Shown here: one piece after another, positions 1 through 38,491 of the stretch
Layout of the letters: the number at the start of each line of letters is the position of its first letter
Position numbering within the stretch: position 1 is the stretch's first letter
Assembly (NCBI GenBank): GCA_028284295.1
Contig: JANQSB010000132.1
Span: 1-38,491 of the forward strand
From: Myxococcota bacterium
Lineage (GTDB): Bacteria; Myxococcota_A; UBA9160; UBA4427
Reading direction: 5' to 3'
Length of the DNA stretch: 38,491 nt
The notes under the pieces: model-generated
What the model was told of the DNA's origin: nothing
Databases searched by the model: none
What the model saw: the letters and a program-made list of their open reading frames with translations, nothing else
Program-made: the position numbers and the translations under genes

Positions 1-24
1 ACGGACAGGCTCGGGGCCTCAGGC
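1..24 (+). repeat. 3' end of an attC site cut by the window edge
   Basis: CCTCAGGCAGC at 17-27 matches the R' ends of downstream sites (compare CCGTCAGGCAGC at 7825-7836). Confidence 0.3.
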
Positions 25-103
25 AGCAACGATCTCCCCGGGCGACACTTCAACCATCGCATCCCGCAGTGGGAGTGGGGAGCGATATACAAGGCAGCAT
101 GAA

Positions 104-487
104 ATGCGGCACTTTGCGATCCTGAGCGCAACGCTCCTGATTGGCTGTGCCGCTACCACGCGAGGCGCAGGCCCGGCCAGGCCGAACGATCCGAGTTCTT
201 GTTTCGTCACCCACCCAGTCACGGGCATCATCCCGGTTCCGGTCAAGCGAGTCGATCCGCTGTATCCTGTTGAAGCAAGGCAGAACGGGGTCACGGGGGA
301 AGTCACGATCGAAGCCTCGATCGGACCGGACGGCGAAGTGATGGGCGCTCGAGTTGTCGAATCGCACCCTCCCGGGGTTTTCGAGGCCACGTCCCTGTTC
401 GCCTATCGCCAGTGGCGCTATTGCGCGCCCAGCCCCGGAGTTCGATACCCGGAGACGTTCAAGACCAGGCTCCGGTTCGCCCTTTGA
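104..487 (+). CDS. TonB C-terminal-domain lipoprotein
   Basis: 127 aa. Has a signal peptide with an LLIGC lipobox. VKRVDPLYPVEARQNGVTGEVTIEASIGPDGEV...YRQWRY fits the TonB_C fold signature. Confidence 0.8.
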   Translation: MRHFAILSATLLIGCAATTRGAGPARPNDPSSCFVTHPVTGIIPVPVKRVDPLYPVEARQNGVTGEVTIEASIGPDGEVMGARVVESHPPGVFEATSLFAYRQWRYCAPSPGVRYPETFKTRLRFAL

Positions 488-497
488 CGCGCATGCC

Positions 498-657
498 GCC
501 TAACAAGGCGCTGCAGCAGCCGAGCGCCCGATCACCGAGCCTGCTCGAACCAGCGCCGCCTGCATGGCCTCACGCCCATCAGCCGGCTTCAGGTACCTTG
601 GGCGTCGTTGCTAGCCTCACCTTCAAACCAGGCGCTCGCAGCTGAGCGCCGTAGCCG
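498..657 (+). repeat. attC site (long class, ~160 bp, degenerate R')
   Basis: R'' GCCTAAC lies at 498-504, 10 nt after the TonB-like stop. The left arm GGCGCTGCAGCAGCCGAGCGCC is complementary to GGCGCTCGCAGCTGAGCGCC at 631-650. Core CGCCCATCAGCCGGCT...TACCTT is shared with the site at 5335. R' is eroded to GTAGCCG (651-657). Confidence 0.6.
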
Positions 658-660
658 GTG

Positions 661-969
661 TCACGCTCGCTTCTTGGCACCCTTCTTCTTCGCGGCGGCC
701 TTGGCCTTCTTGGGCTCCTTCGCGCCAGGCACCACCTCCAGGATCACACGGCGCAGCGTGTCTTCGAGCGGCTCTTCCTGGTTCTCCACGTAGGCCCGCA
801 GCACCTGGTTCATCATGGTCTGGTAGCTCCCGCCACCCTGTTCGTGGGCCTGCTTCTTGAACCACTCGAGCACGTCGTCATCGATCCGGATCGTGATCCG
901 CGTCTTTCCCGTCGCGGGCCCGATCACCGGACCCCGGCGCGCCTTGCTGAAGTCGAGGCTCTTCGTCAT
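661..969 (-). CDS. brnA: BrnA-type antitoxin (ribbon-helix-helix)
   Basis: 102 aa. KTRITIRIDDDVLEWFKKQAHEQGGGSYQTMMNQVLRAYV is the BrnA family signature. Its start overlaps the upstream toxin gene stop by 4 nt. Confidence 0.8.
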   Translation of the reverse strand: MTKSLDFSKARRGPVIGPATGKTRITIRIDDDVLEWFKKQAHEQGGGSYQTMMNQVLRAYVENQEEPLEDTLRRVILEVVPGAKEPKKAKAAAKKKGAKKRA

Positions 970-1232
970 CGCTTGCCTTCGTAGGCCCTTCGCTCAGGCC
1001 TCGTTGCTGGGCGCGCCGAAATCAGGCGGTGCTCCTCGTCGCGCCAGGTGTGCGTCACTACGAGGAGCCTCCCGAGGGCATCCGTTCCGAGCGTCACGAA
1101 GCGGTCCTCATCAGCATCCTCGTCTGGCATGGTCAGCGCGAGCTCGTCCTCCAGTGCCGTTGCCGCGTCCGCGAAGTCGATCCCGTGCTTCTCGAGGTTC
1201 CCGGCCGCCTTGTCTGGGTCCCACTGCACCAT
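966..1232 (-). CDS. brnT: BrnT-type toxin (DUF497 ribonuclease family)
   Basis: Starts at the internal ATG (MVQWDPDKAAGNLEKHGIDFADA...RLISARPATRPERRAYE), which is the DUF497 pattern. The longer TTG start at 1277 has no family support. Confidence 0.8.
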   Translation of the reverse strand: MVQWDPDKAAGNLEKHGIDFADAATALEDELALTMPDEDADEDRFVTLGTDALGRLLVVTHTWRDEEHRLISARPATRPERRAYEGKR

Positions 1233-1292
1233 GCACCCGGAGTGTATGCACACCTGTACACAGCTTGCCACGGGCAACGATTACGCGTTGCA

Positions 1293-1456
1293 GCCCAACA
1301 TCGGCGCTGCTGCAGCCGGTCGCCTGTCGGGGCGGGTCGGGGCTACGCCGCCCATCTGGGCTATCGCCCAGAGGGCGGCTCGGGGTAGGCTGTGACAGTG
1401 ATGGCGTGTTCAACGATTCGGCTGGCGCCTGCAGCAGAGCGCCGGGTCCGTTGGGC
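1293..1456 (+). repeat. attC site (long class, 164 bp)
   Basis: R'' GCCCAAC at 1293-1299 and R' GTTGGGC at 1450-1456. Arms ATCGGCGCTGCTGCAG and CTGCAGCAGAGCGCCG are complementary. Central GGGGTAGGCT box at 1382-1391. Confidence 0.8.
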
Positions 1457-1524
1457 GGACACAGCGAATTCGCGTGGCGCAGTGATACACGATGAGCTGA
1501 GTCCCGAAACAGACAGGAACTAGT

Positions 1525-2022
1525 GTGGAGCTCTCAGATCTCGGGGCGATCGGGGAGTTTGTGTCCTCGATCGCAGTCCTCGTCACACTGGTGTTTCTGA
1601 CCATCGAGACCAGAAACAACTCGAAACTTCTTGCGCGATCCAATGCAAGGCAGACGTCGAGTGACCACCGCCGAGCACTTGGCGAGATCCTCGACAAGGA
1701 AGTCTCCGAGCTCTTCCTTCGCGGCAATAGCCGCGGACTCGAATCGCTCACTCCAGAAGAGCGCTATCGATTCGATCTCGCCTACTGCATATGGCTTCAG
1801 TCAATAGAGCAAGCGTATGCGGATTATCGCGATGGTCTCTATCCGGCAGATCATCTCGCAGCCTACGAGAACACGATCCCGGCGTTTCTGAGAACTCCGG
1901 GCGGGTCGCAGTGGTGGGAAGAGCGCCGGATGTGGTTTGGTCACGCCTTCCGCGCCGAAGTCGAGCGACTACTGGAGGCTCCGCCAGAAGATGCTGTCGA
2001 ATCGGGGCCGAAGTCCGCATAA
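1525..2022 (+). CDS. Cassette family A protein (single N-terminal TM, unknown function), copy 1
   Basis: GTG start. Carries ELSDLGAIGEFVSSIAVLVTLVFL..., then a soluble part of ~120 aa ending TPGGSQWWEE...F. It is a paralogue of 9388, 16353 and 20480 and of the fragments at 19278 and 32833. Confidence 0.7.
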   Translation: MELSDLGAIGEFVSSIAVLVTLVFLTIETRNNSKLLARSNARQTSSDHRRALGEILDKEVSELFLRGNSRGLESLTPEERYRFDLAYCIWLQSIEQAYADYRDGLYPADHLAAYENTIPAFLRTPGGSQWWEERRMWFGHAFRAEVERLLEAPPEDAVESGPKSA

Positions 2023-2049
2023 CAAAATGCTGAAGACGCGCGAGGCGCC

Positions 2050-2181
2050 GCCCAACAAGTTGTTGGAGACGGACGTGGCCAAATCTGGGCGTAGGCGGGG
2101 TGCTAGCCTTCTGGCGTCAACCGTTGTTGACGTAGTGAGCCCGGCGGCGCGCCGCGCCGCTCGACAACCGATCCGTTGGGC
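2050..2181 (+). repeat. attC site (132-bp class)
   Basis: R'' GCCCAAC at 2050-2056 and R' GTTGGGC at 2175-2181; GCCGCCCAAC and GTTGGGCGGC are perfectly complementary. The L arms pair with two unpaired A bases in the left arm. GTGCTAGCCT box at 2100-2109, 54 nt from R''. Confidence 0.85.
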
Positions 2182-2225
2182 GGCGGCGCGCGTCCTCGGC
2201 CAGGCTGCGCTCGTCTCTGCTCCGA

Positions 2226-2897
2226 TCATGCCGCGCTCGAGAGGCGGCGCTCCGAGAGTTCTTCGACCAGGCGTACGACATCCGCTTGCGCGGCTGCTAC
2301 GGATCGGCGATGTCGCTCGTCGCCGAACTCCTGGTACTCGATGGCGACGCGGTAGGTCTCACCGACACCGAGATACCTGCTCAACGTGCGCAGGTGCGGG
2401 GTCAAATGGTCCATGCCGGCGCGCAGCCCTCCGGGTGCGAAGCCGAACTCGCCGCTCGACGTGAGTATCACGAGCGATTTGCCTTCCAGGATCGGCTCGA
2501 GCGGCCAGTCGCCACGGCCCAGGTCGAAGGTGAAGGTCTCGTCCACGCGGACGACCTGGTCGACCCACGCCTTCAGCGCGGCTGGCATTCCGTAGTTGTA
2601 CATGGGCGCGGCGATCAGCAGAAGGTCGGCCTGGCGCAGCTCGGCGATCAGCGTGTCGGAGAGCGCGAGGAGGCGCCGCTGCTCCGAACTGCGTTCGGTC
2701 TTCGGGGTGAAGGCCGCGCCGATCCAGGCCTCGGAAACCGCGGGCGGGGGCGCCGAGCCGACATCGCGATGCAGCCATGCATCGTGACGCCAACGAGCCC
2801 GCCACTCGCCGACGAAGCGATCGGCGAGCGCACGCGAGAGCGAGCGCTCCCGGCGAGCACTGGCATCGACCCGAAGAATGGTGAAGTCAGACGACAT
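2226..2897 (-). CDS. azoR: FMN-dependent NADH-azoreductase / flavodoxin-like quinone reductase
   Basis: Starts at MSSDFTILRVDAS with GGGAGG 7 nt upstream. LALSDTLIAELRQADLLLIAAPMYNYGMPAALKAWVDQVVR matches the AzoR family core. Confidence 0.8.
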   Translation of the reverse strand: MSSDFTILRVDASARRERSLSRALADRFVGEWRARWRHDAWLHRDVGSAPPPAVSEAWIGAAFTPKTERSSEQRRLLALSDTLIAELRQADLLLIAAPMYNYGMPAALKAWVDQVVRVDETFTFDLGRGDWPLEPILEGKSLVILTSSGEFGFAPGGLRAGMDHLTPHLRTLSRYLGVGETYRVAIEYQEFGDERHRRSVAAAQADVVRLVEELSERRLSSAA

Positions 2898-2982
2898 CTC
2901 GAGACCTCCCTGTGCCGCAGCCAAAATCAGCTTCTGGGCACAGAATCGGGCTTCCAAGGCCATTCAGGCAAACGAGAAAGCT

Positions 2983-2996
2983 TCATCGACAGATGA
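2983..2996. promoter_or_regulatory. Palindromic candidate LysR operator in the azoR-lysR divergent intergenic region
   Basis: TCATC-GACA-GATGA is a perfect 5-bp inverted repeat, nested in TTCA-N13-TGAA. It lies between divergent starts at 2897 and 3021. Confidence 0.4.
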
Positions 2997-3020
2997 GGTG
3001 AATTCATCTATAAGGCGAGC

Positions 3021-3941
3021 ATGTTCGCCCGCATACCCTCCCCCTCAGCCCTGCGAACCTTCGAGGCCGCCGCCCGGCTCGGTAGTTTCAAGGCCGCCGC
3101 CAAAGAACTCTCCGTGACGCCCACAGCGGTCTCCCACCAGATCCGCACCCTCGAGGAGCACCTGGAAATCCCGCTCTTCGTCCGTCGGACACGTGCCGTA
3201 GCGCTGACCGAGAGCGGCCAGCGGCTCTCCGAGGCAGTGCACCAGGCCTTCCAGCGGATCATGGTGGCGCTCGAAGAGGTCTCGGCAACGGAGACGGTCC
3301 TGAGCGTGAGCACGACGCCTGCGTTTGCTGCCCTCTGGCTCGTGCCCAGGCTGAGCCGTTTCGAAGAGCGTTATCCACAGCTCCGTGTCCAACTGGTCGC
3401 GAGTACGGCCCCAACGGATCTCCAACGGGATCGCGTCGTGGACGTCTCGGTTCGCTACGGCACCGGACCCTATCCGAGCCTTCGTGCTCATGCGCTCGCC
3501 GACGAAACCTTCGGCGCCTATGCCACGCCCGACTACATCCAGCGGCTCGAGCGGTGGGAGGACGCCGAACTGGTCGAGACCGCGTGGCAGCAGCCAGGCT
3601 TCGAGGATGTCTCGTGGGATGCGTGGCTTGCTGCGGCGGGGCTTCCCCGACCTACGAAGCTGAGATCACGACACTTCGATCAAGAGCACTATGTCGTTCA
3701 GGCCGGCTTGGCTTCCCAGGGGCTCGTGCTAGCGAGCTCTCTCCTGGTGGGTGACCTCGTAGCACGCGGATGGCTGGAACCCTATCGCCCCGAGACTCGA
3801 ATAGCGGGTCGCCGATACACGGCGCTTTCTCTGCCCAGCCGCGCCTCGTCGCGGAAGGTCTCGCAATTCCTCGAATGGCTGGAGGAGGAAGCGGCAGGCG
3901 ATGCACCAGTCGGCCGCCGCCCAACAAGGCGCCGCAGCTGA
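3021..3941 (+). CDS. LysR-family transcriptional regulator
   Basis: 306 aa. The N-terminal HTH LRTFEAAARLGSFKAAAKELSVTPTAVSHQIRTLEEHL is followed by a substrate-binding domain. It is divergent from azoR. The last codons and the stop lie inside the following attC. Confidence 0.85.
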   Translation: MFARIPSPSALRTFEAAARLGSFKAAAKELSVTPTAVSHQIRTLEEHLEIPLFVRRTRAVALTESGQRLSEAVHQAFQRIMVALEEVSATETVLSVSTTPAFAALWLVPRLSRFEERYPQLRVQLVASTAPTDLQRDRVVDVSVRYGTGPYPSLRAHALADETFGAYATPDYIQRLERWEDAELVETAWQQPGFEDVSWDAWLAAAGLPRPTKLRSRHFDQEHYVVQAGLASQGLVLASSLLVGDLVARGWLEPYRPETRIAGRRYTALSLPSRASSRKVSQFLEWLEEEAAGDAPVGRRPTRRRS

Positions 3942-4048
3942 CGTGACACAGCGCGTTCCAATCGGAGTCTGGTAGCATTCCGGCATCAACGTGCCTCGGC
4001 GACGGTCGGCGGCCTGTGCCACGCAACTGAGCGCCCAGTCCGTTAGGC
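3919..4048 (+). repeat. attC site (132-bp class)
   Basis: R'' GCCCAAC at 3919-3925 and R' GTTAGGC at 4042-4048. CTGGTAGCAT box at 3969-3978, 54 nt from R''. Confidence 0.85.
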
Positions 4049-4073
4049 TGAACTCACTTGTTCGCAGACACCC

Positions 4074-4154
4074 GCGCAACAAGGAGATCGGTGCGCAGAG
4101 AACCGGGGCCGTGAGTCGGCGCTTCTCCGCCTACCTTCGGGATCTCGAGCGCGG
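4074..4154 (+). repeat. attC remnant / empty cassette
   Basis: R''-like GCGCAAC at 4074-4080 followed by AAGG. The long-class core GCCTACCTTCGGG sits at 4129-4141. There is no right arm and it runs straight into the next attC. Confidence 0.35.
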
Positions 4155-4286
4155 GCCTAACAAGGCCCTCGAGACGGACGCGTCCACGCCTCAGCGCTAG
4201 CAGCGTGCTAGCCTTCTGGCCTCAACCGTTGTTGGAGTTGCGGGCTCGCCGCCGGGCCGCGCCGCTCGACAACGGATCCGTCAGGT
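4155..4286 (+). repeat. attC site (132-bp class)
   Basis: R'' GCCTAAC at 4155-4161 and R' GTCAGGT at 4280-4286. The left L arm CTCGAG-A-CGG-A-CGCG (4168-4182) pairs with CGCCGCTCGA on the right, with two unpaired A bases. GTGCTAGCCT box at 4205-4214. The core is near-identical to the site at 2050. Confidence 0.8.
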
Positions 4287-4308
4287 GGCGGTGCTTTCCT
4301 TGTCGTCG

Positions 4309-4821
4309 GTGCTCCCCGAACAAGAGCTGCTCTCGACCATCGCAGAGATGGGTATCGGGATCGTTGGCTTCGCGGTCGTCGCCGACATCCTTCGCTCCCG
4401 TTCTACCAGCGACGTGGTGCGGCTGTACAATCTTCGAGACGTCGCCGAGATCGGCCTGATGATCGCGGTCCTGAGTGTCTTCCCTTCCATGCTTCACGGC
4501 CTCGGGCTCTCGGCCGAGGCCAGCTGGCGCACGACGGGCGGCGGCGTTCTGGTCTGGACTGGGATCGGCGTCGCCAGCTCGTTCCGCAGGCGGGGGCCGG
4601 CATCTCTGGTCGGCGCTGCCAGAAGCAATCGGCTCGTCTCGGTCATCGTCTACATGCTGATCGGGCTCAACCTGGCACTTGCGTTCTCGAACCTGGTTGG
4701 CGCGGGTCCATCTTCTGGAGCTCGACACGTGGCGTGGGCGCTGTCGGCGCTCGGTCAAGCCGGAACCATGTTCATATCGTCGGTGTTCAGTCGTTCAGCC
4801 GAGGTGCCCGCTACCCAATAG
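4309..4821 (+). CDS. Cassette family B protein (multi-pass membrane, unknown function), copy 1
   Basis: The GTG at 4309 gives VLPEQELLSTIAEMGIGIVGFAVV, the same N-terminal length as the paralogues. An alternative GTG at 4285 lies inside attC R'. About 5 predicted TM segments. Confidence 0.65.
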   Translation: MLPEQELLSTIAEMGIGIVGFAVVADILRSRSTSDVVRLYNLRDVAEIGLMIAVLSVFPSMLHGLGLSAEASWRTTGGGVLVWTGIGVASSFRRRGPASLVGAARSNRLVSVIVYMLIGLNLALAFSNLVGAGPSSGARHVAWALSALGQAGTMFISSVFSRSAEVPATQ

Positions 4822-4929
4822 ACCGTTGCAGTGGCCTGCTGCTCAGGTGGCCTACCGAGGCGTGGTAGAATCGCGACGTCCATGTTGTTTCGTCTACGTG
4901 CAGGCCGCCGCAAGTCCGGTCTGTGAGGC
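4813..4929 (+). repeat. attC site (degenerate boxes)
   Basis: CCCAATAGACCGTTGCAGTGGCCTGC (4814-4839) is complementary to GCAGGCCGCCGCAAGTCCGGTCTGTGAGG (4900-4928). The boxes are ACCCAAT and GTGAGGC. GTGGTAGAAT box at 4862-4871. Confidence 0.55.
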
Positions 4930-4953
4930 GGCACGAAGAAATCGGAGGGTGCG

Positions 4954-5328
4954 ATGGACCTCGGCGAACATCTCCTCTGCCTCGACGTAGAGAACCTCGA
5001 AGCCTCGCTCGATTTCTACACGAAGCTCGGCTTCCGTCTCACCGAGGATCATCGACCCAAGCGATGGGCCGTGGTCGCCCATAGCAATCTCGTCGTGTGC
5101 CTGTTCGAAGGAATCGAAGAGAACCTCATGAACTTTCGAGGTGGCGACATCAGCGCGATCCAAGAGGAGGCGGTCGCGAACGGCCTCGACTTCACGAAGC
5201 CCGCTAAGCAGCACCCAGATGGCTCCTGGAACGCCACGATCCATGATCCCGATGGGAATGCGATCTTCTTCAACACCTTCCCCGATGAGCGAGAGCGCTA
5301 CGCCAGGACTGGCAGCATCGCCGACTAG
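4954..5328 (+). CDS. VOC (glyoxalase/bleomycin-resistance/dioxygenase fold) protein
   Basis: 124 aa. LCLDVENLEASLDFYTKLGFRL...IHDPDGNAIFF is the typical VOC motif pair. GGAGGG lies upstream of the ATG. Confidence 0.8.
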   Translation: MDLGEHLLCLDVENLEASLDFYTKLGFRLTEDHRPKRWAVVAHSNLVVCLFEGIEENLMNFRGGDISAIQEEAVANGLDFTKPAKQHPDGSWNATIHDPDGNAIFFNTFPDERERYARTGSIAD

Positions 5329-5334
5329 CGCGAT

Positions 5335-5496
5335 GCCTGACATCGGTGATGCAGCGTTCCAGCGCCGTCCGGTGGGCACTGGGGCAGTGCTGCCTGCCTG
5401 GGCTACGCCCATCAGCCGGCTCGGCTACCTTCGGCGCCTGGTGGCCCATTCACCTTCGACTCGGGCGCTCGCAGCTGGGTGCCGTATCCGTTGGGC
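5335..5496 (+). repeat. attC site (long class, 162 bp)
   Basis: R'' GCCTGAC at 5335-5341 and R' GTTGGGC at 5490-5496. The core ACGCCCATCAGCCGGCTCGGCTACCTT...GGGCGCTCGCAGCTG is shared with the site at 498. Confidence 0.75.
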
Positions 5497-5511
5497 TTCA
5501 GGCACAGCGGA

Positions 5512-6042
5512 GTGAGCCTTCCCCAGACGCTCGAGACCAGTCGGCTCAGGCTGCGCCCGTTCGCGGAATCGGATGGCCCAGCAGTCCTCGACTACTCGCA
5601 GGACGCCGATTGGGCGGAGTACCAGCAGACGACGCCAGCGTCCGAGAGGGAGGCAGAGCGTGTCGTCGCCGAGCTTCGACTTCGCGACTGGGAGAGTCAA
5701 CCTGCCTGGGCAATCACTCGCTCGGGCCAGGTGATCGGTCTCGTCAGCCTCGTCTTCCGTGCCGAGTACCGGATCGCTTCTCTCGGATACGGGATTCATC
5801 GGGATCACCGGGGTCTGGGGCTCACCGGAGAGGCGATTCGAGCGATCCTTGCCGAGGCCTTCGCCGCCCATCCGGAGCTTGCGAGGGTCACGGCGAACAC
5901 CGATGCGAGAAATCACAGCTCGAGTCGCTTGCTCGAGAAGCTCGGCTTCACCCTGGAAGGGACTCTTCGGTCGGGTGCGCTGACCGCCAAGGGCGAGCTT
6001 GTGGACGGCGCCATCTATGGGCTCCTCCGGTCTGAATGGTAG
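5512..6042 (+). CDS. GNAT N-acetyltransferase (RimJ/RimL-like)
   Basis: The GTG at 5512 is the first start after attC R'. LETSRLRLRPFAESD...GYGIHRDHRGLGLTGEAIRAIL...ARNHSSSRLLEKLGF is the Acetyltransf_3-type pattern. Confidence 0.8.
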   Translation: MSLPQTLETSRLRLRPFAESDGPAVLDYSQDADWAEYQQTTPASEREAERVVAELRLRDWESQPAWAITRSGQVIGLVSLVFRAEYRIASLGYGIHRDHRGLGLTGEAIRAILAEAFAAHPELARVTANTDARNHSSSRLLEKLGFTLEGTLRSGALTAKGELVDGAIYGLLRSEW

Positions 6043-6228
6043 GCCGCCCCGGCAGAGGACAGAGACTGCGATCGCGGAGCTACGCCGCGATGTGGGCCTG
6101 TCCCGAAGCGAGTTCATCGAAGCGGTCGAGCCGAATCGAGAGGCCTTCGTATCCAGCTGTTCCGGAGTCGCGGATGGCGCTCCTGACGGAGTGGCTCCCC
6201 ATCGACGGTCCGAGCTAGGCCACCCCCC

Positions 6229-6391
6229 GCCCGACGATCGAGCAGCCTTGCTCACGGTCGATGCCGGGTGGGGCGTGGCAGCCTCTGCCTCCTGGCCCGG
6301 TCCGACCGGCGCCTGTGGCATCATCGGGTCCCGAGCCGAGCGCTCATCGCGCTTCCAGGGTGGGAGTAGCCGAGCGCCCGATCCACCAGGC
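6229..6391 (+). repeat. attC-like site (degenerate)
   Basis: Starts with GCCCGAC (6229-6235), carries a central GTGGCATCAT box (6315-6324), and ends GATCCACCAGGCGGCG (compare GATCCGTCAGGCAGCG at 7823). Confidence 0.45.
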
Positions 6392-6401
6392 GGCGTGGCG
6401 C

Positions 6402-6773
6402 GTGGAGATCCGCACCAAGCGAATCTACGAAGAGCCCAGCTCGTCCGACGGTGTTCGGGTTCTGATCGACAGGCTCTGGCCTCGCGGAGTCTCCAAGGAC
6501 GCCGCCGCCATCGACTTCTGGGCCAAAGCCGTGGCCCCCTCGAACGAGTTGAGAGTCTGGTACGGGCACGATCCCACCAAGTGGCCCGAGTTTCGCCGGC
6601 GCTACTTCGCGGAGCTCGACGCGAACCCCGAGGGCGTGGCCGAGGTCGAGTCCCGGATCGACGGCGTCACTGCGACTCTGGTCTTCAGCTCGAAGGAGGA
6701 GCGAATGAACAACGCCTCCGCGTTTCGCGACTATCTCGAGCGGCGCAGATCGATCCGCCGGGCGGCGCGATGA
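6402..6773 (+). CDS. DUF488-family protein
   Basis: GTG start just after the attC. VRVLIDRLWPRGVSKDAAAIDFWAKAVAPSNELRVWYGHDPTKWPEFRRRY is the DUF488 signature. Confidence 0.75.
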   Translation: MEIRTKRIYEEPSSSDGVRVLIDRLWPRGVSKDAAAIDFWAKAVAPSNELRVWYGHDPTKWPEFRRRYFAELDANPEGVAEVESRIDGVTATLVFSSKEERMNNASAFRDYLERRRSIRRAAR

Positions 6774-7240
6774 GTGGCTTCGAGATCCGCGAGGCCCTTC
6801 CCTCGGATCGCGACGCCATCCTCTCCTTCGACCACGTGTTTCAGGCCGATCCGGGCCGGGCGTCGTTCATCGACAGAGCGCTCCGCACGGCGACTTGTCT
6901 CGTTGCGGACCGCAACGGTCGGGCAGTCGCCTATGGGGTCCTCGAATACACCTTCTTCGGAAACGGGTTCGTCTCCATGGTGTACGTCGCCGAGGCGCAC
7001 AGGCGGAGGGGCATGGGTCGCGCTCTACTGGTGGCCCTCGCGGATCGATGCACCACAGAGAAGCTGTTCACATCCACGAATCGCTCGAACGAGTCGATGC
7101 AGTCGCTCCTCGGGACCCTCGGATACGTCCCGAGCGGCTCGATCGAGAACCTGGACCCAGGCGATCCCGAGCTCGTCTACTTCCTCGATCTGCGCGGCTG
7201 TGCATCGATCGGGGTGGCAGAGCCTACGCTCCCGACCTGA
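6770..7240 (+). CDS. GNAT N-acetyltransferase
   Basis: Its ATG overlaps the DUF488 stop (ATGA). VYVAEAHRRRGMGRALLVAL is the acetyl-CoA binding motif. Confidence 0.75.
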   Translation: MSGFEIREALPSDRDAILSFDHVFQADPGRASFIDRALRTATCLVADRNGRAVAYGVLEYTFFGNGFVSMVYVAEAHRRRGMGRALLVALADRCTTEKLFTSTNRSNESMQSLLGTLGYVPSGSIENLDPGDPELVYFLDLRGCASIGVAEPTLPT

Positions 7241-7649
7241 CGCCGTACAGAGTCACGGGCTCGATACGATAGGTTCGCGCCGTGCCGTCCTGGAAGCTCG
7301 AACTGCGGTCGGCAACGAACCACTCGGGTGGGTCCGGAAACGCCCGTTGCAGCTGGGCGAGGACACGCTCTTCCGGCTCACGGATGCTGAAGCGGCCTTC
7401 GCCATGCACGCTTTCCCACTCGTAGACACCATCCGAGAGGCTCGTGTCTACCTGGAAGCCGACGCGCGAATCCTGCGCGGCCAGCTCGCTCTTTCGCCCG
7501 GGTGAAGTGATTCCCACGAGGCACCCGTCGAGGTAGGTGCACCCCAGCGTGATCACGTACGGGACTTCCGAGACGAACGCCACCCTCACGAGCTCTGCAC
7601 GTTTCAGCACCGCCTCGATCTCGTCCCGACCGAGCTGCGTCTCGGGCAT
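7224..7649 (-). CDS. Pyridoxamine 5'-phosphate oxidase-family (FMN-binding split-barrel) protein
   Basis: Starts at MPETQLGRDEIEAVLKRAELVRVAF with GGAGGA upstream. It is convergent with the GNAT gene and overlaps it by 17 nt. Confidence 0.7.
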   Translation of the reverse strand: MPETQLGRDEIEAVLKRAELVRVAFVSEVPYVITLGCTYLDGCLVGITSPGRKSELAAQDSRVGFQVDTSLSDGVYEWESVHGEGRFSIREPEERVLAQLQRAFPDPPEWFVADRSSSFQDGTARTYRIEPVTLYGVRSGA

Positions 7650-7701
7650 CGCGTCCTCCTGCCAAGGGCATCCGAGCGACGATGGTCGCGAATGCAACGT
7701 T

Positions 7702-7833
7702 GCCTAACAAGTCGTTTCGGTAGAGGTGCTCCAGCTGCGCCGAGCCCGACCGTGGTACAATCGAGTCCGTACCAGGCGTTCCCGCGGCGCTGCGGCAGAT
7801 CGCCGCGCTCCGCCGAACCGCGATCCGTCAGGC
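7702..7833 (+). repeat. attC site (132-bp class)
   Basis: R'' GCCTAAC at 7702-7708 and R' GTCAGGC at 7827-7833. Arms TTTCGG... and ...CCGAACCG are complementary. GTGGTACAAT box at 7752-7761, 54 nt from R''. Confidence 0.8.
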
Positions 7834-7851
7834 AGCGCGAGGTCGAGGGAC

Positions 7852-8472
7852 ATGGAGTGGTATTCCGGCCAGTTCATGATCTTCTTCGCGACGATCGATC
7901 CCGTGAGCACCCTCGCCCTGTTCGTGGGGCTCACGGCCAGGGTCTCGGCACGAGACCGTAGGAGGGTCGCGTTTCGGTCGGTCGGATACTCCGCCGCGAT
8001 TCTGGTGGCATTCGTCCTCGTTGGGCAACTCCTCCTCGGTTCGCTGGGCATCCGGCTCGCCTCGTTCCAGCTCGCGGGCGGCATCATCTTCTTCCTGTTC
8101 GGCGTCCAGATGGTGTTCGGGTCGGGGGCCGCAGCCTCCAGCGAAGGCCCCGAGGCCGAGCACGACATTGCGGTCTTTCCGCTTGCAGTGCCATCCATGG
8201 CCAGTCCCGGGTCCATCCTCGCTGCCGTGGTTCTCACCGACAACCGGGAGTTCACCGTCGCCGAGCAAGCCGTCTCCACCCTTCTCCTGCTGGCCGTGCT
8301 CGGCATCACCCTGGTCCTCCTGCTCCAGGCGAATCGGATCTACAGCCTGATCGGGAACGCGGGATCCACACTGCTGGTGCGGATTCTGGGCCTGGTTCTC
8401 GCGGCACTCGCAGTCGAGATGGTCCTCGAGGCAGGCAGCGAGCTCCTGCTCGAGATGCGCGCTGCCCAGTGA
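7852..8472 (+). CDS. MarC-family (UPF0056) integral membrane protein
   Basis: 206 aa. FATIDPVSTLALFVGLT...DIAVFPLAVPSMASPGSI are typical MarC motifs. Confidence 0.8.
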   Translation: MEWYSGQFMIFFATIDPVSTLALFVGLTARVSARDRRRVAFRSVGYSAAILVAFVLVGQLLLGSLGIRLASFQLAGGIIFFLFGVQMVFGSGAAASSEGPEAEHDIAVFPLAVPSMASPGSILAAVVLTDNREFTVAEQAVSTLLLLAVLGITLVLLLQANRIYSLIGNAGSTLLVRILGLVLAALAVEMVLEAGSELLLEMRAAQ

Positions 8473-8599
8473 CGACACGCCGCAGCTGACCGTTCCCCGC
8501 TCTTCCCGATCGACCTGCTCTACCCTCCGGACGTCGAAGCGGGTACCTCCGGCTGCCCGGCCGGTCCGGCCGGAAGCCGAGGGGATCGCGTCGCCAGGC
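8467..8599 (+). repeat. attC site (132-bp class geometry, degenerate boxes)
   Basis: CAGTGAC (8467-8473) includes the stop codon. A TACCCT box at 8521-8526 lies exactly 54 nt downstream. The site ends GTCGCCAGGCAG (8590-8601). Confidence 0.55.
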
Positions 8600-8618
8600 A
8601 GTAGAGGTCCCATGCATC

Positions 8619-9203
8619 GTGGTTTCGTTACGAAGGCCGTCTGACTCCGAGATCCACGGGGTGCTCGGTGCCCGAGCCGAGTTCACCTATCCCGAAGTGG
8701 GCGCGACCGCCAAGCTCGCAGAGGGCCGGTCCGAGCCCGGTCTCGCCACCACCTACGACGTGGATCATCACCGCTTCCCGCTCGGCCTGGGGCGCCCTCT
8801 CTACGAGCGCGCGTGCGCTGCACTCATCGCATGGCGGCATTTCGAGATCCCGTGGCTGAAGCTCTGCGGGGGGCGTCCGGTCTCGCCTGGCCAGGTCGTG
8901 GCTACCCTCCTCCCCATCGCCGGCCTCTGGTTCCTGAACCCGTGCCGGGTCGTCTATGCGGAGCTCCAGCCCGGGGCCGACGCCGCAGCCTTCGCCTACG
9001 GCACTCTCCCCGGCCACCCGGAATGCGGGGAAGAGCGCTTCTCCGTCATCTACGACCCTGCGTCCGATCGCGTGCTCTACGAGATCACCGTGTTCTCGCG
9101 CCCAGGGCGGCTCTTCTCACGGGTCGGCTACCCGTTCGCTCGCCGGCTGCAGCGCAGCTTCGTGGCTGCGTCCGCCGCGGCTCTGGCGGAGGCTGCTACC
9201 TGA
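8619..9203 (+). CDS. DUF1990-family protein
   Basis: GTG start. Carries LRRPSDSEIHGVLGARAEFTYPEVGAT...AFAYGTLPGHPECGEERFSV, the DUF1990-type motifs. Confidence 0.6.
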   Translation: MVSLRRPSDSEIHGVLGARAEFTYPEVGATAKLAEGRSEPGLATTYDVDHHRFPLGLGRPLYERACAALIAWRHFEIPWLKLCGGRPVSPGQVVATLLPIAGLWFLNPCRVVYAELQPGADAAAFAYGTLPGHPECGEERFSVIYDPASDRVLYEITVFSRPGRLFSRVGYPFARRLQRSFVAASAAALAEAAT

Positions 9204-9368
9204 CATCGGCGTTGCTGCGGCCGCGGCGACGCCTAACAAGGCGTCGCGGCGGGCAGGGTCATCGCCCGGCATCGCTGTCGGTCGGCTCGTGCGATCCGAC
9301 GGCGTCCGTTCTGGTATCCTCGCGACTCAACCAGCGGCGTTCGCGGCCGAACGCCGCTGCTGTCAGGC
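9198..9368 (+). repeat. attC site with duplicated R'' (ACCTGAC and GCCTAAC)
   Basis: ACCTGAC at 9198-9204 contains the stop codon, and there is a second GCCTAAC at 9231-9237. R' GTCAGGC lies at 9362-9368. ATCGGCGTTGCTGCGGCCGCG is complementary to CGCGGCCGAACGCCGCTGCT. CTGGTATCCT box at 9311-9320. Confidence 0.7.
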
Positions 9369-9387
9369 GCCGCAAGGCCGGGAGGTC

Positions 9388-9873
9388 GTGGTGAACTGGG
9401 ACGCGCTCGGGGCGATCGCGGAACTGCTCGGCGCTCTGGGCGTGGTCGTGACACTCGCGTACCTCGCCCTTCAGATCCGTCGCAGCAACATCCTCGCGGT
9501 GGCGGAGTCGCACCGGTACTCCAATCAGGTGGCCGCGGCGAGCATTCTCGCGGTCGTACAAGACGGAGAAGTGGCGAAGATATTCAGGGAGGGGCTGGTC
9601 GATCGCGCCGGTCTGGCCGCCGACGATCTGACTCGCTTCGACATGCTTCTCAGCAGTCTCGTCGGCGCCTTGTCGGCTTCCATCATGGACCAGATGACAC
9701 TGGGAATCTACGGAGACGACAGGATCTCCGACCAGAGATCCTCGCTACGGATGATCCTGTCGACTCCGGGTGGAGCGGCTTGGTGGAGTCTCCACCGCGA
9801 GAGCTACCCTAGCGCGTTCCAGAGATTCGTCGCCGAGGAAGCCGCCGATCCGGAGCCGCCCGCCGAACGATGA
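9388..9873 (+). CDS. Cassette family A protein, copy 2
   Basis: GTG start (9388 or 9391) after GGGAGG. Carries VNWDALGAIAELLGALGVVVTLAYLALQIRRSN...TPGGAAWW. Its stop overlaps the next ATG (ATGA at 9870). Confidence 0.7.
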   Translation: MVNWDALGAIAELLGALGVVVTLAYLALQIRRSNILAVAESHRYSNQVAAASILAVVQDGEVAKIFREGLVDRAGLAADDLTRFDMLLSSLVGALSASIMDQMTLGIYGDDRISDQRSSLRMILSTPGGAAWWSLHRESYPSAFQRFVAEEAADPEPPAER

Positions 9874-10907
9874 GAGCTGTCGTCTACCACCAGCACGGTT
9901 CGACCGACGAACTCGTCGTCGAGGACCTTCCCGAGCCGCAACTTCGCCCCGGCGACGCGCTCATCGAGGTCGGCGCCGCATCCCTGAACGGCTTCGACCC
10001 GATGATGCTCGCCGGGAGTACCTCGCTCGAGACACCGCTTCCCATGGTCCCATGCGGGGACTTCGCGGGCCGGATCCTCGCGTTCGCGGAGGGTTCCGAC
10101 CCGGGCCCGTGGAAGGAAGGAGATCGGGTCTGCCCGCATCCGTTCGTGCTCGGAGAGGGGATGACCGGCGAGACACGCGTCGGTGCAGCCTGCGAGCGGG
10201 TCCGGATCCCGATCCCGAACCTGATCGCGATCCCGGACGGGGTAAGCGACGTACAGGCAGCCAGCCTGCCGATCGCCTACGGCACCGCCTATCGGATGAT
10301 GATCACGCGCGGAGAAGTCAGGGCCGGGGAGACGGTGCTCGTCCTCGGCGCGACCGGGGGCGTCGGCACCGGCTGTGTCCAACTGGCCAAGAGCCTCGGC
10401 GCAACCGTGATCGCCACCGGTAGCTCGGAGGCGAAGCTCGACGCACTGCGGGATCTCGGGGCCGACCACGTGATCGACAACAAGCAGGACGACTGGGTCC
10501 GCGCCGTTCACGAGATCGCCGGCAAGCCTCGGATGCTCGGATCCGGTGGCGTCGACGTCGTGATCAACTACATCGGTGGGGAGACCTGGGCGGAGTCACT
10601 CCGCTGCTTGCGGTCCGACGGACGGATGTTGACCTGCGGCGCGACGATCGGCTTCAATCCGCCGACCGACATCCGCTACATCTGGACCTACGAGCAGCGC
10701 ATCATCGGCTCGAACGGCTGGACGCCAGACGAGCAGCGCAAGCTCCTCGAGCGCGTCGCCGCAGGCGACCTCGCCCCCGTCATCGACTCCGTCGTGTCCC
10801 TCGAAGGCGCCAGGAGTGCCATGGACGCACTCATCGACCGCCGTGTCTTCGGGAAGGTGGTCATCGAACCCGCGCTCGGGCCGAGGTCTGGTAGCCTCTG
10901 CAAGTGA
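9870..10907 (+). CDS. Zinc-type alcohol dehydrogenase / quinone oxidoreductase (MDR superfamily)
   Basis: 345 aa. GETVLVLGATGGVGTGCVQLAKSLGATVIATGSS is a Rossmann motif, and the N-terminus is GroES-like. The C-terminal tail runs into attC-like sequence. Confidence 0.85.
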   Translation: MRAVVYHQHGSTDELVVEDLPEPQLRPGDALIEVGAASLNGFDPMMLAGSTSLETPLPMVPCGDFAGRILAFAEGSDPGPWKEGDRVCPHPFVLGEGMTGETRVGAACERVRIPIPNLIAIPDGVSDVQAASLPIAYGTAYRMMITRGEVRAGETVLVLGATGGVGTGCVQLAKSLGATVIATGSSEAKLDALRDLGADHVIDNKQDDWVRAVHEIAGKPRMLGSGGVDVVINYIGGETWAESLRCLRSDGRMLTCGATIGFNPPTDIRYIWTYEQRIIGSNGWTPDEQRKLLERVAAGDLAPVIDSVVSLEGARSAMDALIDRRVFGKVVIEPALGPRSGSLCK

Positions 10908-10973
10908 AAGCTGGGCGCTTCGGGCCGGCCAGCCGCGCGCCCCGTCCGCTAGGCGGCCAGGCGGAGAGTCGAT

Positions 10974-11456
10974 CTGGACGGCCACGAAGCACTTTCTGGG
11001 ATCGCCGAGATCGCCGTCGCGCTCGCAGGCTTCTCCGGCCTCTTCTCGGCGCTGCGGCGAGGCCAAGGGCAGGTCTTCCAAGAGCCCGAGCGGAGGGCGC
11101 TTCTCTTCCTGCTCGCAGCGAGTCTGGGTGCCGCGGTCCTCGCTCTTCTCCCCCTGCCCCTGCTCCTCTTCGGCGTTCCTGAGGCCACCGTATGGCTCAT
11201 CGGTTGCTCGGCACTGGGCGTCTTCATGGCGGCCACCGGCGTCTGGGGCACACGGTCAGCCCGGGTGGCACGCTTCCCGATCGTCTTCTGGACGTTGACC
11301 TCCATCGCCTGGGGCTTCACTCTGCTCCAGTTCGTCGGCGCGACGGGCCTGCTCGGGCTCCCCCGCGTCGCTGTCTTCGCGGCGGGTCTCTGGTGGCTCA
11401 TCTTGAGCGCTGCGCTGCAGTTCTTCGTTCAGGCGCTGGCCACCACACGATCCTAG
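10974..11456 (+). CDS. Cassette family B protein, copy 2 (no canonical start codon)
   Basis: The frame is open from 10953 (TAG at 10950). LDGHEALSGIAEIAVALAGFSGLF aligns with the paralogue N-termini, but the aligned start position is CTG. There is no ATG, GTG or TTG before ATG 11226. Confidence 0.5.
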   Translation: MDGHEALSGIAEIAVALAGFSGLFSALRRGQGQVFQEPERRALLFLLAASLGAAVLALLPLPLLLFGVPEATVWLIGCSALGVFMAATGVWGTRSARVARFPIVFWTLTSIAWGFTLLQFVGATGLLGLPRVAVFAAGLWWLILSAALQFFVQALATTRS

Positions 11457-11469
11457 ACCGACGGGGGTC

Positions 11470-11499
11470 GCCTGACACAGGTGCTGCAGTTCGTTGGGC
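11470..11499 (+). repeat. Collapsed attC (R'' and R' only)
   Basis: GCCTGAC (11470-11476), 16 nt, then GTTGGGC (11493-11499). The central ~100 nt seen in the other sites are missing. Confidence 0.4.
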
Positions 11500-11500
11500 C

Positions 11501-11548
11501 GAAGGAGCGAGAGAAGGAACGAGAGAGGGAGTGAGAGAAGGAGCGAGA
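11501..11548 (+). repeat. Four tandem 12-nt purine repeats
   Basis: GAAGGAGCGAGA / GAAGGAACGAGA / GAGGGAGTGAGA / GAAGGAGCGAGA, ending 1 nt before the ATG at 11550. Confidence 0.9.
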
Positions 11549-11549
11549 G

Positions 11550-11915
11550 ATGAAGCTGGGCAGAACGACACCGATCCTCAGGATCTTCGACCTCACGAAG
11601 GCGAAGGAGTTCTACGTCGACTTCCTGGGCTTCAGGATCGACTGGGAGCATCGCTTCGGCGAGAACTTCCCTGTCTACCTTCAGATCTCGCGGAGTGACT
11701 GCGTGCTCCACCTGTCCGAGCACCACGGCGATGCCACTCCTGGATCACGGGTCATCGTAGAGACCTCGGGGATCGAGGACTTCTGCAAGGAACTGGACGG
11801 GCGCGACTACCGCTACTTGAAGCCCGAGATCGAAGACACGGACTGGGGCAGCCGGGTCCTGTCGGTCACCGATCCCTTCGGCAATCGTCTGACCTTCTCG
11901 CAGTCCGGAGACTGA
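11550..11915 (+). CDS. VOC-fold protein, bleomycin-resistance-protein-like
   Basis: 121 aa. PILRIFDLTKAKEFYVDFLGFRIDWEHRF...WGSRVLSVTDPFGNRLTF is the glyoxalase-superfamily / Ble-like pattern. Confidence 0.75.
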   Translation: MKLGRTTPILRIFDLTKAKEFYVDFLGFRIDWEHRFGENFPVYLQISRSDCVLHLSEHHGDATPGSRVIVETSGIEDFCKELDGRDYRYLKPEIEDTDWGSRVLSVTDPFGNRLTFSQSGD

Positions 11916-12105
11916 GCCGGACTGAAGGCCTGCCACTCGACCAGCGGCTGCAGCTGACGCCGAACCCCGGCCAGGGTCTCTACCAGGGCGTGCCGTCCTT
12001 GCGCATGCACGGACTGCCGTCCCGACACATCATGTCCACATCGGAGCAGGTCGTGAGATCGTCCGGATCGCGTGAACCAACCCCCAGCTACACAGCCATC
12101 AGCCG

Positions 12106-12846
12106 CTAGGCGACAGCGTCGGGCCGATCGCGCAGCTCGAAGACGTAGAAGCCGAATCCAAGGGTGTCGCGGCCCCATCGCTGGTAGGCCTCGTTCCAGC
12201 TCCTCCAGTGCACCAGCTCGGCTCTCGCATCCTCGTCTTCGGGCACCCCGGCGCTCCGGGCCTCCGCCTCGCGGAGAAAAGACGACTCGAACTCGTCCCA
12301 CTCCTCGAGCGAGCTCACCTCGGAGTGGATCAGGACCCAGCCGGTCCTGGCCCCAAGCGCCTCGTTCGAAGCGTGGTCGGCCAGGTGGTGCCCCTCGAAG
12401 GGGGTCACGTGCAGATATTCCTGCGGTGGCTCCTGTCGCCAGTAGCCCTCGCCCACGAGAAGGCGCCCGCCGGGCTTCACGAATTCGTGCATCCGCTCCA
12501 GCGTTCGCAGGAGACCCTCGCCCGGGGAGCCGAAGGCGTGAGTCGCCCCCACACAGATCGCCGCATCGAACTCCCTCCCGAGCCCACAGTCGGCGATCTC
12601 ATCGTTCATCCACGAGAGGCGGCCGTCCCCGCGAGCTCGCAGCCTGGCGAGTTCGAGCTCCGCCTCATCGGGGTCGACGCCGACGCCCGTGCACCCGGTC
12701 GTCTCGGCCAGCATCTGGAGCATCTCCCCTCGCCCACAGCCGACATCGAGGACCCGACTGCCCTCCGAGAGCCGAAGGCGGCGTAGCAGCTTCTCGATTC
12801 GCTCCGTCCTGGCCGGAGCGTTGAATCTGCGTTCGGATCGCTCCAC
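12106..12846 (-). CDS. Class I SAM-dependent methyltransferase
   Basis: GTG start. VLDVGCGRGEMLQMLA is motif I and KPGGRLLVGE is the post-II motif. The gene is inverted relative to the array. Confidence 0.8.
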   Translation of the reverse strand: MERSERRFNAPARTERIEKLLRRLRLSEGSRVLDVGCGRGEMLQMLAETTGCTGVGVDPDEAELELARLRARGDGRLSWMNDEIADCGLGREFDAAICVGATHAFGSPGEGLLRTLERMHEFVKPGGRLLVGEGYWRQEPPQEYLHVTPFEGHHLADHASNEALGARTGWVLIHSEVSSLEEWDEFESSFLREAEARSAGVPEDEDARAELVHWRSWNEAYQRWGRDTLGFGFYVFELRDRPDAVA

Positions 12847-12971
12847 AGATCGAGATTAGCCGCTGCGCCGAGCAGGAGGAGCAGCGAGCGCGGTAGTAGC
12901 TCGCTTCGATCGACTTCGATTGGCGCGCAGCGGCACACTGGGAAGGCTCGTTCGGACCCGGTCGGCCCGGC

Positions 12972-13110
12972 TGCTGACCGCTGTACGCCGATCCACGGGG
13001 AAGCGGAGTGGCTCGCTCGGGACCGATTCGAGGCGTGGTAGGCTCTCCACGTGGCGTTCTCAGCTGCAACGGCAGATCGCCGCCAGTCGCTGAACGCCGA
13101 TCCATCAGGC
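12972..13110 (+). repeat. attC-like site with duplicated 3' arm
   Basis: GTGGTAGGCT box at 13035-13044, with ATCAGGC (13104-13110) 65 nt downstream. The arm CGCTGAACGCCGATCCAT (13087-13104) is a direct repeat of CGCTGTACGCCGATCCAC (12980-12997). The left box TGCTGAC is at 12972. Confidence 0.4.
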
Positions 13111-13116
13111 GGCGAG

Positions 13117-13515
13117 GTGTTCGATCACGTCGGGGTACACGTCTCGGACTTCGCTGCCGGCAAGCGCTTCTACTCGGCGATCATGTCCGAGCTCGGGTTC
13201 GAGCTCCTGCAGGAGAACGAGGCCGGCGGCGGCCGCTGGCTCGTGTTCGGCGCGGGGCCCGCTGCGCCCTTCTTCGTCGTCGCGTGGGCGCCCGATCGCT
13301 CCGTGGCGCCGGTCCACCTTGCTTTCATGGCGTCGTCGACGTCGGCCGTCGACAGCTTTCACGCGGCGGGTCTTGCGGCAGGCGGGCGCGACAACGGCCC
13401 TCCCGGACCCCGCGCCGGCGTCACTCCCTACTACGCCGCGTACCTCCTCGACCCGGACGGGCTGAACGTAGAAGCGGGCTTCCGCGGTGCGCAGGGTCCG
13501 TCGGGCGGCGAGTGA
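13117..13515 (+). CDS. VOC (glyoxalase-fold) protein
   Basis: The GTG at 13117 follows the attC end and gives VFDHVGVHVSDFAAGKRFY...YLLDPDGLNVEA. An alternative GTG lies at 13051. Confidence 0.7.
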   Translation: MFDHVGVHVSDFAAGKRFYSAIMSELGFELLQENEAGGGRWLVFGAGPAAPFFVVAWAPDRSVAPVHLAFMASSTSAVDSFHAAGLAAGGRDNGPPGPRAGVTPYYAAYLLDPDGLNVEAGFRGAQGPSGGE

Positions 13516-13527
13516 ACGGCTTCTCGC

Positions 13528-13992
13528 ATGGCTCCTTTGACGCTGAGCTTCGAGTCGGAGCTGGAGGCTGCACCGGAGCGTGTGTGGTCGTGGGCGACCT
13601 CCGTTGCCGGCATCCTCGCTGAACTGAGCCCGCTCGCGCGGATGACGACACCCCCTGGTCTCACCAGCATTCTCGACGTCGACGTAGAGCTCGGGAAGCC
13701 GCTGGCTCGCAGCTGGGTTCTCCTGTTCGGTTTCCTTCCTCTCGACCGGACGGATCTGACTCTCGTCGCGCTCGACGAAGGCCGCGGGTTCGTCGAGCAG
13801 TCCCCCATGCTCAGCATGCGTCTCTGGCGCCACGAGCGCACGATCGACCCCGTCGCGGGCGGCTCGAGGATCACGGACCAGCTCACCTTCGAGCCTCGTT
13901 TCGGCGCTCCGCTCGTGAAGTGGTGCGTCGGCGTACTCTTCCGACACCGCCACCGCGTCCTGCGCCGGGAGCTGGGAACGCTCGCTCCGTGA
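13528..13992 (+). CDS. SRPBCC (START/polyketide-cyclase-like) family protein
   Basis: 154 aa, starting 12 nt after the VOC stop. The length and the FESELEAAPERVWSW start are typical of the SRPBCC fold. Confidence 0.55.
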   Translation: MAPLTLSFESELEAAPERVWSWATSVAGILAELSPLARMTTPPGLTSILDVDVELGKPLARSWVLLFGFLPLDRTDLTLVALDEGRGFVEQSPMLSMRLWRHERTIDPVAGGSRITDQLTFEPRFGAPLVKWCVGVLFRHRHRVLRRELGTLAP

Positions 13993-14149
13993 GATCCCGC
14001 GCGCTCCGTGGCTTCGCGGCTCGGCAGGGTCAGGGTCCTGCAGCGACCCGCCGGCAGCGCGTGCCGAACGCCTCCGGCATATTCCGGCGCCCACGCGCGT
14101 AGGTCCCGGCGGCAGGTTGCCCCGGTGACCGGGGCGCCGGATTCACGCC

Positions 14150-15019
14150 ATGAGGACGACCCGGAGCGACGACGTGTTCGACGAACTCGAGGCCATCAAT
14201 GCCCGTCCCAACCCCTTCGAGTCCTACACCGCCCGCGAGCTGTGGACGAATCCGCACACCTCGGCGCGGATGCTGGAGTTCCATCTCGACGAGAGCGTCG
14301 ACATGTCCTCGCGCAGACCGGGATTCATCGATCGCTCCGTCGAGTGGATCACCGGGCACTTCGACGTCGGTGCGGAGACCCGGGTCGTCGACTTCGGCTG
14401 CGGCCCGGGACTCTACACCCGAAGGCTCGCCGAGCGGGATGCGACGGTCACCGGAGTCGACTTCTCGATTCGCTCGATCGAGTACGCGCGGGAAGTCGCC
14501 GCCAGGAAGGGGCTGAGCATCCACTACCTGGATCAGGACTATCTGGACTTCGAGACGACGGAATCGTTCGATCTCGTCCTGATGATCATGTGTGACTTCT
14601 GCGCCCTCAGCCCGGCCCAGCGGAATTCGATGCTTCGGAAGTTCCTCGGCATGCTGGGACCCGGCGGTGCGGTTCTCCTGGACGTGTATTCGAGGGCAGC
14701 CTTCGAGCAGCGCGAAGAGGCAGCGACCTATGGAATCGATCTGATGGATGGATTCTGGTCGCCCGACAGGTACTACGGGTTTCTCAACACCTTCAAGTAC
14801 GAAGAAGAAGCGGTGGTGCTCGACAAGTACACGCTGGTCGAAGCGTCGGGGAGCCGCACGGTCTACAACTGGCTGCAGTACTTCAGTGCCGACGAGCTGG
14901 AGAGAGAGTTCGTGGACGCGGGATTCGCCATCGAGGCACTCTTTGCCGACGTTTGCGGTACGCCGTACGACGCGGAGGGTCACGAATTCGCCGTCGTCGC
15001 CCGGAAGGCGGCCGGCTGA
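14150..15019 (+). CDS. Class I SAM-dependent methyltransferase
   Basis: 289 aa. VVDFGCGPGLYTRRLAERDATVTGVDFS is motif I and LGPGGAVLLDV is the post-II motif. Confidence 0.85.
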   Translation: MRTTRSDDVFDELEAINARPNPFESYTARELWTNPHTSARMLEFHLDESVDMSSRRPGFIDRSVEWITGHFDVGAETRVVDFGCGPGLYTRRLAERDATVTGVDFSIRSIEYAREVAARKGLSIHYLDQDYLDFETTESFDLVLMIMCDFCALSPAQRNSMLRKFLGMLGPGGAVLLDVYSRAAFEQREEAATYGIDLMDGFWSPDRYYGFLNTFKYEEEAVVLDKYTLVEASGSRTVYNWLQYFSADELEREFVDAGFAIEALFADVCGTPYDAEGHEFAVVARKAAG

Positions 15020-15141
15020 CCAGCCGTCTTCGCGGCGGCCCGAGAGCCCGCTTCCATATGGTCGGGTAGTCTTCGGGCGTCTCGTCGGATCGATCCTGTG
15101 GCTCGTATCCGCCGGCACGCTACTCGCGCTCCTCGTCCTGT
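15014..15141 (+). repeat. attC-like site (132-bp class geometry, degenerate R')
   Basis: GGCTGAC (15014-15020) contains the stop codon. CGGGTAGTCT box at 15063-15072, ~53 nt downstream. The candidate R' is GTCCTGT at 15135-15141. Confidence 0.4.
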
Positions 15142-15190
15142 TCGGGATGCAGGACTGAGTGGTTGCTGCTGGCTTCGGGAGTTGCCCCGC

Positions 15191-15862
15191 ATGAGCTCTG
15201 CACGAAACCTTCTCCTGGCCATCGCACTCGTCGTCGTGGCGCTTCCTGGCAGCGCCGACGATGGAGAGGCGGTACGTACCGCGTTCTCCGCGTATCGCGC
15301 TGCGGTGTTGGCGGGTGATGGGGCCGCCGCCGCCGGCCTCTTGAGCACGTCGACGCATCAGTACTACGGCGAGATGCAGCAGCTCGCCCTCCATGGCGAC
15401 GCGCCTACGGTGCAAGCGCTGTCCCTCGTCGATCAGATGCAAGTGCTGCTGTTTCGGCTGAGAGTGCCAGCGGAGCAGTTGGATGAGCTGTCACCCAAGG
15501 GGCTGGTCGCGCACTCGGTCGACGAGGGCTGGATCGGCAAGGACAGTGTCCTGACCCTGGCGCCGGGCAAGGTCCAATCGGAGGGTGACGTGGCGGTCCT
15601 TCACGTGTTCGTGAACGGGCAGGACGCAGGCCCGGCCTTCCGCTTCAACCGCGAGCCGACCGGTTGGAAGCTGGATCTGCTCCCGACCCTGCAGGCCAGC
15701 AATGCAACGCTTCAGCTGGCCGCCAAGGAGCGGGGAGTGTCCGAGGACGAGTTCATGCTCATTCTCATGGAGTCGATCCTCGGCCGGAAGGTGACGCCAG
15801 ACGCGTGGACACCGCCGCGACCCGGCGAGCGCCCCGCCCCTCAGGCAGCGGAAGACAGCTGA
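15191..15862 (+). CDS. Secreted hypothetical protein
   Basis: Starts at MSSARNLLLAIALVVVALPGSADD (signal peptide). I could not recognise a confident domain. Confidence 0.6.
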   Translation: MSSARNLLLAIALVVVALPGSADDGEAVRTAFSAYRAAVLAGDGAAAAGLLSTSTHQYYGEMQQLALHGDAPTVQALSLVDQMQVLLFRLRVPAEQLDELSPKGLVAHSVDEGWIGKDSVLTLAPGKVQSEGDVAVLHVFVNGQDAGPAFRFNREPTGWKLDLLPTLQASNATLQLAAKERGVSEDEFMLILMESILGRKVTPDAWTPPRPGERPAPQAAEDS

Positions 15863-16263
15863 TGCTCCTCGTCTGCTACCGGCTCGCGCTGGTCGCGAAT
15901 CTCTGCCTGCTCGGAGTCGGCTTCTCGAATCCGAGCTGGCTCGAGCCTGCGCTGCCAGAGTCCGTCCGGGCGTATCTCGAATCGACGCCCGAGCCCGGTG
16001 CGGCGCTCCTCGGGGTCATGTTCCTCGCCCTTCTCTGTTACGTCGCGGGATGTGTGGGTGCACTCTGGTTCTGGCGACCGAGTCGCCATCTGTTCGCCAG
16101 CAGCGTGATCGCGATGATCCTGCTCAACCCGGCGCTGGGCCCGAGTATCGACCCGGGCTGGAAGGACCTGCTCGAAGAAGCGGGGACACTGCTCGACGGG
16201 ATGCTCGTCTGCGCCATGTTCGCAAGCCCGCTGCGGGACCGGTTCGGAGCGTCTGCGGCCTAA
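15862..16263 (+). CDS. Hypothetical membrane protein
   Basis: Its ATG overlaps the previous stop (TGATG). 133 aa with 3-4 hydrophobic segments. Its stop TAA lies inside GCCTAAC. Confidence 0.55.
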   Translation: MLLVCYRLALVANLCLLGVGFSNPSWLEPALPESVRAYLESTPEPGAALLGVMFLALLCYVAGCVGALWFWRPSRHLFASSVIAMILLNPALGPSIDPGWKDLLEEAGTLLDGMLVCAMFASPLRDRFGASAA

Positions 16264-16346
16264 CATCGGCGCCTGCAACAGCCGTGCGAGACAATGGCCC
16301 TGTGCGCGAACGGGTCTTCCACCTCGCGGTCGGGTCGTGGTAGCCT
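16258..16346 (+). repeat. attC left arm plus central box (no right arm)
   Basis: R'' GCCTAAC at 16258-16264, followed by ATCGGCGCC. The GTGGTAGCCT box at 16337-16346 is followed 6 nt later by the next ATG. Confidence 0.45.
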
Positions 16347-16352
16347 GGGGTC

Positions 16353-16826
16353 ATGACGATTCAGGATCTCGGTAGCCTCGGAGAGCTGATCGCTGCCGTC
16401 GCCACGGTTGCAACGCTGATCTATCTCGCCGCCCAGATCCGCCAGAATACGTCGACGGTTCGCTCGAGCAGTGCGGCGGCGCAGAACCAGAACCAGAACA
16501 CCCTCCTTCTCAGTCTCGCGCAGGACCCGGAGCTCAACCGGATCTTCTGGGCGGGCCTGGAGGCTCGGAGCCGGCTGGAAGCCGCGGAGCAGCGCCGATT
16601 CGATGCCATCATGGCTGCGATGCTGAACAACTACGAGCAGACCTGGCGCTTCTTCAACGAACGCACCATCGAGGAGGGCGCCTGGTTGGGCCAGCTCGAC
16701 TCGATCCGCTGGTTCGTCGCGCAGCCCGGCTTCGAGGAGTACTGGACGAAGTGGAGCAACATGGTCTCGCATGACTTCGCCGAGGTCCTGATGGACGCCA
16801 GCCGGTCCGGGAGCGGCTCGGCCTGA
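16353..16826 (+). CDS. Cassette family A protein, copy 3
   Basis: Carries MTIQDLGSLGELIAAVATVATLIYLAAQIRQNT...QPGFEEYW. The stop TGA lies inside GCCTGAC (16821-16827). Confidence 0.75.
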   Translation: MTIQDLGSLGELIAAVATVATLIYLAAQIRQNTSTVRSSSAAAQNQNQNTLLLSLAQDPELNRIFWAGLEARSRLEAAEQRRFDAIMAAMLNNYEQTWRFFNERTIEEGAWLGQLDSIRWFVAQPGFEEYWTKWSNMVSHDFAEVLMDASRSGSGSA

Positions 16827-16868
16827 CGTGGGCGCGGCTGCCGCCGAGCGCCGGTCCCGCTAGTCGGC

Positions 16869-16931
16869 ATGGTCCGGACCTACCGCGGTAGCTGCCACTG
16901 CGGGCGGATCCAGTTCGAGGTGGACGGCGGG
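16869..16931 (+). pseudogene. N-terminal remnant of a GFA (glutathione-dependent formaldehyde-activating/CENP-V) family gene
   Basis: MVRTYRGSCHCGRIQFEVDGG matches the GFA start (compare the intact paralogue at 21973, GSCLCGAVAYEI). The rest of the ORF is unrelated Arg/Gly/Ser-rich sequence. Confidence 0.5.
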
Positions 16932-17006
16932 TCCGGGGTAGCAGGCTCTCGTAGTGCGCATGCACGGCCCAGCCACTCCTCGAAGCGGGTTGGGGACGGG
17001 GGGCGA

Positions 17007-17036
17007 TTGACCGCTGTCGACTCCGGGCGGCATAAT
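17007..17036 (+). promoter_or_regulatory. Sigma70-like promoter inside an attC-like element
   Basis: TTGACC (17007-17012), 18 nt, then CATAAT (17031-17036). It lies 87 nt upstream of ATG 17123. GTCGGAC (17098-17104) sits 67 nt after the -10. Confidence 0.5.
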
Positions 17037-17122
17037 CTGGAGACAGGGTCGAGCGGGTCGGCGTCGGCGTCGTTGCTGGCCGTCGGAATGCCGATCCGTC
17101 GGACGGGGCAACGACGAGCTCC

Positions 17123-17683
17123 ATGACGCTATTCGAGTACGTCGCGATCGCCTTCTCGCTCGTCTTCTCCTTCAGCGCCATGCGGCTCCTGTCGGGTCTT
17201 CCCTATGCGATCCGCCCGGGCAAGCGCTACTGGGTTCATCTCGCGTTCGTCCTGATCCATCTCCTTGGCACCTCGCTGAGCTTCTGGGCCTTCTGGGGGC
17301 TTCGGGACACGGACTGGACGCTGCCGAAGTTCCTTCTGGTCCTCGGTTCGCCCGGTGCGGTCTTCTTCATCTCGTGTGCGCTCGTACCAGAGTCCCCCTC
17401 CGCCATCACGTCCTGGCGGAGCCACTACTTCGCGACGAGGCGTTCGTTCTTCCTCGGACTGATCGTCTGGGCTCTGGTCGGCAGCGGGGTGACGACCTTC
17501 GTCGCGGGCCTTCCCTGGCTCCATCCCGTACGAGCCAGTCAGGCCTTCCTTCTCCTGCTCGGTGCGCTCGGAATGTCCTTCGCCAGCCCGCGAGCACACG
17601 CCGCACTCGCGTTGGGTGTCATCGCCGCGCTGGCAGTCATTGCGTCGACCGTCTACTTCCAACCCGTGTCCATCCCTCGATGA
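17123..17683 (+). CDS. Hypothetical multi-pass membrane protein
   Basis: 186 aa with ~6 hydrophobic segments. Its stop overlaps the next ATG (ATGA). Confidence 0.6.
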   Translation: MTLFEYVAIAFSLVFSFSAMRLLSGLPYAIRPGKRYWVHLAFVLIHLLGTSLSFWAFWGLRDTDWTLPKFLLVLGSPGAVFFISCALVPESPSAITSWRSHYFATRRSFFLGLIVWALVGSGVTTFVAGLPWLHPVRASQAFLLLLGALGMSFASPRAHAALALGVIAALAVIASTVYFQPVSIPR

Positions 17684-18213
17684 CAGCTGCGGACGCACTG
17701 CCGACGATCGCCGAGATTGCCGTCACCCTGGCGGGCTTCAGCAGCCTCCTCGTCGTGTTTCGCCCGACCGCCACGTCCCGGTGGACCGAACACGAGCTGG
17801 TCCGGATCCGTGCGCTCATCACGACCTGTGTCGTGGTGCTCGTCTGCGCCCTGGTCCCGTTCGGACTCGCCGGGCTGCGCTTCTCCGACGACGTGAGCTT
17901 CGGAGTTCCGCTCGCGGCATACGGGCTCTTCAATCTCGTATACCTGACGCTCAACGTGAGAAAGATCATGTCTCAGAAGATCCGGGTCTCGGCCCCTCGG
18001 TTGACCCTACCGGTCCTCGCGATCTCGGCAGCGGTCAACCTCGTGGTGCTCTCGAGTGGACTCGGGATCTTCCTTCCCTTCGATCCAGGAGTCCTGGTGC
18101 CCGGCCTCGTGTGGGGACTGGTGGCCGCGGTCGTCACCCTTCTGGCGACGGTGACCTTCCTCACGCAGTCCGCGGCCGACGACCGGGAAGACGTCGAAGC
18201 CGGTCCGAGATAG
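17680..18213 (+). CDS. Cassette family B protein, copy 3
   Basis: Carries MTAADALPTIAEIAVTLAGFSSLLVVF. It is translationally coupled to 17123..17683. Confidence 0.7.
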   Translation: MTAADALPTIAEIAVTLAGFSSLLVVFRPTATSRWTEHELVRIRALITTCVVVLVCALVPFGLAGLRFSDDVSFGVPLAAYGLFNLVYLTLNVRKIMSQKIRVSAPRLTLPVLAISAAVNLVVLSSGLGIFLPFDPGVLVPGLVWGLVAAVVTLLATVTFLTQSAADDREDVEAGPR

Positions 18214-18335
18214 ACGGGCTCGGACGACCGCCGTACCGCAGCACTCGCGCGGGCACGAGATCGGGCGTGGTAGAGTGGTGGTCCGGGGAGGCGCTTCAGG
18301 TTGACTTCGCGGGAAACGCCGAGCCGTCCCGACGG
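18209..18335 (+). repeat. attC site (degenerate boxes)
   Basis: GATAGAC (18209-18215) holds the stop codon. GACGGGCTCGG is complementary to CCGAGCCGTC (18319-18328). GTGGTAGAGT box at 18267-18276, with spacing like the 132-bp class. Confidence 0.5.
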
Positions 18336-18366
18336 CGGTAGCCCCCCTGCGGTTCGGGAGCGGGGC

Positions 18367-19143
18367 GTGTCGCCTGGCAGCCTTCGGCTGTCACGAGTCC
18401 TTGCGGGGTCGCTCGCGGTCGCCGTCACCGTTTCGACCTGGGAGCCTTTCGGCTCCGGCTTCCTCATCGGCCACGGCCCCTCCTTCCGCCGCACTCTGAT
18501 CGTGATGGTGTGGCTCGCGGCCTTCTCGGCGTCCTTTCCGCGCCGCATGGGTTCCGTGCCGTCCCAGGGAGTGTGGGCGGCATCGTGGATCGTGCTGCTC
18601 CCGTTGGCTCTGTTCTGCTGGTGGCGCTACGCGGATGCCTGAGGTTCACGACGAGGCCCGAAGGGTCCGGCCGCCAGGCGGCAGCCGTTGAGCGGGCTCA
18701 CCTATGCGCAGTACCTGGCGAGGCGCGGCCTATCGGGCCAGGCTTCCACGCGAGAGGTGCTGCTGGGCCCGTGGTCCGCACCGGGCTTCCACCTGTTCTG
18801 GCGCCGCTGGAATCCGCACCTCGGGTACCTGCTCTTCCGCACCTATGTGGCCCTGGGCGGCGGCCGCCACCACGCGCTCTCTTCTCTCGTCGTCTTCCTC
18901 CTCGCCGGCGCGGCCCATGACCTCGTGGTCCCGCTTCTCACCGGCTTCCCGTCGATCGGCGTGACGGTCGCGTTCGGCTTCTATTGGGCCGCGAGCAACG
19001 GCTGCCGCATCGCCGGGAGCTTCGCCCGCTTCCGAAGGTGGCCGAAGTCCGCCTGCGTGTCGCTCAACCTGGCTCTGGTCGGGGCCGGTCTCGCTCTCGG
19101 CGGAGTGGCGCAGCACGCCTTCCTTGCCCGTATCGCTGCCTAA
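18367..19143 (+). pseudogene. MBOAT_2 / wax-synthase-like membrane acyltransferase interrupted by an in-frame TGA
   Basis: ORFs 18367..18642 and 18688..19143 are in the same frame and separated only by the TGA at 18640-18642. The downstream part carries PWSAPGFHLFWRRWNPHLGYLLFRTYV, the MBOAT FWRRWN motif. Confidence 0.5.
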
Positions 19144-19261
19144 CATTCTCGGGAAGAGCGCCCCCCGGCATGTGGGGAGGCATCGCGGCACCGACGCGTC
19201 GCGGTTCGCAGCGCCCGCAGCCTGCGGTACCCTCCCCGTGCGATTCACTCTCGATCCAGGC
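19138..19261 (+). repeat. attC site (long-class left arm)
   Basis: R'' GCCTAAC at 19138-19144 holds the stop TAA. TACCCT box at 19228-19233. The site ends GATCCAGGCGG (R'-like TCCAGGC at 19255-19261). Confidence 0.55.
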
Positions 19262-19277
19262 GGAGTGGCTGTCCCTC

Positions 19278-19520
19278 TTGAGCCTGCAAGACCTCGGTAG
19301 CATCGGCGAGCTCATCGGCGCGTTCGCCGTCGTCGTCTCGCTCGTGTACCTGTCGTCCCAGATTCGCCAGAACACGAGGCAGATCGACGAGAACACCAGG
19401 GCCGCGCAGGCCGCCGCCTCCGATTCCAGCATCCGCCACGCCTTCGTGGCGCGACGGATGATCATCGAGAACGAGGACGCCTCGCCCACGGCGATCCGAG
19501 CTTGCGTCGGGGGCATCTAG
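19278..19520 (+). pseudogene. Cassette family A gene, 3'-truncated (80 aa)
   Basis: TTG start. SLQDLGSIGELIGAFAVVVSLVYLSSQIRQNT is intact, but the ORF stops at about half the family length, at TAGCCGTGTCGGA. Confidence 0.6.
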
Positions 19521-19536
19521 CCGTGTCGGACCAGCG

Positions 19537-20316
19537 ATGACCCAGCTGACCGGACGAAACGGAATCTCGATCGGGTTCGAGACCTTCGGCTCGGGTCCGC
19601 CCCTGGTGCTCGTCCACGGTGCGTTCACGAACCGCGTGTCCAACTGGATCACCGTTCGGGACGGGCTGGGTGCGCGCTTCACCGTCCACGCCGTGGACCG
19701 ACGCGGTCGTGGGGAGAGCTCCTCCGAGCCCGCGAGCTCGACTCGTGATGAATTCGATGACCTGGCCATGGTGATCTCTTCGGTGGAAGAGCCGGCCTTC
19801 GTGCTCGGACACTCGTACGGTGCCCACGTTGCGCTGGGGGCCGCGTCGCGGGTACCCGAGAAGGTGCGGAAGCTGATTCTCTACGAGCCTCCCACGGCGA
19901 GCTCGCTCTCGGCCGAGACGGCGCGTGCTCTCGAGAACGATGCCCACCGTGCCGATTGGGACGCTTTCGTCGCCCGCTTCTTCCGCGAGGTGGCCCAGGC
20001 TTCCACCGAAGAGCTCGACGAGCTTCGGAGCTCGCCGATCTGGGGAATGCTCGTCGATGGAGCGAAGCCGACGGTTTCGGACATTCGTGCGCTCCGCAGC
20101 TACGACTTCGATCCGCAGGAGTTCCGTTCCCTGGCCGTTCCCGTGACCTTCCTGTGCGGAAGCGAGAGCCCGACGATTCAGTCCGTGACGACGGACGAGC
20201 TGATGGCGACGCTCCCGGATGCCACCCGGATCGAGCTCGAGGGGCAGGGGCACGACGGGATGTATCGCAACCCGCGGCAGTTCATCGATACGGTGGAGCG
20301 GGTCTTCGGGTCGTAG
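19537..20316 (+). CDS. Alpha/beta-fold hydrolase
   Basis: 259 aa. PPLVLVHGAF forms the oxyanion region, VLGHSYGA is the nucleophile elbow GxSxG, and there is a C-terminal GHD. Confidence 0.85.
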   Translation: MTQLTGRNGISIGFETFGSGPPLVLVHGAFTNRVSNWITVRDGLGARFTVHAVDRRGRGESSSEPASSTRDEFDDLAMVISSVEEPAFVLGHSYGAHVALGAASRVPEKVRKLILYEPPTASSLSAETARALENDAHRADWDAFVARFFREVAQASTEELDELRSSPIWGMLVDGAKPTVSDIRALRSYDFDPQEFRSLAVPVTFLCGSESPTIQSVTTDELMATLPDATRIELEGQGHDGMYRNPRQFIDTVERVFGS

Positions 20317-20320
20317 CCGT

Positions 20321-20429
20321 GTCGAAGCATCGGCTCGATTGACCGGGGTCGCCGTCTGGCGGCATACTGCCGGCTCGGGTCGCACCCAGTCACCGCGATC
20401 GCTGGCCGCGGAGCGCCGATCCGTTCCGC
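20321..20429 (+). repeat. attC site (TTGACC-N18-CATAMT class)
   Basis: Starts with GTCGAAG (20321-20327). The left arm CATCGGCTCG is complementary to CGGAGCGCCGAT on the right. R' GTTCCGC at 20423-20429. Confidence 0.55.
20339..20368 (+). promoter_or_regulatory. Sigma70-like promoter inside attC
   Basis: TTGACC (20339-20344), 18 nt, then CATACT (20363-20368), reading toward the family A gene at 20480. Confidence 0.5.
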
Positions 20430-20479
20430 CGGTCGGCCGTGCAGGCGCGAACACTCACCCTGGAAAGGCACCCTCTCCG

Positions 20480-20983
20480 ATGACGAACAAGCGCAGCGGG
20501 TTGGAGCAGGCCGCTCTCGTCGCGGAGATCCTGGGTGGGATCGCGGTGGTCGTCTCGGTGATCTACCTGGCGGTGCAGATCTCCGACAACACCCGCATCC
20601 TCCGCAGTCAGACGCACTACAGCGCTCTCGAGGCACTGCAGAGGCCCTTCGAGATGATGCTCGAGAGCGACTCGCTGGCCGAGCAGCTCGTCGCGTGTCG
20701 CGAGGCACCGCACGGTGTCGCGGAAGCCGTGTGGAGACGCTGCCGGAACTACTACTTCATGCAGGCGAACGGCTGGGAGTACACCTACTACCAGCATCTC
20801 GACGAGGCCCTGCCGCCGTCGCTCTGGCCCGGCGTGGACGGATACATGGGCGGTCAGGCCCGGACCAATCCGGGCTGGGTGCGCTTCTGGGAGGAGATGG
20901 CCGACGGCTTCGGCGAGCCCTTCCGTTCGTACATCGAGGAGCGGATCCGGGAGAACCCGGCGCACGGCCAGCCGCGCGAGTAG
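20480..20983 (+). CDS. Cassette family A protein, copy 4 (divergent)
   Basis: Carries LEQAALVAEILGGIAVVVSVIYLAVQISDNT...NPGWVRFWEEMADGFGEPF, which preserves the TM, the QI(R/S)xN motif and the PGxxxxW features. Confidence 0.7.
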   Translation: MTNKRSGLEQAALVAEILGGIAVVVSVIYLAVQISDNTRILRSQTHYSALEALQRPFEMMLESDSLAEQLVACREAPHGVAEAVWRRCRNYYFMQANGWEYTYYQHLDEALPPSLWPGVDGYMGGQARTNPGWVRFWEEMADGFGEPFRSYIEERIRENPAHGQPRE

Positions 20984-21088
20984 GAGGCGGCGCTGGGTGG
21001 GCCGCTCGGCGGTCGGCCCGGGCGGGTTCGGCCGGGTGTGGCGAAGGGGTCGTGATACCCTGCTGCTTTCGGCACTGGAGACCCCCCG

Positions 21089-21361
21089 ATGACGCTCGAG
21101 AAGCTCCGTATCCCCCACTTCCGCCCTCTCCTCCTCCTCCCGTCGCTGCTGGCCCTCGGCGTGGGATGCGCGATCGGGCCCCCCGACGAAAAGGGCGAAG
21201 GTTCCAGGCTGCGGGACGACATGTTGCGCAACCAGGCCTGCGAGGCGCGGGATCTCCGGGCCGACACGAGCTCTCCCGCGGATCCGATCCGGTCCCGGTG
21301 CACCGGGCCCCGTACCTGGGTTCCCGCCAGCGGAGCGACAGGGGACACAGCGGCCACTTGA
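21089..21361 (+). CDS. Small lipoprotein, unknown function
   Basis: 90 aa. The signal LLLLPSLLALGVGC carries a lipobox. A GTGATACCCT box lies 28 nt upstream. Confidence 0.5.
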   Translation: MTLEKLRIPHFRPLLLLPSLLALGVGCAIGPPDEKGEGSRLRDDMLRNQACEARDLRADTSSPADPIRSRCTGPRTWVPASGATGDTAAT

Positions 21362-21381
21362 CGCGAGACTCTTCACTCCGG

Positions 21382-21858
21382 GTGTTCCCGCGCTCCTGGT
21401 TGTGGCTGTTCCCGCCGGGCTACCTGGTCCATCTCGTCGACGAGCGCTTCTTCGGTGAAGGCACCGCCGCCTGGGCGACGGCCCATATGGGGGTCCATCT
21501 CACCAACCAGGCCTGGCTCGTCATCAACGTCGTGTGGTTCGTCGGCTTCTTGCTCGTCACCTGGTTGATCGCGCGGGGCAGCCTGCCGGAGTGGGTGGCT
21601 CTTGCCCTGGCGACCCACTTCGCCATTCACGCCCTCACGCGGGTCTGGGGCTCTGCGGTGTTCCCCGGGTGGTCGCCCGGCGTCGTGAGCGGTGTCGCGG
21701 TGGGGCTTCCCTGGGCGGGCGCCGTCTTCCTTCGCGGTCTGCGAGAGCTCGAAACGAAGCAGGTCGCCCTGGCGGTCGGGTGCGGCGTTCTCAGTCTTCA
21801 ACCGCTCTGGGACTTTCTCATGCTCCCGATCCTGTCTCCGCGGCCACCCGCCGTCTAG
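21382..21858 (+). CDS. HXXEE-like domain membrane protein, copy 1
   Basis: GTG start 20 nt after the lipoprotein stop. Carries GYLVHLVDERFFGEG (HxxDE). It is a paralogue of 27943..28461, sharing a ...VSGV...LS(L/F)Q(P/A)(L/P)WD(F/L)L tail. Confidence 0.65.
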   Translation: MFPRSWLWLFPPGYLVHLVDERFFGEGTAAWATAHMGVHLTNQAWLVINVVWFVGFLLVTWLIARGSLPEWVALALATHFAIHALTRVWGSAVFPGWSPGVVSGVAVGLPWAGAVFLRGLRELETKQVALAVGCGVLSLQPLWDFLMLPILSPRPPAV

Positions 21859-21972
21859 GCGACACCGGGCGTTGTTGCAGCGTGGTATCCTGGCGCGCGT
21901 CCGTGGCTTCGAGCGTGCTCGGTAGATCGCCGGCTCGAGCCGAAGCCCCGCTCCGGTGGCGAAGAGCGTGTC

Positions 21973-22557
21973 ATGGGTGACGAGATTCGGGGCAGCTGTC
22001 TCTGCGGTGCGGTCGCGTACGAGATCCCCGCTTCCGACATCGGTGTCGTCACCACCTGCTACTGCTCGCTCTGCCGCAAGAACCACGGCGCGGAGCGGAG
22101 GCTGCGGGCGTCCGCCCGGACCCGAGGATTCCGCTGGGTCGCCGGAGAGCCGCTACTGCAGCGCTACCGGTACGCGCCCGAGCGCGAGAAGGTATTCTGC
22201 AGGGTCTGCGGAACTCCCCTCGTCAACGCGTACCTCGACCAGCCGGAGCTGCTGGGGCTGGCGATCGCCACCCTCGACCAGGACCCCGGCAAGCGGAACG
22301 TCCTGCACCTCTTCGCGGCCTCCCGGCCGGAGTGGATCGAGATTCGCGACGACCTCCCGCAGCTCGACACGGTCCCCGACATGCTCGGGCGCGTCGTCCG
22401 GATCGACCCCGACCACGTCTTGCTCGAGACGGAGCCCGGCCAGCAGCACCGGATTCGCGTCCACGCGGAGGCGGGCGACTTCAGCGTCGGGGACCGTGTC
22501 CGGGCTTCCCTCGCTCACGGCGAGAGAGGCTTCCGTGTGAGCGTCGTCGCCCGCTAG
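21973..22557 (+). CDS. GFA-family (CENP-V/glutathione-dependent formaldehyde-activating-like) protein with C-terminal extension
   Basis: Cys-rich zinc motifs IRGSCLCGAVAYEI...CYCSLCRKNHG...FCRVCGTPL, followed by ~55 extra C-terminal residues. Confidence 0.75.
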   Translation: MGDEIRGSCLCGAVAYEIPASDIGVVTTCYCSLCRKNHGAERRLRASARTRGFRWVAGEPLLQRYRYAPEREKVFCRVCGTPLVNAYLDQPELLGLAIATLDQDPGKRNVLHLFAASRPEWIEIRDDLPQLDTVPDMLGRVVRIDPDHVLLETEPGQQHRIRVHAEAGDFSVGDRVRASLAHGERGFRVSVVAR

Positions 22558-22587
22558 GCTGCCAGCACTCGTGGCGAACCCGTCTCC

Positions 22588-23316
22588 ATGTCCGAAGCTC
22601 CGAAGTTCCTGACGGCGCGCTGGGTCCACCTCGCGATGCTCAACTACGAGGTGGACCCGGCCATCCTCGAAGAGCGCGTTCCCGACGGCACGGAGCTCGA
22701 CGCCTTCGAAGGGACCTGCTTCGTCAGCATGGTGGGCTTCCAGTTCCTCGACACCCGCGTCCTCGGGGTTCCGGTGCCCTTCCACCGCGACTTCGACGAG
22801 GTGAACCTGCGCTTCTACGTGCGACGAGCCGAAGACGACGGGCTCCGCCGAGGCGTCGTGTTCGTCAAGGAGATCGTCCCACGCGCGGCGATCGCGTGGG
22901 TCGCCCGACGCGTCTACAACGAGAACTATGTGGCACTCCCCATGTCCCACGACGACGAGGTGGGCCGTAGCCCGGAGCCTCGCGTCCGCTATCGCTGGGA
23001 CTACGGCGGTCGTCCGCATCAGCTGAGCGTGCGAGTCGCGGGCTCTCCCTGGCTGCCGGACGAGAGCAGCGAGGAGTCCTTCATCACCGAGCACTACTGG
23101 GGCTACGTGCGCCAGCGCTCCGGCTCGACGCTCGAGTATCGCGTCGAGCACCCTCGCTGGAAGGTCTGGCGCGCGTCCGAGGCCGAGCTCGACTGCGACG
23201 TGTCGAGCCTGTACGGATCCGAATTCGCCCCGTTCCTGGCCGCTCCTCCCAGCTCCGCCTTCCTCGCCGAGGGATCGGCCGTGGCGGTGCGGCAGGGCCG
23301 GGCGCTGCCCCGGTAG
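22588..23316 (+). CDS. DUF2071 (YqjF-like) family protein
   Basis: 242 aa. FLTARWVHLAMLNYEVDPAILEERVP...FHRDFDEVNLRFYV resembles DUF2071. Confidence 0.65.
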   Translation: MSEAPKFLTARWVHLAMLNYEVDPAILEERVPDGTELDAFEGTCFVSMVGFQFLDTRVLGVPVPFHRDFDEVNLRFYVRRAEDDGLRRGVVFVKEIVPRAAIAWVARRVYNENYVALPMSHDDEVGRSPEPRVRYRWDYGGRPHQLSVRVAGSPWLPDESSEESFITEHYWGYVRQRSGSTLEYRVEHPRWKVWRASEAELDCDVSSLYGSEFAPFLAAPPSSAFLAEGSAVAVRQGRALPR

Positions 23317-23471
23317 GAGCACCTGCTCGGGAAGGGGCAGTCCAGGTGCGGTCGGGCGCACGCGCCCGCTGGGCTACCTTCGGGCTCTCGACGCGGAGAC
23401 GATGGAGGAAGCCCGGGAGCCGCCCTCCTCCCTCGTCGACCCGACCGTCGAGCACATGGGAGGGCCGAGCC

Positions 23472-23906
23472 ATGATCGAGTCTCTTGGCCACGTCGTCAT
23501 CAAGGTCCGTGACCTCGAGGCGTCGGAGCGCTTCTACGCCGAGACTCTCGGCATCGAGGTCCAGTCGCGCTCCGAGTCGGCCCGCATGACCTTCTTCACG
23601 CTCGGTCGGCACCACGACTTCGCGATCATCGCGATCGGTGGCTCTGCGCCGCCGGCTTCCGAGAAGGCGATCGGCACACACCACATCGCCTTCCAGGTCT
23701 CGGGCGGTCTCGAGGGTCTCCGGGAAGCCAAGGCGCGTCTCGAAGCGGAAGGCGTCACGGTCGCGCCCGTCGATCACCGGGTGACGAAGTCGCTCTACTT
23801 CAGCGACCCGGATGGAAACGCGCTGGAGCTCTGCGTAGACGGGTCGGACGAGTGGAAGTCGAACCCGGATTCCCTCTTCGCTCCCGCAAGCGAGCTCGAG
23901 CTCTAG
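23472..23906 (+). CDS. VOC (glyoxalase/extradiol dioxygenase-fold) protein
   Basis: GGGAGGG RBS. Carries MIESLGHVVIKVRDLEASERFYAETLG...HHIAFQV...LYFSDPDGNALEL. Confidence 0.8.
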   Translation: MIESLGHVVIKVRDLEASERFYAETLGIEVQSRSESARMTFFTLGRHHDFAIIAIGGSAPPASEKAIGTHHIAFQVSGGLEGLREAKARLEAEGVTVAPVDHRVTKSLYFSDPDGNALELCVDGSDEWKSNPDSLFAPASELEL

Positions 23907-23912
23907 CCTCGC

Positions 23913-24389
23913 GTGTCGCCCTCCGTGGACGCGACGCACTCAGATCTCCGAACGGGCGAGGCCCATCCGGCCGAGGTGCCCGACTCGCGGTCGCGCTGGC
24001 TGCTGCGGGGCTCGCTGGTGGTGGCCTGCGCGATCGCGGTGGTCGCCTGCTGGGGTCTCGGAAGTCCGGCGCCACACCTGGAGAGCGATCCCGAGCTCGC
24101 CCGCCTGTTGCGGTCGATGGTGTTGCTGAAGGCTGCGGTGATGGTCGCGGCGTTCGCGGGCCTGATGTGGCGCTTCCGCTGGCCGCTGTCGCTCGGCCTC
24201 GGGTCCGGCTACATCGCGGCGGCGGCTCTCGCCTCCGGGTCCCTCGTCCCGATCTGGAATCTCACGCACGTGGCCGTTGCGGCCGTGCTGTTCCACGTGG
24301 GTGCGGCGATGCTCGTCGTCGGCGCCCTGCTCGATCGATCCGCCCCGTGGCGCCTGCCGGGCTCTGCCTCTTCGGGGCGCGTCGTCTGA
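23913..24389 (+). CDS. Hypothetical membrane protein
   Basis: GTG start 6 nt after the VOC stop. 158 aa with four hydrophobic segments. Confidence 0.5.
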   Translation: MSPSVDATHSDLRTGEAHPAEVPDSRSRWLLRGSLVVACAIAVVACWGLGSPAPHLESDPELARLLRSMVLLKAAVMVAAFAGLMWRFRWPLSLGLGSGYIAAAALASGSLVPIWNLTHVAVAAVLFHVGAAMLVVGALLDRSAPWRLPGSASSGRVV

Positions 24390-24435
24390 TCTTCTCCATC
24401 GCGGTGGCGCGAGGCGCCGGCGGGATCCCCATCAC

Positions 24436-24948
24436 ATGGATGCAGACTCCCGGGACCTTCTACTGACAGCGGCGGAGATCGCGGTCGCCTTCATGGGCTT
24501 CGCGAGCCTCGTCGGAGTCTTTCTGGCCCGGAACCGGGGCGGCCTGCCGCCTCGCATCCGGGCCGCGATGCAGTCGTTGATCGACTACGGGCTGCTCGCG
24601 CTGCTGGCGTGCGCGGTCCCGCTGGTCCTCCAGGTCTTCGATCCCGCCAGGCCGCACTGGGACCTGGCCAGCGGCATCGTGCTCGCGCTGGGGGTCCTCT
24701 ACGGGCTCGTGGCACACCACTTCTACCGGGAGGCGCTGGCCGAGGTCCTTCGGACCGGGAGCTTCCTGCTGTGGCTGCTCTTCATCGGCGACTTCGTCGC
24801 GTACGCGAGCCTCGGGGTCAACGCCACGGGCTGGCCCGGCGACCGAAGCGCTGCGGTCTACTTCTGCGCGTCCGTCGTGTGGTTCCTCTTCGGCTCTGCG
24901 ATCTCGTTCCGTGGCATCATGGTCCTGGCGTGGTCGGACGACGGCTAG
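24436..24948 (+). CDS. Cassette family B protein, copy 4
   Basis: Carries MDADSRDLLLTAAEIAVAFMGFASLVGVF and has the same TM layout as the other copies. Confidence 0.7.
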   Translation: MDADSRDLLLTAAEIAVAFMGFASLVGVFLARNRGGLPPRIRAAMQSLIDYGLLALLACAVPLVLQVFDPARPHWDLASGIVLALGVLYGLVAHHFYREALAEVLRTGSFLLWLLFIGDFVAYASLGVNATGWPGDRSAAVYFCASVVWFLFGSAISFRGIMVLAWSDDG

Positions 24949-24974
24949 CTGGCGAGCGCGCGATCGGCGCTCGG

Positions 24975-25532
24975 ATGCAGGAGGCCGGATCGGTGTCGCA
25001 CGTTGCGGAGTGCTTCCAGACCCCGCGCCTCGAGGCGGAACGCCTGGCGCCCCACCACCTGGACGATCTGCTCGCTCTCCACCGGGATCCCGAGGTGATG
25101 GCGGAGCTGGGCGGCGTCCGGGACGAGGAGCAGACGCGGCAGTACCTCGCGCGGAACCTCGAGCACTGGGCCGAGCACGGGTTCGGGGTGTGGATGCTGC
25201 GGGAGAAGGAACGCCCCGAAGTCGTCGGGCGGGCGATCCTCCGCTTCCTGCCGCTTCACGGAGTCCAGGAAGTCGAGGTCGGCTTCGCGCTGTACTCCCG
25301 GCTCTGGGGGCGTGGGCTCGCCACCGAGGTCGGCGGGGTCTGTGTGAAGATGGCCTGGGAGGAGCTCGGGGTGGAGACGCTCGTGGGCGTGACGACCCCG
25401 ACCAACGCGGCCTCCCAGCGCGTGCTCCAGAGGCTCGGCTTGAGCTACGAAGAAGAGGTCGTGTTCGACGGAGCGCCGTACCGGGTGTACCGCGCGGCCC
25501 GCCCTGCCGATCATCGGCCCCGCTATTCGTAG
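24975..25532 (+). CDS. GNAT N-acetyltransferase (RimJ/RimL-like)
   Basis: Carries FQTPRLEAERLAPHH...GFALYSRLWGRGLATEVGGV...NAASQRVLQRLG. Confidence 0.75.
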   Translation: MQEAGSVSHVAECFQTPRLEAERLAPHHLDDLLALHRDPEVMAELGGVRDEEQTRQYLARNLEHWAEHGFGVWMLREKERPEVVGRAILRFLPLHGVQEVEVGFALYSRLWGRGLATEVGGVCVKMAWEELGVETLVGVTTPTNAASQRVLQRLGLSYEEEVVFDGAPYRVYRAARPADHRPRYS

Positions 25533-25897
25533 TGGCGGATCTCGATCAGGTGCTTGTCGGGGTCGAAGAGGTAGAGGGATGCGCCGGGGCCGCGCGCGCC
25601 CTCCTCCTCTCCGGGGCCCTTCCCGTTGCCCACGGAGTGGAAGGAGTCGCCGAACTCGATGCCGCCTTCGCGAACCCGTCGGAAGATCTCCTCGAACTCC
25701 TCGCGAGGCATCGAGAACGCCAGGTGCTCGCCGCCCTTGGTTCCCCAGGGCGCCAGCTGGATCGTGAAGTCGGGCGAGACCCGGATGACCGTGAAGGGCT
25801 CTCGCTTGCTTTCGTGGGTCAGGCCGAGGATCCCGGTGTAGAAGCGGACGCTCTCCTCGACGTCGTTCACGTGTAGGATGAGGTGGTCGAGCACCAT
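25523..25897 (-). CDS. VOC (glyoxalase-fold) protein
   Basis: Carries MVLDHLILHVNDVEESVRFYTGILGL...LYLFDPDKHLIEI, with GGAGGAAGC upstream. It is convergent with the GNAT gene and overlaps it by 10 nt. Confidence 0.8.
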   Translation of the reverse strand: MVLDHLILHVNDVEESVRFYTGILGLTHESKREPFTVIRVSPDFTIQLAPWGTKGGEHLAFSMPREEFEEIFRRVREGGIEFGDSFHSVGNGKGPGEEEGARGPGASLYLFDPDKHLIEIRHYE

Positions 25898-25981
25898 GCT
25901 GCTTCCTCCGGCCCGAGGACCATTCTAGCGCGCGAGCGTGGTAGACTCGGGTGGTCCATCAAGTCGGAGGGGAGAAGAGAG

Positions 25982-26209
25982 ATGCGAGCATTCATTGCTG
26001 CGGTCGCGACCGCACTCGCTGCGAGCCCGGCGAGCGCCCACCCGGACCACCGCGCAGGTGAAGCCGTCGGGCTCCTCCACTATCTGGCAGATCCCTTCCA
26101 CGTGGCCACGGGCCTCGTCGCCGTGGGCGCGGTGATCCTGGGCCTGGCGGTCTGGCGGTCTCGCCGCTCGGTCGCCCGTCGCTCCGTGACGGTGGAACGG
26201 CACGGCTAG
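25982..26209 (+). CDS. Small signal-peptide/TM protein resembling the N-terminus of HupE/UreJ metal transporters
   Basis: 75 aa: ALAASPASAHPDHRAGEAVGLLHYLADPFHVATGLVAVG. A GGAGGGGAG RBS and a GTGGTAGACT box lie 35 nt upstream. Confidence 0.4.
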   Translation: MRAFIAAVATALAASPASAHPDHRAGEAVGLLHYLADPFHVATGLVAVGAVILGLAVWRSRRSVARRSVTVERHG

Positions 26210-26271
26210 CGAGGGGATGTCGCTGCCACAAAGGGCTCGGGTCCGCGAGTCGAGCAGCAGGAGCCGGTGCC

Positions 26272-26760
26272 ATGGCGCTCCTCCTCAAGAACCTCCTCTT
26301 CACCTTCCTGGTGCCGGGTACGGTCGCGGTGCTGGTGCCGTGGCTCCTCACGGGTGATGCCGAGCCCCGGTCGGGAGCCTCGCTTCCCATCGCCGCGCTC
26401 CTCCTGGCCGTGGGTGCGTCGATCTACGTCTGGTGCGTGTGGGACTTCGCCTCCTTCGGGCGCGCCACTCCGGCGCCCATCGATGCGCCCACGCGACTCG
26501 TCGTCCGGGGTCTCTACCGCTTCAGCCGGAATCCCATGTACGTGGGCGTGCTCGCCGTCATCCTGGGGCAGGCGGTGCTGTTCCGATCACCGGGGCTGGC
26601 GGTCTACGGCGCGGTCGTCGCCACGTGCTTCCAGGCGTTCGTCCTGCTGTACGAAGAGCCCCACCTGGAAGCGGAATTCGGAAGCGAGTACACGTCCTAC
26701 AAGTCCCGGGTCGGGCGCTGGCTTCCCCGCCCACAGCCGGGCGACCGACGGCTCGTCTGA
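26272..26760 (+). CDS. Isoprenylcysteine carboxyl / phospholipid methyltransferase-family membrane protein
   Basis: Carries LVVRGLYRFSRNPMYVGVLAVILG...LYEEPHLEAEFGSEYTSYKSRVGRW, the ICMT/PEMT signature. Confidence 0.8.
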   Translation: MALLLKNLLFTFLVPGTVAVLVPWLLTGDAEPRSGASLPIAALLLAVGASIYVWCVWDFASFGRATPAPIDAPTRLVVRGLYRFSRNPMYVGVLAVILGQAVLFRSPGLAVYGAVVATCFQAFVLLYEEPHLEAEFGSEYTSYKSRVGRWLPRPQPGDRRLV

Positions 26761-26788
26761 GCGCCGGCCGCGGCCGGAGGAGGCAAGC

Positions 26789-27208
26789 GTGTTCGAGCTT
26801 CTCGCAACGGCCTGCTCCGGCATCTTCGCGGGTGCTGCCATCTACATCTCGGTGGGTCAGGGGCCTGCAGCCCGTGAGGTGGGCGACGACACGGCAGCGG
26901 CCCTCTTCGGCCCCATGTACCGACGCGGCGCGCCCATGCAGGCCTCCCTCGCGCTGATCGGATCGATCTCCGGGTTCATCGCATCGGCCACGGGCGGTGG
27001 GGTCGGCTGCTTCGTCGGTGCGCTGCTGCTCGGCTCGGTGGTTCCGTTCACCCTCGTCGTCATCAAGCCGGTCAACGACCAGCTCCTGTCTCCCGACCTC
27101 GACACCTCGTCGCCCGAGGTCCCTGCGCTCCTGGACCGCTGGGCTCGCCTCCACGCGGTGCGGTCCGTGGCCAGCGGGCTCGCGTTCGGGCTGTTCCTGG
27201 TCTCGTAG
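26789..27208 (+). CDS. DUF1772 (anthrone-oxygenase-like) membrane protein
   Basis: GTG start after GGAGGAGG. Has four TM segments, and ...VIKPVNDQLL...WARLHAVRSV resembles DUF1772. Confidence 0.6.
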   Translation: MFELLATACSGIFAGAAIYISVGQGPAAREVGDDTAAALFGPMYRRGAPMQASLALIGSISGFIASATGGGVGCFVGALLLGSVVPFTLVVIKPVNDQLLSPDLDTSSPEVPALLDRWARLHAVRSVASGLAFGLFLVS

Positions 27209-27247
27209 GTCTCGCAGGTCTCGCAGGTAGAGGAGGGAGAGGCCGCG

Positions 27248-27946
27248 ATGCGACGAGACACGCGATCCCTGCTGCTGGCGGCTCTGGTCGGGCTGTTCAT
27301 GGCAGGCGCCCAGCCATGGATCGCGCACGCTCAGCCCGGTTCGCAGGCGAGCTCGCAACCCGTGGACCGCGTGGGTCTCGACTGGCTCTGCCCCCTCGTC
27401 GAGTACGAGAGCCGGCGAGAGCTCGAGGACCACCGGATGGAGCTGGAGCTGCTCCGGATCGAGTACCGCGCACGCAGCCAGGTCTTCGAGATGGTCGATC
27501 AGCTGTGGGCCGCGCACGCCATCGAGCAGGAGCTCTACCTGGACTACAAGCGACTCCGCGACCGCACCAAGCTGGGCATCGCCCGGCTCGTCGCTCTCGT
27601 ATCCCGACAGGAGAGCGCCGTGGAGCAGTACACGCTCGCGTGCTCCCCGCTTCGGGGCCGCTCCGTCGACGGTCTGCCCGCGAAGATCGCCGAGCTCCAG
27701 GCGCGGTACCGTCGGCTCGACTGTGAGGTCCTGGCCCGGGACGCCGATGTCGCGCAGGTCGACTACGAGTTCGATCGCGAGATTCTCGAAGCGACGAGAA
27801 AGCTCAACAAGCGGGACATCAAGTCGAAGTACGAGCTCGTCGTCGACGAATTCGATCTCGGCCAATCCAAGGCGCGCCTGGAGAGCCATCGCCGTCGCGC
27901 CCGCGAGTGCCGGAAGCGCCTGCAGGCCGGTCAGCCCGCGCCATGA
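27248..27946 (+). CDS. Secreted coiled-coil protein, unknown function
   Basis: Signal peptide LLLAALVGLFMAGAQPWIAHA, followed by a charged heptad-like sequence. Confidence 0.6.
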   Translation: MRRDTRSLLLAALVGLFMAGAQPWIAHAQPGSQASSQPVDRVGLDWLCPLVEYESRRELEDHRMELELLRIEYRARSQVFEMVDQLWAAHAIEQELYLDYKRLRDRTKLGIARLVALVSRQESAVEQYTLACSPLRGRSVDGLPAKIAELQARYRRLDCEVLARDADVAQVDYEFDREILEATRKLNKRDIKSKYELVVDEFDLGQSKARLESHRRRARECRKRLQAGQPAP

Positions 27947-28461
27947 GCGCACGGCCGCAGCTCTCGCGACGCCCCGTGGCGGAGCCAGCCGCAGCACCAC
28001 GCCCGGCGCTCTTCGTCGCCGTCTACGCGATCCACCTGCTCGACGAGGGGCTCGTGCAGGGGGGTCTGGCGGCGTGGTCGACCCGGAACGGATTCCACTT
28101 CTCGATCGAGAACTGGGTCTTCGTCAACGTCGTCTCGATGCTCGTCGTGACGACGGCCATGCTGCAGGTGGCGCGGGGCCGATGGCCTTCCTGGCTCCTC
28201 GTCTCGATGGCCGTTCACCTGCTGCTTCATGCGGCCATCCATGTCGTGGCGACCGTCTTGTGGCAGTCGCTGTCTCCGGGAGCGGTCTCGGGCGTGCTCG
28301 TCGCTGCGCCGCTCGCGTTCGTGACGCTGCGGTGGGGCTGGCGTTCCCTCGACTCTCGCAGTCTGATCCTTGGATCGTTGGTCGGGGTGCTGAGCTTCCA
28401 GGCTCCCTGGGATCTGCTCGTCCGGGTACTCTTCGGGCTTCCCCTCTGGTCCGCCCCGTGA
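27943..28461 (+). CDS. HXXEE-like domain membrane protein, copy 2
   Basis: Its ATG overlaps the upstream stop (ATGA). Carries VYAIHLLDEGLVQGG. It is a paralogue of 21382..21858. Confidence 0.65.
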   Translation: MSARPQLSRRPVAEPAAAPRPALFVAVYAIHLLDEGLVQGGLAAWSTRNGFHFSIENWVFVNVVSMLVVTTAMLQVARGRWPSWLLVSMAVHLLLHAAIHVVATVLWQSLSPGAVSGVLVAAPLAFVTLRWGWRSLDSRSLILGSLVGVLSFQAPWDLLVRVLFGLPLWSAP

Positions 28462-28487
28462 CCGGTAGAATGAGGGGATCGACCCGG

Positions 28488-28796
28488 GTGCCGACGGGGG
28501 ACCTGGCCACGGCTGACTTCAAGACGACTCCGATGCTGCGTCGCGAGGCAGGGCTCCAGCGCCTTGCGGGCCTCCTGGACGAGCTGCGCGCCCTCGAAGG
28601 CCTGCGCGAGAAGCGACCGGGGACCTTCTCGCATCGCTCTCGCGCCTTCCTCCACTTCCACTACCACCCGGATGGACGGATCGTCGCCGATGCGAAGCTG
28701 TCGGATGCCGGCTTCTCGCGCTTCGACGTCTCCGAGCCCTCTGGCCAGCAGGAGCTGCTCGCCGGGATCCGGCGCTTCCTGTCCTCGGAACCGTGA
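28488..28796 (+). CDS. Small hypothetical protein
   Basis: The open frame runs from ATG 28470, which overlaps the TAGAAT box; in-frame GTG at 28488 and ATG at 28533 are alternatives. Carries ...RAFLHFHYHPDGRIVADAKLSDAGFSRFDV. I could not place it in a family. Confidence 0.45.
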   Translation: MPTGDLATADFKTTPMLRREAGLQRLAGLLDELRALEGLREKRPGTFSHRSRAFLHFHYHPDGRIVADAKLSDAGFSRFDVSEPSGQQELLAGIRRFLSSEP

Positions 28797-28803
28797 GAGC
28801 CCC

Positions 28804-29580
28804 ATGCAGCGATCACCGCGAGCAGAGAAGTATCCCGACCTCGACGAGATCTACTCCCAGTGCAGCGGGCCCGGCGCGCTGCGGACTGCGGAGTTCGTGG
28901 CCGACAAGATCGGTCTGCGTGAAGGCATGCGCGTGCTGGACGTCGGGATCTACCGGGGCATCCAGACCTGCTTCCTCGCCAAGGAGTACGGGTGCCTCAT
29001 GGTGGCCGTCGATCCCTGGCTGGACGACTTTGACCCCGCTGGCGATGGCAGGCCCTTCGTCGATCACCTCCGTCGCAATGCCGAACGCTGGGGCGTTGCC
29101 GATCGCGTGCTGGGCTTGCGACTGGGCCTGCCGAAGATCCGCTTCGCCGATATGTCGTTCGACGCGGCGTACTCCAGTACGGCGTTCGAGATGATCCGGG
29201 GGCTTCATGGCGACGATGAGTACCTCGCTTCGCTGAGGGAGGTGTTCCGGGTCCTCCGGCCCGGGGGCGTGTTCGGTCTCGCCGAGCCGATGCATCGGGG
29301 AGGCCCTCCCCCGGTCGACCTGGAGCCCCTGGTCTCCGAGGGTCCCCTGCCGTTCAAGAAGTGCCTGGCGACTCCGGAGCAGACGGCCGAGCAGCTTCGC
29401 GAGGCCGGGTTCGAGGTCCTGGAGGCGGGACATGCTCCCGACGCGAAGGAGTGGTGGGAGGAGTTCGCGACCCACGACGACGAGTGCCGACGCAATCCCG
29501 AGGGCAATCCGCGCATGCTGGCCGTGGACGCGGGTCGCTGGATCAGCTTCGGCTACGTGGTCGGGAGACGGCCGGCGTGA
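28804..29580 (+). CDS. SAM-dependent methyltransferase
   Basis: Carries VLDVGIYRGIQTCFLAKEYGCLMVAVD...LRPGGVFGLAEP. Confidence 0.7.
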   Translation: MQRSPRAEKYPDLDEIYSQCSGPGALRTAEFVADKIGLREGMRVLDVGIYRGIQTCFLAKEYGCLMVAVDPWLDDFDPAGDGRPFVDHLRRNAERWGVADRVLGLRLGLPKIRFADMSFDAAYSSTAFEMIRGLHGDDEYLASLREVFRVLRPGGVFGLAEPMHRGGPPPVDLEPLVSEGPLPFKKCLATPEQTAEQLREAGFEVLEAGHAPDAKEWWEEFATHDDECRRNPEGNPRMLAVDAGRWISFGYVVGRRPA

Positions 29581-29885
29581 TCGGCAGGATTCCCGAGTCC
29601 ATGGTCGCCTATCGGCGAACTCCCGAGTTCACGGAGCATTCGGTTCCGGACGCGCTGCGTCGGAATCACTCGACGAAGGCCGGCGTCTGGGGTTTGATCC
29701 ACGTCCTGGAGGGCTCGCTCCTCTACCGGGTGGCGGGCCCCCCCGCCGAAGAGGTCCTTCTCTCGAAGGAGCAGCCGGGTGTGATCGAGCCCGAGGCGTT
29801 GCATGCCGTCGAGCCTCGAGGGGCGGTTCGCTTCTACGTCGAGTTCTGGCGCGAGCCAACGGAGGACGGGCCCCATGATGGCTAG
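29577..29885 (+). CDS. DUF1971 (TehB N-terminal-like) protein
   Basis: Its GTG overlaps the upstream stop (GTGA); an alternative ATG lies at 29601. Carries YRRTPEFTEHSVPDALRRNHSTKAGVWGLIHVLEGSLLY. Confidence 0.65.
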   Translation: MIGRIPESMVAYRRTPEFTEHSVPDALRRNHSTKAGVWGLIHVLEGSLLYRVAGPPAEEVLLSKEQPGVIEPEALHAVEPRGAVRFYVEFWREPTEDGPHDG

Positions 29886-29895
29886 AGGGCCTTCC

Positions 29896-30441
29896 ATGGA
29901 GCTGCGGCCCGCTTCCGACTCCGATCTTCCCGCCATCGGCCGGCTCCACGTGGATGCCTTCGGTCCCCAGGAAGGACCGGAGGTCGCCGACCTGGTGGCG
30001 GATCTGCTGCGCGACGAGACCGCCCTGCCCCGTGTGTCGATCGTGGCCGAAGCCGACGGTGTGCTGGCAGGCCACGTCCTGTTCACGGCGGCCGGTCTCG
30101 ATTCGGATGCGGCGAGTCCCGTCGCGAGCATCCTGGCGCCCCTGGGTGTCGCTTCTGGGTATCAGCGTCAGGGAGTGGGAGGGCTGCTGGTCGATCGGGG
30201 GCTCGCGCTGCTGATCGAGCAGGCCGTCGATCTCGTCTTCGTCCTGGGACATCCGAGCTACTACCCGCGCTTCGGGTTCCGGCCGGCTCGGGAGCTCGGC
30301 TTCGACGCGCCCTACCCCATTCTTCCGGAGAACGACGCTGCATGGATGGTGAAGGCGCTGCAGCCCGGGGCGCTGGATCGCTTCGCGGGTACCGTCGCTT
30401 GTGCGTCGGCCCTGGATCGTCCGGAGCACTGGACGGAGTGA
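29896..30441 (+). CDS. GNAT N-acetyltransferase (YhbS-like)
   Basis: Carries MELRPASDSDLPAIGRL...LGVASGYQRQGVGGLLV...YYPRFGF. Alternative starts at 29875 and 29878. Confidence 0.75.
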   Translation: MELRPASDSDLPAIGRLHVDAFGPQEGPEVADLVADLLRDETALPRVSIVAEADGVLAGHVLFTAAGLDSDAASPVASILAPLGVASGYQRQGVGGLLVDRGLALLIEQAVDLVFVLGHPSYYPRFGFRPARELGFDAPYPILPENDAAWMVKALQPGALDRFAGTVACASALDRPEHWTE

Positions 30442-30537
30442 GGCGGCGCCCAGCGATCCCGGCTGGGGTAGCCTGGGGATCGTGATGGCGTCCTGATTCC
30501 GCACCGCGAGGACCCCGGCCAGGAGGACGAGCCCCTC

Positions 30538-31038
30538 ATGGAAGGTGCCGACATCCTTCAGACGATCGCCGAGGTCGCGATCGCATTGACGGGCTTCACG
30601 GGGATCGTCGTCGCGCTCGGCAATCGCGGAGGCGTGCCGGTCTCGGGATTCGCCCTGGTGCGCTTCCGGATCCTGCTGGCGGCCAGCCTCGCCGCGCTCG
30701 CCTTCTCGCTGATTCCCTTCTTCTGGTACTACCTCGACATCCCCGCGAGCACGTCCTGGGCGGTCTCGAGCGGTCTGGCTCTGGTCTTCATGGTCCCGAT
30801 CGTCGTCTACGACGTTCGCGCCTTCCGCGAGCATGCCGATCAGATCCCGGTCTTCGAGCGACGAGCCGCGCCCGCCATCGCGATCCTGGGCGCCTCGCTG
30901 TGGCTCGCCCAGGTGGCGAACGTGCTGCACTTCCGCTCGTTCGGACCCTACCTGGCGGTTCCCCTGTGGTTCCTCGGCTTCTCGGCCCTCTCCTTCGCGC
31001 GGCTTCTCTTCACGCGTCAGGGTGGAGAGCATCCGTGA
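30538..31038 (+). CDS. Cassette family B protein, copy 5
   Basis: Carries MEGADILQTIAEVAIALTGFTGIVVAL. A GGAGGA RBS lies upstream. Confidence 0.7.
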   Translation: MEGADILQTIAEVAIALTGFTGIVVALGNRGGVPVSGFALVRFRILLAASLAALAFSLIPFFWYYLDIPASTSWAVSSGLALVFMVPIVVYDVRAFREHADQIPVFERRAAPAIAILGASLWLAQVANVLHFRSFGPYLAVPLWFLGFSALSFARLLFTRQGGEHP

Positions 31039-31045
31039 GCCGGGG

Positions 31046-31069
31046 GTCTCTCGGGCCGGCTCGGGAGAC
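31046..31069. terminator. GC-rich hairpin between convergent genes
   Basis: GTCTCTCGG...CTCGGGAGAC forms a stem of ~8-10 bp (with G-U pairs) between the stops at 31038 (+) and 31079 (-). There is no U-tract. Confidence 0.35.
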
Positions 31070-31078
31070 GCTGAAGGG

Positions 31079-31450
31079 TCAGGACTGCGACGCCGCGTCG
31101 ATGGAGATATCGAAGTACTCGTCGTCGCTCGCGTCTTCCCGGACCTCGCTCGACGTGCTGTGAACGGGCTCGGTGGCTCCCGGTGGCCAGATCACCAGGT
31201 AGATGTCCGGGCTCGACTCGGCGACGTCCTTGAAGTCGGCATCGGTGAAGCGGATCTCGAAGCGGCCGTCGGAGTCGGTGTCGCACTCGCCGAGGAAGTC
31301 GTCGGACCAGACGTCCTTGTCGAAGGCCTGAACCCGATGGCCACCCAGCGGCTTCCCGGTGCGCTCGTCGCGTACCACACCTCGTACCCGGAAGCGCTGC
31401 CAGCGGATCCAGGGTACGCGAATCGTCTTCCCCACGTCTCGCTCCTCCAT
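31079..31450 (-). CDS. Transthyretin-like / carboxypeptidase-regulatory-like beta-sandwich protein
   Basis: VRGVVRDERTGKPLGGHRVQAFDKD...TDSDGRFEIRF...DIYLVI is the typical pattern. The gene is inverted in the array. Confidence 0.55.
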   Translation of the reverse strand: MEERDVGKTIRVPWIRWQRFRVRGVVRDERTGKPLGGHRVQAFDKDVWSDDFLGECDTDSDGRFEIRFTDADFKDVAESSPDIYLVIWPPGATEPVHSTSSEVREDASDDEYFDISIDAASQS

Positions 31451-31558
31451 CTGCAGCGGGAGTCGAGTCTACACGAGGAACTGGCCCGGACGGGCTGCGG
31501 TACGATTCCGACGAGCTTCGCGCGGCGCTGGAGAGGCTCATCGGACAGGCGGTCTTCG

Positions 31559-31936
31559 ATGGCGCAGATCGGCTACGTGATGGTCGGCACCAACGATCTG
31601 GCCCGGGCGGTCGGGTTCTACGACGCGCTCCTCGGCGGGCTCGGCGCCACGCGCTTCAGCGAGACGGACCGGGGCGTGTCCTGGTCCTTCGGTGTCGGCA
31701 CCACCAGCCTGTGCGTCACCGAGCCCTTCGACGGTGCTCCGGCGAGCGTCGGCAACGGGACGATGGTCGCGCTCGGCCTGCGCGACCGGCAGCAGGTGGA
31801 TGCCGCGCACGCGCGAGCCCTCGAGCTGGGGGCCGCCAACGAGGGCGACCCGGCCCCGCGTGGCTCTGCGGGCTTCTACGCCGGCTACTTCCGCGACCTC
31901 GACGGCAACAAGCTGAACCTGTTCTGCATCGGGTAG
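31559..31936 (+). CDS. VOC (glyoxalase-fold) protein
   Basis: Carries MAQIGYVMVGTNDLARAVGFYDALLG...GYFRDLDGNKLNLF. Confidence 0.8.
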   Translation: MAQIGYVMVGTNDLARAVGFYDALLGGLGATRFSETDRGVSWSFGVGTTSLCVTEPFDGAPASVGNGTMVALGLRDRQQVDAAHARALELGAANEGDPAPRGSAGFYAGYFRDLDGNKLNLFCIG

Positions 31937-31982
31937 CCTCGAGGGCACGCGAGGACACCTCGCGCATCACGCGCACAGCGCG

Positions 31983-32012
31983 TTGACCCCGGCCGGCCGC
32001 GGGAGGCATAAT
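31983..32012 (+). promoter_or_regulatory. Sigma70-like promoter upstream of the Coq4-like gene
   Basis: TTGACC (31983-31988), 18 nt, then CATAAT (32007-32012), 40 nt before ATG 32052. The architecture matches the promoters at 17007 and 20339. Confidence 0.5.
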
Positions 32013-32051
32013 CCGCCTCGGGCCGAGATCGACGGCGACGGGAACCGAACG

Positions 32052-32813
32052 ATGGCAGACCATCCGAGGCGGATCCGCTGGGCCGACGCACGCGCGGCAC
32101 TTCGCCGGCTGCAGGCCGACCCGAACGCGACGGACGCGGTCTTCGAAATCGTCGAGGCGCTGGCGGGAAGGCACCCGCTCCACCTGCTCGAGCGTGTGCG
32201 CCGCGACCCCGAAGGCGCACGCCTGCTCCGCGAGCGCCCGCTCTTCGATCCTCGCCACGCCGACATGGAAGCGCTCGAAGCGCTTCCGGAGGGCAGCTTC
32301 GGTTGCGAGTTCGCCACCTGGATGCGCGACAACGACTTCGAGCCGGGCCTCGCCGAGCGCGACCGTGAGGGCGATCCCGACCTCGTCTATCTGGCGACCC
32401 GCCTCACCCAGGTCCACGACTTCTGGCACGTGCTCTCCGGATACAACCGCGATCCCCTGGGCGAGCTCGGGATCCTCGCGTTCAGCGTCGGGCAGAACGG
32501 GACGCGCGGGTTCGCGTTCATCCTCGCGAACGTGGTGTGGCAGAGCATCCGAAGCAACTGGCGCGAGGAGCGTCGTCCCTGGAGTCCGCTGATCGGCTAC
32601 CTGTGGCGCGGGTTCCGGGCCGGACGCAAGGCCCGCTTCCTGCCTCCGCTCGTGCTCGAGGATTGGTTCGCGTTGCCCCTCGACCGCGTTCGGGAGACGC
32701 TCGGGATCGAGCCGCTTCGGCGGTCGCTGAACGCCGAGGCCCTGCCGCCGATCCACTCGCCCTTGCTGCGGTCCGCGGGCGGCGCCCGGAAGCGGGAGTA
32801 CGTCCCCTGCTAG
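32052..32813 (+). CDS. Coq4-family protein
   Basis: HDFWHVLSGYNRDPLGE is the HDxxH-(x)11-E motif characteristic of Coq4. 253 aa. Confidence 0.7.
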   Translation: MADHPRRIRWADARAALRRLQADPNATDAVFEIVEALAGRHPLHLLERVRRDPEGARLLRERPLFDPRHADMEALEALPEGSFGCEFATWMRDNDFEPGLAERDREGDPDLVYLATRLTQVHDFWHVLSGYNRDPLGELGILAFSVGQNGTRGFAFILANVVWQSIRSNWREERRPWSPLIGYLWRGFRAGRKARFLPPLVLEDWFALPLDRVRETLGIEPLRRSLNAEALPPIHSPLLRSAGGARKREYVPC

Positions 32814-32832
32814 CTGCCGCGAGACGGCTCGC

Positions 32833-32973
32833 GTGACGATCCAGGACCTGGGGAGCATCGGCGAGCTCGTCGCGGCCGCGGCGGCCATCGCGACCCTGGC
32901 GTATCTCGCGGTGCAGATCCGACACCTGTCGAACGCCACCAGGACCGACGCCGCGCGGCCTGCGGCGCGATAG
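32833..32973 (+). pseudogene. Cassette family A gene fragment (46 aa, N-terminal TM only)
   Basis: GTG start. VTIQDLGSIGELVAAAAAIATLAYLAVQIR is followed by unrelated residues and a TAG, 7 nt before the family B start. Confidence 0.55.
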
Positions 32974-32980
32974 TCGGAAC

Positions 32981-33469
32981 GTGTCGGCCGAATCCTTCCT
33001 CTCGTCCGTCGTCGAGGTGGCCATCGGCATCGGCGGCTTCGCGGGCATCATCGCGGCGATTCGTCAGGGTCGGCTCGCCGATTGGCCTGCCGACCAACGG
33101 ATCCTGCTCCAGATGCTCCTCGTGGCCTCGGCGGCGGCGATCAGCTTCGCGCTGCTGCCCTCGATCCTGGCCGAGGCGCAGCTGGACGAGCCGACGATAT
33201 GGCGGATCGGAAGCGCTCTGCTGCTGGCGTGGCAGGTGGGGATCGCCGTGCATCGGACCCGGCAGTTCCGGAGCTTCGGGGTGACACCCTGGTTCCCGCG
33301 GCTGCTCGGGGTGTGGGTGGCGGGGATCATCGCCTTCCAGGTGGCGAACCTCGGGCTGGCGATGTCGTGGCCGTACCTGGTCGGCGTGTTCGGCCTGCTG
33401 GTGAACGGGTTCTCCTTCTTCCTGCTCCTGCTCTTCGGGCGCGGGGACCCGCCGCCCGACGCCCCCTGA
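32981..33469 (+). CDS. Cassette family B protein, copy 6
   Basis: GTG start. Carries SAESFLSSVVEVAIGIGGFAGIIAAI. The stop lies inside CCCTGAC. Confidence 0.7.
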   Translation: MSAESFLSSVVEVAIGIGGFAGIIAAIRQGRLADWPADQRILLQMLLVASAAAISFALLPSILAEAQLDEPTIWRIGSALLLAWQVGIAVHRTRQFRSFGVTPWFPRLLGVWVAGIIAFQVANLGLAMSWPYLVGVFGLLVNGFSFFLLLLFGRGDPPPDAP

Positions 33470-33544
33470 CACCCGAAGAGGCGCGGGCCTGCAGCCTCTC
33501 CCGGCGCGCGATAGCCTCATTGCACACCGAAGGAGGTGCTCCAC

Positions 33545-33835
33545 ATGGCCGTGTACCTGATCGCCGAGATGACCTGGAAGAACACCGACTGGCTGCCCGC
33601 CTACCTCGGCGTCGTTCCGGCGCTGGTCGAGAAGCACGGCGGCCGCTACGTGGTCCAGACCGGAGAGATCGAGCGCCTGGAGGGAACGCGCGACAAGACG
33701 GACGGCATCGTCGTCCTCGAGTTCCCGGACCGCGACGCGGCGATGGCGTTCCTGGACGACCCCGCCTACCAGGAGCAGAAGGCCGCCCGCCTGGAGAACA
33801 CCGTCTCCGAGACGATCCTCGTTCCCGTGAAGTGA
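33545..33835 (+). CDS. DUF1330-family protein
   Basis: ATG with GAAGGAGG 6 nt upstream. Carries MAVYLIAEMTWKNTDW...KHGGRYVVQTGEIERLEG...VVLEFPDRDAAMAFLDDPAYQ. A GATAGCCT box lies 28 nt upstream. Confidence 0.75.
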   Translation: MAVYLIAEMTWKNTDWLPAYLGVVPALVEKHGGRYVVQTGEIERLEGTRDKTDGIVVLEFPDRDAAMAFLDDPAYQEQKAARLENTVSETILVPVK

Positions 33836-33884
33836 GGCGGCCGGTCCCGAAGGCCGCGAGAAGGACGAGGGACCGGACTCTCGC

Positions 33885-34874
33885 GTGGCCTCGGTCGCAA
33901 CGCTTCCGCGCTCCAGGCAGCTGATCGTCCTCCGCGAGGTCGCTCACGAGGCGCTCGGCCACTACCCGATCGCGGTGCAGCGCCTCCGGGTGCTTCGCTT
34001 CGTTCGAAACGCCATCTTCCGGGTCGATCTGCGGAACGGCCAGTGGCGAATCCTCCGGGTCTACCGGCCGGAGTACCAGGATCCCAAGCGGGCGATCTTC
34101 GAGGCCAGGCTCCTGAGCCATCTCGCCGCGAGCTCGCGTGTTCGCGCTCCCCGGCCCGTGCCGACACGCGACGGGTCGTTGCTGCTGGAGTTCGCGAGTG
34201 TCGCGCTCGACGGGCGTGCCTTCGCGGTGCTGCTCCAGCCGGTGGCGGGACGGCGCCCGCCGATCGCCAGCCCGAGCGCCCGCACGGTCCACCTCGCCGG
34301 TGCCGTGATGGCGGAGATCCACGACGAGGGTCGGGCCGTGAAGGCGAAGCGGAGATTCCCGCATGCCGACTGGGGACCCTTCGTGGAGCGGGGTCTGTCG
34401 CTTCCTCCGGGTCTGCACGCGCACCTGGGAGAGCCGACGATCCGGTCCTTGCGCCGGCATGTCGACGGCGCGCGCGAGTTCCTGGCGCGTACGCGGCGCG
34501 ACGAGATCGGTGTGTTGCACGGCGACTTCCACCAGGGCAACTACCTGCTCGACCGGGGCCGCGTCTGCCCGATCGACTTCGGGGACTGTGCGACCGGGCC
34601 CTTCGTTTGCGACCTCGCGACCGCTGTCACGGCGCTGGCGGCAAGGGCAGGCTACGCGCAGAAACGGAAGGCCCTGCTGCGGGGCTATCGCGAGCGACGC
34701 GAGCTGCCCGCCTCCGCGGAGGACGCACTCGACTCCCTCGTCGCCGCGCGAGTGGGGATCTCGTTGAGCCACGTCTTCGGCCGCGCGGATCACCCCTATC
34801 TGGAGCGCCGAGCGCTGCGCAACTACCTGGCGCTCACGAGAGCTCGGCTACGAGAGGTCGGGATCGGCGCCTGA
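33885..34874 (+). CDS. Aminoglycoside-phosphotransferase-fold (APH/homoserine-kinase-II-like) kinase
   Basis: VLHGDFHQGNYLL is the HxDxxxxN catalytic loop and PIDFGD is the DFG-like motif. 329 aa, GTG start. Confidence 0.75.
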   Translation: MASVATLPRSRQLIVLREVAHEALGHYPIAVQRLRVLRFVRNAIFRVDLRNGQWRILRVYRPEYQDPKRAIFEARLLSHLAASSRVRAPRPVPTRDGSLLLEFASVALDGRAFAVLLQPVAGRRPPIASPSARTVHLAGAVMAEIHDEGRAVKAKRRFPHADWGPFVERGLSLPPGLHAHLGEPTIRSLRRHVDGAREFLARTRRDEIGVLHGDFHQGNYLLDRGRVCPIDFGDCATGPFVCDLATAVTALAARAGYAQKRKALLRGYRERRELPASAEDALDSLVAARVGISLSHVFGRADHPYLERRALRNYLALTRARLREVGIGA

Positions 34875-34952
34875 TCGGTCTCGTTGCGACGATGTTCGCG
34901 GTCGCTGGCGCAACGGGCTGGCCGGACCGGGTGCGACTGGAGCGGGCTGCCG

Positions 34953-35192
34953 CTACGAGCGGCCCTTCAGATACCAGCCCCGCTTCTCCATGCAGTCGAG
35001 GAAGATGAGCCTCACGTCGCCGCGGTAGCGGAACGGCTCCGCGTCCATGCGCTCGCGACACGCGGCGAAGTCCGCATCGAAGTCACCGCGCCGGGGGCCC
35101 ACCCAGTCGTCGCGGTCCTCGCTGTAGCGGTGTGCGCAGCTCGCCGCGAGGAGGCATGCCAGGCCGAACGCGACGAGCTGCGGAAGCGCCAT
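34953..35192 (-). CDS. Small lipoprotein
   Basis: The internal ATG gives MALPQLVAFGLACLLAASC (lipobox). The C-terminus is FLDCMEKRGWYLK. Confidence 0.55.
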   Translation of the reverse strand: MALPQLVAFGLACLLAASCAHRYSEDRDDWVGPRRGDFDADFAACRERMDAEPFRYRGDVRLIFLDCMEKRGWYLKGRS

Positions 35193-35373
35193 CGGGATCC
35201 GCAAGCGGTATTCGAATCGGGTGGTCAAGCGTGTCCTTCCTTGGCGGCCCGACACAGGATATCCAGCCTCCGAATCTCCGACCCGACCGTCCTGGCCGTC
35301 GCGAGGAGAGCTACCCTGGCGGTATGGAGTCGCAGGGTCTCCCCGCGCTGTGGGCCGGAGGGGTCATCCACCC

Positions 35374-36471
35374 GTGATCCGGGTCTACGGCTCGCGCATC
35401 TCCTACTACGCGGGGAAGCTCGAGGCCTACCTGCGCTACCGCGGCCTCGGGTACGAGCTTCTCTCCATGGTGGACCACGCGCGGGAGATCCGCGCGGGTG
35501 CCGGGGCCGTCCAGAGCCCGGTCGTGAAGCTGCCGGATGGTCGCTGGATGTCGGACTCGACTCCGATGCTGGCCTGGCTGGACGCCGAGCAGTCCGGCCC
35601 CTCGATCTATCCCGAGGATCCCGGGATGCGCTTCCTGGCACTGCTGCTCGAAGACCACGCCGACGAGTGGCTCTGGCGCCCCGCGATGCACTATCGCTGG
35701 AGCTACCGGCAGGACCGGGACCACGCCAGCGGCGTCTTGACCGACGAGCTGCTCTCGGGCTCGCGGCTTCCGCGCTTCCTGAAGCGTCGGGCCATCGCGC
35801 GACGGCAGCGGCATGGCTTCGTCCAGCTCGACGGTGTCGACGAGACCACCCGCGCCCACGTCGAACAGACCGCGATGGCGGCCTTCGACGGGCTCGAGGC
35901 GGTCCTGGCGGAGCGCCCCTTCCTGCTCGGCGACCGCCCGACGATCGTCGACTTCGGCTTCGTGGGCCCGATGTTCCGGCACTTCGCCCAGGACCCGACC
36001 CCCGCAGAGCTCATGCGTCAGCGCGCACCGCGGGTCTACACCTGGGTGGCGCGGATGTGGGAGGCTCCTCCGGTGGCGACACCCGGCCCCGGGGAGGCCT
36101 CGATCCTGGGGCAGGTCGACGCTCCCCTGGCCGCGCTCCTTCGGGAGGCCTGTGAGACGCACCTCGTGCAGCTTCGCGAGAACGCCCGGGCCTGGTCCCG
36201 GGGCGAGAGCCACTTCGAGCAGGAGATCCAGGGCTGGCGTTACCGGCGGCTGCCGGTCTCCCGCTACCGGGTCTGGTGTCTCGAGGAGCTGCGGCGCCAC
36301 TGGCAGGCGCTCGACGAGGCGACGCAGCAGGAGCTGCAGGGCCAGCTGCCCGAGCCGGGGGCGAGCGTGCTCTTCGATGCCGAGCCCGTCGCCGAGTCGG
36401 GCTACGATCCCGAACGGAACGCGCCCTTCAACCGCGCCATCAACGTGTTCGAAGACGGGGTCCCCCGCTGA
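35374..36471 (+). CDS. Glutathione S-transferase-family protein
   Basis: GTG after GGAGGGG. The thioredoxin-like N-terminus is IRVYGSRISYYAGKLEAYLRYRGLGYEL...VVKLPDG, and the helical C-domain carries FLLGDRPTIVDF. Confidence 0.65.
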   Translation: MIRVYGSRISYYAGKLEAYLRYRGLGYELLSMVDHAREIRAGAGAVQSPVVKLPDGRWMSDSTPMLAWLDAEQSGPSIYPEDPGMRFLALLLEDHADEWLWRPAMHYRWSYRQDRDHASGVLTDELLSGSRLPRFLKRRAIARRQRHGFVQLDGVDETTRAHVEQTAMAAFDGLEAVLAERPFLLGDRPTIVDFGFVGPMFRHFAQDPTPAELMRQRAPRVYTWVARMWEAPPVATPGPGEASILGQVDAPLAALLREACETHLVQLRENARAWSRGESHFEQEIQGWRYRRLPVSRYRVWCLEELRRHWQALDEATQQELQGQLPEPGASVLFDAEPVAESGYDPERNAPFNRAINVFEDGVPR

Positions 36472-36479
36472 GCCCTGGA

Positions 36480-37163
36480 ATGAGACAGCTCGACACCGAC
36501 CTGTGGGTCGCCGAAGCCCCCCTGCGCTTCGCGGGCCTCGAGGTCGGAACGCGAATGACGGTCGTGCGCCTGCCGGACGGAGGGCTCTTCGTCCACTCGC
36601 CGATCCCGGCCGATCCCGAGCTCCTTCGAGAGGTGGAGGCGCTCGGTCGTGTCGCCTTTCTGGCAGCCCCCAACCGTCTGCATCATCTCTTCGTTCAGGA
36701 GTGGCAGCAGGCCTGCCCGGAAGCGTCGCTCTTTGTCGCTCCCGGGCTCGACGACAAGCGACCTGACCTCGCGATCGCGGGCGTGCTCACGCACGAGCCC
36801 GAGCCCGGTTGGCGGGAGGTCCTCGACCAGATCGTCGTGGACGGATTCCCCTTCGCGAACGAGGTCGTCTTCTTCCACCGGCCCAGTGCGACCCTGATCG
36901 CGACGGACCTGGCGTTCAACATCCAGGCCAGCAGCGCGCCCTTGACCCGACTCTTCTTCCGGGTGGGCGGAAGCTACGGGCGCCTGGGCCCTTCGCTGCT
37001 CGAGCGGATCCTGGTGCGGGACCGCGCGGCCTTCCGCGCCTCGCTAAAGCGCATCCTGGAATGGCCCTTCGAGCGGGTCGTGGTGGGCCACGGCGAGATC
37101 TGCGAGCAGGGAGGCCGCGAGCAGCTGGTGGAGGGATACGCCTGGCTTCCGGGCGGAGCCTGA
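36480..37163 (+). CDS. DUF4336-family protein
   Basis: Starts 8 nt after the GST stop. LWVAEAPLRFAGLEVGTRMTVVRLPDGGLFVHSPI...LAAPNRLHHLF resembles DUF4336. Confidence 0.65.
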   Translation: MRQLDTDLWVAEAPLRFAGLEVGTRMTVVRLPDGGLFVHSPIPADPELLREVEALGRVAFLAAPNRLHHLFVQEWQQACPEASLFVAPGLDDKRPDLAIAGVLTHEPEPGWREVLDQIVVDGFPFANEVVFFHRPSATLIATDLAFNIQASSAPLTRLFFRVGGSYGRLGPSLLERILVRDRAAFRASLKRILEWPFERVVVGHGEICEQGGREQLVEGYAWLPGGA

Positions 37164-37188
37164 GGGGCGAAGCCGGCGACGCGGACGC

Positions 37189-37893
37189 TCAGCCGTTCCT
37201 CGCCCGCGCGGCTTCGAGACGTCGCCGCTGTGCGTCGATCATCGAACGCAGCGACTCGATCGCCGGCCCCCAGGCGTTGGCGAGGCTGCCCCGGTAGGCG
37301 CCGTCGCTCAGCTGGGCGAGGTCTTCCGCGGCCGCGAGCGCCCGCTCGTCGAGCGTGTCGGGTGCGGCCAGCTCGTCGAGGAAGCCGGCGCTCAGTGCGC
37401 CCTCCGGGCCGACCGTTCGCCCGAGCACCGTGAGGGCGTGGAGCTGACGGCGATCCAGGCGCTCGCGCGCCAGCAGGACGGGCAGGGTCGGGAGCGGCAT
37501 TCCGATCCGGGGCTCCGTGAAGCCCACCTTGTAGTGGCCGGGCGCTCCGATGCGATGGTCCGAGACGAGCAGCAGCATCGCGCCGGCGGCCACGGCGTGG
37601 CCCTCGCAGACCGAGACGAGGCGGGTCGGGCCTTCGAGGGTCGAGAGCAGCAGCTCTCCCATGCGGGTCAGCAGCTGCTCGCGTTCGAGCTCGCCGCTCG
37701 CCAGCGTGGCGTTGTCGAGCCCGACGCTGAACCCGTCGGGGCGCCCGGACAGAACGACGACGGGGGCTTCGGCGTCCTCGACCAACGCGGACGCCAGGGC
37801 CTCGACGGCCTCCAGGGTGAGGACGTTGCGCTTGCCCGCGTCCAGCCGCACGAGGCGCAGGGGGGGCTTCCGCTCGATCCGTACCGCGTCCAT
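37189..37893 (-). CDS. Enoyl-CoA hydratase/isomerase (crotonase) family protein
   Basis: 234 aa. Carries VVVLSGRPDGFSVGLD...CEGHAVAAGAMLLLVSDHRIG, the crotonase fold motifs. Confidence 0.75.
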   Translation of the reverse strand: MDAVRIERKPPLRLVRLDAGKRNVLTLEAVEALASALVEDAEAPVVVLSGRPDGFSVGLDNATLASGELEREQLLTRMGELLLSTLEGPTRLVSVCEGHAVAAGAMLLLVSDHRIGAPGHYKVGFTEPRIGMPLPTLPVLLARERLDRRQLHALTVLGRTVGPEGALSAGFLDELAAPDTLDERALAAAEDLAQLSDGAYRGSLANAWGPAIESLRSMIDAQRRRLEAARARNG

Positions 37894-37969
37894 GTTCCAG
37901 CCCCGAGTGCCGACGAGCCCGACCCTGGCCCGTCCGATCCCGCGAGATTGGCACCGTGCAGCGGCGGCT

Positions 37970-38491
37970 TCAAGCGCCGCCCGCTGCCTCCGGTCCCCTT
38001 CCGCCTCGTTCGGGAAAGCACTCGCCGAAGGGCTCGTTGTCGAGGTCGAGTCCGTTCACCAGGAACGACACCGCGTGGTACATGCCGGCGGTGTAGATCA
38101 GCTCGAGGATCTGCTCCTCGTCGAAGTGCTCTGCGAGCTCCGACCAGGTCTCGTCCGAGAGGGTGTGGATCTCGTGCAGCTCGTCGCACATCCGCACCAG
38201 CGTCGCCTGGGCGGGCGTCCAGAAGGGGTCGTCGCTGGCGGCGTGGACGGTGGCGTGGATCCAGTCGTCGCCGAGCCCGAGGGGTCGCGCGAAGGCGCTG
38301 ACGTGGACCCCCCACTCGTACTCGGCGCCGCAGCGGGCGGTCGTCCGGTGGATCACGAGCTCGCGGTCGCGGATGTCGACGGGCCCGGGGTCGAGGACTC
38401 CGGCGCGCATGAAGCGGGGAAAGATGCGCGGATTGGTGGCGAGGGTGCGAAACAGGAGGAGCGGCTCCACGCCCGGTGGCATCACGATGTC
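37970..38491 (-). CDS. Carboxymuconolactone decarboxylase (AhpD-like) family protein, 5' end probably outside the window
   Basis: LFRTLATNPRIFPRF...ELVIHRTTARCGAEYEWGVH is the CMD pattern. The frame is still open at the window edge. Confidence 0.7.
   Translation of the reverse strand, partial: DIVMPPGVEPLLLFRTLATNPRIFPRFMRAGVLDPGPVDIRDRELVIHRTTARCGAEYEWGVHVSAFARPLGLGDDWIHATVHAASDDPFWTPAQATLVRMCDELHEIHTLSDETWSELAEHFDEEQILELIYTAGMYHAVSFLVNGLDLDNEPFGECFPERGGRGPEAAGGA

Follow-up and report, generated by a model that had tools for sequence, protein, structure and literature searches.

The window, a stretch of 38,491 bp that was analysed in its entirety, contains eight credible attC sites between positions 498 and 9368, with the + strand as the top strand in all eight. 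No intact attC is present beyond position 9368, and only remnants continue to about 20.4 kb. The sites and their cassettes are followed by a decayed-array zone of about 15 small genes, mostly on the + strand (9391–20983), an attC-free zone of about 20 small co-oriented + strand genes of cassette type (20984–37163), and a chromosomal flank (37189–38491), where genes for an enoyl-CoA hydratase and a CMD-family protein lie on the − strand. The genes were assigned using Pfam. No integrase gene is present in the window, as had been claimed in an earlier note on this DNA. The same note counted about 20 attC sites up to position 34950 and placed the window inside a large array; the credible sites number eight, all in the first 9.4 kb, and the window is instead a distal end with decaying sites that passes into the flank at 37.2–38.5 kb. 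The window appears to be an entire contig, which starts 497 bp from the first attC, and the first 50 bases of the window have no match in either of the two public collections.

The sites were scored with R1, a covariance model calculated from 29 attC sites adjoining IntI genes in other genomes and run on the window with filters off. The first site (498–665, long family) follows a TonB C-terminal domain gene (104–487, +; PF03544, E 1e-13) and was missing from the earlier list. It has R'' GCCTAAC, a degenerate R' (G|GTGTCA), paired arms with two extra bases on the left, a left-arm weight-matrix (PWM) score of 34.4, and an R1 match at 498–659 (32.1 bits, E 2.2e-6). The seven sites listed previously have their cores where they were reported, and their arms pair in the sequence and duplex checks. 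The long-family site 1293–1456 (GCCCAAC...GTTGGGC; 31.8 bits, E 2.7e-6) contains the family left-arm motif CCCAACATCGGCG and has a duplex energy of −42.8 kcal/mol. The short family includes 2050–2181 (GCCCAAC...GTTGGGC; 42.3 bits, E 5.8e-9), the subfamily of which also occurs next to IntI at 4717–4848 of locus L052, 3919–4048 (GCCCAAC...GTTAGGC; 60.2 bits, E 1.6e-13), which is 87% identical to L002 6378–6518, and 7702–7833 (GCCTAAC...GTCAGGC; 37 bits, E 1.3e-7). Site 4155–4286 (GCCTAAC...GTCAGGT; 14 bits, E 0.089) closes a gene-less cassette (4049–4286), has paired arms with three extra bases, all of them in the left arm, and shares 82% identity with the L002 attC 10542–10652. The partly degraded long-family site 5335–5496 (GCCTGAC...GTTGGGC; −29.9 kcal/mol) retains the exact left-arm motif, and R1 covers only 5396–5496 (E 0.43). 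The last site, 9198–9368 (ACCTGAC...GTCAGGC; −41.8 kcal/mol, bottom-strand fold z = −4.4), has another R'', GCCTAAC, inside it at 9231; R1 prefers the inner start (9231–9368, 25.3 bits, E 1.2e-4), whereas the asymmetry of the arms points to 9198.

R1 thus finds six window sites at E≤1e-4, exclusively on the + strand, and no match with E <0.4 on the − strand; the two sites that fail at E<0.01 (4155 and 5335) are structurally sound. The alignment underlying the model has 89.9% of its cells paired, against 21–40% in slid controls, and includes 11 pairs with compensatory changes. The left-arm pattern of the window sites is present in at least 120 DNA stretches from many phyla, and R1 detects 351 attC sites, which are spread over 100 of the loci retrieved. 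All ten tyrosine recombinase open reading frames in loci with the pattern match TIGR02249 at 248–478 bits; nine exceed its cut-off of 265 bits, and the tenth (248 bits) is truncated to 165 residues. In every integrase-linked locus, IntI precedes the array when the sites are read R''-AAGG..., which bears out the orientation proposed earlier for the window. The extra bases are on the left arm, as had been reported: seven of the eight sites have 1–4 on the left and 0–1 on the right, the example at 4168–4182 is correct, and the wider population of sites agrees (two left and none right in 224 of 331). The spacers measure 2 nt on the left and 5–6 nt on the right, the latter as described before.

The palindromes could in principle be REP/BIME-type or other dispersed intergenic repeats without relation to integrons, since they are GC-rich, imperfect and intergenic, and their folding energy is unexceptional. 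The predicted bottom-strand DNA fold of 2050–2181 displays an R box and a 4-nt spacer, and one of its arms is bulged, as the earlier note had anticipated, but DNA fold energies of the window sites differ little from those of shuffled sequences (z −0.5 to −2), and therefore folding energy alone does not support the attC call. The dispersed-repeat explanation is nevertheless effectively refuted: the sites share one polarity and form a tandem array at the ends of open reading frames, they combine R/L box architecture with extra bases restricted to a single arm, the same family adjoins TIGR02249 integrases in other loci, a model built from integrase-linked sites recovers the window sites, and the sites bound units that move between genomes.

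The attC class of about 130 nt carries a strand-specific TGnTAnnnT at a fixed position in an otherwise variable loop, as in TGGTACAAT at 7753 within site 7702–7833. The motif resembles an extended −10 promoter element, occurs in attC loops across many phyla, and is still present in decayed sites of the window, such as TGGTAGAAT at 4863, with a further copy, TGGTAGGCT, at 13036 near a remnant. Its strand-specific occurrences in the window extend to 25.9 kb.

A cassette is the unit between the G|TT crossover points in the R' cores of two successive attC sites. Three cassettes of the window recur in other arrays, with homology that breaks at the R' core. The BrnA/BrnT toxin–antitoxin cassette (657–1344), with genes inverted relative to the array (661–1277, −; PF14384, PF04365), has counterparts in L115, at 95% identity, and in the IntI-linked array L065, at 70%. 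The complete cassette 1447–2181, with a membrane-protein gene (1525–2022, +) and its attC, is 77% identical to L002 9923–10657 over 739 nt; the homology ends at R' cores on both sides, and the neighbouring cassettes are not alike. The two-gene cassette 2169–4048, which encodes a flavodoxin-like FMN reductase (2226–2963, −) and a LysR regulator (3021–3941, +) and ends with its attC, matches L091 5319–7204 from the Myxococcota MAG JB083 with 86% identity across 1889 nt. The region 4285–9203 contains + strand genes for a membrane protein, a glyoxalase, a GNAT, DUF488, a second GNAT-like product, MarC and DUF1990, together with a Pyridox_ox_2 gene (7224–7697, −). The sites lie at the ends of open reading frames, but these are not all on the + strand as claimed, with BrnTA, the FMN reductase and Pyridox_ox_2 on the − strand. 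Genes of the 9391–20983 zone encode ADH, Glyoxalase_7, methyltransferases, SRPBCC and an alpha/beta hydrolase, and paralog comparison adds three whole or fragmentary members of the membrane-protein family. The cargo of the whole window is typical of cassettes, including a toxin–antitoxin pair, at least six glyoxalase-type genes, GNATs and methyltransferases.

Site decay is already visible within the first 9.4 kb. A decayed attC read from the sequence at 4818–4925 (+), between the open reading frame 4285–4821 and the glyoxalase gene 4954–5328, has the left-arm-like ACCGTTGCAGTGGCC and lacks both a proper R'' and R'. Another probably lies at about 8470–8600 (+) between MarC and DUF1990, where GCCGCAGCTGACC is similar to the left-arm consensus and the cores are lost. 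Further to the right, a 30-bp remnant at 11470–11499 (+) consists of R'' GCCTGAC and a left-arm piece fused to R' GTTGGGC (R1 9.8 bits, E 1; right-arm PWM 12.9). The segment at about 13052–13110 (+) gives a local alignment of approximately 60 nt (score 45) with the right half of site 7702 and has an exact 16-mer in common with an L002 attC. The remnant 16258–16335 (+) retains an intact long-family left arm (GCCTAACATCGGCGCC...) and an R'-like GTCGGGT, and its right arm is lost; its left-arm motif CCYRACATCGGYG, exact at 16259, matches the window exactly at four positions, each on the + strand, where 0.8 would be expected even with one mismatch allowed. The segment 16821–16865 (+), with R'' GCCTGAC followed by fused pieces of both arms (...GAGCGCCGGTCC), may be another remnant, judging from its alignment to sites 498 and 1293. 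A possible decayed attC begins at 19138 (+, to about 19270) with an R'' GCCTAAC that shares bases with the stop codon of the open reading frame before it, and the sequence directly downstream (19275–19481) matches the first part of a post-attC cassette in L111 at 82% identity. The last right-arm remnant, GAGCGCCGATCCGTTCCGC at 20406–20429 (+), shares a 15-mer with an L052 attC. Stop codons inside R'' were found as the earlier note had described, with TAA at 16261 and 19141 and TGA at 9201 and 16824 terminating the open reading frames 15664–16263, 18688–19143, 8619–9203 and 16353–16826, respectively. Taken singly, the remnants past 9.4 kb are at or near noise: the right-arm PWM score at 20406 is 11.7, the matches at 13087 and 20406 are under the 95th percentile of the null, and BLAST of the window against the attC library gave four matches at E<0.5, compared with zero to three in shuffles.

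The attC-free zone encodes two HXXEE proteins, GFA, DUF2071, three glyoxalases, two GNATs, PEMT, a methyltransferase, Coq4, DUF1330, APH, GST and DUF4336. Nothing attC-like was detected in 20.5–35 kb by R1, PWM arms or BLAST against the attC library, and the attC-derived sequences there are limited to one gene fragment and the TGnTAnnnT motif. The interval could be ordinary chromosome; integron-derived DNA would then be limited to 1–9.4 kb, or at most 1–20.4 kb, and 20.5–37 kb would never have been cassettes. The lack of detectable arm remnants, the third-position GC content (GC3) of the zone, which is near that of the flank, and relative L125, in which a comparable series of small co-oriented genes surrounds the GST ortholog and no attC lies within 10 kb, are in line with this explanation. 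We consider it unlikely, because fragments of one cassette-borne protein family occur at 19278 and 32833 (the latter, 32833–32970, agrees with the 16353 protein at 25 of 41 residues), the DUF4336 gene (36.3–37.2 kb) has a homologue in the relative L126, a cassette gene flanked by attC, with 71% nucleotide identity, and the loop motif runs on beyond 20.5 kb. Furthermore, the GST ortholog of L126 has attC on both sides, with R1 scores dropping from 62 to 11 bits towards it and weak sites past it, and the genes upstream of GST are wholly different among three relatives, the GST proteins of which are 78–82% identical. Other relatives repeat the pattern: the array of OFTM107 is about 25 kb upstream of the GST ortholog, and in L002 17 attC sites are followed by 8 kb of small genes without attC. 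The region from about 20.5 to 37.2 kb most likely consists of fixed former cassettes.

GC3 climbs along the window from 0.77 to 0.90 (Spearman rho 0.71, p = 6e-9), with means of 0.77 in 0–9.4 kb, 0.82 in 9391–20983, 0.87 in 20984–37163 and about 0.90–0.91 in the flank. IntI acts on the folded bottom strand of attC, where recombination excises and inserts cassettes, and new cassettes enter at attI, which adjoins intI. The orientation of the array would place intI to the left of coordinate 1, where an integrase is probably present or once was, and cassettes further to the right would therefore be older. Along this direction, three changes coincide: attC cores and arms are lost until only remnants remain, to about 20.4 kb, cassettes fuse into multi-gene blocks, and the codon third-position GC approaches the level of the chromosomal flank. 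Recombination at the distal end has probably stopped.

The array may alternatively be a CALIN, an orphan attC cluster with its integrase lost or separated, rather than part of a currently active chromosomal integron, and we give this explanation slightly less than even odds. CALINs are common (PMC4889954). The absence of intI from the window, the heterogeneity of the sites (mean column identity 54%), several of which are degraded, their R1 scores of 11–60 bits compared with 57–71 for most L002 sites, and the decay inside the first 9.4 kb all fit a CALIN. However, five sites have well-formed cores and arms, and the contig stops just upstream of the first attC. Cassette arrays routinely break assemblies, and in the relative JB083 IntI (L020) and the continuing array (L091) are on separate contigs.

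We conclude, with a probability of about 0.88, that the window covers the promoter-distal end of an integron's cassette array, in a GC-rich genome that probably belongs to Myxococcota. This distal end is fossilising and is part of a chromosomal integron or, alternatively, a CALIN, and in either case of a kind already known. The element is of an ordinary type with one unexpected detail within its attC sites, and the TGnTAnnnT at a fixed position of the attC loop may be a new observation.

The repeats of the window belong to a sequence family that lies beside integron integrases in other genomes. The cassette protein encoded at 1525–2022 has an 82% identical homolog on a contig of the Myxococcota MAG JB082 (L002), which carries seventeen nearly uniform attC sites that belong to the family found in the window. 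When one genome per species was searched for the left-arm pattern GCCYAACAAGGNSYTKCAGCNGAC, at least 120 DNA stretches matched, and the matches listed represent Myxococcota, Gamma-, Beta- and Alphaproteobacteria, Acidobacteriota, Binatia, Gemmatimonadota, Planctomycetota, Spirochaetota, Chloroflexota, Nitrospirota, and other groups. Ten ORFs in the listed stretches contain tyrosine-recombinase motifs, and all ten match the NCBIfam family TIGR02249 "integron integrase" with scores of 248–478 bits. Nine of them pass the cut-off of 265 bits, and the tenth, with 248 bits, is truncated to 165 amino acids. An eleventh, partial IntI match was identified in the listed stretches by tblastn. When the sites are read R''-AAGG..., the integrase is positioned upstream of the array in every integrase-linked locus among the matches listed. 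It is divergent from the cassettes in loci L009, L065, L092, and L118 and co-oriented with them in L020, L042, L052, and L059. The co-oriented arrangement is found in Myxococcota-type loci and the divergent one in the others, and there may be a tie to the known group of integrons with inverted integrases.

An attC covariance model, R1, was built from 29 sites of seven integrase-linked loci, none of which originated from the window. A MAFFT alignment of the eight sites of the window misaligned their two length families and was left out of model building. The R-box and L-arm positions of the R1 alignment are 89.9% paired, versus 21–40% when the partners are slid, and eleven of the pairs contain compensatory changes. 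A covariance-model check had been proposed in the earlier note, and the home-made R1, run across the entire window with filters off, identified six sites on the + strand with E values from 1.6e-13 to 1.2e-4: 3919–4048 (60.2 bits, E = 1.6e-13), 2050–2181 (42.3 bits, E = 5.8e-9), 7702–7833 (37.0 bits, E = 1.3e-7), 498–659 (32.1 bits, E = 2.2e-6), 1293–1456 (31.8 bits, E = 2.7e-6), and 9231–9368 (25.3 bits, E = 1.2e-4). Two additional + strand sites scored weakly, at 4155–4286 (14.0 bits, E = 0.089) and 5396–5496 (11.3 bits, E = 0.43). Both are structurally sound all the same; an attC of L002 that shares 82% identity with site 4155 itself reaches 39.9 bits, and site 5335 retains the exact left arm of the family. 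The array-free 21 kb of a related genome (contig L125) tops at 17 bits, and therefore about 20 bits is a fair noise ceiling for R1. The best match on the − strand of the window has an E value of only 0.48. Rfam at the gathering threshold gave zero matches over the window, which is uninformative either way about attC identity. A scan combining a regular expression with duplex energy (below −28 kcal/mol) picked up GCTCGAC...GTCGAGC palindromes that occur by chance within genes along with the true sites, and R1 was used instead.

The architecture of the individual sites is that of attC. The seven elements that had been described as clean from the sequence alone are located where they were claimed to be, have the reported core sequences, and their arms pair. 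The stop codons reported within R'' (TAA at 16261 and 19141, TGA at 9201 and 16824) are also correct. The eighth element, at 498–665, has a degenerate R', whereas the other seven have both the R'' (RYYYAAC) and the R' (GTTRRRY) core. In several sites G replaces A at core position 5 (GCCTGAC / GTCAGGC). Sites 2050, 3919, 4155, and 7702 form a short family of about 130 nt, and sites 498, 1293, 5335, and 9198 a long family of about 162–171 nt. Arm alignments show two unpaired nucleotides after R'' and five to six before R', and bear out the reported confinement of extra bases to the left arm, since seven of the eight sites have one to four on the left and none or one on the right. Among the matches listed, 224 of 331 attC sites of other genomes have two extra bases on the left and none on the right. 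The asymmetry of extra bases between the arms defines the top strand of attC, and the + strand is therefore the top strand of the sites in the window. Folding of the bottom strands as DNA, which had also been suggested, produced an R box, a four-nucleotide unpaired stretch, and a long stem for sites 2050, 3919, and 7702. The folding energies differ from those of shuffled sequences by z = −0.5 to −2, with the exception of 9231–9368 (z = −4.4). High-GC shuffles fold nearly equally well, and therefore the architecture of the sites is informative, whereas their folding energy is not.

Dispersed REP/BIME palindromes could resemble such repeats, and were excluded by the single polarity of the elements, their tandem arrangement, and the position of the family beside IntI in the arrays of other genomes. 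The integron reading of the earlier note stands with respect to the presence of a cassette array, its orientation, given by attC sites on the + strand only together with the IntI-linked relatives, and the lack of an integrase in view. Its estimate of about twenty attC sites extending over 1–34,950 does not hold; there are eight, which are confined to the first quarter of the window, while the remainder is taken as a decaying or fossil tail and flank. A tblastn search with six IntI proteins found no match below E = 0.5 in the window. The contig, which the window apparently spans in full, ends at coordinate 1, 497 bp to the left of the first attC, and the first fifty bases have no match in the genome and metagenome contig collections. 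A walk upstream of the related array on metagenome contig L126 yielded no further sequence.

Cury et al. (PMC4889954) define a CALIN operationally as two or more attC sites that share a strand, are spaced by less than 4 kb, and have no intI in their vicinity; by their definitions, the window is an attC cluster without a visible integrase. The spacing and strand of the sites are those of a CALIN, and the cassettes are, as in CALINs, unrelated to those of clinical integrons (PMC4889954). Unlike in a defined CALIN, however, the absence of intI holds for the visible DNA only, of which 497 bp precede the first site. No intI adjoins the array as it would in a complete integron, up to the end of the sequence. 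The array may be a genuine CALIN, or it may be the end of an integron that was broken up in assembly, as in the Myxococcota MAG JB083, in which one contig (L020) contains IntI and the start of the array and another (L091) contains further cassettes. A chromosomal location is plausible, judging from the flank. Like the superintegron of Vibrio cholerae with its VCR attC sites (PMC11014356, PMC5371416), the window contains tandem units of ORF and attC on one strand, RYYYAAC...GTTRRRY cores with extra bases on one arm, a toxin-antitoxin cassette inverted relative to the array, and a cargo of small genes, many of which have unknown functions or GNAT or glyoxalase folds. It differs from the V. cholerae superintegron in having eight intact sites, decay along the array, no visible integrase, and a high-GC host, which is probably a member of Myxococcota, judging from the named homologs of the flanking GST and of the cassettes. 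The mean column identity of the eight sites is 54%, and they fall into two length families, unlike the homogeneous repeats of a species-specific superintegron, so that the part of the array that is seen does not correspond to a sedentary chromosomal integron with its tens of cassettes.

Three cassettes of the window are common to other arrays, with homology that is limited by the R' cores (G|TT crossover) and with different neighbors. Cassette 1447–2181 is 77% identical over 739 nt to positions 9923–10657 of L002, and the match extends from three nucleotides before one R' core to the last base of the next, whereas the flanking cassettes differ. In cassette 2169–4048, a gene for a flavodoxin-like FMN reductase and a divergent gene for a LysR regulator are followed by attC; the unit has 86% nucleotide identity over 1889 nt to positions 5319–7204 of L091 from JB083. 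The regulator apparently moves with its likely target in a single cassette. The BrnTA cassette 657–1344 has counterparts in L115, a contig of the Deltaproteobacteria MAG OFTM107 (95% identity), and within the integrase-linked array L065 (70% identity). Related arrays thus occur in JB082 (L002), JB083 (L020 and L091), the MAG IP29b_bin.147 (L052, with IntI), and OFTM107 (L097, L115, and L125), and cassettes common to the window and arrays of related MAGs have 77–95% nucleotide identity. The attC families are also common to them, as site 2050 resembles the site at 4717 of L052 and site 3919 that at 6385 of L002. Apart from the shared cassettes, the cassette content of the window differs from that of the related arrays, and its attC sites are more degraded than those of L002. 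A single 1253-bp Logan contig from SRR20820731 (L001), found by an exact look-up of the BrnA protein (661–969), is 100% identical to positions 70–1322 of the window, which places the organism in that data set.

The cargo of the window is typical of cassettes, with a toxin-antitoxin pair, at least six glyoxalase/VOC proteins, at least three GNATs, four methyltransferases, APH, GFA, and several DUFs. A family of small membrane proteins without a Pfam match, with the N-terminus DLGxIGE...YLxxQIR, is cassette-borne in the window, L002, and two other arrays (L111 and L126). The window contains four full copies (1525–2022, 9391–9873, 16353–16826, and 20501–20959) and two fragments (19278–19385 and 32833–32970). 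The gene-less cassette 4049–4286 is 238 bp long and consists almost entirely of its own attC (4155–4286). An array of approximately 153-nt attC sites with strong R1 scores is present in a MAG labelled Candidatus Paceibacterota (CPR; DASZTF010000157.1, L041), and is either a binning error or evidence of an unexpected host of integron cassettes.

Neither R1 nor the other scans of the window identified an intact attC site past 9368. Instead, this part contains remnants on the + strand: a 30-bp fusion of R'', a piece of the left arm, and R' at 11470–11499; a right half related to site 7702 at about 13052–13110; an intact left arm of the long family at 16258–16335; fused arm pieces at 16821–16865; a possible attC at 19138; and a right arm at 20406–20429. 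Exact copies of the motif CCYRACATCGGYG are present at four positions of the window (1294, 5336, 9199, and 16259), always on the + strand, versus 0.8 matches expected even when one mismatch is allowed. Decayed + strand sites at 4818–4925 and about 8470–8600 explain the multi-gene blocks in the left zone. Several remnants are at noise level when scored individually, and a BLAST comparison of 9.4–38.5 kb with an attC library gave four weak matches versus zero to three in shuffled sequences, which by itself does not prove the remnants. Nevertheless, because the remnants are located at the ends of ORFs, on one strand, and have family-specific sequences, the set is credible as a whole. Between the 30-bp remnant and the Glyoxalase_7 gene directly downstream lies a purine-rich stretch, (GAGAG/GGAG)n, about 50 nt long (11500–11550).

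The composition of the window changes along the array, with GC content rising from about 0.62 at the left to about 0.73 at the right. The codon third-position GC (GC3) of the genes between 104 and 38485 climbs with position (Spearman rho 0.71, p = 6e-9), and its mean is 0.765 in 0–9.4 kb, 0.817 in 9.4–20.5 kb, 0.873 in 20.5–35 kb, and 0.896 in the flank. Such a gradient would be expected if cassettes entered at the left and the older ones drifted towards the composition of the host.

The attC sites are lost towards the distal end in the window and related arrays alike. In L002, small attC-free genes occupy the 8 kb that come after the seventeen attC sites. In L126, the R1 scores of attC drop from 62 to 11 bits towards the ortholog of the GST gene, and weak sites continue past it. 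An array is located upstream of the GST ortholog also in OFTM107, at a distance of about 25 kb, and no attC site was identified in the 10 kb examined upstream of that gene. The DUF4336 gene (36276–37163), which follows GST in the window, has 71% nucleotide identity to a cassette gene of L126 with attC behind it. The GST proteins of the relatives are 78–82% identical, yet the gene content upstream of GST is wholly different, and the distal zone is not syntenic with L002, L125, or L126 except at GST and DUF4336. Based on the DUF4336 homology, the fragments of the membrane-protein family, the layouts of the relatives, and the variable content upstream of GST, we assign the region 20.5–37.2 kb to fossil cassettes with moderate confidence. 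It is bordered by a flank of opposite-strand ECH and CMD genes at 37.2–38.5 kb. GST and DUF4336 (35221–37163) have counterparts within or at the end of the attC arrays of relatives (6062–6679 and 10001–11086 in L126; 10001–11128 in L125). It may be that the array occupies a fixed chromosomal locus in the lineage, or that GST is itself a cassette that was fixed long ago.

The loops of the attC sites in the window contain the motif TG(G/C)TAnnnT. The form TGGTAnnnT is present in ten copies, all on the + strand, versus 1.7 expected, and TGnTAnnnT in fourteen copies, also all on the + strand (609, 2101, 3970, 4206, 4863, 7753, 9312, 10889, 13036, 16338, 18268, 21053, 21883, and 25939), versus 7.1 expected on both strands together. 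The copies are located in the centers of attC sites, in two decayed sites (at 4863 and at 13036), and in front of + strand ORFs up to 25.9 kb. We surveyed 159 unique attC sites of 118–140 nt from 46 loci of many phyla among the matches listed, and in this set TGnTAnnnT is present on the top strand of 102 sites and on the bottom strand of one, versus 4.8 in shuffled loops. Motif-bearing sites occur in L020, L052, L065, L126, and others, and the class of approximately 130-nt attC sites is distributed among Myxococcota, Gemmatimonadota, Binatia, Gammaproteobacteria, Spirochaetes, and other phyla. The motif, usually TGGTAnnnT, has a fixed place about 51 nt from the 5' end of attC. In an alignment calculated without anchoring on the motif, it forms an island of conservation, in which TG, TA, and the final T are kept and the three middle positions are free.

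The pattern fits an extended −10 element directed at the downstream cassette, and we consider it possible, with a probability of roughly 0.4, that the widespread class of approximately 130-nt attC sites carries a built-in promoter. The motif-bearing loop is unpaired in the consensus fold and is otherwise variable. The motif could alternatively serve for recognition of the bottom strand in its folded form. Two copies are positioned six nucleotides before start codons (GTG at 13051 and ATG at 16353), which is the spacing expected of leaderless transcripts from a promoter. No −35 partner of the motif was found, and a scan for classic sigma-70 two-hexamer promoters identified one site versus 1.9 expected. 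TGnTAnnnT as the general promoter of the host was rejected, as L125 contains one copy for 24 genes.

Cassettes are generally regarded as promoterless and the attC loop as highly variable (PMC11014356, PMC8876359, PMC8352920), and our limited literature search found no mention of a −10-like element in the attC loop in these three articles. Promoters borne by cassettes are known from toxin-antitoxin, cmlA, and qac cassettes and from gene-less cassettes of Vibrio, and they are located in the 5' UTRs of cassettes or in gene-less cassettes (PMC8876359, PMC11014356). Like them, the candidate element in the attC loop would enable transcription within arrays independently of the cassette promoter Pc; unlike them, the candidate −10 lies within the loop of attC and keeps its position throughout an entire class of sites. 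Each promoter-bearing attC would transcribe the next cassette without the need for Pc. A transcript starting from the loop would lack the left arm, and the mRNA would therefore be unable to form the attC hairpin. Expression of the cassettes would outlast the decay of attC, which would make it easier for them to become fixed as ordinary genes.

An integron array is an expected find in an uncultured bacterium of high GC content, and surveys of the IntegronFinder type report many such arrays. The window shows on one contig the gradient from cassettes to ordinary genes, from intact attC sites through remnants to genes free of attC, with GC3 rising in step. The layout is repeated in at least three related arrays and provides a concrete case for the study of how cassettes become fixed as chromosomal genes. 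In the textbook view, cassettes are promoterless and depend on Pc. The attC-loop motif is a lead rather than an established result; if functional, it would qualify the view of cassettes as promoterless and help to explain the expression of long environmental arrays.

Follow-up and report, generated by a model that had tools for sequence, protein, structure and literature searches.

In sedentary chromosomal integrons, most cassettes have no known function. About 18% of the Vibrio cholerae cassettes of unknown function that were tested showed anti-phage activity, and the only domain in one of their products, Brigantia, is a transmembrane one (bioRxiv 10.1101/2024.07.02.601686). The Brigantia cassette belongs to the chromosomal (sedentary) integron of V. 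cholerae. The proteins analysed here, termed family A, resemble Brigantia, at the level of description, in being encoded by a single small cassette gene and in combining a transmembrane segment with the lack of any known domain. Unlike Brigantia, family A is multi-copy, is spread across phyla and matches no defence model, and of the two only Brigantia is known to have anti-phage activity.

The window, meaning the whole stretch of 38,491 nucleotides that was analysed (contig JANQSB010000132.1 of a Myxococcota bacterium), was searched through all of its six-frame ORFs with a profile HMM built from 56 family A homologues. Four full-length ORFs and two N-terminal fragments were recovered and no further pieces, which are exactly the six listed in the first-pass annotation, and all of them translate as given there.

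1525..2022, + strand: family A copy 1 (A1), 165 aa, complete single-gene cassette, profile E 2e-43
9388..9873, + strand: family A copy 2 (A2), 161 aa, leads a fused two-gene cassette, profile E 3e-41
16353..16826, + strand: family A copy 3 (A3), 157 aa, closest to the consensus, profile E 3e-64
19278..19520, + strand: remnant (N-terminus) of a fifth gene of family A, ORF of 80 aa, profile E 1.5e-17
20480..20983, + strand: family A copy 4 (A4), 167 aa, most divergent copy, profile E 1e-35
32833..32973, + strand: remnant (N-terminus) of a sixth gene of family A, 46 aa comprising just the anchor, profile E 1e-17

The homology of the 19278 remnant is limited to residues 2–51 of its ORF (profile positions 2–51), and the 32833 remnant matches profile positions 1–42. 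The start codon of A2 is GTG, preceded by a GGGAGG Shine-Dalgarno motif. The motifs by which the copies had originally been grouped, xxDLG(A/S)(I/L)GE, YLAxQIRxN and PGxxxxW...F, correspond to conserved columns of the family. Pairwise identity among the four full-length copies is 23–29% (BLASTP, E 1e-6 to 2e-15), and every one of them has a closer relative in a foreign genome than inside the window, in agreement with the earlier view that they are divergent and not recent duplicates. The nearest relative of A1 is 66% identical and lies in locus L074, and A3 shares 70% identity with an L001 cassette bounded by two attC sites. Because each copy is nearer to a foreign relative than to its neighbors, the four genes, which are old and divergent and come from four subfamilies, were acquired independently.

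The nearest Pfam family to family A is DUF6082 (PF19560), a distant relative. It matches 10 of the 56 homologues at E<=0.01, the homologue P0066 with 35.4 bits over residues 3–131, above the curated whole-protein gathering cut-off of 26.7 bits. P0066 is in turn a homologue of A3 (E 1.8e-18, 97% coverage), which itself scores 15.5 bits against DUF6082 (E 0.013), below the 26.7-bit cut-off, whereas neither fragment, nor any of A1, A2 and A4, matches this model at E<=1. Family A shares with DUF6082 its length and its architecture, in which a hydrophobic helix at the N-terminus precedes a helical domain, but the integron-borne clade is far larger than is captured by the Pfam model, which we take to be built mostly on actinobacterial sequences. 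No literature on the integron-borne clade was found. The family comprises 17,914 clusters at 50% identity (E<=1e-3), and its named members are all "hypothetical" apart from P0349 of Ca. Litorirhabdus singularis, which UniRef names "DUF4760 domain-containing protein". A resemblance to DUF4760, likewise small and with an N-terminal transmembrane helix, had also been suggested at first, but it was dropped, as the 2025 copy of Pfam gives no DUF4760 match for P0349 or any of the six pieces (threshold E<=1) or for the 56 homologues (threshold E<=0.01). The initial description as an uncharacterised single-pass membrane family stands, with the profile searches leading to DUF6082, a family of unknown function. 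The four full-length copies match none of the PADLOC-DB 2.0 families at E<=1, and the PHROGs comparison gave nothing better than E>0.2. Relatives were absent from IMG/VR, from GenBank phages (tblastn) and, as structural neighbors at E<1e-3, from the viral structures of BFVD (Foldseek) and from the PDB.

Family A members are probably small inner-membrane proteins of about 155–170 residues, for which AlphaFold2 confidently predicts a long N-terminal helix and a five-helix bundle (pLDDT 93.1 for A3 and 92.2 for A4, with identical helix order). The first 33 residues have a median pairwise identity of 48%, compared with 17% for the rest of the protein, and 64% of the identical residues are encoded by different codons, indicating that the constraint acts on the protein. 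This N-terminus is a predicted single-pass signal-anchor of N-out/C-in orientation, consisting of an acidic N-tail, a hydrophobic helix at approximately residues 6–27 (mean hydropathy is high across positions 12–27) and a QIRxN stop-transfer sequence. The net charge is −2.05 in the N-flank and +1.82 in the C-flank, the latter being the more positive in 188 of 188 sequences (100%). Pf3-coat-type proteins are N-out/C-in single-span proteins inserted by YidC. Family A is like them in its short acidic N-tail, lack of a signal peptide and positive charges after the helix, which is a topological analogy only, and differs in carrying a 120-residue cytoplasmic domain. The anchor helix has a strongly constrained small-xxx-small face formed by G7, G10, G14/A15, A17 and T21, in addition to E11, Y24, Q28 and R30, and conservation reaches 89% for G7, 81% for G10, 91% for E11, 84% for T21, 95% for L22, 94% for Y24, 97% for Q28 and 86% for R30. 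The remaining ~120 residues are modelled as a cytoplasmic five-helix bundle, with the topology taken from sequence patterns. The positions conserved past residue 36 (R37, G68, L75, E79, R82, F83, G104, P125, G126, W131, and F142) are structural, being turns and core aromatics with no catalytic set among them, and the surface of the bundle differs from subfamily to subfamily. In close family A pairs dN/dS is ~0.11, and a value of ~0.1 indicates that these genes are kept by selection, as had been argued previously from their repeated retention.

The attC sites of the window were located with a covariance model, and two R'' half-sites were recognised in addition.

498–666: attC (covariance model)
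661–1277: BrnT/BrnA pair
1293..1456, + strand: attC before A1 (covariance model R1, 51 bits, E 3e-11)
2050..2181, + strand: attC closing the A1 cassette (covariance model R1, 67.5 bits, E 2e-15)
3919–4048: attC (covariance model)
4155–4286: attC (covariance model)
5335–5496: attC (covariance model)
7702–7833: attC (covariance model)
8471–8592: attC (covariance model)
9231..9368, + strand: attC before A2 (covariance model R1, 47.8 bits, E 2e-10)
11470–11499: attC remnant (covariance model)
16258..16352, + strand: truncated attC before A3, R'' half only (GCCTAAC at 16258)
19138..19277, + strand: degenerate attC before the 19278 remnant, R'' half (GCCTAAC at 19138)

The site at 1293–1456 has the R'' sequence GCCCAAC and the R' sequence GTTGGGC, and that at 9231–9368 has a variant R', GTCAGGC. 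A1 is bounded by attC on both sides, 68 nt before its start and 28 nt after its stop, whereas A2, fused to the gene that follows it, has attC on the upstream side alone. A3 and the 19278 remnant are each preceded by an R'' half-site, the first of which ends in TGGTAGCCT, 6 nt ahead of the A3 start; the covariance model scores neither as a full attC. The model finds no recognisable attC adjoining A4 or the 32833 remnant and no site beyond 11.5 kb, so that from about this point onwards attC sites are absent or degenerate. The cassette array described initially is intact only in part: attC sites are found up to 11.5 kb, and A1 forms a complete cassette. A phmmer search with the L001 IntI found no IntI homologue in the window, which may simply not reach the integrase; IntI adjoins arrays with family A in L001, L030 and L074. 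Toxin-antitoxin cassettes are known to confer stability on integron arrays, and a BrnT/BrnA pair is present here. The conserved transmembrane helix with its small-xxx-small motifs could be the toxic part of an addiction-type membrane toxin with the same effect. Such a toxin seems highly improbable, as no antitoxin partner is present, up to 11 family A copies are tolerated per locus, anchor-only remnants persist, and the 120-residue soluble domain is under purifying selection.

In other genomes, family A occurs as a stand-alone protein family of integron cassettes, with which it is strongly associated without being exclusive to them. Forty-one copies have attC on at least one side, and 19 of these are single-gene cassettes in other arrays with attC on both flanks. 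In cassettes elsewhere the gene starts 7–20 nt past the R' of one attC and its TAA stop lies within the R'' of the next, and 175 of 176 attC matches are on the same strand as the family A gene. In about half of the loci examined there are no attC cores beside any family A copy, which argues against the cassette framing. The density reaches 11 copies per 20 kb and the family spans at least seven phylum-level groups. Its subfamilies are not confined to single phyla, as illustrated by the 83% identity between the L054 (Flavobacteriales) and L032 (Gammaproteobacteria) proteins. Such sharing between phyla would suit orphan immunity proteins, in which each subfamily neutralises another variant of a polymorphic toxin that acts at the inner membrane or immediately below it, and the arrays store the immunities. 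Recombinase-associated acquired interbacterial defence gene clusters that store many immunities were reportedly found in Bacteroidales by Ross and colleagues in 2019. It would fit as well that one array holds many divergent paralogues, all under purifying selection and without a partner gene, and that the bundle is non-catalytic with a variable surface. Nevertheless, we consider orphan immunity unlikely, since no toxin gene is linked in ~80 loci, the structural searches revealed no resemblance to known immunity folds, and an anchor helix far more conserved than the supposed toxin-binding domain is left unexplained.

The genes adjoining three of the window copies are as follows.

9870..10907, + strand: zinc-type MDR dehydrogenase, coupled to A2 (Pfam ADH_zinc_N E 3e-28, ADH_N E 3.6e-10)
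19537..20316, + strand: alpha/beta hydrolase behind the 19278 remnant (Pfam Abhydrolase_6 E 1e-22)
32981..33469, + strand: family B, multi-pass membrane protein gene (from its translation)

The stop of A2 overlaps the start of the MDR dehydrogenase as ATGA, the translational coupling that the first-pass annotation had pointed out. This overlap, the 4-nt overlap of an L088 homologue with an SDR gene, and the hydrolase that follows the 19278 remnant would all suit a subunit that docks the enzyme of the next gene downstream, be it an MDR/SDR oxidoreductase or a hydrolase, to the membrane. That role is largely refuted by the heterogeneity of the downstream partners and retains next to no probability: no conserved partner gene was found, with no family occurring more than twice among 34 tightly linked downstream genes (which include GFA, GNAT, NUDIX, SnoaL, cytochrome c, glycosyltransferase, family B, and other family A genes), and the 19 of 41 attC-associated copies with attC on both sides stand as single genes. 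For the same reason, the A2-MDR dehydrogenase junction is a fused cassette, one of many, and not a conserved functional pair. No informative gene fusions of family A were found. The cassettes around family A are mostly detoxification-type enzymes, not defence genes, and comprise GFA, glyoxalase, GST, GNATs, methyltransferases, MAPEG, DoxX, SnoaL and hydrolases; where the gene lies outside integrons, as in L088, it belongs to operon-like runs that also encode oxidoreductases, GST and enoyl-CoA hydratase. These neighbors, together with the purifying selection, would be compatible with a membrane-homeostasis, stress or small-molecule-binding accessory of the detoxification repertoire, whose bundle binds a lipophilic ligand at the inner leaflet. 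We regard this as rather unlikely, because conserved ligand-binding or metal-binding residues are not evident, the downstream partners are heterogeneous, and it offers no ready reason for keeping as many as 11 divergent copies within 20 kb.

Our tentative preference is that family A, an anchor with a non-enzymatic cytoplasmic bundle acquired independently several times in this window, has a self-sufficient protective role at the inner membrane. The conserved helix may pack on itself, as a homo-oligomer, or on a conserved membrane partner, judging from its sequence pattern, and the subfamily-specific bundle would serve as a module for binding or sensing without enzymatic activity. Each paralogue would thereby add another specificity to one shared membrane-level action. 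The existence of many specificities is suggested by the up to 11 copies per 20 kb and by the window copies being nearer to foreign relatives, and stand-alone action by the attC-bounded single genes and the heterogeneous downstream genes. We infer that protection would most likely take the form of exclusion, abortive infection or immunity, for which the anti-phage cassettes of V. cholerae, including Brigantia, provide a precedent. Several observations speak against a protective role: no homology links family A to any function, with no match in PADLOC or PHROGs and no structural neighbor in the PDB or BFVD at E<1e-3, the dN/dS of ~0.1 lacks a gross arms-race signature, and the surrounding cassettes are mostly of the detoxification type. 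A more specific version, in which an oligomer of the near-invariant, glycine-zipper-like helix depolarises the membrane once the bundle binds a phage or toxin trigger, so that one gene is both sensor and effector, is unlikely. If true, a single modular abortive-infection family would be hoarded, in dozens of specificities, by the chromosomal integrons of Myxococcota, Halieaceae, Gemmatimonadota, Verrucomicrobiota and others. With a cassette-filling single gene, a confident fold, purifying selection and wide recurrence, family A is unusually tractable and a good candidate for experiments, and the near-frozen anchor and diversified cytoplasmic domain present a concrete testable contrast. Establishing the role of one member would allow a large share of environmental cassettes to be annotated, and even an ordinary outcome, for example a stress protein, would clear a large block of "hypothetical" cassettes.

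The two fragments of the window had been counted among six captures of the family. Independent acquisition holds for the four full-length genes, but the fragments are deletion remnants, cut down to their anchors, and not captures of short genes. They lie directly upstream of the alpha/beta hydrolase and family B genes, as described initially, at distances of 16 and 7 nt, respectively. The hydrolase gene at 19537–20316 has 74% nucleotide identity to L062 6664–7426, where the counterpart is a cassette of its own immediately after an attC, indicating that a deletion took the C-terminal half and the attC of the 19278 gene. At the second remnant, window positions 32832–32957 and 32980–33177 align to L049 5008–5133 and 5636–5833, and the spacing between the aligned blocks, 23 nt in the window versus 503 nt in L049, indicates a loss of ~480 bp. 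The family B gene belongs to a cluster of 42 members in 24 loci and is unrelated to family A by hhalign (probability 0.8%). The two anchor-only ORFs persist in the window and, if expressed, argue against the idea that the helix forms a lethal pore by itself.

Six pieces of family A, a group of small membrane-anchored proteins, lie in the window: four full-length copies (A1, 1525-2022; A2, 9388-9873; A3, 16353-16826; A4, 20480-20983) and two N-terminal fragments (19278-19520 and 32833-32973), and the translations of all six ORFs agree with their description in the first-pass annotation. The full-length products are 157-167 aa long, and the divergence that had been judged by eye is confirmed by pairwise identities of 23-29% among the four copies (BLASTP E 1e-6 to 2e-15). 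A profile HMM made from 56 homologues and run against all six-frame ORFs of the window recovered the same six pieces and no extra ones, the full copies at E-values of 3e-64 to 1e-35 and both fragments, whose matches span profile positions 1-42 and 2-51 only, at about 1e-17. The window has a G+C content of 62-73%, and spurious ORFs of high-GC DNA are ruled out by these E-values, by a dN/dS of about 0.11 and by pLDDT values above 92. The family A finding is real and the earlier description largely right.

The 363 word-indexed homologues of A3 are all without a name or labeled "hypothetical." An exhaustive profile search returned 17,914 clusters (50% identity) at E<=1e-3 and 9,534 at 1e-10, with cluster members almost all 150-175 aa in length and aligning end to end. 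None of the window copies scored above any Pfam or NCBIfam cut-off. The suggested likeness to DUF4760 found no match, though one member bears that name in UniRef. A3 matches DUF6082 with 15.5 bits, below the cut-off, and DUF6082 matches occur among 10 of the 56 homologues, with the homologue P0066 above the cut-off; a literature search on DUF6082 found no mention. PADLOC, PHROGs, PDB sequences, IMG/VR, and GenBank phages gave no family A match, and a plasmid search gave one weak match. Longer database proteins provided no informative domain fusions, being read-throughs of attC (the integron recombination site) or two tandem copies. Family A in the window comprises outlying members of a catalogued but unstudied DUF superfamily, carried in integron cassettes. 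What is new is the scale of the family, its multi-copy recurrence in arrays across many phyla, and its design of a frozen anchor with a variable domain.

AlphaFold2 models of A3 (pLDDT 93) and of A4, the most divergent copy (pLDDT 92), have the same layout, in which a single long helix (residues 3-57 or 3-62) is followed by five helices. The Foldseek comparison proposed in the first-pass annotation gave no match at E<1e-3 in the PDB (searched by fold, twice) or in BFVD. When 188 copies (about 80 loci) are compared, median pairwise identity is 48% in the first 33 residues and 17% in the remainder, a figure to be read with the caveat that the loci were fished by N-terminal peptide patterns, with most copies in them found later by the full profile. 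Identical N-terminal residues are encoded by different codons in 64% of cases, which rules out conservation of the 5' end at the DNA level and places the constraint on the protein. The net charge is -2 in the N-flank and +1.8 in the C-flank of the helix, with this bias present in all 188 sequences; the predicted orientation is N-out/C-in. The helix carries small-xxx-small positions (G7, G10, G14/A15, A17, and T21), and its residues E11, Y24, Q28, and R30 are conserved at 84-97%. Conservation in the soluble part falls on turn glycines and a proline, core aromatics, and an E79/R82 pair, and no catalytic-looking residue set is apparent among these columns in the 188 copies. The dN/dS in close pairs is about 0.11, alike in both parts, indicating that the subfamilies are stably maintained and are not racing.

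The window genes are small, mostly co-directional, and arranged in a run. The attC sites among them were located with a covariance model trained on 41 attC sites, used instead of a finder based on a regular expression and arm complementarity, which was insensitive or noisy.

Integron features in the window (attC sites and remnant found by the covariance model; half-sites are of the R'' core)
498-666, attC site
661-969, - strand, BrnA antitoxin gene
966-1277, - strand, BrnT toxin gene
1293-1456, + strand, attC site with TGnTAnnnT
2050-2181, + strand, attC site with TGnTAnnnT
3919-4048, attC site with TGnTAnnnT
4155-4286, attC site with TGnTAnnnT
5335-5496, attC site
7702-7833, attC site with TGnTAnnnT
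8471-8592, attC site
9231-9368, + strand, attC site with TGnTAnnnT
11470-11499, attC remnant
16258, R'' half-site with TGnTAnnnT
19138, R'' half-site with TGnTAnnnT

The sites form a decay gradient, with nine found by the model between 498 and 9368, then the remnant, then the two half-sites; the model found no attC past 11.5 kb of the window. With nine sites there and few or none to the right, the left quarter is a textbook cassette array. Rightward, attC is lost or halved and the genes lie 7-50 nt apart; these close-packed genes in the rest of the window are fused cassettes. A1 is a complete cassette, A2 has an attC upstream, A3 and the 19278 fragment are each preceded by an R'' half-site, and A4 and the 32833 fragment are without a recognizable attC. 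No integron integrase was found within the window. The brnA and brnT genes are reversed and flanked by two attC sites, which is the usual arrangement of stabilizing toxin-antitoxin cassettes in chromosomal integrons. Right after the attC remnant, about five units of a tandem 12-nt GAAGGAGCGAGA-like repeat (11501-11560) extend into the start of ORF 11550-11915, as seen in a DNA repeat search. The right end of the window, which holds a GST gene (35221-36471) and an enoyl-CoA hydratase gene (37189-37893, - strand), may be ordinary chromosome.

Each full copy in the window was compared with copies from other genomes. The best relative of A1 is a copy in locus L074 (66% identity), A2 has a relative in L050 (47%), and A3 has relatives at 70% in L001 and 88% in a metagenome protein. 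The window copies were separately acquired, since each is nearer to a copy from another genome than to its window neighbors (23-29%). The two fragments lie, as previously reported, just 5' of an alpha/beta hydrolase gene (19278) and of a family B gene (32833). Window positions 32832-32957 align to the 5' end of family A at 5008-5133 of locus L049, and 32980-33177 to family B at 5636-5833; the gap between the two pieces is 503 nt in L049 versus 23 nt in the window, which shows that about 480 bp, the entire soluble domain, were deleted. In L062 the hydrolase found behind the 19278 fragment forms a separate cassette, immediately 3' of an attC. On these alignments, both fragments are deletion remnants.

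Among GTDB species representatives, 77 loci place family A in Myxococcota or "Deltaproteobacteria," Halieaceae and other Pseudomonadales, Pseudohongiella, Gemmatimonadota, Spirochaetes, Verrucomicrobiota, Marinimicrobia, Burkholderiales, and Flavobacteriales. Up to 11 full copies are found per 20 kb (L075 and L083), and in Ca. Litorirhabdus singularis nine copies lie behind an integron integrase. A Myxococcota MAG (GCA_028285625.1; L004/L019) has its own array with four copies and comes from run SRR20820731, as do L006-L008, which are pieces of the window's sequence. This shared run, together with the G+C content, suggests that the window probably derives from a Myxococcota-like bacterium in that sample. 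Subfamilies shared between phyla (L054 versus L032, and L021 versus L039, L070, L073, and L046) have 73-86% amino acid identity with synonymous sites saturated or nearly so, as for Flavobacteriales versus Gammaproteobacteria (83%, L054 versus L032) and Verrucomicrobiota versus "Deltaproteobacteria" (73%); such near-identity in separate phyla indicates horizontal transfer. In the 77 loci, 175 of 176 attC hits have the same strand as the family A gene, from a model biased to three attC classes that misses the arrays of L030, L075, L080, and L084, where sites of other classes were seen by eye. Nineteen family A genes are flanked by attC on both sides, start 7-20 nt after the R' core, and have their TAA stop inside the R'' core. 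By a core-motif test, both cores surround 41 of 211 family A genes versus 0.6% of random positions; in about half of the loci the cores adjoin no family A copy. Clear non-integron settings are seen in L011, L012, L043, L051, L053, L086, L088, and L089, and no conserved synteny was found beside singleton Halieaceae copies. In the loci examined, family A is strongly, yet not exclusively, cassette-borne.

The ATGA overlap of A2 with a zinc-type MDR dehydrogenase gene, noted earlier, is present. However, the 34 tightly linked downstream genes (start -4 to +45 nt from the family A stop) are heterogeneous and include further family A genes, family B, GFA, GNATs, SDR, MDR, hydrolase, NUDIX, SnoaL, cytochrome c, and glycosyltransferase. 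A conserved MDR or SDR enzyme partner is rejected on this ground, and the A2-MDR coupling is a fused-cassette junction. Clustering of all ORFs in the family A loci likewise gave no specifically adjacent family. Family A is shown, or strongly predicted, to be an autonomous, N-out/C-in membrane-anchored protein whose helix is highly constrained and whose cytoplasmic bundle is non-catalytic and specific to each subfamily. The helix would oligomerize or dock to a conserved membrane component, and the bundle would bind something that varies by subfamily. In V. cholerae, about 18% of the cassettes without known function that were tested had anti-phage activity, including one for a transmembrane-only protein (bioRxiv 10.1101/2024.07.02.601686), and by analogy a protective sensor or exclusion function ranks first of three candidate roles. 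The lack of a defence-model match, the low dN/dS, neighbors of a detoxification type, and the persistence of anchor-only remnants speak against defence; a membrane, stress, or ligand-binding accessory ranks second, and orphan immunity third.

The motif TGnTAnnnT is found in the attC class of about 130 nt, where it keeps a constant distance from R'' (nt 51, IQR 50-51), lies on the cassette-coding strand, and is aimed into the following cassette. Its sequence resembles an extended -10 promoter element. It is present in 68 of 150 attC sites, compared with four on the opposite strand and nine expected from shuffles, and reaches 8/8 sites in L034 and 12/15 in L014; L001, L018, L037, and L072 also carry it. 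The motif preceding A3 (TGGTAGCCT) ends 6 nt upstream of the ATG, a spacing that suggests the transcript is leaderless. Promoters in cassettes have been reported, and our literature search gave no obvious account of a conserved -10 element embedded in attC.

Other membrane-protein families recur alongside family A. Family B, a second cassette family, consists of uncharacterized multi-pass membrane proteins, about 165 aa long, with the N-terminus xxLxxIAEIAVALAGF, without a Pfam match, and has 42 members in 24 related loci. A DNA repeat search grouped the 5' ends of families A and B, but a common N-terminal module is rejected by hhalign (0.8% probability).

Family B copies in the window
4285-4821
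about 10980-11456
about 17680-18213
about 24430-24948
30538-31038
32981-33469

A third recurrent membrane-protein cassette family (window 17123-17683, 186 aa, starting MTLFEYVAI), also without a Pfam match, has 10 members in 9 loci. A fourth family of about 123 aa, absent from the window, has 12 members in 6 loci.

Follow-up and report, generated by a model that had tools for sequence, protein, structure and literature searches.

The stretch of DNA analyzed here (the window, 38,491 nt from a Myxococcota bacterium) is best explained as the array of cassettes in a sedentary chromosomal integron of a GC-rich Gram-negative bacterium. Its genes include types typical of cassettes (e.g., BrnT/BrnA, GNAT, glyoxalase, and DUF488 genes), and its recombination sites are attC sites: the core sites and lengths fit, and the bottom strands fold with R and L stems. 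RNAalifold applied to 54 bottom strands yields R, L, and extension stems with compensatory changes in 11 of 18 pairs. Integron integrase homologues adjoin the same attC class in related loci (L087, L146, L130, L151, L080, and L090), and the 130–132 nt class to which the best-preserved sites belong is widespread in environmental metagenomes.

Four attC sites in the window are intact, all on the + strand: 2050–2181 (132 nt; R'' GCCCAAC 2050–2056, R' GTTGGGC 2175–2181), 3919–4048 (130 nt; R' GTTAGGC 4042–4048), 4155–4286 (132 nt; variant R' GTCAGGT 4280–4286), and 7702–7833 (132 nt; variant R' GTCAGGC 7827–7833). The bottom strand of the first folds with R and L stems (nhmmer E = 4e-8). The second, within which the stop codon of a LysR gene falls (3941), matches the metagenomic class profile at E = 7e-26, and the third, 76% identical to 2050–2189, forms an ORF-less cassette together with 4049–4154. 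Each site carries a + strand box of the form TGnTAnnnT: TGCTAGCCT at 2101–2109 and 4206–4214, TGGTAGCAT at 3970–3978, and TGGTACAAT at 7753–7761, the last hexamer T of which stands 91 nt before the start of a MarC gene (7852). As the first-pass annotation described, the hexamers TAGCCT (2104), TAGCAT (3973), TAGCCT (4209), TACAAT (7756), and TACCCT (8521) each begin 54 nt after the stated first base of R'', and TGn precedes four of the five. The hexamer, placed 64–72 nt before R' at that stage, starts 69–71 nt before the first R' base in the four intact sites. The fifth site had been counted with the others; 8467–8598 (+ strand) is, however, decayed, with an unrecognizable R'' (CAGTGAC), a partial nhmmer match (8482–8544), and a hexamer (TACCCT, 8521–8526) that lacks the preceding TG.

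The box is not confined to the 132-nt class and is also found, at other offsets from R'', in + strand sites of 138–167 nt. These are 498–664 (about 167 nt; box TGCTAGCCT at 609–617 and a second hexamer, TACCTT, at 594–599), which is followed by a cassette consisting of the reversed BrnT/BrnA pair; 1293–1456 (164 nt; GGGTAGGCT at 1383–1391); and 9231–9368 (138 nt; R' GTCAGGC; TGGTATCCT at 9312–9320, its last hexamer T 68 nt before the next ORF). The longer-class site at 5338–5497 (+ strand, about 160 nt) has GGCTACCTT at 5423–5431, TGGTGGCCC standing where the site at 498 has TGCTAGCCT.

Perfect boxes are also retained on the + strand where nhmmer finds little or no attC beyond the box segment. 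In the decayed site at 4811–4941, whose arms are barely recognizable, the intact box GTGGTAGAAT (4862–4871) ends 83 nt before the start of a glyoxalase gene (4954). The decayed site at 10838–10960 overlaps the 3' end of an ADH gene and has TGGTAGCCT at 10889–10897, and that at 12985–13110 (R' ATCAGGC 13104–13110) has GTGGTAGGCT at 13035–13044, with a second glyoxalase gene starting 73 nt after the last hexamer T (13117). A family-A protein starts at a family-conserved ATG (16353) 7 nt past the last T of TGGTAGCCT (16338–16346), which lies in a remnant without its 3' half; the arrangement would be leaderless if the box is a promoter. The box is also found outside attC sites, ahead of genes on both strands. 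Further + strand copies are the intergenic boxes TGGTAGAGT at 18268–18276 and TGGTATCCT at 21883–21891, whose last hexamer T is 82 nt before a gene start (21973), and TGGTAGACT at 25939–25947. This last copy occupies non-attC sequence between divergent genes, where the last hexamer T and the ATG at 25982 are 35 nt apart with GGAGG between them.

Strict matches to TGnTAnnnT (TGNTANNNT) number 14, all on the + strand, against 7.1 expected over both strands, a count reached in one of 100 shuffles. The patterns GTGNTANNNT and TGGTANNNT each match 10 times (2.3 and 1.7 expected, respectively), counts that no shuffle reached. To reach the earlier figure of more than 25 copies, the pattern must be loosened to [TG]GNTANNNT, which has 25 matches on the + strand, 18 of them intergenic, and 3 on the - strand, two of which (35264 and 12861) precede - strand genes. 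Several boxes listed at that stage have neither TG nor GG in place (CGG-TAGAAT at 28466, CGA-TAGCCT at 33512, AGC-TACCCT at 35312, and the hexamer at 8521). The intergenic, + strand character of the box is borne out: 13 of the 14 strict matches lie in the 7.4 kb called intergenic, all on the + strand and none on the - strand, whereas 300 shuffled sequences average 0.75 and never exceed 5.

The fixed offset in five sites had been read as a sign of selection. These sites are homologous repeats, so the offset is not independent evidence, and the informative test is the comparison with related sites elsewhere. A metagenome scan with the pattern AACAAGNNNNYGCAGCNGAC-N80-110-TCCGTT, in which the center was left free and the box was no part of the selection, gave 146 unique attC sites of this class. 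TAnnnT lies 47–58 nt after R'' in 102 of these (about 70%), with a peak at 53–55; starts fall at offsets 53, 54, and 55 in 24, 51, and 10 sites and at every other offset in 0–6, and no comparable peak appears in the 146 sites for the reverse-strand pattern. The 125 sites of 126–142 nt have a median pairwise identity of 57%, and the box is present in 35 of their 52 clusters at 80% identity. When 95 sites are anchored on GTA, the conserved positions are T-15 (0.78), G-14 (0.95), and T-7 (0.97), with G (0.64) or C (0.29) at hexamer position 3 and nearly free choice at positions 4–5 (0.25–0.30 bits). This is the sigma-70 extended -10 pattern. About a quarter of the class (36 of 146) has neither promoter form, a count that probably includes a few sequences other than attC.

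Since the sites are homologous, some of the conservation of the box is shared ancestry. The box could then be functionless, a feature inherited from a common ancestral attC that resembles a promoter in looks only, and a fixed offset is what repeats with few indels are expected to show. Yet at 57% median identity T-7 and G-14 are kept in 97% and 95% of sites, against 0.2–0.5 bits at adjacent positions, and the 27 different hexamers of the class all keep TA...T. TANNNT occurs at about 0.2% per position elsewhere in the same sites, as opposed to 35% at offset 54. A site elsewhere (L039:10505) and the window sites at 2050 and 4155 are very different just upstream of the box, and TGCTAGCCTTCT is common to all of them. 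In the window, moreover, the box outlasts the remainder of the attC, and functionless inheritance is quite improbable.

In a sister group of sites, sub-family 2, the box is replaced at about the same place by a -35/-10 pair, TTGACC-18-CATA(A/C)T. TTGAC(C/G)-18-CATACT is found in eight metagenomic sites of this sub-family. A generic sigma-70 -35/-10 scan of both strands of the 38.5 kb returns only three matches, all of them + strand sub-family 2 copies: TTGACC-18-CATAAT at 17007–17036 in an attC remnant (17004–17105), TTGACC-18-CATACT at 20339–20368 in another (20325–20425; nhmmer E = 8e-7), and TTGACC-18-CATAAT at 31983–32012, 40 nt before the start of a Coq4-family gene. The copy at 31983 follows CACAGCGCGTT, a sequence that is conserved in this attC class.

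The box does not appear to be held in place by pairing. Among the 54 bottom strands, RNAalifold gives no consensus pairing across the attC center and no covarying or consensus partner for the box; the predicted probability of pairing falls to its minimum at T-12 (0.14) and T-7 (0.25), compared with more than 0.85 in the arms. The predicted exposure of the conserved T and A bases in the folded strand would also make them readable by a protein, and the box might instead be a recognition or folding determinant of attC, read in single-stranded or duplex form by the cognate integrase or a host factor and unrelated to transcription. The location of the box, in the variable center of the site and at a constant distance from R'', is compatible with such a role. 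So is the conservation of neighbors unaccounted for by the promoter model, namely G at +9 from the T of TA (0.88), TTCTGGC, and the upstream CAATCGA. Against a determinant, the conserved positions correspond one-for-one to those read by sigma-70, on the strand facing the next gene, and the box outlives the R and L arms and recurs outside attC before genes on both strands. It is wholly absent from the attC sites of L024 (23 copies), and sub-family 2 exchanges it for a -35/-10 pair rather than a similar motif. Recognition of attC is known to depend on its R and L boxes and its extrahelical bases rather than on the sequence of the variable loop, and a determinant role for the box is unlikely.

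The motif TGGTAnnnTTCTGGC also invites comparison with sigma-54 (-24/-12) promoters, which have TGGCAC-N5-TTGC (the Klebsiella nifH promoter reads TGGTAT-N5-CTGCA). Many class members have GG followed by GC 12 nt on, and a few variants read TGGCACCGTTCTGGC (L162) or TGGTGGCATTCTGGC (L113 and L147). However, the GC of the -12 position is present in just 0.62 and 0.58 of sites; a position that is mostly T in sigma-54 promoters is G here (0.88, with T at 0.02); the best-conserved base (T at +5, 0.97) would sit in the sigma-54 spacer; and, in the window, boxes that do not belong to the 132-nt class all lack a correctly spaced GC. A sigma-54 promoter is highly improbable.

The box is rather likely to be an outward promoter embedded in attC, as the first-pass annotation suggested. 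Its conservation, predicted unpaired state, and persistence and the sister -35/-10 pair speak for this reading; the quarter of the class without either element and the boxes at 609 and 2101, which point at cassettes starting with a reversed gene, speak against it. The attC status of the sites and the conservation pattern, strand, position, and persistence of the box are direct observations, from which polymerase binding, start sites, and promoter activity are predicted. RNA polymerase with the housekeeping sigma factor would read T(-15)G(-14)g T(-12)A(-11)nnnT(-7) in duplex DNA, on the top strand at the center of the site, and would need no -35 element. Transcription would start about 7 nt past the hexamer (near 2116, 3985, 4221, and 7768 in the four intact sites), cross the L'-R' half of attC, and enter the next cassette. 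The leader of 70–95 nt would not include the 5' arm of attC, and therefore could not form the full attC hairpin. Each cassette would thus supply a promoter to its downstream neighbor, independently of the integron's cassette promoter (Pc), and the promoter would be kept as recombination arms decay. At positions 3–5, TAGCCT, TACCGT, and similar hexamers bear little resemblance to TATAAT, and a -35 element is absent; the strength of the putative promoter may be low. With the box in the window sites and in about 70% of related metagenomic sites, cassettes may not depend on a single upstream integron promoter.

In the papers searched, no description was found of an attC class with a built-in promoter. 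Extended -10 sigma-70 promoters (TGnTATAAT) share with the box TG at -15/-14, T-12, A-11, T-7, and the lack of a -35 requirement; the box differs in its conserved G at -13 and its G/C-rich hexamer interior (TAGCCT, TACCGT). Such an interior is usual in GC-rich bacteria. The sites resemble those of sedentary chromosomal integrons (59-base elements; the roughly 125-nt Vibrio cholerae repeats) in their R''/L''/L'/R' architecture, imperfect palindrome, and bulged bases, in a length of about 130 nt, in tandem arrays bounding small ORFs, and in a nearby integron integrase, here in related loci. The papers searched credit the variable attC center with no conserved function, whereas here either TGnTAnnnT or TTGACC-18-CATAxT is conserved in it and is directed toward the following cassette.

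Cassette-borne promoters (in cmlA, qac, qnrVC1, and toxin-antitoxin cassettes and in gene-less promoter cassettes; PMC8876359, PMC11014356, PMC6557892) are likewise internal and free cassettes from Pc, as is predicted here. Each of them, however, belongs to an individual cassette, within its body or 5' UTR, whereas the present element lies in the recombination site and is common to a whole attC class on many contigs. Start sites within attC were detected for a single cassette, and the authors considered that they might be spurious (PMC11014356). Group IIC-attC introns also place an outward promoter at attC sites, from which downstream cassettes are expressed (PMC3001079), as is predicted for the box; that promoter is on the inserted intron, not in attC sequence. 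In Vibrio sp. DAT722, where cassettes 20 and 21 meet, attC contributes to a hybrid promoter for the downstream cassette (Michael and Labbate 2010, PMC2945992), much as is predicted here. In DAT722, attC gives the -35 only and the -10, unique in that array, comes from cassette 21, whereas the element described here is complete within attC and recurrent.

The window has a G+C content of 62-73% along its 38.5 kb and is dense with small ORFs, predominantly on the + strand. According to the gene map and Pfam assignments, attC sites bound tandem small accessory ORFs that are mostly co-oriented. The Pfam families include TonB_C, an FMN reductase with a LysR regulator, DUF488, MarC, DUF1990, an APH-family kinase, GST and several methyltransferases, as well as four glyoxalase/bleomycin-resistance proteins, three GNAT acetyltransferases, and a BrnT/BrnA toxin-antitoxin pair in reversed orientation; this content is typical of integron cassettes. 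In the first 13 kb, + strand attC sites with the cores R'' (RYYYAAC) and R' (GTTRRRY or GTCAGGY) lie between the ORFs. Past 13 kb the cassette-like genes continue and attC sites are reduced to remnants. No integrase was found within the window, which begins inside the array. The region 13000-38491, in which glyoxalase, GNAT, methyltransferase, APH, GST, and DUF genes are separated by attC remnants only, looks like an old array with fixed cassettes.

Four genes (GNAT, DUF488, GNAT, and a reversed pyridoxamine-oxidase-like gene) occupy 5498-7701, flanked by two attC sites with none between, and this segment includes a 317-nt stretch without a called gene (6043-6359). A 12-nt tandem repeat, GAAGGAGCGAGA, is present in about five copies at 11501-11560 and extends into the start of a glyoxalase gene (11550-11915). 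Three paralogous cassette proteins (1525-2022, 16353-16826, and 19278-19520), for which Pfam has no matching family, have a common N-terminus, M.lqDLGsIGEli; their relatives, at 22-53% identity, were found at 61 loci in MAGs of marine Gammaproteobacteria, Myxococcota, and others, several of them within cassette arrays. A second paralogous family, also without a Pfam match, consists of multi-pass membrane proteins of 20-25% identity (4309-4821, 17680-18213, 24436-24948, 30538-31038, and 32981-33469, with a remnant near 10986). A scan of the window at Rfam gathering thresholds gave no matches.

Inverted R'' and R' core sites spaced 50-150 nt apart are exact at 2050-2181 and 3919-4048, whereas the sites at 4155, 7702, and 9231 carry a single T-to-C change that turns R' into GTCAGGY. 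A strict RYYYAAC...GTTRRRY search of the window therefore recovers only four real sites, because several R' boxes are variant. The variant R' is GTCAGGY at 4280-4286, 7827-7833, and 9362-9368 and ATCAGGC at 13104-13110, and each produces an A-C mismatch with R'' beside the crossover point; such sites may perhaps be inactivated. When folded as DNA, the bottom strands of the 2050 and 3919 sites form an R stem of 8 bp followed, after a spacer, by an L stem with bulges, and the pairing-probability profile of the bottom-strand folds has two dips in the 5' arm. An RNAalifold alignment of 50 related metagenomic sites with four window sites yields a consensus with an R stem, an L region divided by bulges into three short stems, and an extension stem. 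Of its 18 pairs, 11 include compensatory changes (e.g., one pair is GC in 19 sites, CG in 14, AU in 9, and UA in 3).

Homologues of IntI adjoin the same attC class in four comparison loci from MAG and metagenome collections (L087, L146, L130, and L151), with 49-55% identity over 250-330 residues in tblastn with an approximate IntI1 query; the same query detected a partial copy in L080 and a fragment in L090. Integrons usually carry the integrase gene divergent from the cassettes. This orientation is found in L087, L146, and L024, and the integrase homologue is co-oriented with the cassettes in L130 (7947-8906) and L151 (3-752). Judged by cores and predicted folds, the 130-132 nt sites are genuine attC sites, for which recombination by IntI is a prediction.

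The box is an extended -10-like element, TGnTAnnnT, in the middle of these sites, and its TAnnnT part is referred to as the hexamer. The first-pass annotation placed five hexamers (2104, 3973, 4209, 7756, and 8521) exactly 54 nt past R'' starts at 2050, 3919, 4155, 7702, and 8467, and all five are found there. The rigid geometry ascribed to these sites applies to the four intact members (2050-2181, 3919-4048, 4155-4286, and 7702-7833), which are 130-132 nt long with the hexamer starting 69-71 nt ahead of R'; the 8467 site is decayed and is also the only one of the five to lack the upstream TG. More than 25 copies had been counted across the window. That figure is reached with the looser pattern [TG]GNTANNNT (25 on the + strand and 3 on the - strand) but not with TGnTAnnnT, of which there are 14 copies, and some of the recurrences that had been listed lack both TG and GG ahead of the hexamer.

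The box is enriched and oriented. All 14 matches to TGNTANNNT are on the + strand, compared with 7.1 expected over both strands, and GTGNTANNNT and TGGTANNNT each occur 10 times against 2.3 and 1.7 expected. Intergenic DNA, which makes up 7.4 kb of the window, contains 13 copies on the + strand and none on the - strand, whereas shuffled sequences contain a mean of 0.75 and a maximum of 5. For most intergenic + strand boxes the next start follows the hexamer's last T at a distance of 7-110 nt, which is 68-95 nt for those borne on attC sites. Boxes 609 and 2101 point at cassettes that open with a reversed gene. Two of the three - strand matches to the loose pattern are upstream of - strand genes.

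Related sites were collected from metagenomes with a pattern built on R'', L'', and R' bases only, AACAAGNNNNYGCAGCNGAC-N80-110-TCCGTT, which leaves the centre unconstrained. Members of the class are abundant there, with at least 120 stretches and at least 146 unique sites returned. A blastn search of a plasmid collection with attC 3915-4052 gave no match. Among the 146 matches listed, TANNNT begins at an offset of 53 nt (24 sites), 54 nt (51 sites), or 55 nt (10 sites) from the first base of R''; each other offset accounts for 0-6 sites, and the reverse-strand hexamer pattern has no offset peak. A hexamer is present at offsets 47-58 in 102 of these 146. For the 125 listed matches of 126-142 nt, pairwise identities have a median of 57%, and clustering at 80% identity gives 52 clusters, 35 of which contain the box. 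About a quarter of the class members among the matches listed lack a promoter-like element. Twenty-seven distinct hexamers are represented.

Positional frequencies were taken from 95 sites anchored on GTA, the anchored bases not being free to vary. In these sites T-15 is kept at 0.78, G-14 at 0.95, and T-7 at 0.97; hexamer position 3 is G (0.64) or C (0.29), and positions 4-5 carry 0.25-0.30 bits. The earlier expectation that the box would be better conserved than the surrounding loop is borne out for G-14 and T-7, which stand at 0.95-0.97 beside near-random neighbours, but a G at +9 and the nearby motifs TTCTGGC and CAATCGA are conserved as well. The same contrast, in a sample as divergent as this one, contradicts the proposal that the box persists through shared ancestry alone.

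Housekeeping sigma factors contact the TG, T-12, A-11, and T-7 of an extended -10 element. The box would qualify as such a sigma-70 element from its bases, as it has the upstream TG and keeps T-12, A-11, and T-7 while tolerating change at the inner positions. It is also placed upstream of genes and directed toward them, including where it occurs outside the repeat. Other readings of the motif fit less well. A sigma-54 (-24/-12) promoter was considered for the similarity of the motif to TGGYAC-N5-TGGC and discarded because of the base frequencies at its positions. Sigma-54 promoters have near-invariant GG and GC at fixed spacing, with T ahead of the GC; here the -12 GC reaches only 0.62/0.58, the base before it is G at 0.88 and T at 0.02, the best-conserved T would fall in the spacer, and the GC is missing from window boxes outside the 132-nt class. 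An AT-rich apex that merely eases melting is rejected because G or C predominates at hexamer positions 3-5 and because specific bases at fixed spacing are the ones constrained. A TAG stop codon ending ORFs that run into attC is likewise rejected, since 29% of sites have TAC and since T-7 and the TG would be left unexplained.

The box might alternatively be a determinant of recombination or folding, an explanation that we consider unlikely. Its fixed position would be accounted for in this way, as would the conserved G at +9, TTCTGGC, and CAATCGA nearby; the match to the positions contacted by sigma-70 would not. Neither partition-function folds nor RNAalifold of the 54 sites provided a pairing partner for the box. 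The arms of the bottom strand pair with a probability above 0.85, the minima fall at T-12 (0.14) and T-7 (0.25), and the central 85 columns of the RNAalifold alignment contain no consensus pair. The modelled folds indicate that base pairing does not constrain the box.

The same attC class with its box was found in three MAG loci (L027, L012, and L039) by a genome scan with a window cassette protein family. L027, labelled as an uncultured Myxococcales (59% G+C), contains 10 sites, each about 130 nt long, nine of which have an aligned TAnnnT; L012 and L039 carry Gammaproteobacteria labels. The site at L039:10505 is closely related to window sites 2050 and 4155, and although the three diverge heavily just upstream of the box, TGCTAGCCTTCT is common to all. 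A useful negative control is provided by an Azotimanducaceae-labelled MAG (L024, 6033-19300), in which 23 almost identical attC sites, each about 100 nt long, adjoin an intI homologue and none contains the TAnnnT box. The box is therefore a trait of certain attC classes and not of attC generally. A further class, on a contig binned as Acidimicrobiaceae (L051, 1496-3800), has TAGACT or GGGTAGGCT hexamers near the 3' end, and promoter-like boxes may perhaps be present in other attC classes too.

Within the window, a perfect (G/C)TGGTAnnnT is kept in four sites with decayed arms (4811, 10838, 12985, and the remnant 16264-16352). When searched with a profile built from the metagenomic class, 4811, 10838, and 16264-16352 give little or no match past the box-bearing segment, and the 12985 site matches only over its 3' two-thirds (E = 0.006). 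In the 16264-16352 remnant, where the 3' half of attC is lost, the + strand box at 16338 has the last T of its hexamer exactly 7 nt before an ATG, and the protein that starts there has an N-terminus conserved across its family; this spacing would be that of a leaderless mRNA. Another + strand box, at 25939, is not part of an attC site: it lies in a divergent intergenic region with its last T 35 nt before an ATG and GGAGG between. Survival of the box past arm decay and its copies outside attC are left unexplained if the box serves recombination or folding. As a separate observation, L034, a Myxococcota MAG locus of 69% G+C that is similar to the window's distal part and has no intact attC seen, carries TGNTANNNT six times on the strand of its family-A gene (a relative of the paralogous window cassette proteins) and not on the opposite strand; at least one copy is about 35 nt ahead of an ATG, with GGAGG in between.

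About 10 sites have TTGAC(C/G)-18 nt-CATA(A/C)T in place of TGGTAnnnT, at about the same location. The carriers are eight metagenomic sites among the matches listed, L027:5535, and two remnants in the window (17004-17105 and 20325-20425). The + strand copies in the window (17007, 20339, and 31983) are intergenic, 40-112 nt ahead of an ORF, and were the only matches in a generic -35/-10 scan of both strands. A recombination or folding determinant does not explain the exchange of the box for a -35/-10 pair.

These features are most economically read as an outward promoter borne by this attC class on its top strand, although the box hexamers are G/C-rich inside and have no accompanying -35. Transcription would start about 7 nt past the hexamer and cross L'-R' into the next cassette. 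Such a transcript would lack the 5' arm of attC and so could not form the attC hairpin, which is able to hinder translation (PMC8876359). A more speculative extension, to which we give little credence, follows from the apical position predicted for the promoter in the attC palindrome. There the open-complex bubble (-11 to +2, at offsets of about 55-68 in a 130-135 nt site) would coincide with the centre where cruciform extrusion must begin, so polymerase binding could couple expression and recombination, either by nucleating extrusion of the recombinogenic hairpin or by preventing folding during transcription of the neighbouring cassette. In that case the site would serve as a joint promoter and recombination switch, and a site with decayed arms would persist as an ordinary promoter, offering cassettes a route to become fixed genes.

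Textbook descriptions treat cassettes as promoterless, with their expression depending on a single promoter (Pc) where the array begins; the distal cassettes of large chromosomal arrays are consequently viewed as a silent reserve. If attC carries a promoter, each insertion would supply one to the cassette behind it, and expression in such arrays would not weaken as distance from Pc grows. ORF-less cassettes would be promoters by default, and the window has one at 4049-4286 (106 nt followed by a 132-nt attC bearing the box) that would be a ready-made promoter cassette. For these hosts, models that weigh the costs and benefits of cassette order and shuffling would have to be revised. With defined mutable bases (A-11, T-7, and the TG) and an abundant class, the promoter idea is directly testable.

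Internal transcription of arrays has been seen before and credited to individual cassettes or to spurious initiation. Promoters have been reported within particular cassettes and as gene-less promoter cassettes (PMC8876359, PMC11014356, PMC6557892), start sites have been located inside one attC, where they were regarded as potentially spurious (PMC11014356), one hybrid promoter, unique of its kind, has its -35 in attC (PMC2945992), and introns inserted into attC sites bring promoters of their own (PMC3001079). A conserved, complete promoter element belonging to an attC class was not described in the full-text literature searched. The promoters in that literature belong to particular cassettes, gene-less promoter cassettes, inserted introns, or a hybrid with its -35 in attC, whereas here the whole candidate element, supported by sequence comparison, is part of the attC class.

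Follow-up and report, generated by a model that had tools for sequence, protein, structure and literature searches.

An un-annotated family of five-helix membrane proteins carried as integron cassettes and present in six copies on a Myxococcota contig

Family B is a large, un-annotated family of stand-alone five-helix inner-membrane proteins. Its members spread among marine genomes, mostly high-GC and Gammaproteobacteria-like, as integron cassettes of a single gene. Six members lie in the window, by which the whole stretch of DNA analysed is meant (38,491 nucleotides; contig JANQSB010000132.1). Family B amounts to an uncharacterised family of cassettes; the array that carries it looks ordinary, and no new type of genetic system is involved.

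Family B in the window and in protein libraries

Exactly six family B open reading frames were recovered by searching the six-frame translation of the window with the family HMM (E ~1e-35 to 1e-49; Table 1), with zero matches beyond these. All six translate as a preliminary description of this DNA had claimed, and all are on the + strand, the same as the attC sites. The copies align end to end at 21–28% identity, so that the similarity reported for them extends past a shared N-terminal motif and marks a single family; L8, E13, G20, F21, P59 and R108 are invariant in the six-copy alignment. For copy 1, four candidate start codons lie in frame (GTG 4285, GTG 4291, TTG 4300 and GTG 4309), which leaves its start ambiguous.

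Table 1. Family B copies, neighbouring genes and cassette features in the window
Feature	Coordinates	Strand	Evidence or remark
attC upstream of copy 1	4155..4284	+	nhmmer attC model, full length, E 3.7e-6
Family B copy 1	4309..4821	+	translation; HMM E 1e-45; 59% identity to metagenome protein P0006
Degraded attC relic downstream of copy 1	4814..4940	+	nhmmer partial match 4814-4897, E 0.012; 3' limit inferred
Short degraded attC relic upstream of copy 2	10871..10954	+	ends in R' GCTAGGC
GGAG, Shine-Dalgarno-like	10963..10966	+	7 nt before CTG 10974; from sequence
Family B copy 2	10974..11456	+	intact ORF, CTG at family start position; HMM E 7e-37
Family C membrane protein	17123..17683	+	TGA overlaps copy 3 ATG 17680 (ATGA)
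Family B copy 3	17680..18213	+	translation; HMM E 8e-48; 55% identity to P0004
VOC gene before copy 4	23346-23906		Pfam Glyoxalase
Hydrophobic ORF, unannotated, upstream of copy 4	23913..24389	+	46-nt gap to copy 4, without attC
Family B copy 4	24436..24948	+	translation; HMM E 7e-49; 49% identity to P0009
Family B copy 5	30538..31038	+	translation and HMM; structure-model copy; 52% identity to P0115
Truncated family A gene	32833..32973	+	46 codons, N-terminal membrane helix only; family A HMM E 3e-11
Family B copy 6	32981..33469	+	GTG start; translation; HMM E 3e-35

In a library of 1.84 billion proteins, family B comprised 4,482 clusters at 50% identity (E<=1e-3), and 2,712 representatives were retained at E<=1e-10. 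Representatives were stand-alone proteins, nearly all of 160–180 aa and typically ~165 aa; apparent fusion proteins proved to be mis-called N-terminal extensions. None of 35 members searched against Pfam-A 2025 gave a match above threshold, the best (MFS_1, E 7e-4) scoring 19 bits vs a cut-off of 33.4 and being inconsistent between members. Family B had no match in NCBIfam 20.0 or PHROGs, and PADLOC-DB 2.0 returned none for the six copies or for family A, family C or other unknown ORFs. Nothing was found by tblastn of copy 5 against 50,697 phage records, and two motif scans of IMG/VR yielded no confirmed relatives on viral contigs. The PDB gave no significant match by sequence (best E 0.11) and no neighbour by fold (best E 0.53, TM<0.5), and a BFVD fold search likewise found no neighbour (best E 0.32). 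Remote-homology and structure searches had been called for in the preliminary description; they gave family B no Pfam, NCBIfam, PADLOC, PHROG, PDB or BFVD identity, and no library searched returned the name of a transporter or enzyme.

Cassette context and origin of the copies

In an attC site, R''/L'' and L'/R' boxes together make up an imperfect palindrome, the core being GTTRRRY. At six metagenome loci (L072, L067, L073, L050, L076 and L036) a canonical attC of ~130 nt stands on both sides of a single B gene, which establishes B as a genuine integron cassette family and bears out its description as a cassette family of no known function. The layout at related loci is an R' box, 5–25 nt, and then the ATG, GTG or TTG of the B gene.

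Recognisable attC sites or relics in the window were confined to copies 1 and 2. The site upstream of copy 1 has its R' box mutated to GTCAGGT and carries the central segment TGCTAGCCT at 4206; the relic downstream (R'' ATAGAC, R' GTCTGTG) contains TGGTAGAAT at 4863. Copy 2 is flanked by attC relics on both sides, the upstream one holding TGGTAGCCT at 10889. Promoter-like TGnTAnnnT elements lie upstream of both copies. Neither the nhmmer attC model nor reading of the sequence identified flanking attC sites for copies 3–6, and no attC-like match was obtained from ~22 to 33 kb, in keeping with the earlier observation that copy 4 follows a VOC gene and a membrane gene with no attC between them. 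The array runs beyond the window on its left side, and the window apparently makes up the entire contig. A complete integron has an integrase gene (intI) and attI at the head of its array; no tyrosine recombinase was found among that part of the window ORFs scanned with Pfam.

The family had been described as expanded. Its six copies are real, but they were not duplicated in place: every one of them has a closer match among foreign proteins than among its window paralogues (best foreign matches 31–59% identity with higher bit scores; paralogues only 20–35% and partial), which indicates independent acquisition. Neighbouring genes differ from locus to locus. The array encodes five VOC/glyoxalase proteins, GNAT, GST, APH, methyltransferases, ADH, a flavodoxin-like reductase and MarC, a detoxification-heavy theme.

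Family B shares arrays with two further un-annotated membrane families, A and C. Family A proteins have one N-terminal helix and a cytoplasmic helical bundle; the truncated A gene stops 7 nt before copy 6. The coupling of copy 3 to a membrane protein gene, also reported earlier, was reproduced, and the partner belongs to family C, which is found elsewhere as a cassette family of its own. Family C was rejected as a homologue of B by hhalign.

Predicted structure and conservation

The AF2 model of copy 5 (pLDDT 92.2, pTM 0.85) contains five helices (residues 4-31, 37-65, 70-98, 105-132 and 135-161), in agreement with the five transmembrane segments initially counted per protein. Lysine and arginine cluster at positions 28-30, 40-44, 94-100 and 155, and acidic residues lie at 2, 5 and 70-71. 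From this charge bias an inner-membrane topology is predicted with the N-terminus periplasmic and the C-terminus cytoplasmic. The proteins lack a soluble domain and any set of conserved residues resembling that of an enzyme.

Residue conservation was calculated over 238 proteins (E12 98%, G19 and F20 100%, P60 99%, W74 99%, F153 90%). Column entropy was 1.35–1.68 bits in TM1, 2.2–2.6 in the outer halves of TM2-5 and 3.3–3.6 in loop 3 and the inner halves of TM3 and TM4, the TM3-TM4 hairpin on the cytoplasmic side being the variable part. Conservation thus appears focused on TM1 (E12, G19, F20) and on the periplasmic-leaflet halves of the helices, a periplasmic clustering deduced from the topology only. 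E12 lies about one third into TM1 from the periplasmic side, not mid-membrane, and neither conservation nor entropy across the 238 proteins pointed to conserved polar residues in the inner leaflet.

The start of copy 2

Copy 2 has no ATG, GTG or TTG until residue ~85, as had been noted. Its frame is open from 10953, directly after an in-frame TAG (10950-52) that is itself part of the R' box GCTAGGC; position 10974 is CTG, and the first in-frame ATG, GTG or TTG is ATG 11226 (residue 85). GCTAGGC is followed by 19 nt including GGAG and then by CTG, which matches the canonical B cassette layout (R', GGAG, start), and homologues align residue 1 to this codon. The ORF has no stop or frameshift, retains every near-invariant residue and has a normal GC3 (0.82). 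A CTG without canonical alternative also occupies the start position of an unrelated member, L048; among 88 B genes these two are the only intact members lacking a canonical start, and two cases in 88 are thin evidence. The earlier either/or of a start-codon pseudogene or a non-canonical start was well framed, and the aligned CTG, the GGAG, the kept residues and L048 lean towards the latter. Copy 2 is an intact ORF and is probably translated from a rare CTG start. It would then be a live gene with low-level translation from CTG 10974. CUG initiation in E. coli reaches 1–2% of AUG (bioRxiv 10.1101/063800).

It is nevertheless quite possible that copy 2 is a very recent pseudogene, in which ATG, GTG or TTG mutated to CTG and the protein was lost while the ORF has not yet decayed. 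The missing canonical start, the degraded attC sites on either side, the weakness of CUG as an initiator and an HMM score within the family's lowest 3% (102.9 bits) are all compatible with such a loss, which, if recent, would leave an identical sequence picture. That score is matched by copy 6, equally low (105.3 bits) yet with a proper GTG start. The intact ORF with its normal GC3 and complete set of near-invariant residues, the preservation of the Shine-Dalgarno element and its spacing, and the occurrence of CTG in the sole other intact member without a canonical start also speak against decay, CTG being only one of the seven single-base changes of GTG that destroy a start.

Proposed function and alternative readings

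Tentatively, and with low confidence, family B may be a membrane protein that works on its own to protect the envelope and has a buried carboxylate at its core. Each protein would act alone in the inner membrane, having no soluble domain, fixed partner gene or enzyme-like residues. The working part would be E12 in TM1, beside the invariant G19-F20, together with conserved residues at the periplasmic-leaflet ends of the other helices (P60, W74, S78, N128 and Y138); these could form a putative binding site on the outer face of the inner membrane, its ligand being a cation or else a lipid or peptide group with a positive charge. Paralogues would be told apart by the variable TM3-TM4 hairpin on the cytoplasmic side. 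The role would be envelope protection, either as immunity to or exclusion of a membrane-active agent or as handling of toxic cations, which fits the detoxification-heavy content of the array. Against this stands that no homology, fold match or experiment links B to a function. Immunity proteins usually have no invariant buried charge, no toxin gene was found near the B copies, and a variable face on the cytoplasmic rather than the periplasmic side is unexpected if paralogues recognise different incoming agents. Translational coupling of B, at times, to A or C genes weakens strict autonomy.

A reading of B as a new small ion- or cation-handling parallel homo-oligomer, a channel or proton-coupled carrier with E12 as ion or substrate site and paralogues differing in substrate, draws on the same carboxylate and is unlikely. 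SMR (qac) genes are classic integron cassettes, and E14 is the SMR ion and substrate site. Family B resembles them in a single near-invariant membrane-embedded glutamate in its most conserved helix, in conserved aromatics (F20, W74, Y138 and F153) and in small size without a soluble domain; the detoxification theme of the array also speaks for this reading. However, the 35 members gave no Multi_Drug_Res or EamA match in Pfam, hhalign against EmrE covered an irrelevant stretch (E 0.21), and no transporter or channel fold neighbour was found (best PDB E 0.5, TM<0.5). The position of E12 off mid-membrane and an inner leaflet devoid of conserved polar residues are also unfavourable, and the strong positive-inside bias fixes one topology, which argues against an antiparallel dimer of SMR type. 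It is rather improbable that B is a subunit of a membrane complex with family A, B-only cassettes being spare parts. The two families do co-occur in arrays (six A copies, identified by HMM, alongside the six B copies in the window; also L044, L059, L066 and L076), with 19 A-then-B neighbours vs 9 B-then-A, a difference that is not significant. Tight coupling, with gaps of -14 to 24 nt, is seen in six of the A-then-B pairs, among them the truncated A gene and copy 6, where the A partner is cut to 46 aa; it occurs likewise in A-A (about 6), B-A (1), B-B (1) and C-B pairs. Most A-B neighbours are parted by a complete attC and are therefore separate cassettes, and family A is missing from the neighbourhood of many B genes (L001, L005, L010, L014, L072, L073 and low-GC loci). 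Both families have a conserved glutamate ~10 residues from an acidic periplasmic N-terminus, and hhalign aligns these segments, but at E 0.54 and a probability of 0.1%.

Very improbable is the reading in which B cassettes are useless to the host and owe their abundance to being frequent in the local cassette pool and cheap to carry. Expression is generally considered poor for cassettes at a distance from the integron promoter (PMC11014356), and the distal attC sites of the window have decayed, so those cassettes can no longer be shuffled. Yet canonical starts are retained in five of the six copies, and a full-length ORF with the invariant residues in all six, despite decayed attC nearby; TGnTAnnnT promoter-like elements precede copies 1 and 2; and the fact that particular residues are conserved over 238 proteins and 4,482 clusters implies purifying selection. 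A far-reaching reading, in which B, A and C form an unrecognised, highly diversified membrane repertoire of marine integrons, B being a new fold class of small, carboxylate-dependent inner-membrane proteins that serve as self-sufficient immunity or exclusion modules or as a new kind of small cation carrier or channel, and the CTG starts a selected low-expression setting and no sign of decay, is speculative and improbable.

Comparison with known systems and significance

Polytopic immunity proteins against pore-forming bacteriocins are small inner-membrane proteins without a soluble domain, and orphan immunity arrays occur on mobile elements. Family B may be likened to them by analogy in that many divergent versions are kept together in one mobile store of genes; it differs in its invariant buried carboxylate, conserved TM1 and cytoplasmic variable face, in having no toxin gene nearby and in matching no Pfam immunity family. 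The SMR exporters (EmrE, QacE; PF00893) are likewise small, all-helical and cassette-borne, with one essential-looking glutamate in the most conserved first helix and conserved aromatics. They have four helices in ~110 aa, whereas B has five in ~165 aa, a fixed N-out/C-in orientation and its glutamate a third of the way in. Assignment of B to the SMR/DMT transporters was rejected (no PF00893 or EamA match among 35 members, no usable alignment to EmrE, no such fold among the PDB matches).

DUF6082 (PF19560) is the nearest named relative of family A, a few homologues of which carry a precomputed PF19560 match; the window copy at 16353-16826 matched below threshold (E 0.013). Family B has no such match, and DUF6082 too has no assigned function.

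Signal peptides or transmembrane domains are reported for about a third of cassettes (PMC10963911), and a transmembrane-only anti-phage cassette, 'Brigantia', has been described from the Vibrio cholerae chromosomal integron (bioRxiv 10.1101/2024.07.02.601686). Cassettes of the Brigantia type and family B are alike in kind: one small ORF, read in the direction of the array and enclosed by attC sites, encodes a membrane protein without a recognisable domain, and the large sedentary-type array around it also holds toxin-antitoxin and detoxification cassettes. Unlike Brigantia, B has no PADLOC or PHROG match, gave no confirmed relatives among phage records or on viral contigs, and occurs as six divergent copies per array in a family of thousands of clusters.

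Most integron cassettes outside clinical settings have no known function. Family B is a well-defined and abundant example. It has a minimum of 4,482 clusters, a structure predicted with confidence that lacks a known fold neighbour, a sharply conserved buried glutamate and several divergent copies kept per genome. With two CTG-started members it also allows non-canonical initiation in an environmental lineage to be tested directly, on a small scale. The family is a good target for current cassette-by-cassette functional screens, where one phenotype would annotate thousands of proteins.

Homology, size and distribution of family B

B proteins of ~160-177 aa were translated from all six stretches of the window, and the family HMM, run against all six reading frames of the window, matched the same six stretches as the preliminary description, with E 3e-35 to 7e-49; there was no seventh match. 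The copies were aligned end to end with MAFFT (21-28% identity; L8, E13, G20, F21, P59 and R108 invariant). Alignment and HMM matches together establish full-length homology and not just a common hydrophobic N-terminus; the N-terminal motif as sole similarity, named earlier as what would speak against a family, was not seen. The start of copy 1 is loose, with four in-frame start codons within 4285-4309. The reported gene context also held: the ATG of copy 3 overlaps the TGA of the family C gene upstream, and copy 4 lies downstream of a VOC gene and a hydrophobic ORF, where attC-like sequence was absent by nhmmer.

A word-indexed search of 5.8 billion proteins returned 33 B relatives, all "hypothetical" and none with a Pfam domain (0/33). 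Among 1.84 billion cluster representatives, searched exhaustively by profile, 4,482 passed a cut-off of E<=1e-3 and 2,712 one of E<=1e-10, nearly all 160-180 aa and matched end to end. Domain fusions in a few longer homologues were rejected, these being mis-called N-terminal extensions. The motif of one B subgroup, scanned against one-genome-per-species contigs, was found in two MAGs, one of Halioglobus sp. and one of a gammaproteobacterium without further classification. A metagenome scan yielded 68 B loci at ~38 to 68% GC, a spread that indicates carriage by more than one lineage. No match was obtained by tblastn with copy 5 against plasmid and phage collections, and two motif scans of IMG/VR gave zero confirmed B relatives.

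Cassette status and attC sites

Family B is an integron cassette family, as had been proposed: canonical attC sites of ~130 nt stand on both sides of single B genes in related metagenome loci (L072, L067, L073, L050, L076, L036 and others). The canonical site of B loci reads GCCTAACAAGGCGCTGCAGCTGAC...CAGCTGAGCGCCnGGTCCGTTAGGC, and the B start codon follows 5-25 nt past the R' core box, often with GGAG before it. An nhmmer model was built on the canonical attC of related loci; it placed a site upstream or downstream of ~30% of the B genes that could be assessed, a figure covering this one attC type. Additional B loci resemble cassette arrays in gene content, and ordinary chromosomal singleton B genes were found at L001, L005, L010 and L085.

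The window is a cassette array read along the + strand. Recognisable attC is almost lacking beyond ~13 kb: sites are well kept in the left third (1-13100) and rightward (13100-37000) progressively degraded or absent. Core variants in the window are GTCAGGC, GCTAGGC and GTCTGTG. Cassette-type genes run on to ~36.5 kb, and neighbouring cassettes have been fused (family C gene and copy 3 via ATGA; Coq4, a family A remnant and copy 6 with 19- and 7-nt gaps). The right-hand part looks like an old, decaying distal portion of the array. Among the window ORFs scanned, no integrase was found.

Features of the window, with family C members of other metagenome loci (L numbers); P numbers are foreign B proteins
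Feature	Position	Strand	Remark
B copy 1	4309-4821		best foreign match P0006, 59% identity
B copy 2	10974-11456		best foreign match P0038, 33% identity, 76 bits
B copy 3	17680-18213		best foreign match P0004, 55% identity
B copy 4	24436-24948		best foreign match P0009, 49% identity
B copy 5	30538-31038		best foreign match P0115, 52% identity
B copy 6	32981-33469		best foreign match P0036, 31% identity
Family A	1525-2022	+	
Family A	8956-9873	+	
Family A	16353-16826	+	
Family A	18984-19520	+	
Family A	20219-20983	+	
Family A	32833-32973	+	46-codon remnant
Family C	17123-17683		
Family C, L044	7161-7772		
Family C, L050	1339-1824		
Family C, L065	351-944		
VOC/glyoxalase superfamily	4954-5328	+	
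VOC/glyoxalase superfamily	11550-11915	+	
VOC/glyoxalase superfamily	13051-13515	+	
VOC/glyoxalase superfamily	23346-23906	+	
VOC/glyoxalase superfamily	25523-25897	-	
BrnA-type antitoxin gene	661-969	-	4-nt overlap with next
Second small ORF	966-1277	-	
Clear attC sites	1293-1456, 2050-2181, 3919-4048, 4155-4284, 7702-7833, 9231-9368, 13002-13109	+	
attC relics	4814, 10871, 11940, among others	+	
TGnTAnnnT	609, 2101, 3970, 4206, 4863, 7753, 9312, 10889, 13036, 16338, 18268, 21053, 21883, 25939	+	

Gene content and promoter-like motif

Gene content was typical of cassette arrays (TonB_C, BrnA antitoxin, LysR, GNAT, GST, APH, methyltransferases, DUF488, DUF1330, MarC and others), and the five VOC genes constitute a third multi-copy cassette family. 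The small ORF overlapping the BrnA-type antitoxin gene is presumably its candidate toxin partner; if so, the pair would make up an inverted toxin-antitoxin cassette of the usual kind. At 11501-11560 stand ~5 tandem copies of a 12-nt unit, GAAGGAGCGAGA, reaching into the ATG (11550) of the Glyoxalase_7 gene as a row of Shine-Dalgarno-like GGAG elements; directly 5' of the repeats is an attC stump of ~33 nt (GCCTGAC...GTTGGGC).

The extended -10-like motif TGnTAnnnT, mostly TGGTAGCCT, was counted 14 times on the + strand and 0 times on the - strand of the window, where ~7 are expected for both strands combined. It lies always at an attC centre or in an intergenic attC relic, persists where the recombination boxes have decayed, and recurs in attC sites of loci L023, L056 and L076. 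Given this strand bias and position, each cassette may have its own promoter, inside the preceding attC.

Start codon of copy 2

The preliminary description of copy 2 was accurate: the frame opens at 10953, directly behind an in-frame TAG, CTG stands at 10974, and the first ATG, GTG or TTG is the ATG at 11226 (residue 85). The first residue of the closest relatives aligns to the CTG. GGAG is placed 7 nt 5' of it in the R'-GGAG-start layout of canonical B cassettes, and a TGGTAGCCT element is found 85 nt upstream of the gene. Copy 2 retains L7, A11, E12, G19, F20, P60, W74 and F153 and has a GC3 of 0.82. Scored with an HMM that excluded window sequences, it reached 102.9 bits, low for family B and equal to copy 6 (105.3 bits), whose GTG start is normal.

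A canonical start before the motif is missing in 3/88 distinct B genes, namely copy 2 and one gene each in loci L048 and L008. The L048 gene (4868-5389), a member of a different subfamily, is intact; CTG occupies precisely the aligned start position, and the in-frame stop upstream is followed by no canonical start. The L008 gene is a degenerate copy. CUG initiation in E. coli proceeds at 1-2% of AUG (Hecht et al., bioRxiv 10.1101/063800). Since the nearest known relative of copy 2 is just 33% identical, synonymous sites are saturated and dN/dS is uninformative. On these sequence features we lean towards a functional CTG start; that copy 2 is instead a very recent pseudogene is a lesser, though sizeable, possibility.

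Origin of the six copies

Each copy was matched better outside the window than inside, where the best paralogue matches were partial (20-35% identity, ~30 bits). Local duplication was rejected as their source, foreign matches beating paralogue matches for all six; the array thus collected six members from different subfamilies. That six full-length copies are kept although attC around copies 3-6 has decayed argues for selection on the proteins.

Fold, topology and database searches

Copy 5 was modelled with AlphaFold2 on a 35-sequence alignment (pLDDT 92.2, pTM 0.85), giving helices at residues 4-31, 37-65, 70-98, 105-132 and 135-161, five in number as described previously. Over 238 non-identical family members, Lys/Arg were enriched at positions 28-30, 40-44, 94-100 and 155 and Asp/Glu at 2, 5 and 70-71, a charge bias by which the N-terminus is periplasmic and the C-terminus cytoplasmic.

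Neither the six window copies nor all 35 aligned members matched Pfam, and NCBIfam, PADLOC and PHROGs gave no B match. A profile search of all PDB sequences returned nothing (best E 0.11). Foldseek with the AlphaFold2 model gave a best E of ~0.5 against PDB and ~0.3 against BFVD, with TM<0.5 in both. The remote-homology and structure searches called for earlier thus reached no known transporter or enzyme family, and B keeps its standing as a family to which none of these sources gives a name. SMR exporters are cassette-borne and have a single Glu in helix 1, as B does, and EmrE was chosen for comparison on that account; SMR kinship was rejected, direct profile comparison with EmrE giving nothing.

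Conserved residues and possible role

Conservation was computed over 238 proteins and was highest for G19 and F20 (100%), P60 and W74 (99%), E12 (98%), L7 (95%), A11 (92%) and F153 (90%); S78, N128, Y138 and the loop arginines R30, R42, R44 and R97 were moderately conserved. Column entropy was 1.35-1.68 bits in TM1, 2.2-2.6 bits in the periplasmic-leaflet halves of TM2-TM5, and 3.3-3.6 bits in loop 3 and the cytoplasmic halves of TM3 and TM4. Placed by topology alone, E12, P60, W74, S78, N128 and Y138 share the periplasmic leaflet. The pattern suggests a putative conserved binding site centred on a buried carboxylate, on the outer side of the inner membrane; the cytoplasmic face would be lineage-specific.

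An enzyme is unlikely, because across the 238 proteins neither His, Cys, Asp or Lys nor a second acidic residue is conserved. The physiological role could, at a further remove, be envelope protection (immunity or exclusion) or toxic-cation handling. A protective role is suggested by the detoxification theme of the array, the keeping of several divergent versions and the published finding that some transmembrane cassettes are protective (bioRxiv 10.1101/2024.07.02.601686). The main rival is that B is a carrier or channel; an SMR-like antiparallel dimer is argued against by the fixed topology and off-centre Glu of B.

Families A and C and gene partners

Arrays with B also carry two further un-annotated families, A and C. 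Proteins of family A open with a membrane helix bearing the motif LGxxGE...TLxYLAxQIRQNT and continue into a ~120-aa cytoplasmic helical bundle. Of its 363 database relatives, every one is hypothetical and a few carry DUF6082; its AlphaFold2 model (pLDDT 93.3) had no fold neighbour in PDB. No names came from cluster look-ups. Family C, with an invariant N-terminal T-x-F-E-Y motif, is coupled to copy 3 in the window and elsewhere forms a separate membrane cassette family behind its own attC. Homology of B with family A (hhalign E 0.54) or family C (E 0.15) was not supported.

As immediate neighbour of B, family A was counted 19 times on the upstream side and 9 times on the downstream side. In most A-B pairs an attC intervenes, which makes them separate cassettes; six pairs are tightly coupled, including the A remnant with copy 6, and tight ATGA-type coupling also joins A-A, B-A and B-B. 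An obligate A-then-B operon was rejected as a general rule, as attC splits most pairs and coupling occurs in all orders. A 74-kb metagenome contig (L059) carries, within 10 kb (345-10530) and with no attC, a tandem array of ~12 family A and 3 family B genes. Operon-like tandem runs, free of attC and joined by ATGA overlaps of 4 nt, are seen there, at L048 3329-5389 and at L041 6007-7016, so A/B paralogue arrays also exist outside canonical cassette structure. Besides families A and C, no conserved B neighbour was found in high-GC or low-GC loci. In two samples a hybrid histidine kinase (HAMP-HisKA-HATPase-receiver; L008 3512-6664, L009 19-3135) has a B gene 157 nt downstream; this is a single arrangement and so may be coincidence. 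We conclude that B can do without a fixed partner; a functional A-B link is kept as a live minority hypothesis.

Significance

The preliminary reading of B was essentially right. The present analysis adds how large the family is, proof of its cassette-borne nature, separate acquisition of each of the six copies, a topology, a putative conserved site and a case for the CTG start. B is an uncharacterised protein family within a known kind of genetic element, and is chiefly of value as a well-defined target for functional screens.

Follow-up and report, generated by a model that had tools for sequence, protein, structure and literature searches.

A conserved attC subclass with a central sigma70-type promoter motif, and its probable decayed copies in a Myxococcota cassette array

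We have identified a conserved attC subclass of 132-136 nt, here named P3, that is real and widespread: it occurs in genomes related to our Myxococcota source organism at the level of genus, family, order and class, and in marine metagenomes. Its central part reads TTGACC-TTGGTTGCCGTCTGGCGG-CATACT and is always directed at the next cassette (R'' to R'). Our favoured explanation, to which we assign a probability of roughly 0.6, is that P3 combines a recombination hairpin with a central sigma70-type promoter that would transcribe the downstream cassette, and that, in the 38,491-nucleotide stretch of DNA analysed here (the window), two motif-bearing sites (sites 1 and 2) derive from this subclass by decay while a third (site 3) is an ordinary promoter. 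Sigma70-type promoters carry hexamers close to TTGACA and TATAAT, 16-19 nt apart, with an A at -11 and a T at -7. An attC has core sites R'' (RYYYAAC) and R' (GTTRRRY) at its two ends and folds into a hairpin that pairs R'' with R' and L'' with L'; it is recombined by IntI, and the choice of strand is set by extrahelical bases and an unpaired central spacer.

The P3 subclass in relatives and metagenomes

A search of related genomes for the signature, which the initial annotation of this DNA had proposed as a check, returned P3 sites in which the motif lies centrally between the attC arms. Of 225 genomes in the class, 40 (from 24 of 90 genera) have the signature, and the control gave no matches. 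In relatives, the motif recurs with its conserved spacer in clusters on one strand (six copies within 27 kb in G001:C28), against about zero for a control pattern read backwards. When metagenome copies were selected by the 3' arm alone, at least 74 distinct ones were obtained. Intact copies have canonical GCCYAAC...GTTRGGC ends, approximately 134 nt apart, that constitute an R''/R' pair. The consensus fold, derived from 22 sequences, pairs 92.4% of cells (as compared to 14-52% with slid partners) and includes 12 pairs with compensatory changes, a score reached by none of 500 shuffles; the -10 hexamer and predicted start fall in an unpaired apical region, between helix 47-52/98-103. The consensus also shows a spacer asymmetry (AAG versus CGATCC) and an unpaired column 16.

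P3 sites have the genomic setting of an attC, being found 3' of cassette ORFs in co-oriented arrays that have an integron integrase linked to them. In relatives, P3 arrays directly adjoin intI genes that pass the TIGR02249 cut-off (G020:C51, G001:C32 and G043). The IntI of the window's own genome, on contig C482, scores 410 bits against a cut-off of 265, and in the window itself the array runs on one strand and includes canonical attC sites at 498-9368. Coding sequence is co-oriented upstream of 77 of 90 related attC sites, and downstream of 75 of 87, in agreement with the direction of the promoter motif.

Motif-bearing sites in the window

The features that concern us here, all on the + strand, are as follows:

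12867-13001, +, fourth P3-type attC copy, unlisted in the initial annotation, with mutated hexamers (TCGACT ... CACACT)
16869-16925, +, GFA-family gene remnant (MVRTYRGSCHCGRIQFEVDG...), read from the sequence and truncated just before site 1
16967-17104, +, site 1, decayed P3-type attC; R''-like GCCCAGC at 16967-16973, R'-like GTCGGAC at 17098-17104
17007-17036, +, motif 1, TTGACC-gctgtcgactccgggcgg-CATAAT, an exact match: -35 TTGACC at 17007-17012, 18-nt spacer, -10 CATAAT at 17031-17036
17123-17683, +, 186-aa ORF downstream of site 1 (codon-usage gene call)
17680-18213, +, 177-aa ORF coupled to the 186-aa ORF (codon-usage gene call)
20301-20429, +, site 2, decayed P3-type attC; R' mutated to GTTCCGC (20423-20429)
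20339-20368, +, motif 2, -35 TTGACC, spacer GGGGTCGCCGTCTGGCGG, -10 CATACT
20480-20983, +, 167-aa ORF downstream of site 2, 'family A' (codon-usage gene call)
31983-32012, +, motif 3 and site 3, TTGACC-N18-CATAAT, a stand-alone sigma70-like promoter motif, with 39 nt between its end and the Coq4-like start codon
32052-32813, +, Coq4-family ORF of 253 aa (Pfam PF05019, 1.6e-26, residues 22-221)

The three motifs had been annotated at 17007, 20339 and 31983 on the + strand, and these are indeed the only exact matches to TTGACC-N18-CATAMT in the window; there were none in 100 dinucleotide shuffles. A generic sigma70 scan of 12.5-32.4 kb on both strands recovered the same three sites only, with 0.9 expected by chance in 20 kb. 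Relative to TTGACA/TATAAT, sites 1 and 3 match at 10 of 12 positions and site 2 at 9 of 12, and all three spacers are 18 nt long; the -10 hexamer of site 1 has both the A at position 2 and the T at position 6. The ORFs into which the motifs were said to read, at 17123, 20480 and 32052, are all co-oriented with them. We could assign no Pfam family to the ORF at 17123-17683, to the one at 20480-20983 (at E values up to 0.01), or to the 85-aa ORF that contains the GFA-family remnant.

We compared each site to model R1, a covariance model derived from 22 intact sites in other genomes. Site 2 is the best match in the window (56.5 bits, E = 6.3e-13), followed by the copy at 12867-13001 (53.3 bits, E = 4.1e-12) and by site 1, which matches over its full length (38.6 bits, E = 2.3e-8); a further P3-type copy lies on contig C208, a second array contig that has a TTGACT variant of the motif. 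HMMs of the window's other two attC classes did not match the promoter-motif sites. Homology extends to the arms when hexamers are excluded: z is 9.5 (3') and 2.7 (5') for site 1, 11.6 (3') for site 2, and 9.4 (3') and 5.0 (5') for the copy at 12867. Homology is not detectable in the 5' arm of site 2 (z 1.5), which overlaps the end of an alpha/beta-hydrolase gene (19537-20316). Both hexamers are kept in sites 1 and 2, and the spacer of site 2 equals the consensus at 15 of 18 positions; outside the hexamers identity to the consensus is 67-69% (67% for site 1).

These two sites lack the inverse core sites and the R''/R', L''/L' hairpin of P3 copies in relatives. Site 1 has one mismatch in each core box (GCCCAGC...GTCGGAC); in site 2, R'' is absent and R' reads GTTCCGC. 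Neither folds better than its shuffles (z about 0.5 for site 1 and about 0 for site 2; range 0.0 to 0.7) or pairs end to end, whereas canonical attC sites of the same window do pair their ends. The loss of core sites and end-to-end pairing leads us to view sites 1 and 2 as fossil attCs that retain a promoter-like sequence and that probably no longer recombine. We envisage a distal, decaying part of the array in which arms and core sites would have eroded and neighbouring cassettes fused, with hexamers left intact. From the position of the -10 hexamers, transcription is predicted to start at approximately 17043-17045 in site 1 and at approximately 20375-20377 in site 2, so that a leader of about 80 nt would precede the ATG at 17123 and one of about 105 nt the ATG at 20480.

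Site 3 is another matter. The initial annotation had grouped all three motifs as an attC subclass carrying a -35/-10 pair, a proposal that is borne out by the intact copies with their R''/R' ends and covarying stem and by the significant scores of sites 1 and 2, but that fails for site 3: its match to model R1 over 32006-32083 is not significant (8.8 bits, E = 0.87), its arm z values are -1.1 (5') and 2.5 (3'), it has no homologous DNA among relatives, and no derivation from attC can be demonstrated. Homology to bona fide attC, in sequence and structure, is supported for sites 1, 2 and 12867-13001. The GATCCGT-type R'-like ends noted earlier are present as strings in all three cases and, for the first two sites, agree with the conserved terminus of the attC class (...GCCGATCC abutting GTT); at site 3 the string ('GGATCCGCTGGGC') falls in codons 7-11 of the Coq4-like ORF, which encode RIRWA. 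Coq4-like orthologs with 70% and 61% identity align from residue 6, and one of them (in G008), which has a non-array context and a different upstream region, reads DRIRWGDARAAL. Conservation of this stretch in the non-array ortholog settles an alternative left by the initial annotation, that the ORF starts within an attC or that the site is no longer a boundary: the stretch is coding sequence. We therefore reject site 3 as an attC boundary, since its R'-like end arises from the coding of a conserved motif at the Coq4 N-terminus; it has no core sites, GCTGGGC being part of the coding sequence. Site 3, with hexamers of the same type, is a plain promoter of predicted activity ahead of a Coq4-like gene. 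As for the YTCGARG box that was described ahead of each motif, only that of site 1 holds up, where it falls on the L'' box TTGMAGCGG; at site 2 another stretch is aligned by the model, and at site 3 none.

Could all three motifs be ordinary gene promoters unrelated to attC, clustered simply as a consequence of many short independent transcription units? This description does fit site 3. Moreover, GGCATAMT is a generic -10 variant of this genome, and the fourth and only other exact match to TTGACC-N18-CATAMT in the 5.85-Mb genome (C535:11027) precedes a non-array gene by 8 nt. On the other hand, three of these four matches are in the window's contig, and the significant full-length scores of sites 1 and 2 against a model drawn from intact attCs of other genomes, together with the arm homology that they display outside the hexamers, refute this interpretation for these two sites. 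As an account of all three motifs we consider it very improbable.

Promoter function and competing explanations

The case that the P3 motif is an active promoter is built upon its sequence features. The organism uses the same hexamers before non-array genes: 10 of 16 GGCATAMT occurrences are in intergenic DNA (8% of the genome), 9-119 nt upstream of a gene; CATACT and CATAAT are enriched 9-fold and 12-fold, respectively, upstream of genes, with a sense bias; and the 6-mers most enriched upstream of 2,408 genes are TTGACA and TAnnnT hexamers. Among the 74 arm-selected copies, CATACT is kept in 60, TTGACC in 49, and A-11 and T-7 in 70, the latter even within variant hexamers (CACACT, CATAGT, CATGAT). 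Among the unselected blocks of this sample, conservation is highest in the -10 (0.93); it is lowest in the 10 nt that follow (0.65). Two P3 features are suboptimal for a promoter, namely the C in place of the usual T at the first -10 position, and the 18-nt spacer.

In intact P3, the R''/L'' and L'/R' boxes form the usual recombination hairpin. If the favoured reading is correct, RNA polymerase would start about 7 nt past CATACT, so that the transcript would contain only the descending attC arm and then the next cassette. Each cassette junction would thereby supply its own promoter, and cassette expression would be independent of distance from the integron platform.

An alternative, which we regard as unlikely, is that TTGACC...CTGGCGGCATACT is conserved for recombination only (through the geometry of the hairpin, or by binding IntI or a host factor), or that the family is young or homogenised, its promoter likeness being coincidental. 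Per-column conservation runs at about 82-93% over the whole attC, as is seen in species-specific families like the Vibrio repeats; bearing in mind this strong overall conservation (stem, 0.885), that of the hexamers (-35, 0.89; -10, 0.93) is only modestly above background. CTGGCGG, just upstream of the -10, is as well conserved as the -10, is common to sites with an extended -10, and is not explained by a promoter. The -35 TTGACC pairs with GGTCAG in the consensus stem (12% of copies have TTGGCC instead), so structure could explain this hexamer; against that, the -35 and GGTCAG show no covariation. It also counts against conservation for recombination alone that sister sites with identical arms (L135-L137 versus P3) swap the module for a perfect TGnTAnnnT about 14 nt upstream, and that the two modules are almost mutually exclusive: among 87 related attC sites, 37 carry the full promoter, 34 the extended -10 (TGnTAnnnT), one has both, 13 have a bare TAnnnT and two have none, while the opposite strand yields 0, 1, 0, 10 and 76 in these respective categories. 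Retention of A-11 and T-7 in variant hexamers, and the persistence of the hexamers in sites 1 and 2 beyond the decay of arms and core sites, point in the same direction, although the decayed copy at 12867 has lost both hexamers.

A different possibility is that the promoter-like element mainly serves recombination by way of RNA polymerase: when an open complex melts the -10, extrusion of the attC hairpin would be nucleated there, which would couple cassette mobility to transcription and make expression of the next cassette a side effect. Both promoter types do sit centrally in attC, and the -10 and predicted start have an unpaired apical placement. Yet the promoter persists in fossil sites that are unable to fold, which argues that expression is the selected trait there, and we hold this coupling to be quite improbable as the element's main role.

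The favoured reading of P3 can be extended, more tentatively and at somewhat less than even odds, to the class as a whole: nearly every attC may have a dual function as hairpin and central promoter, with two interchangeable architectures (-35/-10 or extended -10), such that every cassette would be transcribed from its upstream neighbour's site, and apex melting may couple transcription to folding. Were this so, the logic of integron expression in a bacterial class would differ from the textbook model, in that position in the array would be irrelevant.

The window was found in a DNA metagenome run only, and in no RNA run, and runs containing a relative's locus behave like DNA. Metatranscriptome contigs that span a whole P3-type attC, which carry no 5'-end information, could equally reflect read-through, DNA carry-over or internal initiation.

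Relation to known attC sites and cassette promoters

P3 resembles the attC sites of sedentary chromosomal integrons, such as the approximately 129-nt Vibrio cholerae repeats, in its GCCYAAC...GTTRGGC ends and L''/L' boxes, in its long imperfect hairpin (supported by covariation), in its highly conserved, taxon-specific sequence, and in its location 3' of co-oriented cassette ORFs, in intI-adjacent arrays. It differs in having a complete -35/-10 promoter-like module at its center that faces the next cassette; the window copies differ further in having lost core sites and fold. A closer relation is the 132-bp attC class with an extended -10 in the same array, which shares superfamily, orientation, proposed function and, in some copies, the same arms; model R1 also matches extended -10 sites at 3919, 2050 and 4155. 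P3 is distinguished by a -35 plus a -10 without TG, rather than an extended -10 without a -35, and its -10 lies about 14 nt further downstream.

Standard descriptions hold that cassettes and attC are promoterless (PMC11014356; PMC8876359). Known cassette promoters are individual cases, mostly in cassette 5' UTRs or gene-less cassettes (PMC8876359): in DAT722 one internal promoter overlaps an attC junction (PMC2945992), and transcription starts lie within the attC of the gene-less cassette F2 (PMC11014356). P3 is predicted to resemble the DAT722 promoters in freeing distal cassettes from dependence on Pc. In contrast to them, its motif is homologous and fixed throughout an attC subclass, and the promoter belongs to the recombination site of the upstream cassette. 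Group IIC-attC introns provide outward-facing promoters within an intron inserted at attC (PMC3001079); P3 is alike in that an element at attC is predicted to give transcription into downstream cassettes, but its promoter is in the attC sequence and no intron is present. Finally, attC is lost or truncated in fused gene cassettes (PMC4670013, PMC8876359). With the integrity of R''/R' lost from sites 1 and 2, their flanking cassettes would likewise be permanently joined; unlike fused cassettes, the remnant attC still has its internal promoter, and transcription of the downstream gene is therefore probably still separate.

The promoter-like motif and a P3 class of attC sites

The initial annotation placed a sigma70-type motif, TTGACC-N18-CATAMT, at three positions of the window, and all three strings lie exactly where it had put them:

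17007-17036, + strand: site 1
20339-20368, + strand: site 2
31983-32012, + strand: site 3

The pattern has no match in shuffled sequence, against these three in the window, and a generic sigma70 scan of both strands from 12.5 to 32.4 kb returns sites 1-3 and nothing else (0.9 expected). The whole genome has four exact matches; the fourth (C535:11027) precedes an ordinary 459-aa gene by 8 nt, and a TTGACT variant is present in C208, a second cassette-array contig. The window is the complete contig C251; the assembly, which comes from a coral metagenome, comprises 718 contigs and 5.85 Mb. Codon-usage gene calling gives ~55 genes, mostly small and nearly all on the + strand. Canonical long attC sites with GCCYAAC...GTTRGGC ends occupy the first 9.4 kb, in two classes of ~165 nt and ~132 nt, and contig C482 encodes an integron integrase at 9119-10060, which scores 410 bits with TIGR02249 (cut-off 265). 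Past ~16.4 kb the window has no detectable canonical attC; the three motifs thus sit in the distal stretch, where the array is decaying. Window positions 1-108 are identical to a stretch within C208 (reverse complement 1160-1260), and a repeated cassette segment probably broke the assembly here. Four to five tandem 12-nt units resembling GAAGGAGCGAGA lie at 11501-11560, directly upstream of an ORF at 11550. An attI-like TCAATAACTAGTTRGGC follows the intI stop on C482 and is also found at ~C209:20030.

Sites 1-3 escaped the HMMs of the window's own 165-nt and 132-nt attC classes (E 19 or no match); the right subclass was revealed only by a pattern search in relatives. Among 60 relatives the bare pattern has many matches, in which the 18-nt spacer is conserved too (TTGACC-TTGGTTGCCGTCTGGCGG-CATACT) and which cluster on a single strand, as in G001:C28 with six copies in 27 kb; read backwards as a control, the pattern has almost no matches in these genomes. 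The flanks of these motifs make visible a complete attC of 132-136 nt, which we name P3: GCCYAAC-AAG-GCGTTGCAGCGGACCAGCAACAGC-...TTCAA-TTGACC-N18-CATACT-...GGTCAGC-GCTGTTGCTGGCCGCTGAACGC-CGATCC-GTTRGGC. One intact copy is G002:C14:105102-105236. In 22 sequences, 92.4% of the cells of the P3 hairpin are paired, against 14-52% when the partners are slid; the pairing score was reached by 0 of 500 shuffles, and twelve pairs carry compensatory changes (e.g., CAGCGG/CCGCTG vs AACCGG/CCGGTT). The -35 hexamer pairs with GGTCAG, and the apical region of the hairpin holds the spacer, the -10 and the predicted start.

The initial annotation had proposed a search of related genomes for the signature, and that search was productive: in the stricter form TTGRCC-N13-GGCGGCATAMT the signature is present in 40 of the 225 genomes of the class, from 24 of 90 genera; the carriers belong to several families of the order and, for one genome, to another order, and a control pattern has no match in the same 225 genomes. 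At 80 loci of the closest integrases in named genomes (49-60% identical, many phyla) the P3 motif is absent. All seven carrier genomes tested have an intI above the family cut-off, and arrays directly adjoin intI in G020:C51, G001:C32 and G043. At these loci (G020:C51:63503-66338; G001:C32:232-4799; G043:C1:4376787-4385318) intI is co-stranded with the cassettes and the array lies 3' of it, which differs from the textbook layout, in which intI is divergent from the cassettes. At one G043 locus (L086; G043:C1, ~4.375-4.378 Mb), contigs from DNA runs (X4-X6) connect attC sites over distances of 380-1745 nt (537 to 2235 is one such case), with depths close to that of the main path; these joins could be cassette excision variants or just assembly-graph paths through repeated attC sites.

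Degenerate P3 copies and the Coq4-like gene

The window was searched without filters using R1, a covariance model built from 22 intact P3 sites of other genomes; the arms alone were also aligned semi-globally and scored against shuffles.

R1 scores and arm z-scores (5', 3') of candidate copies and of a generic promoter
12867-13001, + strand: copy not listed before, hexamers TCGACT/CACACT; R1 53.3 bits, E 4e-12
16967-17104, + strand: site 1; R1 38.6 bits, E 2e-8; z 2.7, 9.5
20301-20429, + strand: site 2; R1 56.5 bits, E 6e-13; z 1.5, 11.6
32006-32083, + strand: site 3; R1 8.8 bits, E 0.87; z -1.1, 2.5
C208:15013-15149 of the same genome (G000), - strand: P3-type attC, TTGACT-N18-CATACT, end GAGCGCCGGGTCCGCGAGGC; R1 55.8 bits
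C535: generic promoter; z -1.1, -0.5

From these scores we conclude that sites 1 and 2 descend from attC sites and have degenerated: they have mutated core sites, their identity to the consensus outside the hexamers is 67-69%, and the 5' arm of site 2 is gone. Homology to the consensus extends to both arms of the C208 copy (z 7.0 and 10.4); in the copy at 12867-13001 both arms are conserved and both hexamers are mutated. The ends of canonical sites pair on DNA folding, unlike those of sites 1 and 2; no hairpin was found for site 1, site 2 or the C208 copy (z about 0 for sites 1 and 2), which we read as decay and not as absence of attC ancestry. The proposed promoter-bearing attC subclass therefore holds for sites 1 and 2 and gains two further members, but all four are fossils. 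The R'-like string GCCGATCCGT, of which the genome has 40 copies, is by itself unspecific; only the combined arm is informative. Upstream of site 1, window positions 16827-16925 contain a degenerate attC 3' end (GCTGCCGCCGAGCGCCGGTCCCGCTAGTC) and then a truncated GFA-family gene start, so that site 1 comes after a broken cassette. A second attC-like remnant, with TGGTAGGCT, follows the 12867-13001 copy at ~13025-13110.

Site 3 had likewise been assigned to an attC, one whose R'-like end falls within the first codons of a Coq4-like gene, and here the assignment fails. The Coq4 domain (PF05019, 1.6e-26) starts at residue 22 from the ATG at 32052, and orthologs with 70% and 61% identity align from residue 6. 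One of these, in G008, has an ordinary chromosomal context and a different, AT-rich upstream region, and reads DRIRWGDARAAL vs RIRWADARAAL in the window; given this conserved stretch, GGATCCGCTGGGC encodes RIRWA and is no R' box. For the 150 nt around site 3, a search of 40 relatives found no homologous DNA. A truncated P3 is rejected by the covariance model, the arm alignment against shuffles, the orthologs and the DNA search of relatives, and site 3 is best read as an ordinary predicted promoter of the same hexamer type, with 39 nt between its end and the start codon. An inverted repeat of 11 bp without mismatch, 32011-32021 (ATCCGCCTCGG) and 32064-32074 (CCGAGGCGGAT), encloses that start codon; since its 5' half overlaps the -10 and the predicted start, it may matter in read-through transcripts only. 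Coq4-family genes are very numerous in the lineage (matches in 47 of 61 genomes, often 3-9 paralogs, mostly outside arrays).

Is the P3 module a promoter?

That the P3 module is an active promoter has, by our estimate, a probability of roughly 60%; we infer this activity from conservation and context. A metagenome scan with the 3'-arm pattern only, hence unbiased as to the hexamers, yielded at least 74 distinct P3 elements. In 74 copies among the matches listed, CATACT is present in 60, TTGACC in 49 and TTGGCC in 9; A-11 and T-7 are kept in 70. Averaged over columns, identity falls from 0.93 in the -10 and 0.89 in the -35 to 0.885 in the 5' stem, and to 0.65 in the stretch of 10 nt that follows the -10. 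Since conservation is high throughout the attC, the excess for the hexamers is modest. In 75 of 87 cases, the coding strand of the 360 nt downstream is that of the predicted promoter. Within the genome of the window, TAnnnT and TTGACA rank first among the 6-mers that precede genes, CATACT is enriched 9-fold there with a sense bias, and 10 of 16 occurrences of GGCATAMT are in intergenic DNA upstream of a gene.

Both hexamers are intact in sites 1 and 2 despite decayed recombination features. In two of the three decayed copies of the window, promoter hexamers thus appear, from sequence comparison, to have outlived the capacity to recombine, a sign of selection for expression; against the promoter reading stand the copy at 12867, which has lost both hexamers, and the CTGGCGG block beside the -10, which is equally conserved and is common to extended -10 sites. 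Stem pairing with GGTCAG could instead explain the -35 hexamer; neither side of the TTGACC/GGTCAG helix ever covaries. As for transcripts, the runs holding the window comprise one DNA run and no RNA run, and those found for the G043 locus are DNA-like, with a flat depth of ~230x. Metatranscriptome contigs cover whole P3-type sites and carry no 5'-end information, so that they indicate presence in RNA libraries, not initiation.

In the standard model, a cassette has no promoter and is silenced as its distance from Pc grows. The general absence of promoters from cassettes is also the view of reviews and recent work (PMC8876359; PMC11014356), the exceptions being cassette 5' UTR promoters, toxin-antitoxin cassettes, gene-less cassettes and group IIC-attC introns (PMC8876359; PMC11014356; PMC3001079). 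What comes closest to P3 among published examples is limited to single cases: the DAT722 array, with an internal promoter overlapping an attC junction (PMC2945992), and starts inside the attC of the gene-less cassette F2 (PMC11014356). P3, in contrast, is an attC class with a conserved built-in promoter-like module, of which we found no description in full-text searches. With a promoter built into the recombination site, every junction would become a unit of expression, and the promoter would travel with the upstream cassette; this bears on how hundreds of distal chromosomal-integron cassettes are expressed and maintained. Conservation of the site type extends across a class, marine sediment metagenomes contain it in abundance, and as a compact (~135 nt), widespread element it is directly testable. 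It is relevant to cassette-based gene discovery and, in high-GC marine lineages, to annotating attC sites and the boundaries of cassettes.

Two predicted promoter architectures on the same arms

R1 found 87 distinct attC sites in relatives' arrays; many loci had been fetched with the motif itself, so that the sample is enriched for full promoters.

Promoter-like elements in the 87 attC sites, by strand
R''-to-R' strand: full -35/-10, 37; extended -10 (TGnTAnnnT), 34; both, 1; bare TAnnnT, 13; none, 2
Opposite strand: full -35/-10, 0; extended -10, 1; both, 0; bare TAnnnT, 10; none, 76

Either module may be found on the same arms: three sites (L135-L137) have TTGGTAGYCT-TCTGGCGTCAACC where P3 has TTGGTTGCCG-TCTGGCGGCATACT. 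By its sequence, the extended -10 would be a second architecture, mutually exclusive with the full -35/-10 save for a single exception, L115, the sole site of the 87 that carries both modules. This site (G001:C28:155566-155729, - strand) is a composite attC of 164 nt in which the P3 module is followed 12 nt later by a TGGTAGAAT extended -10 box.
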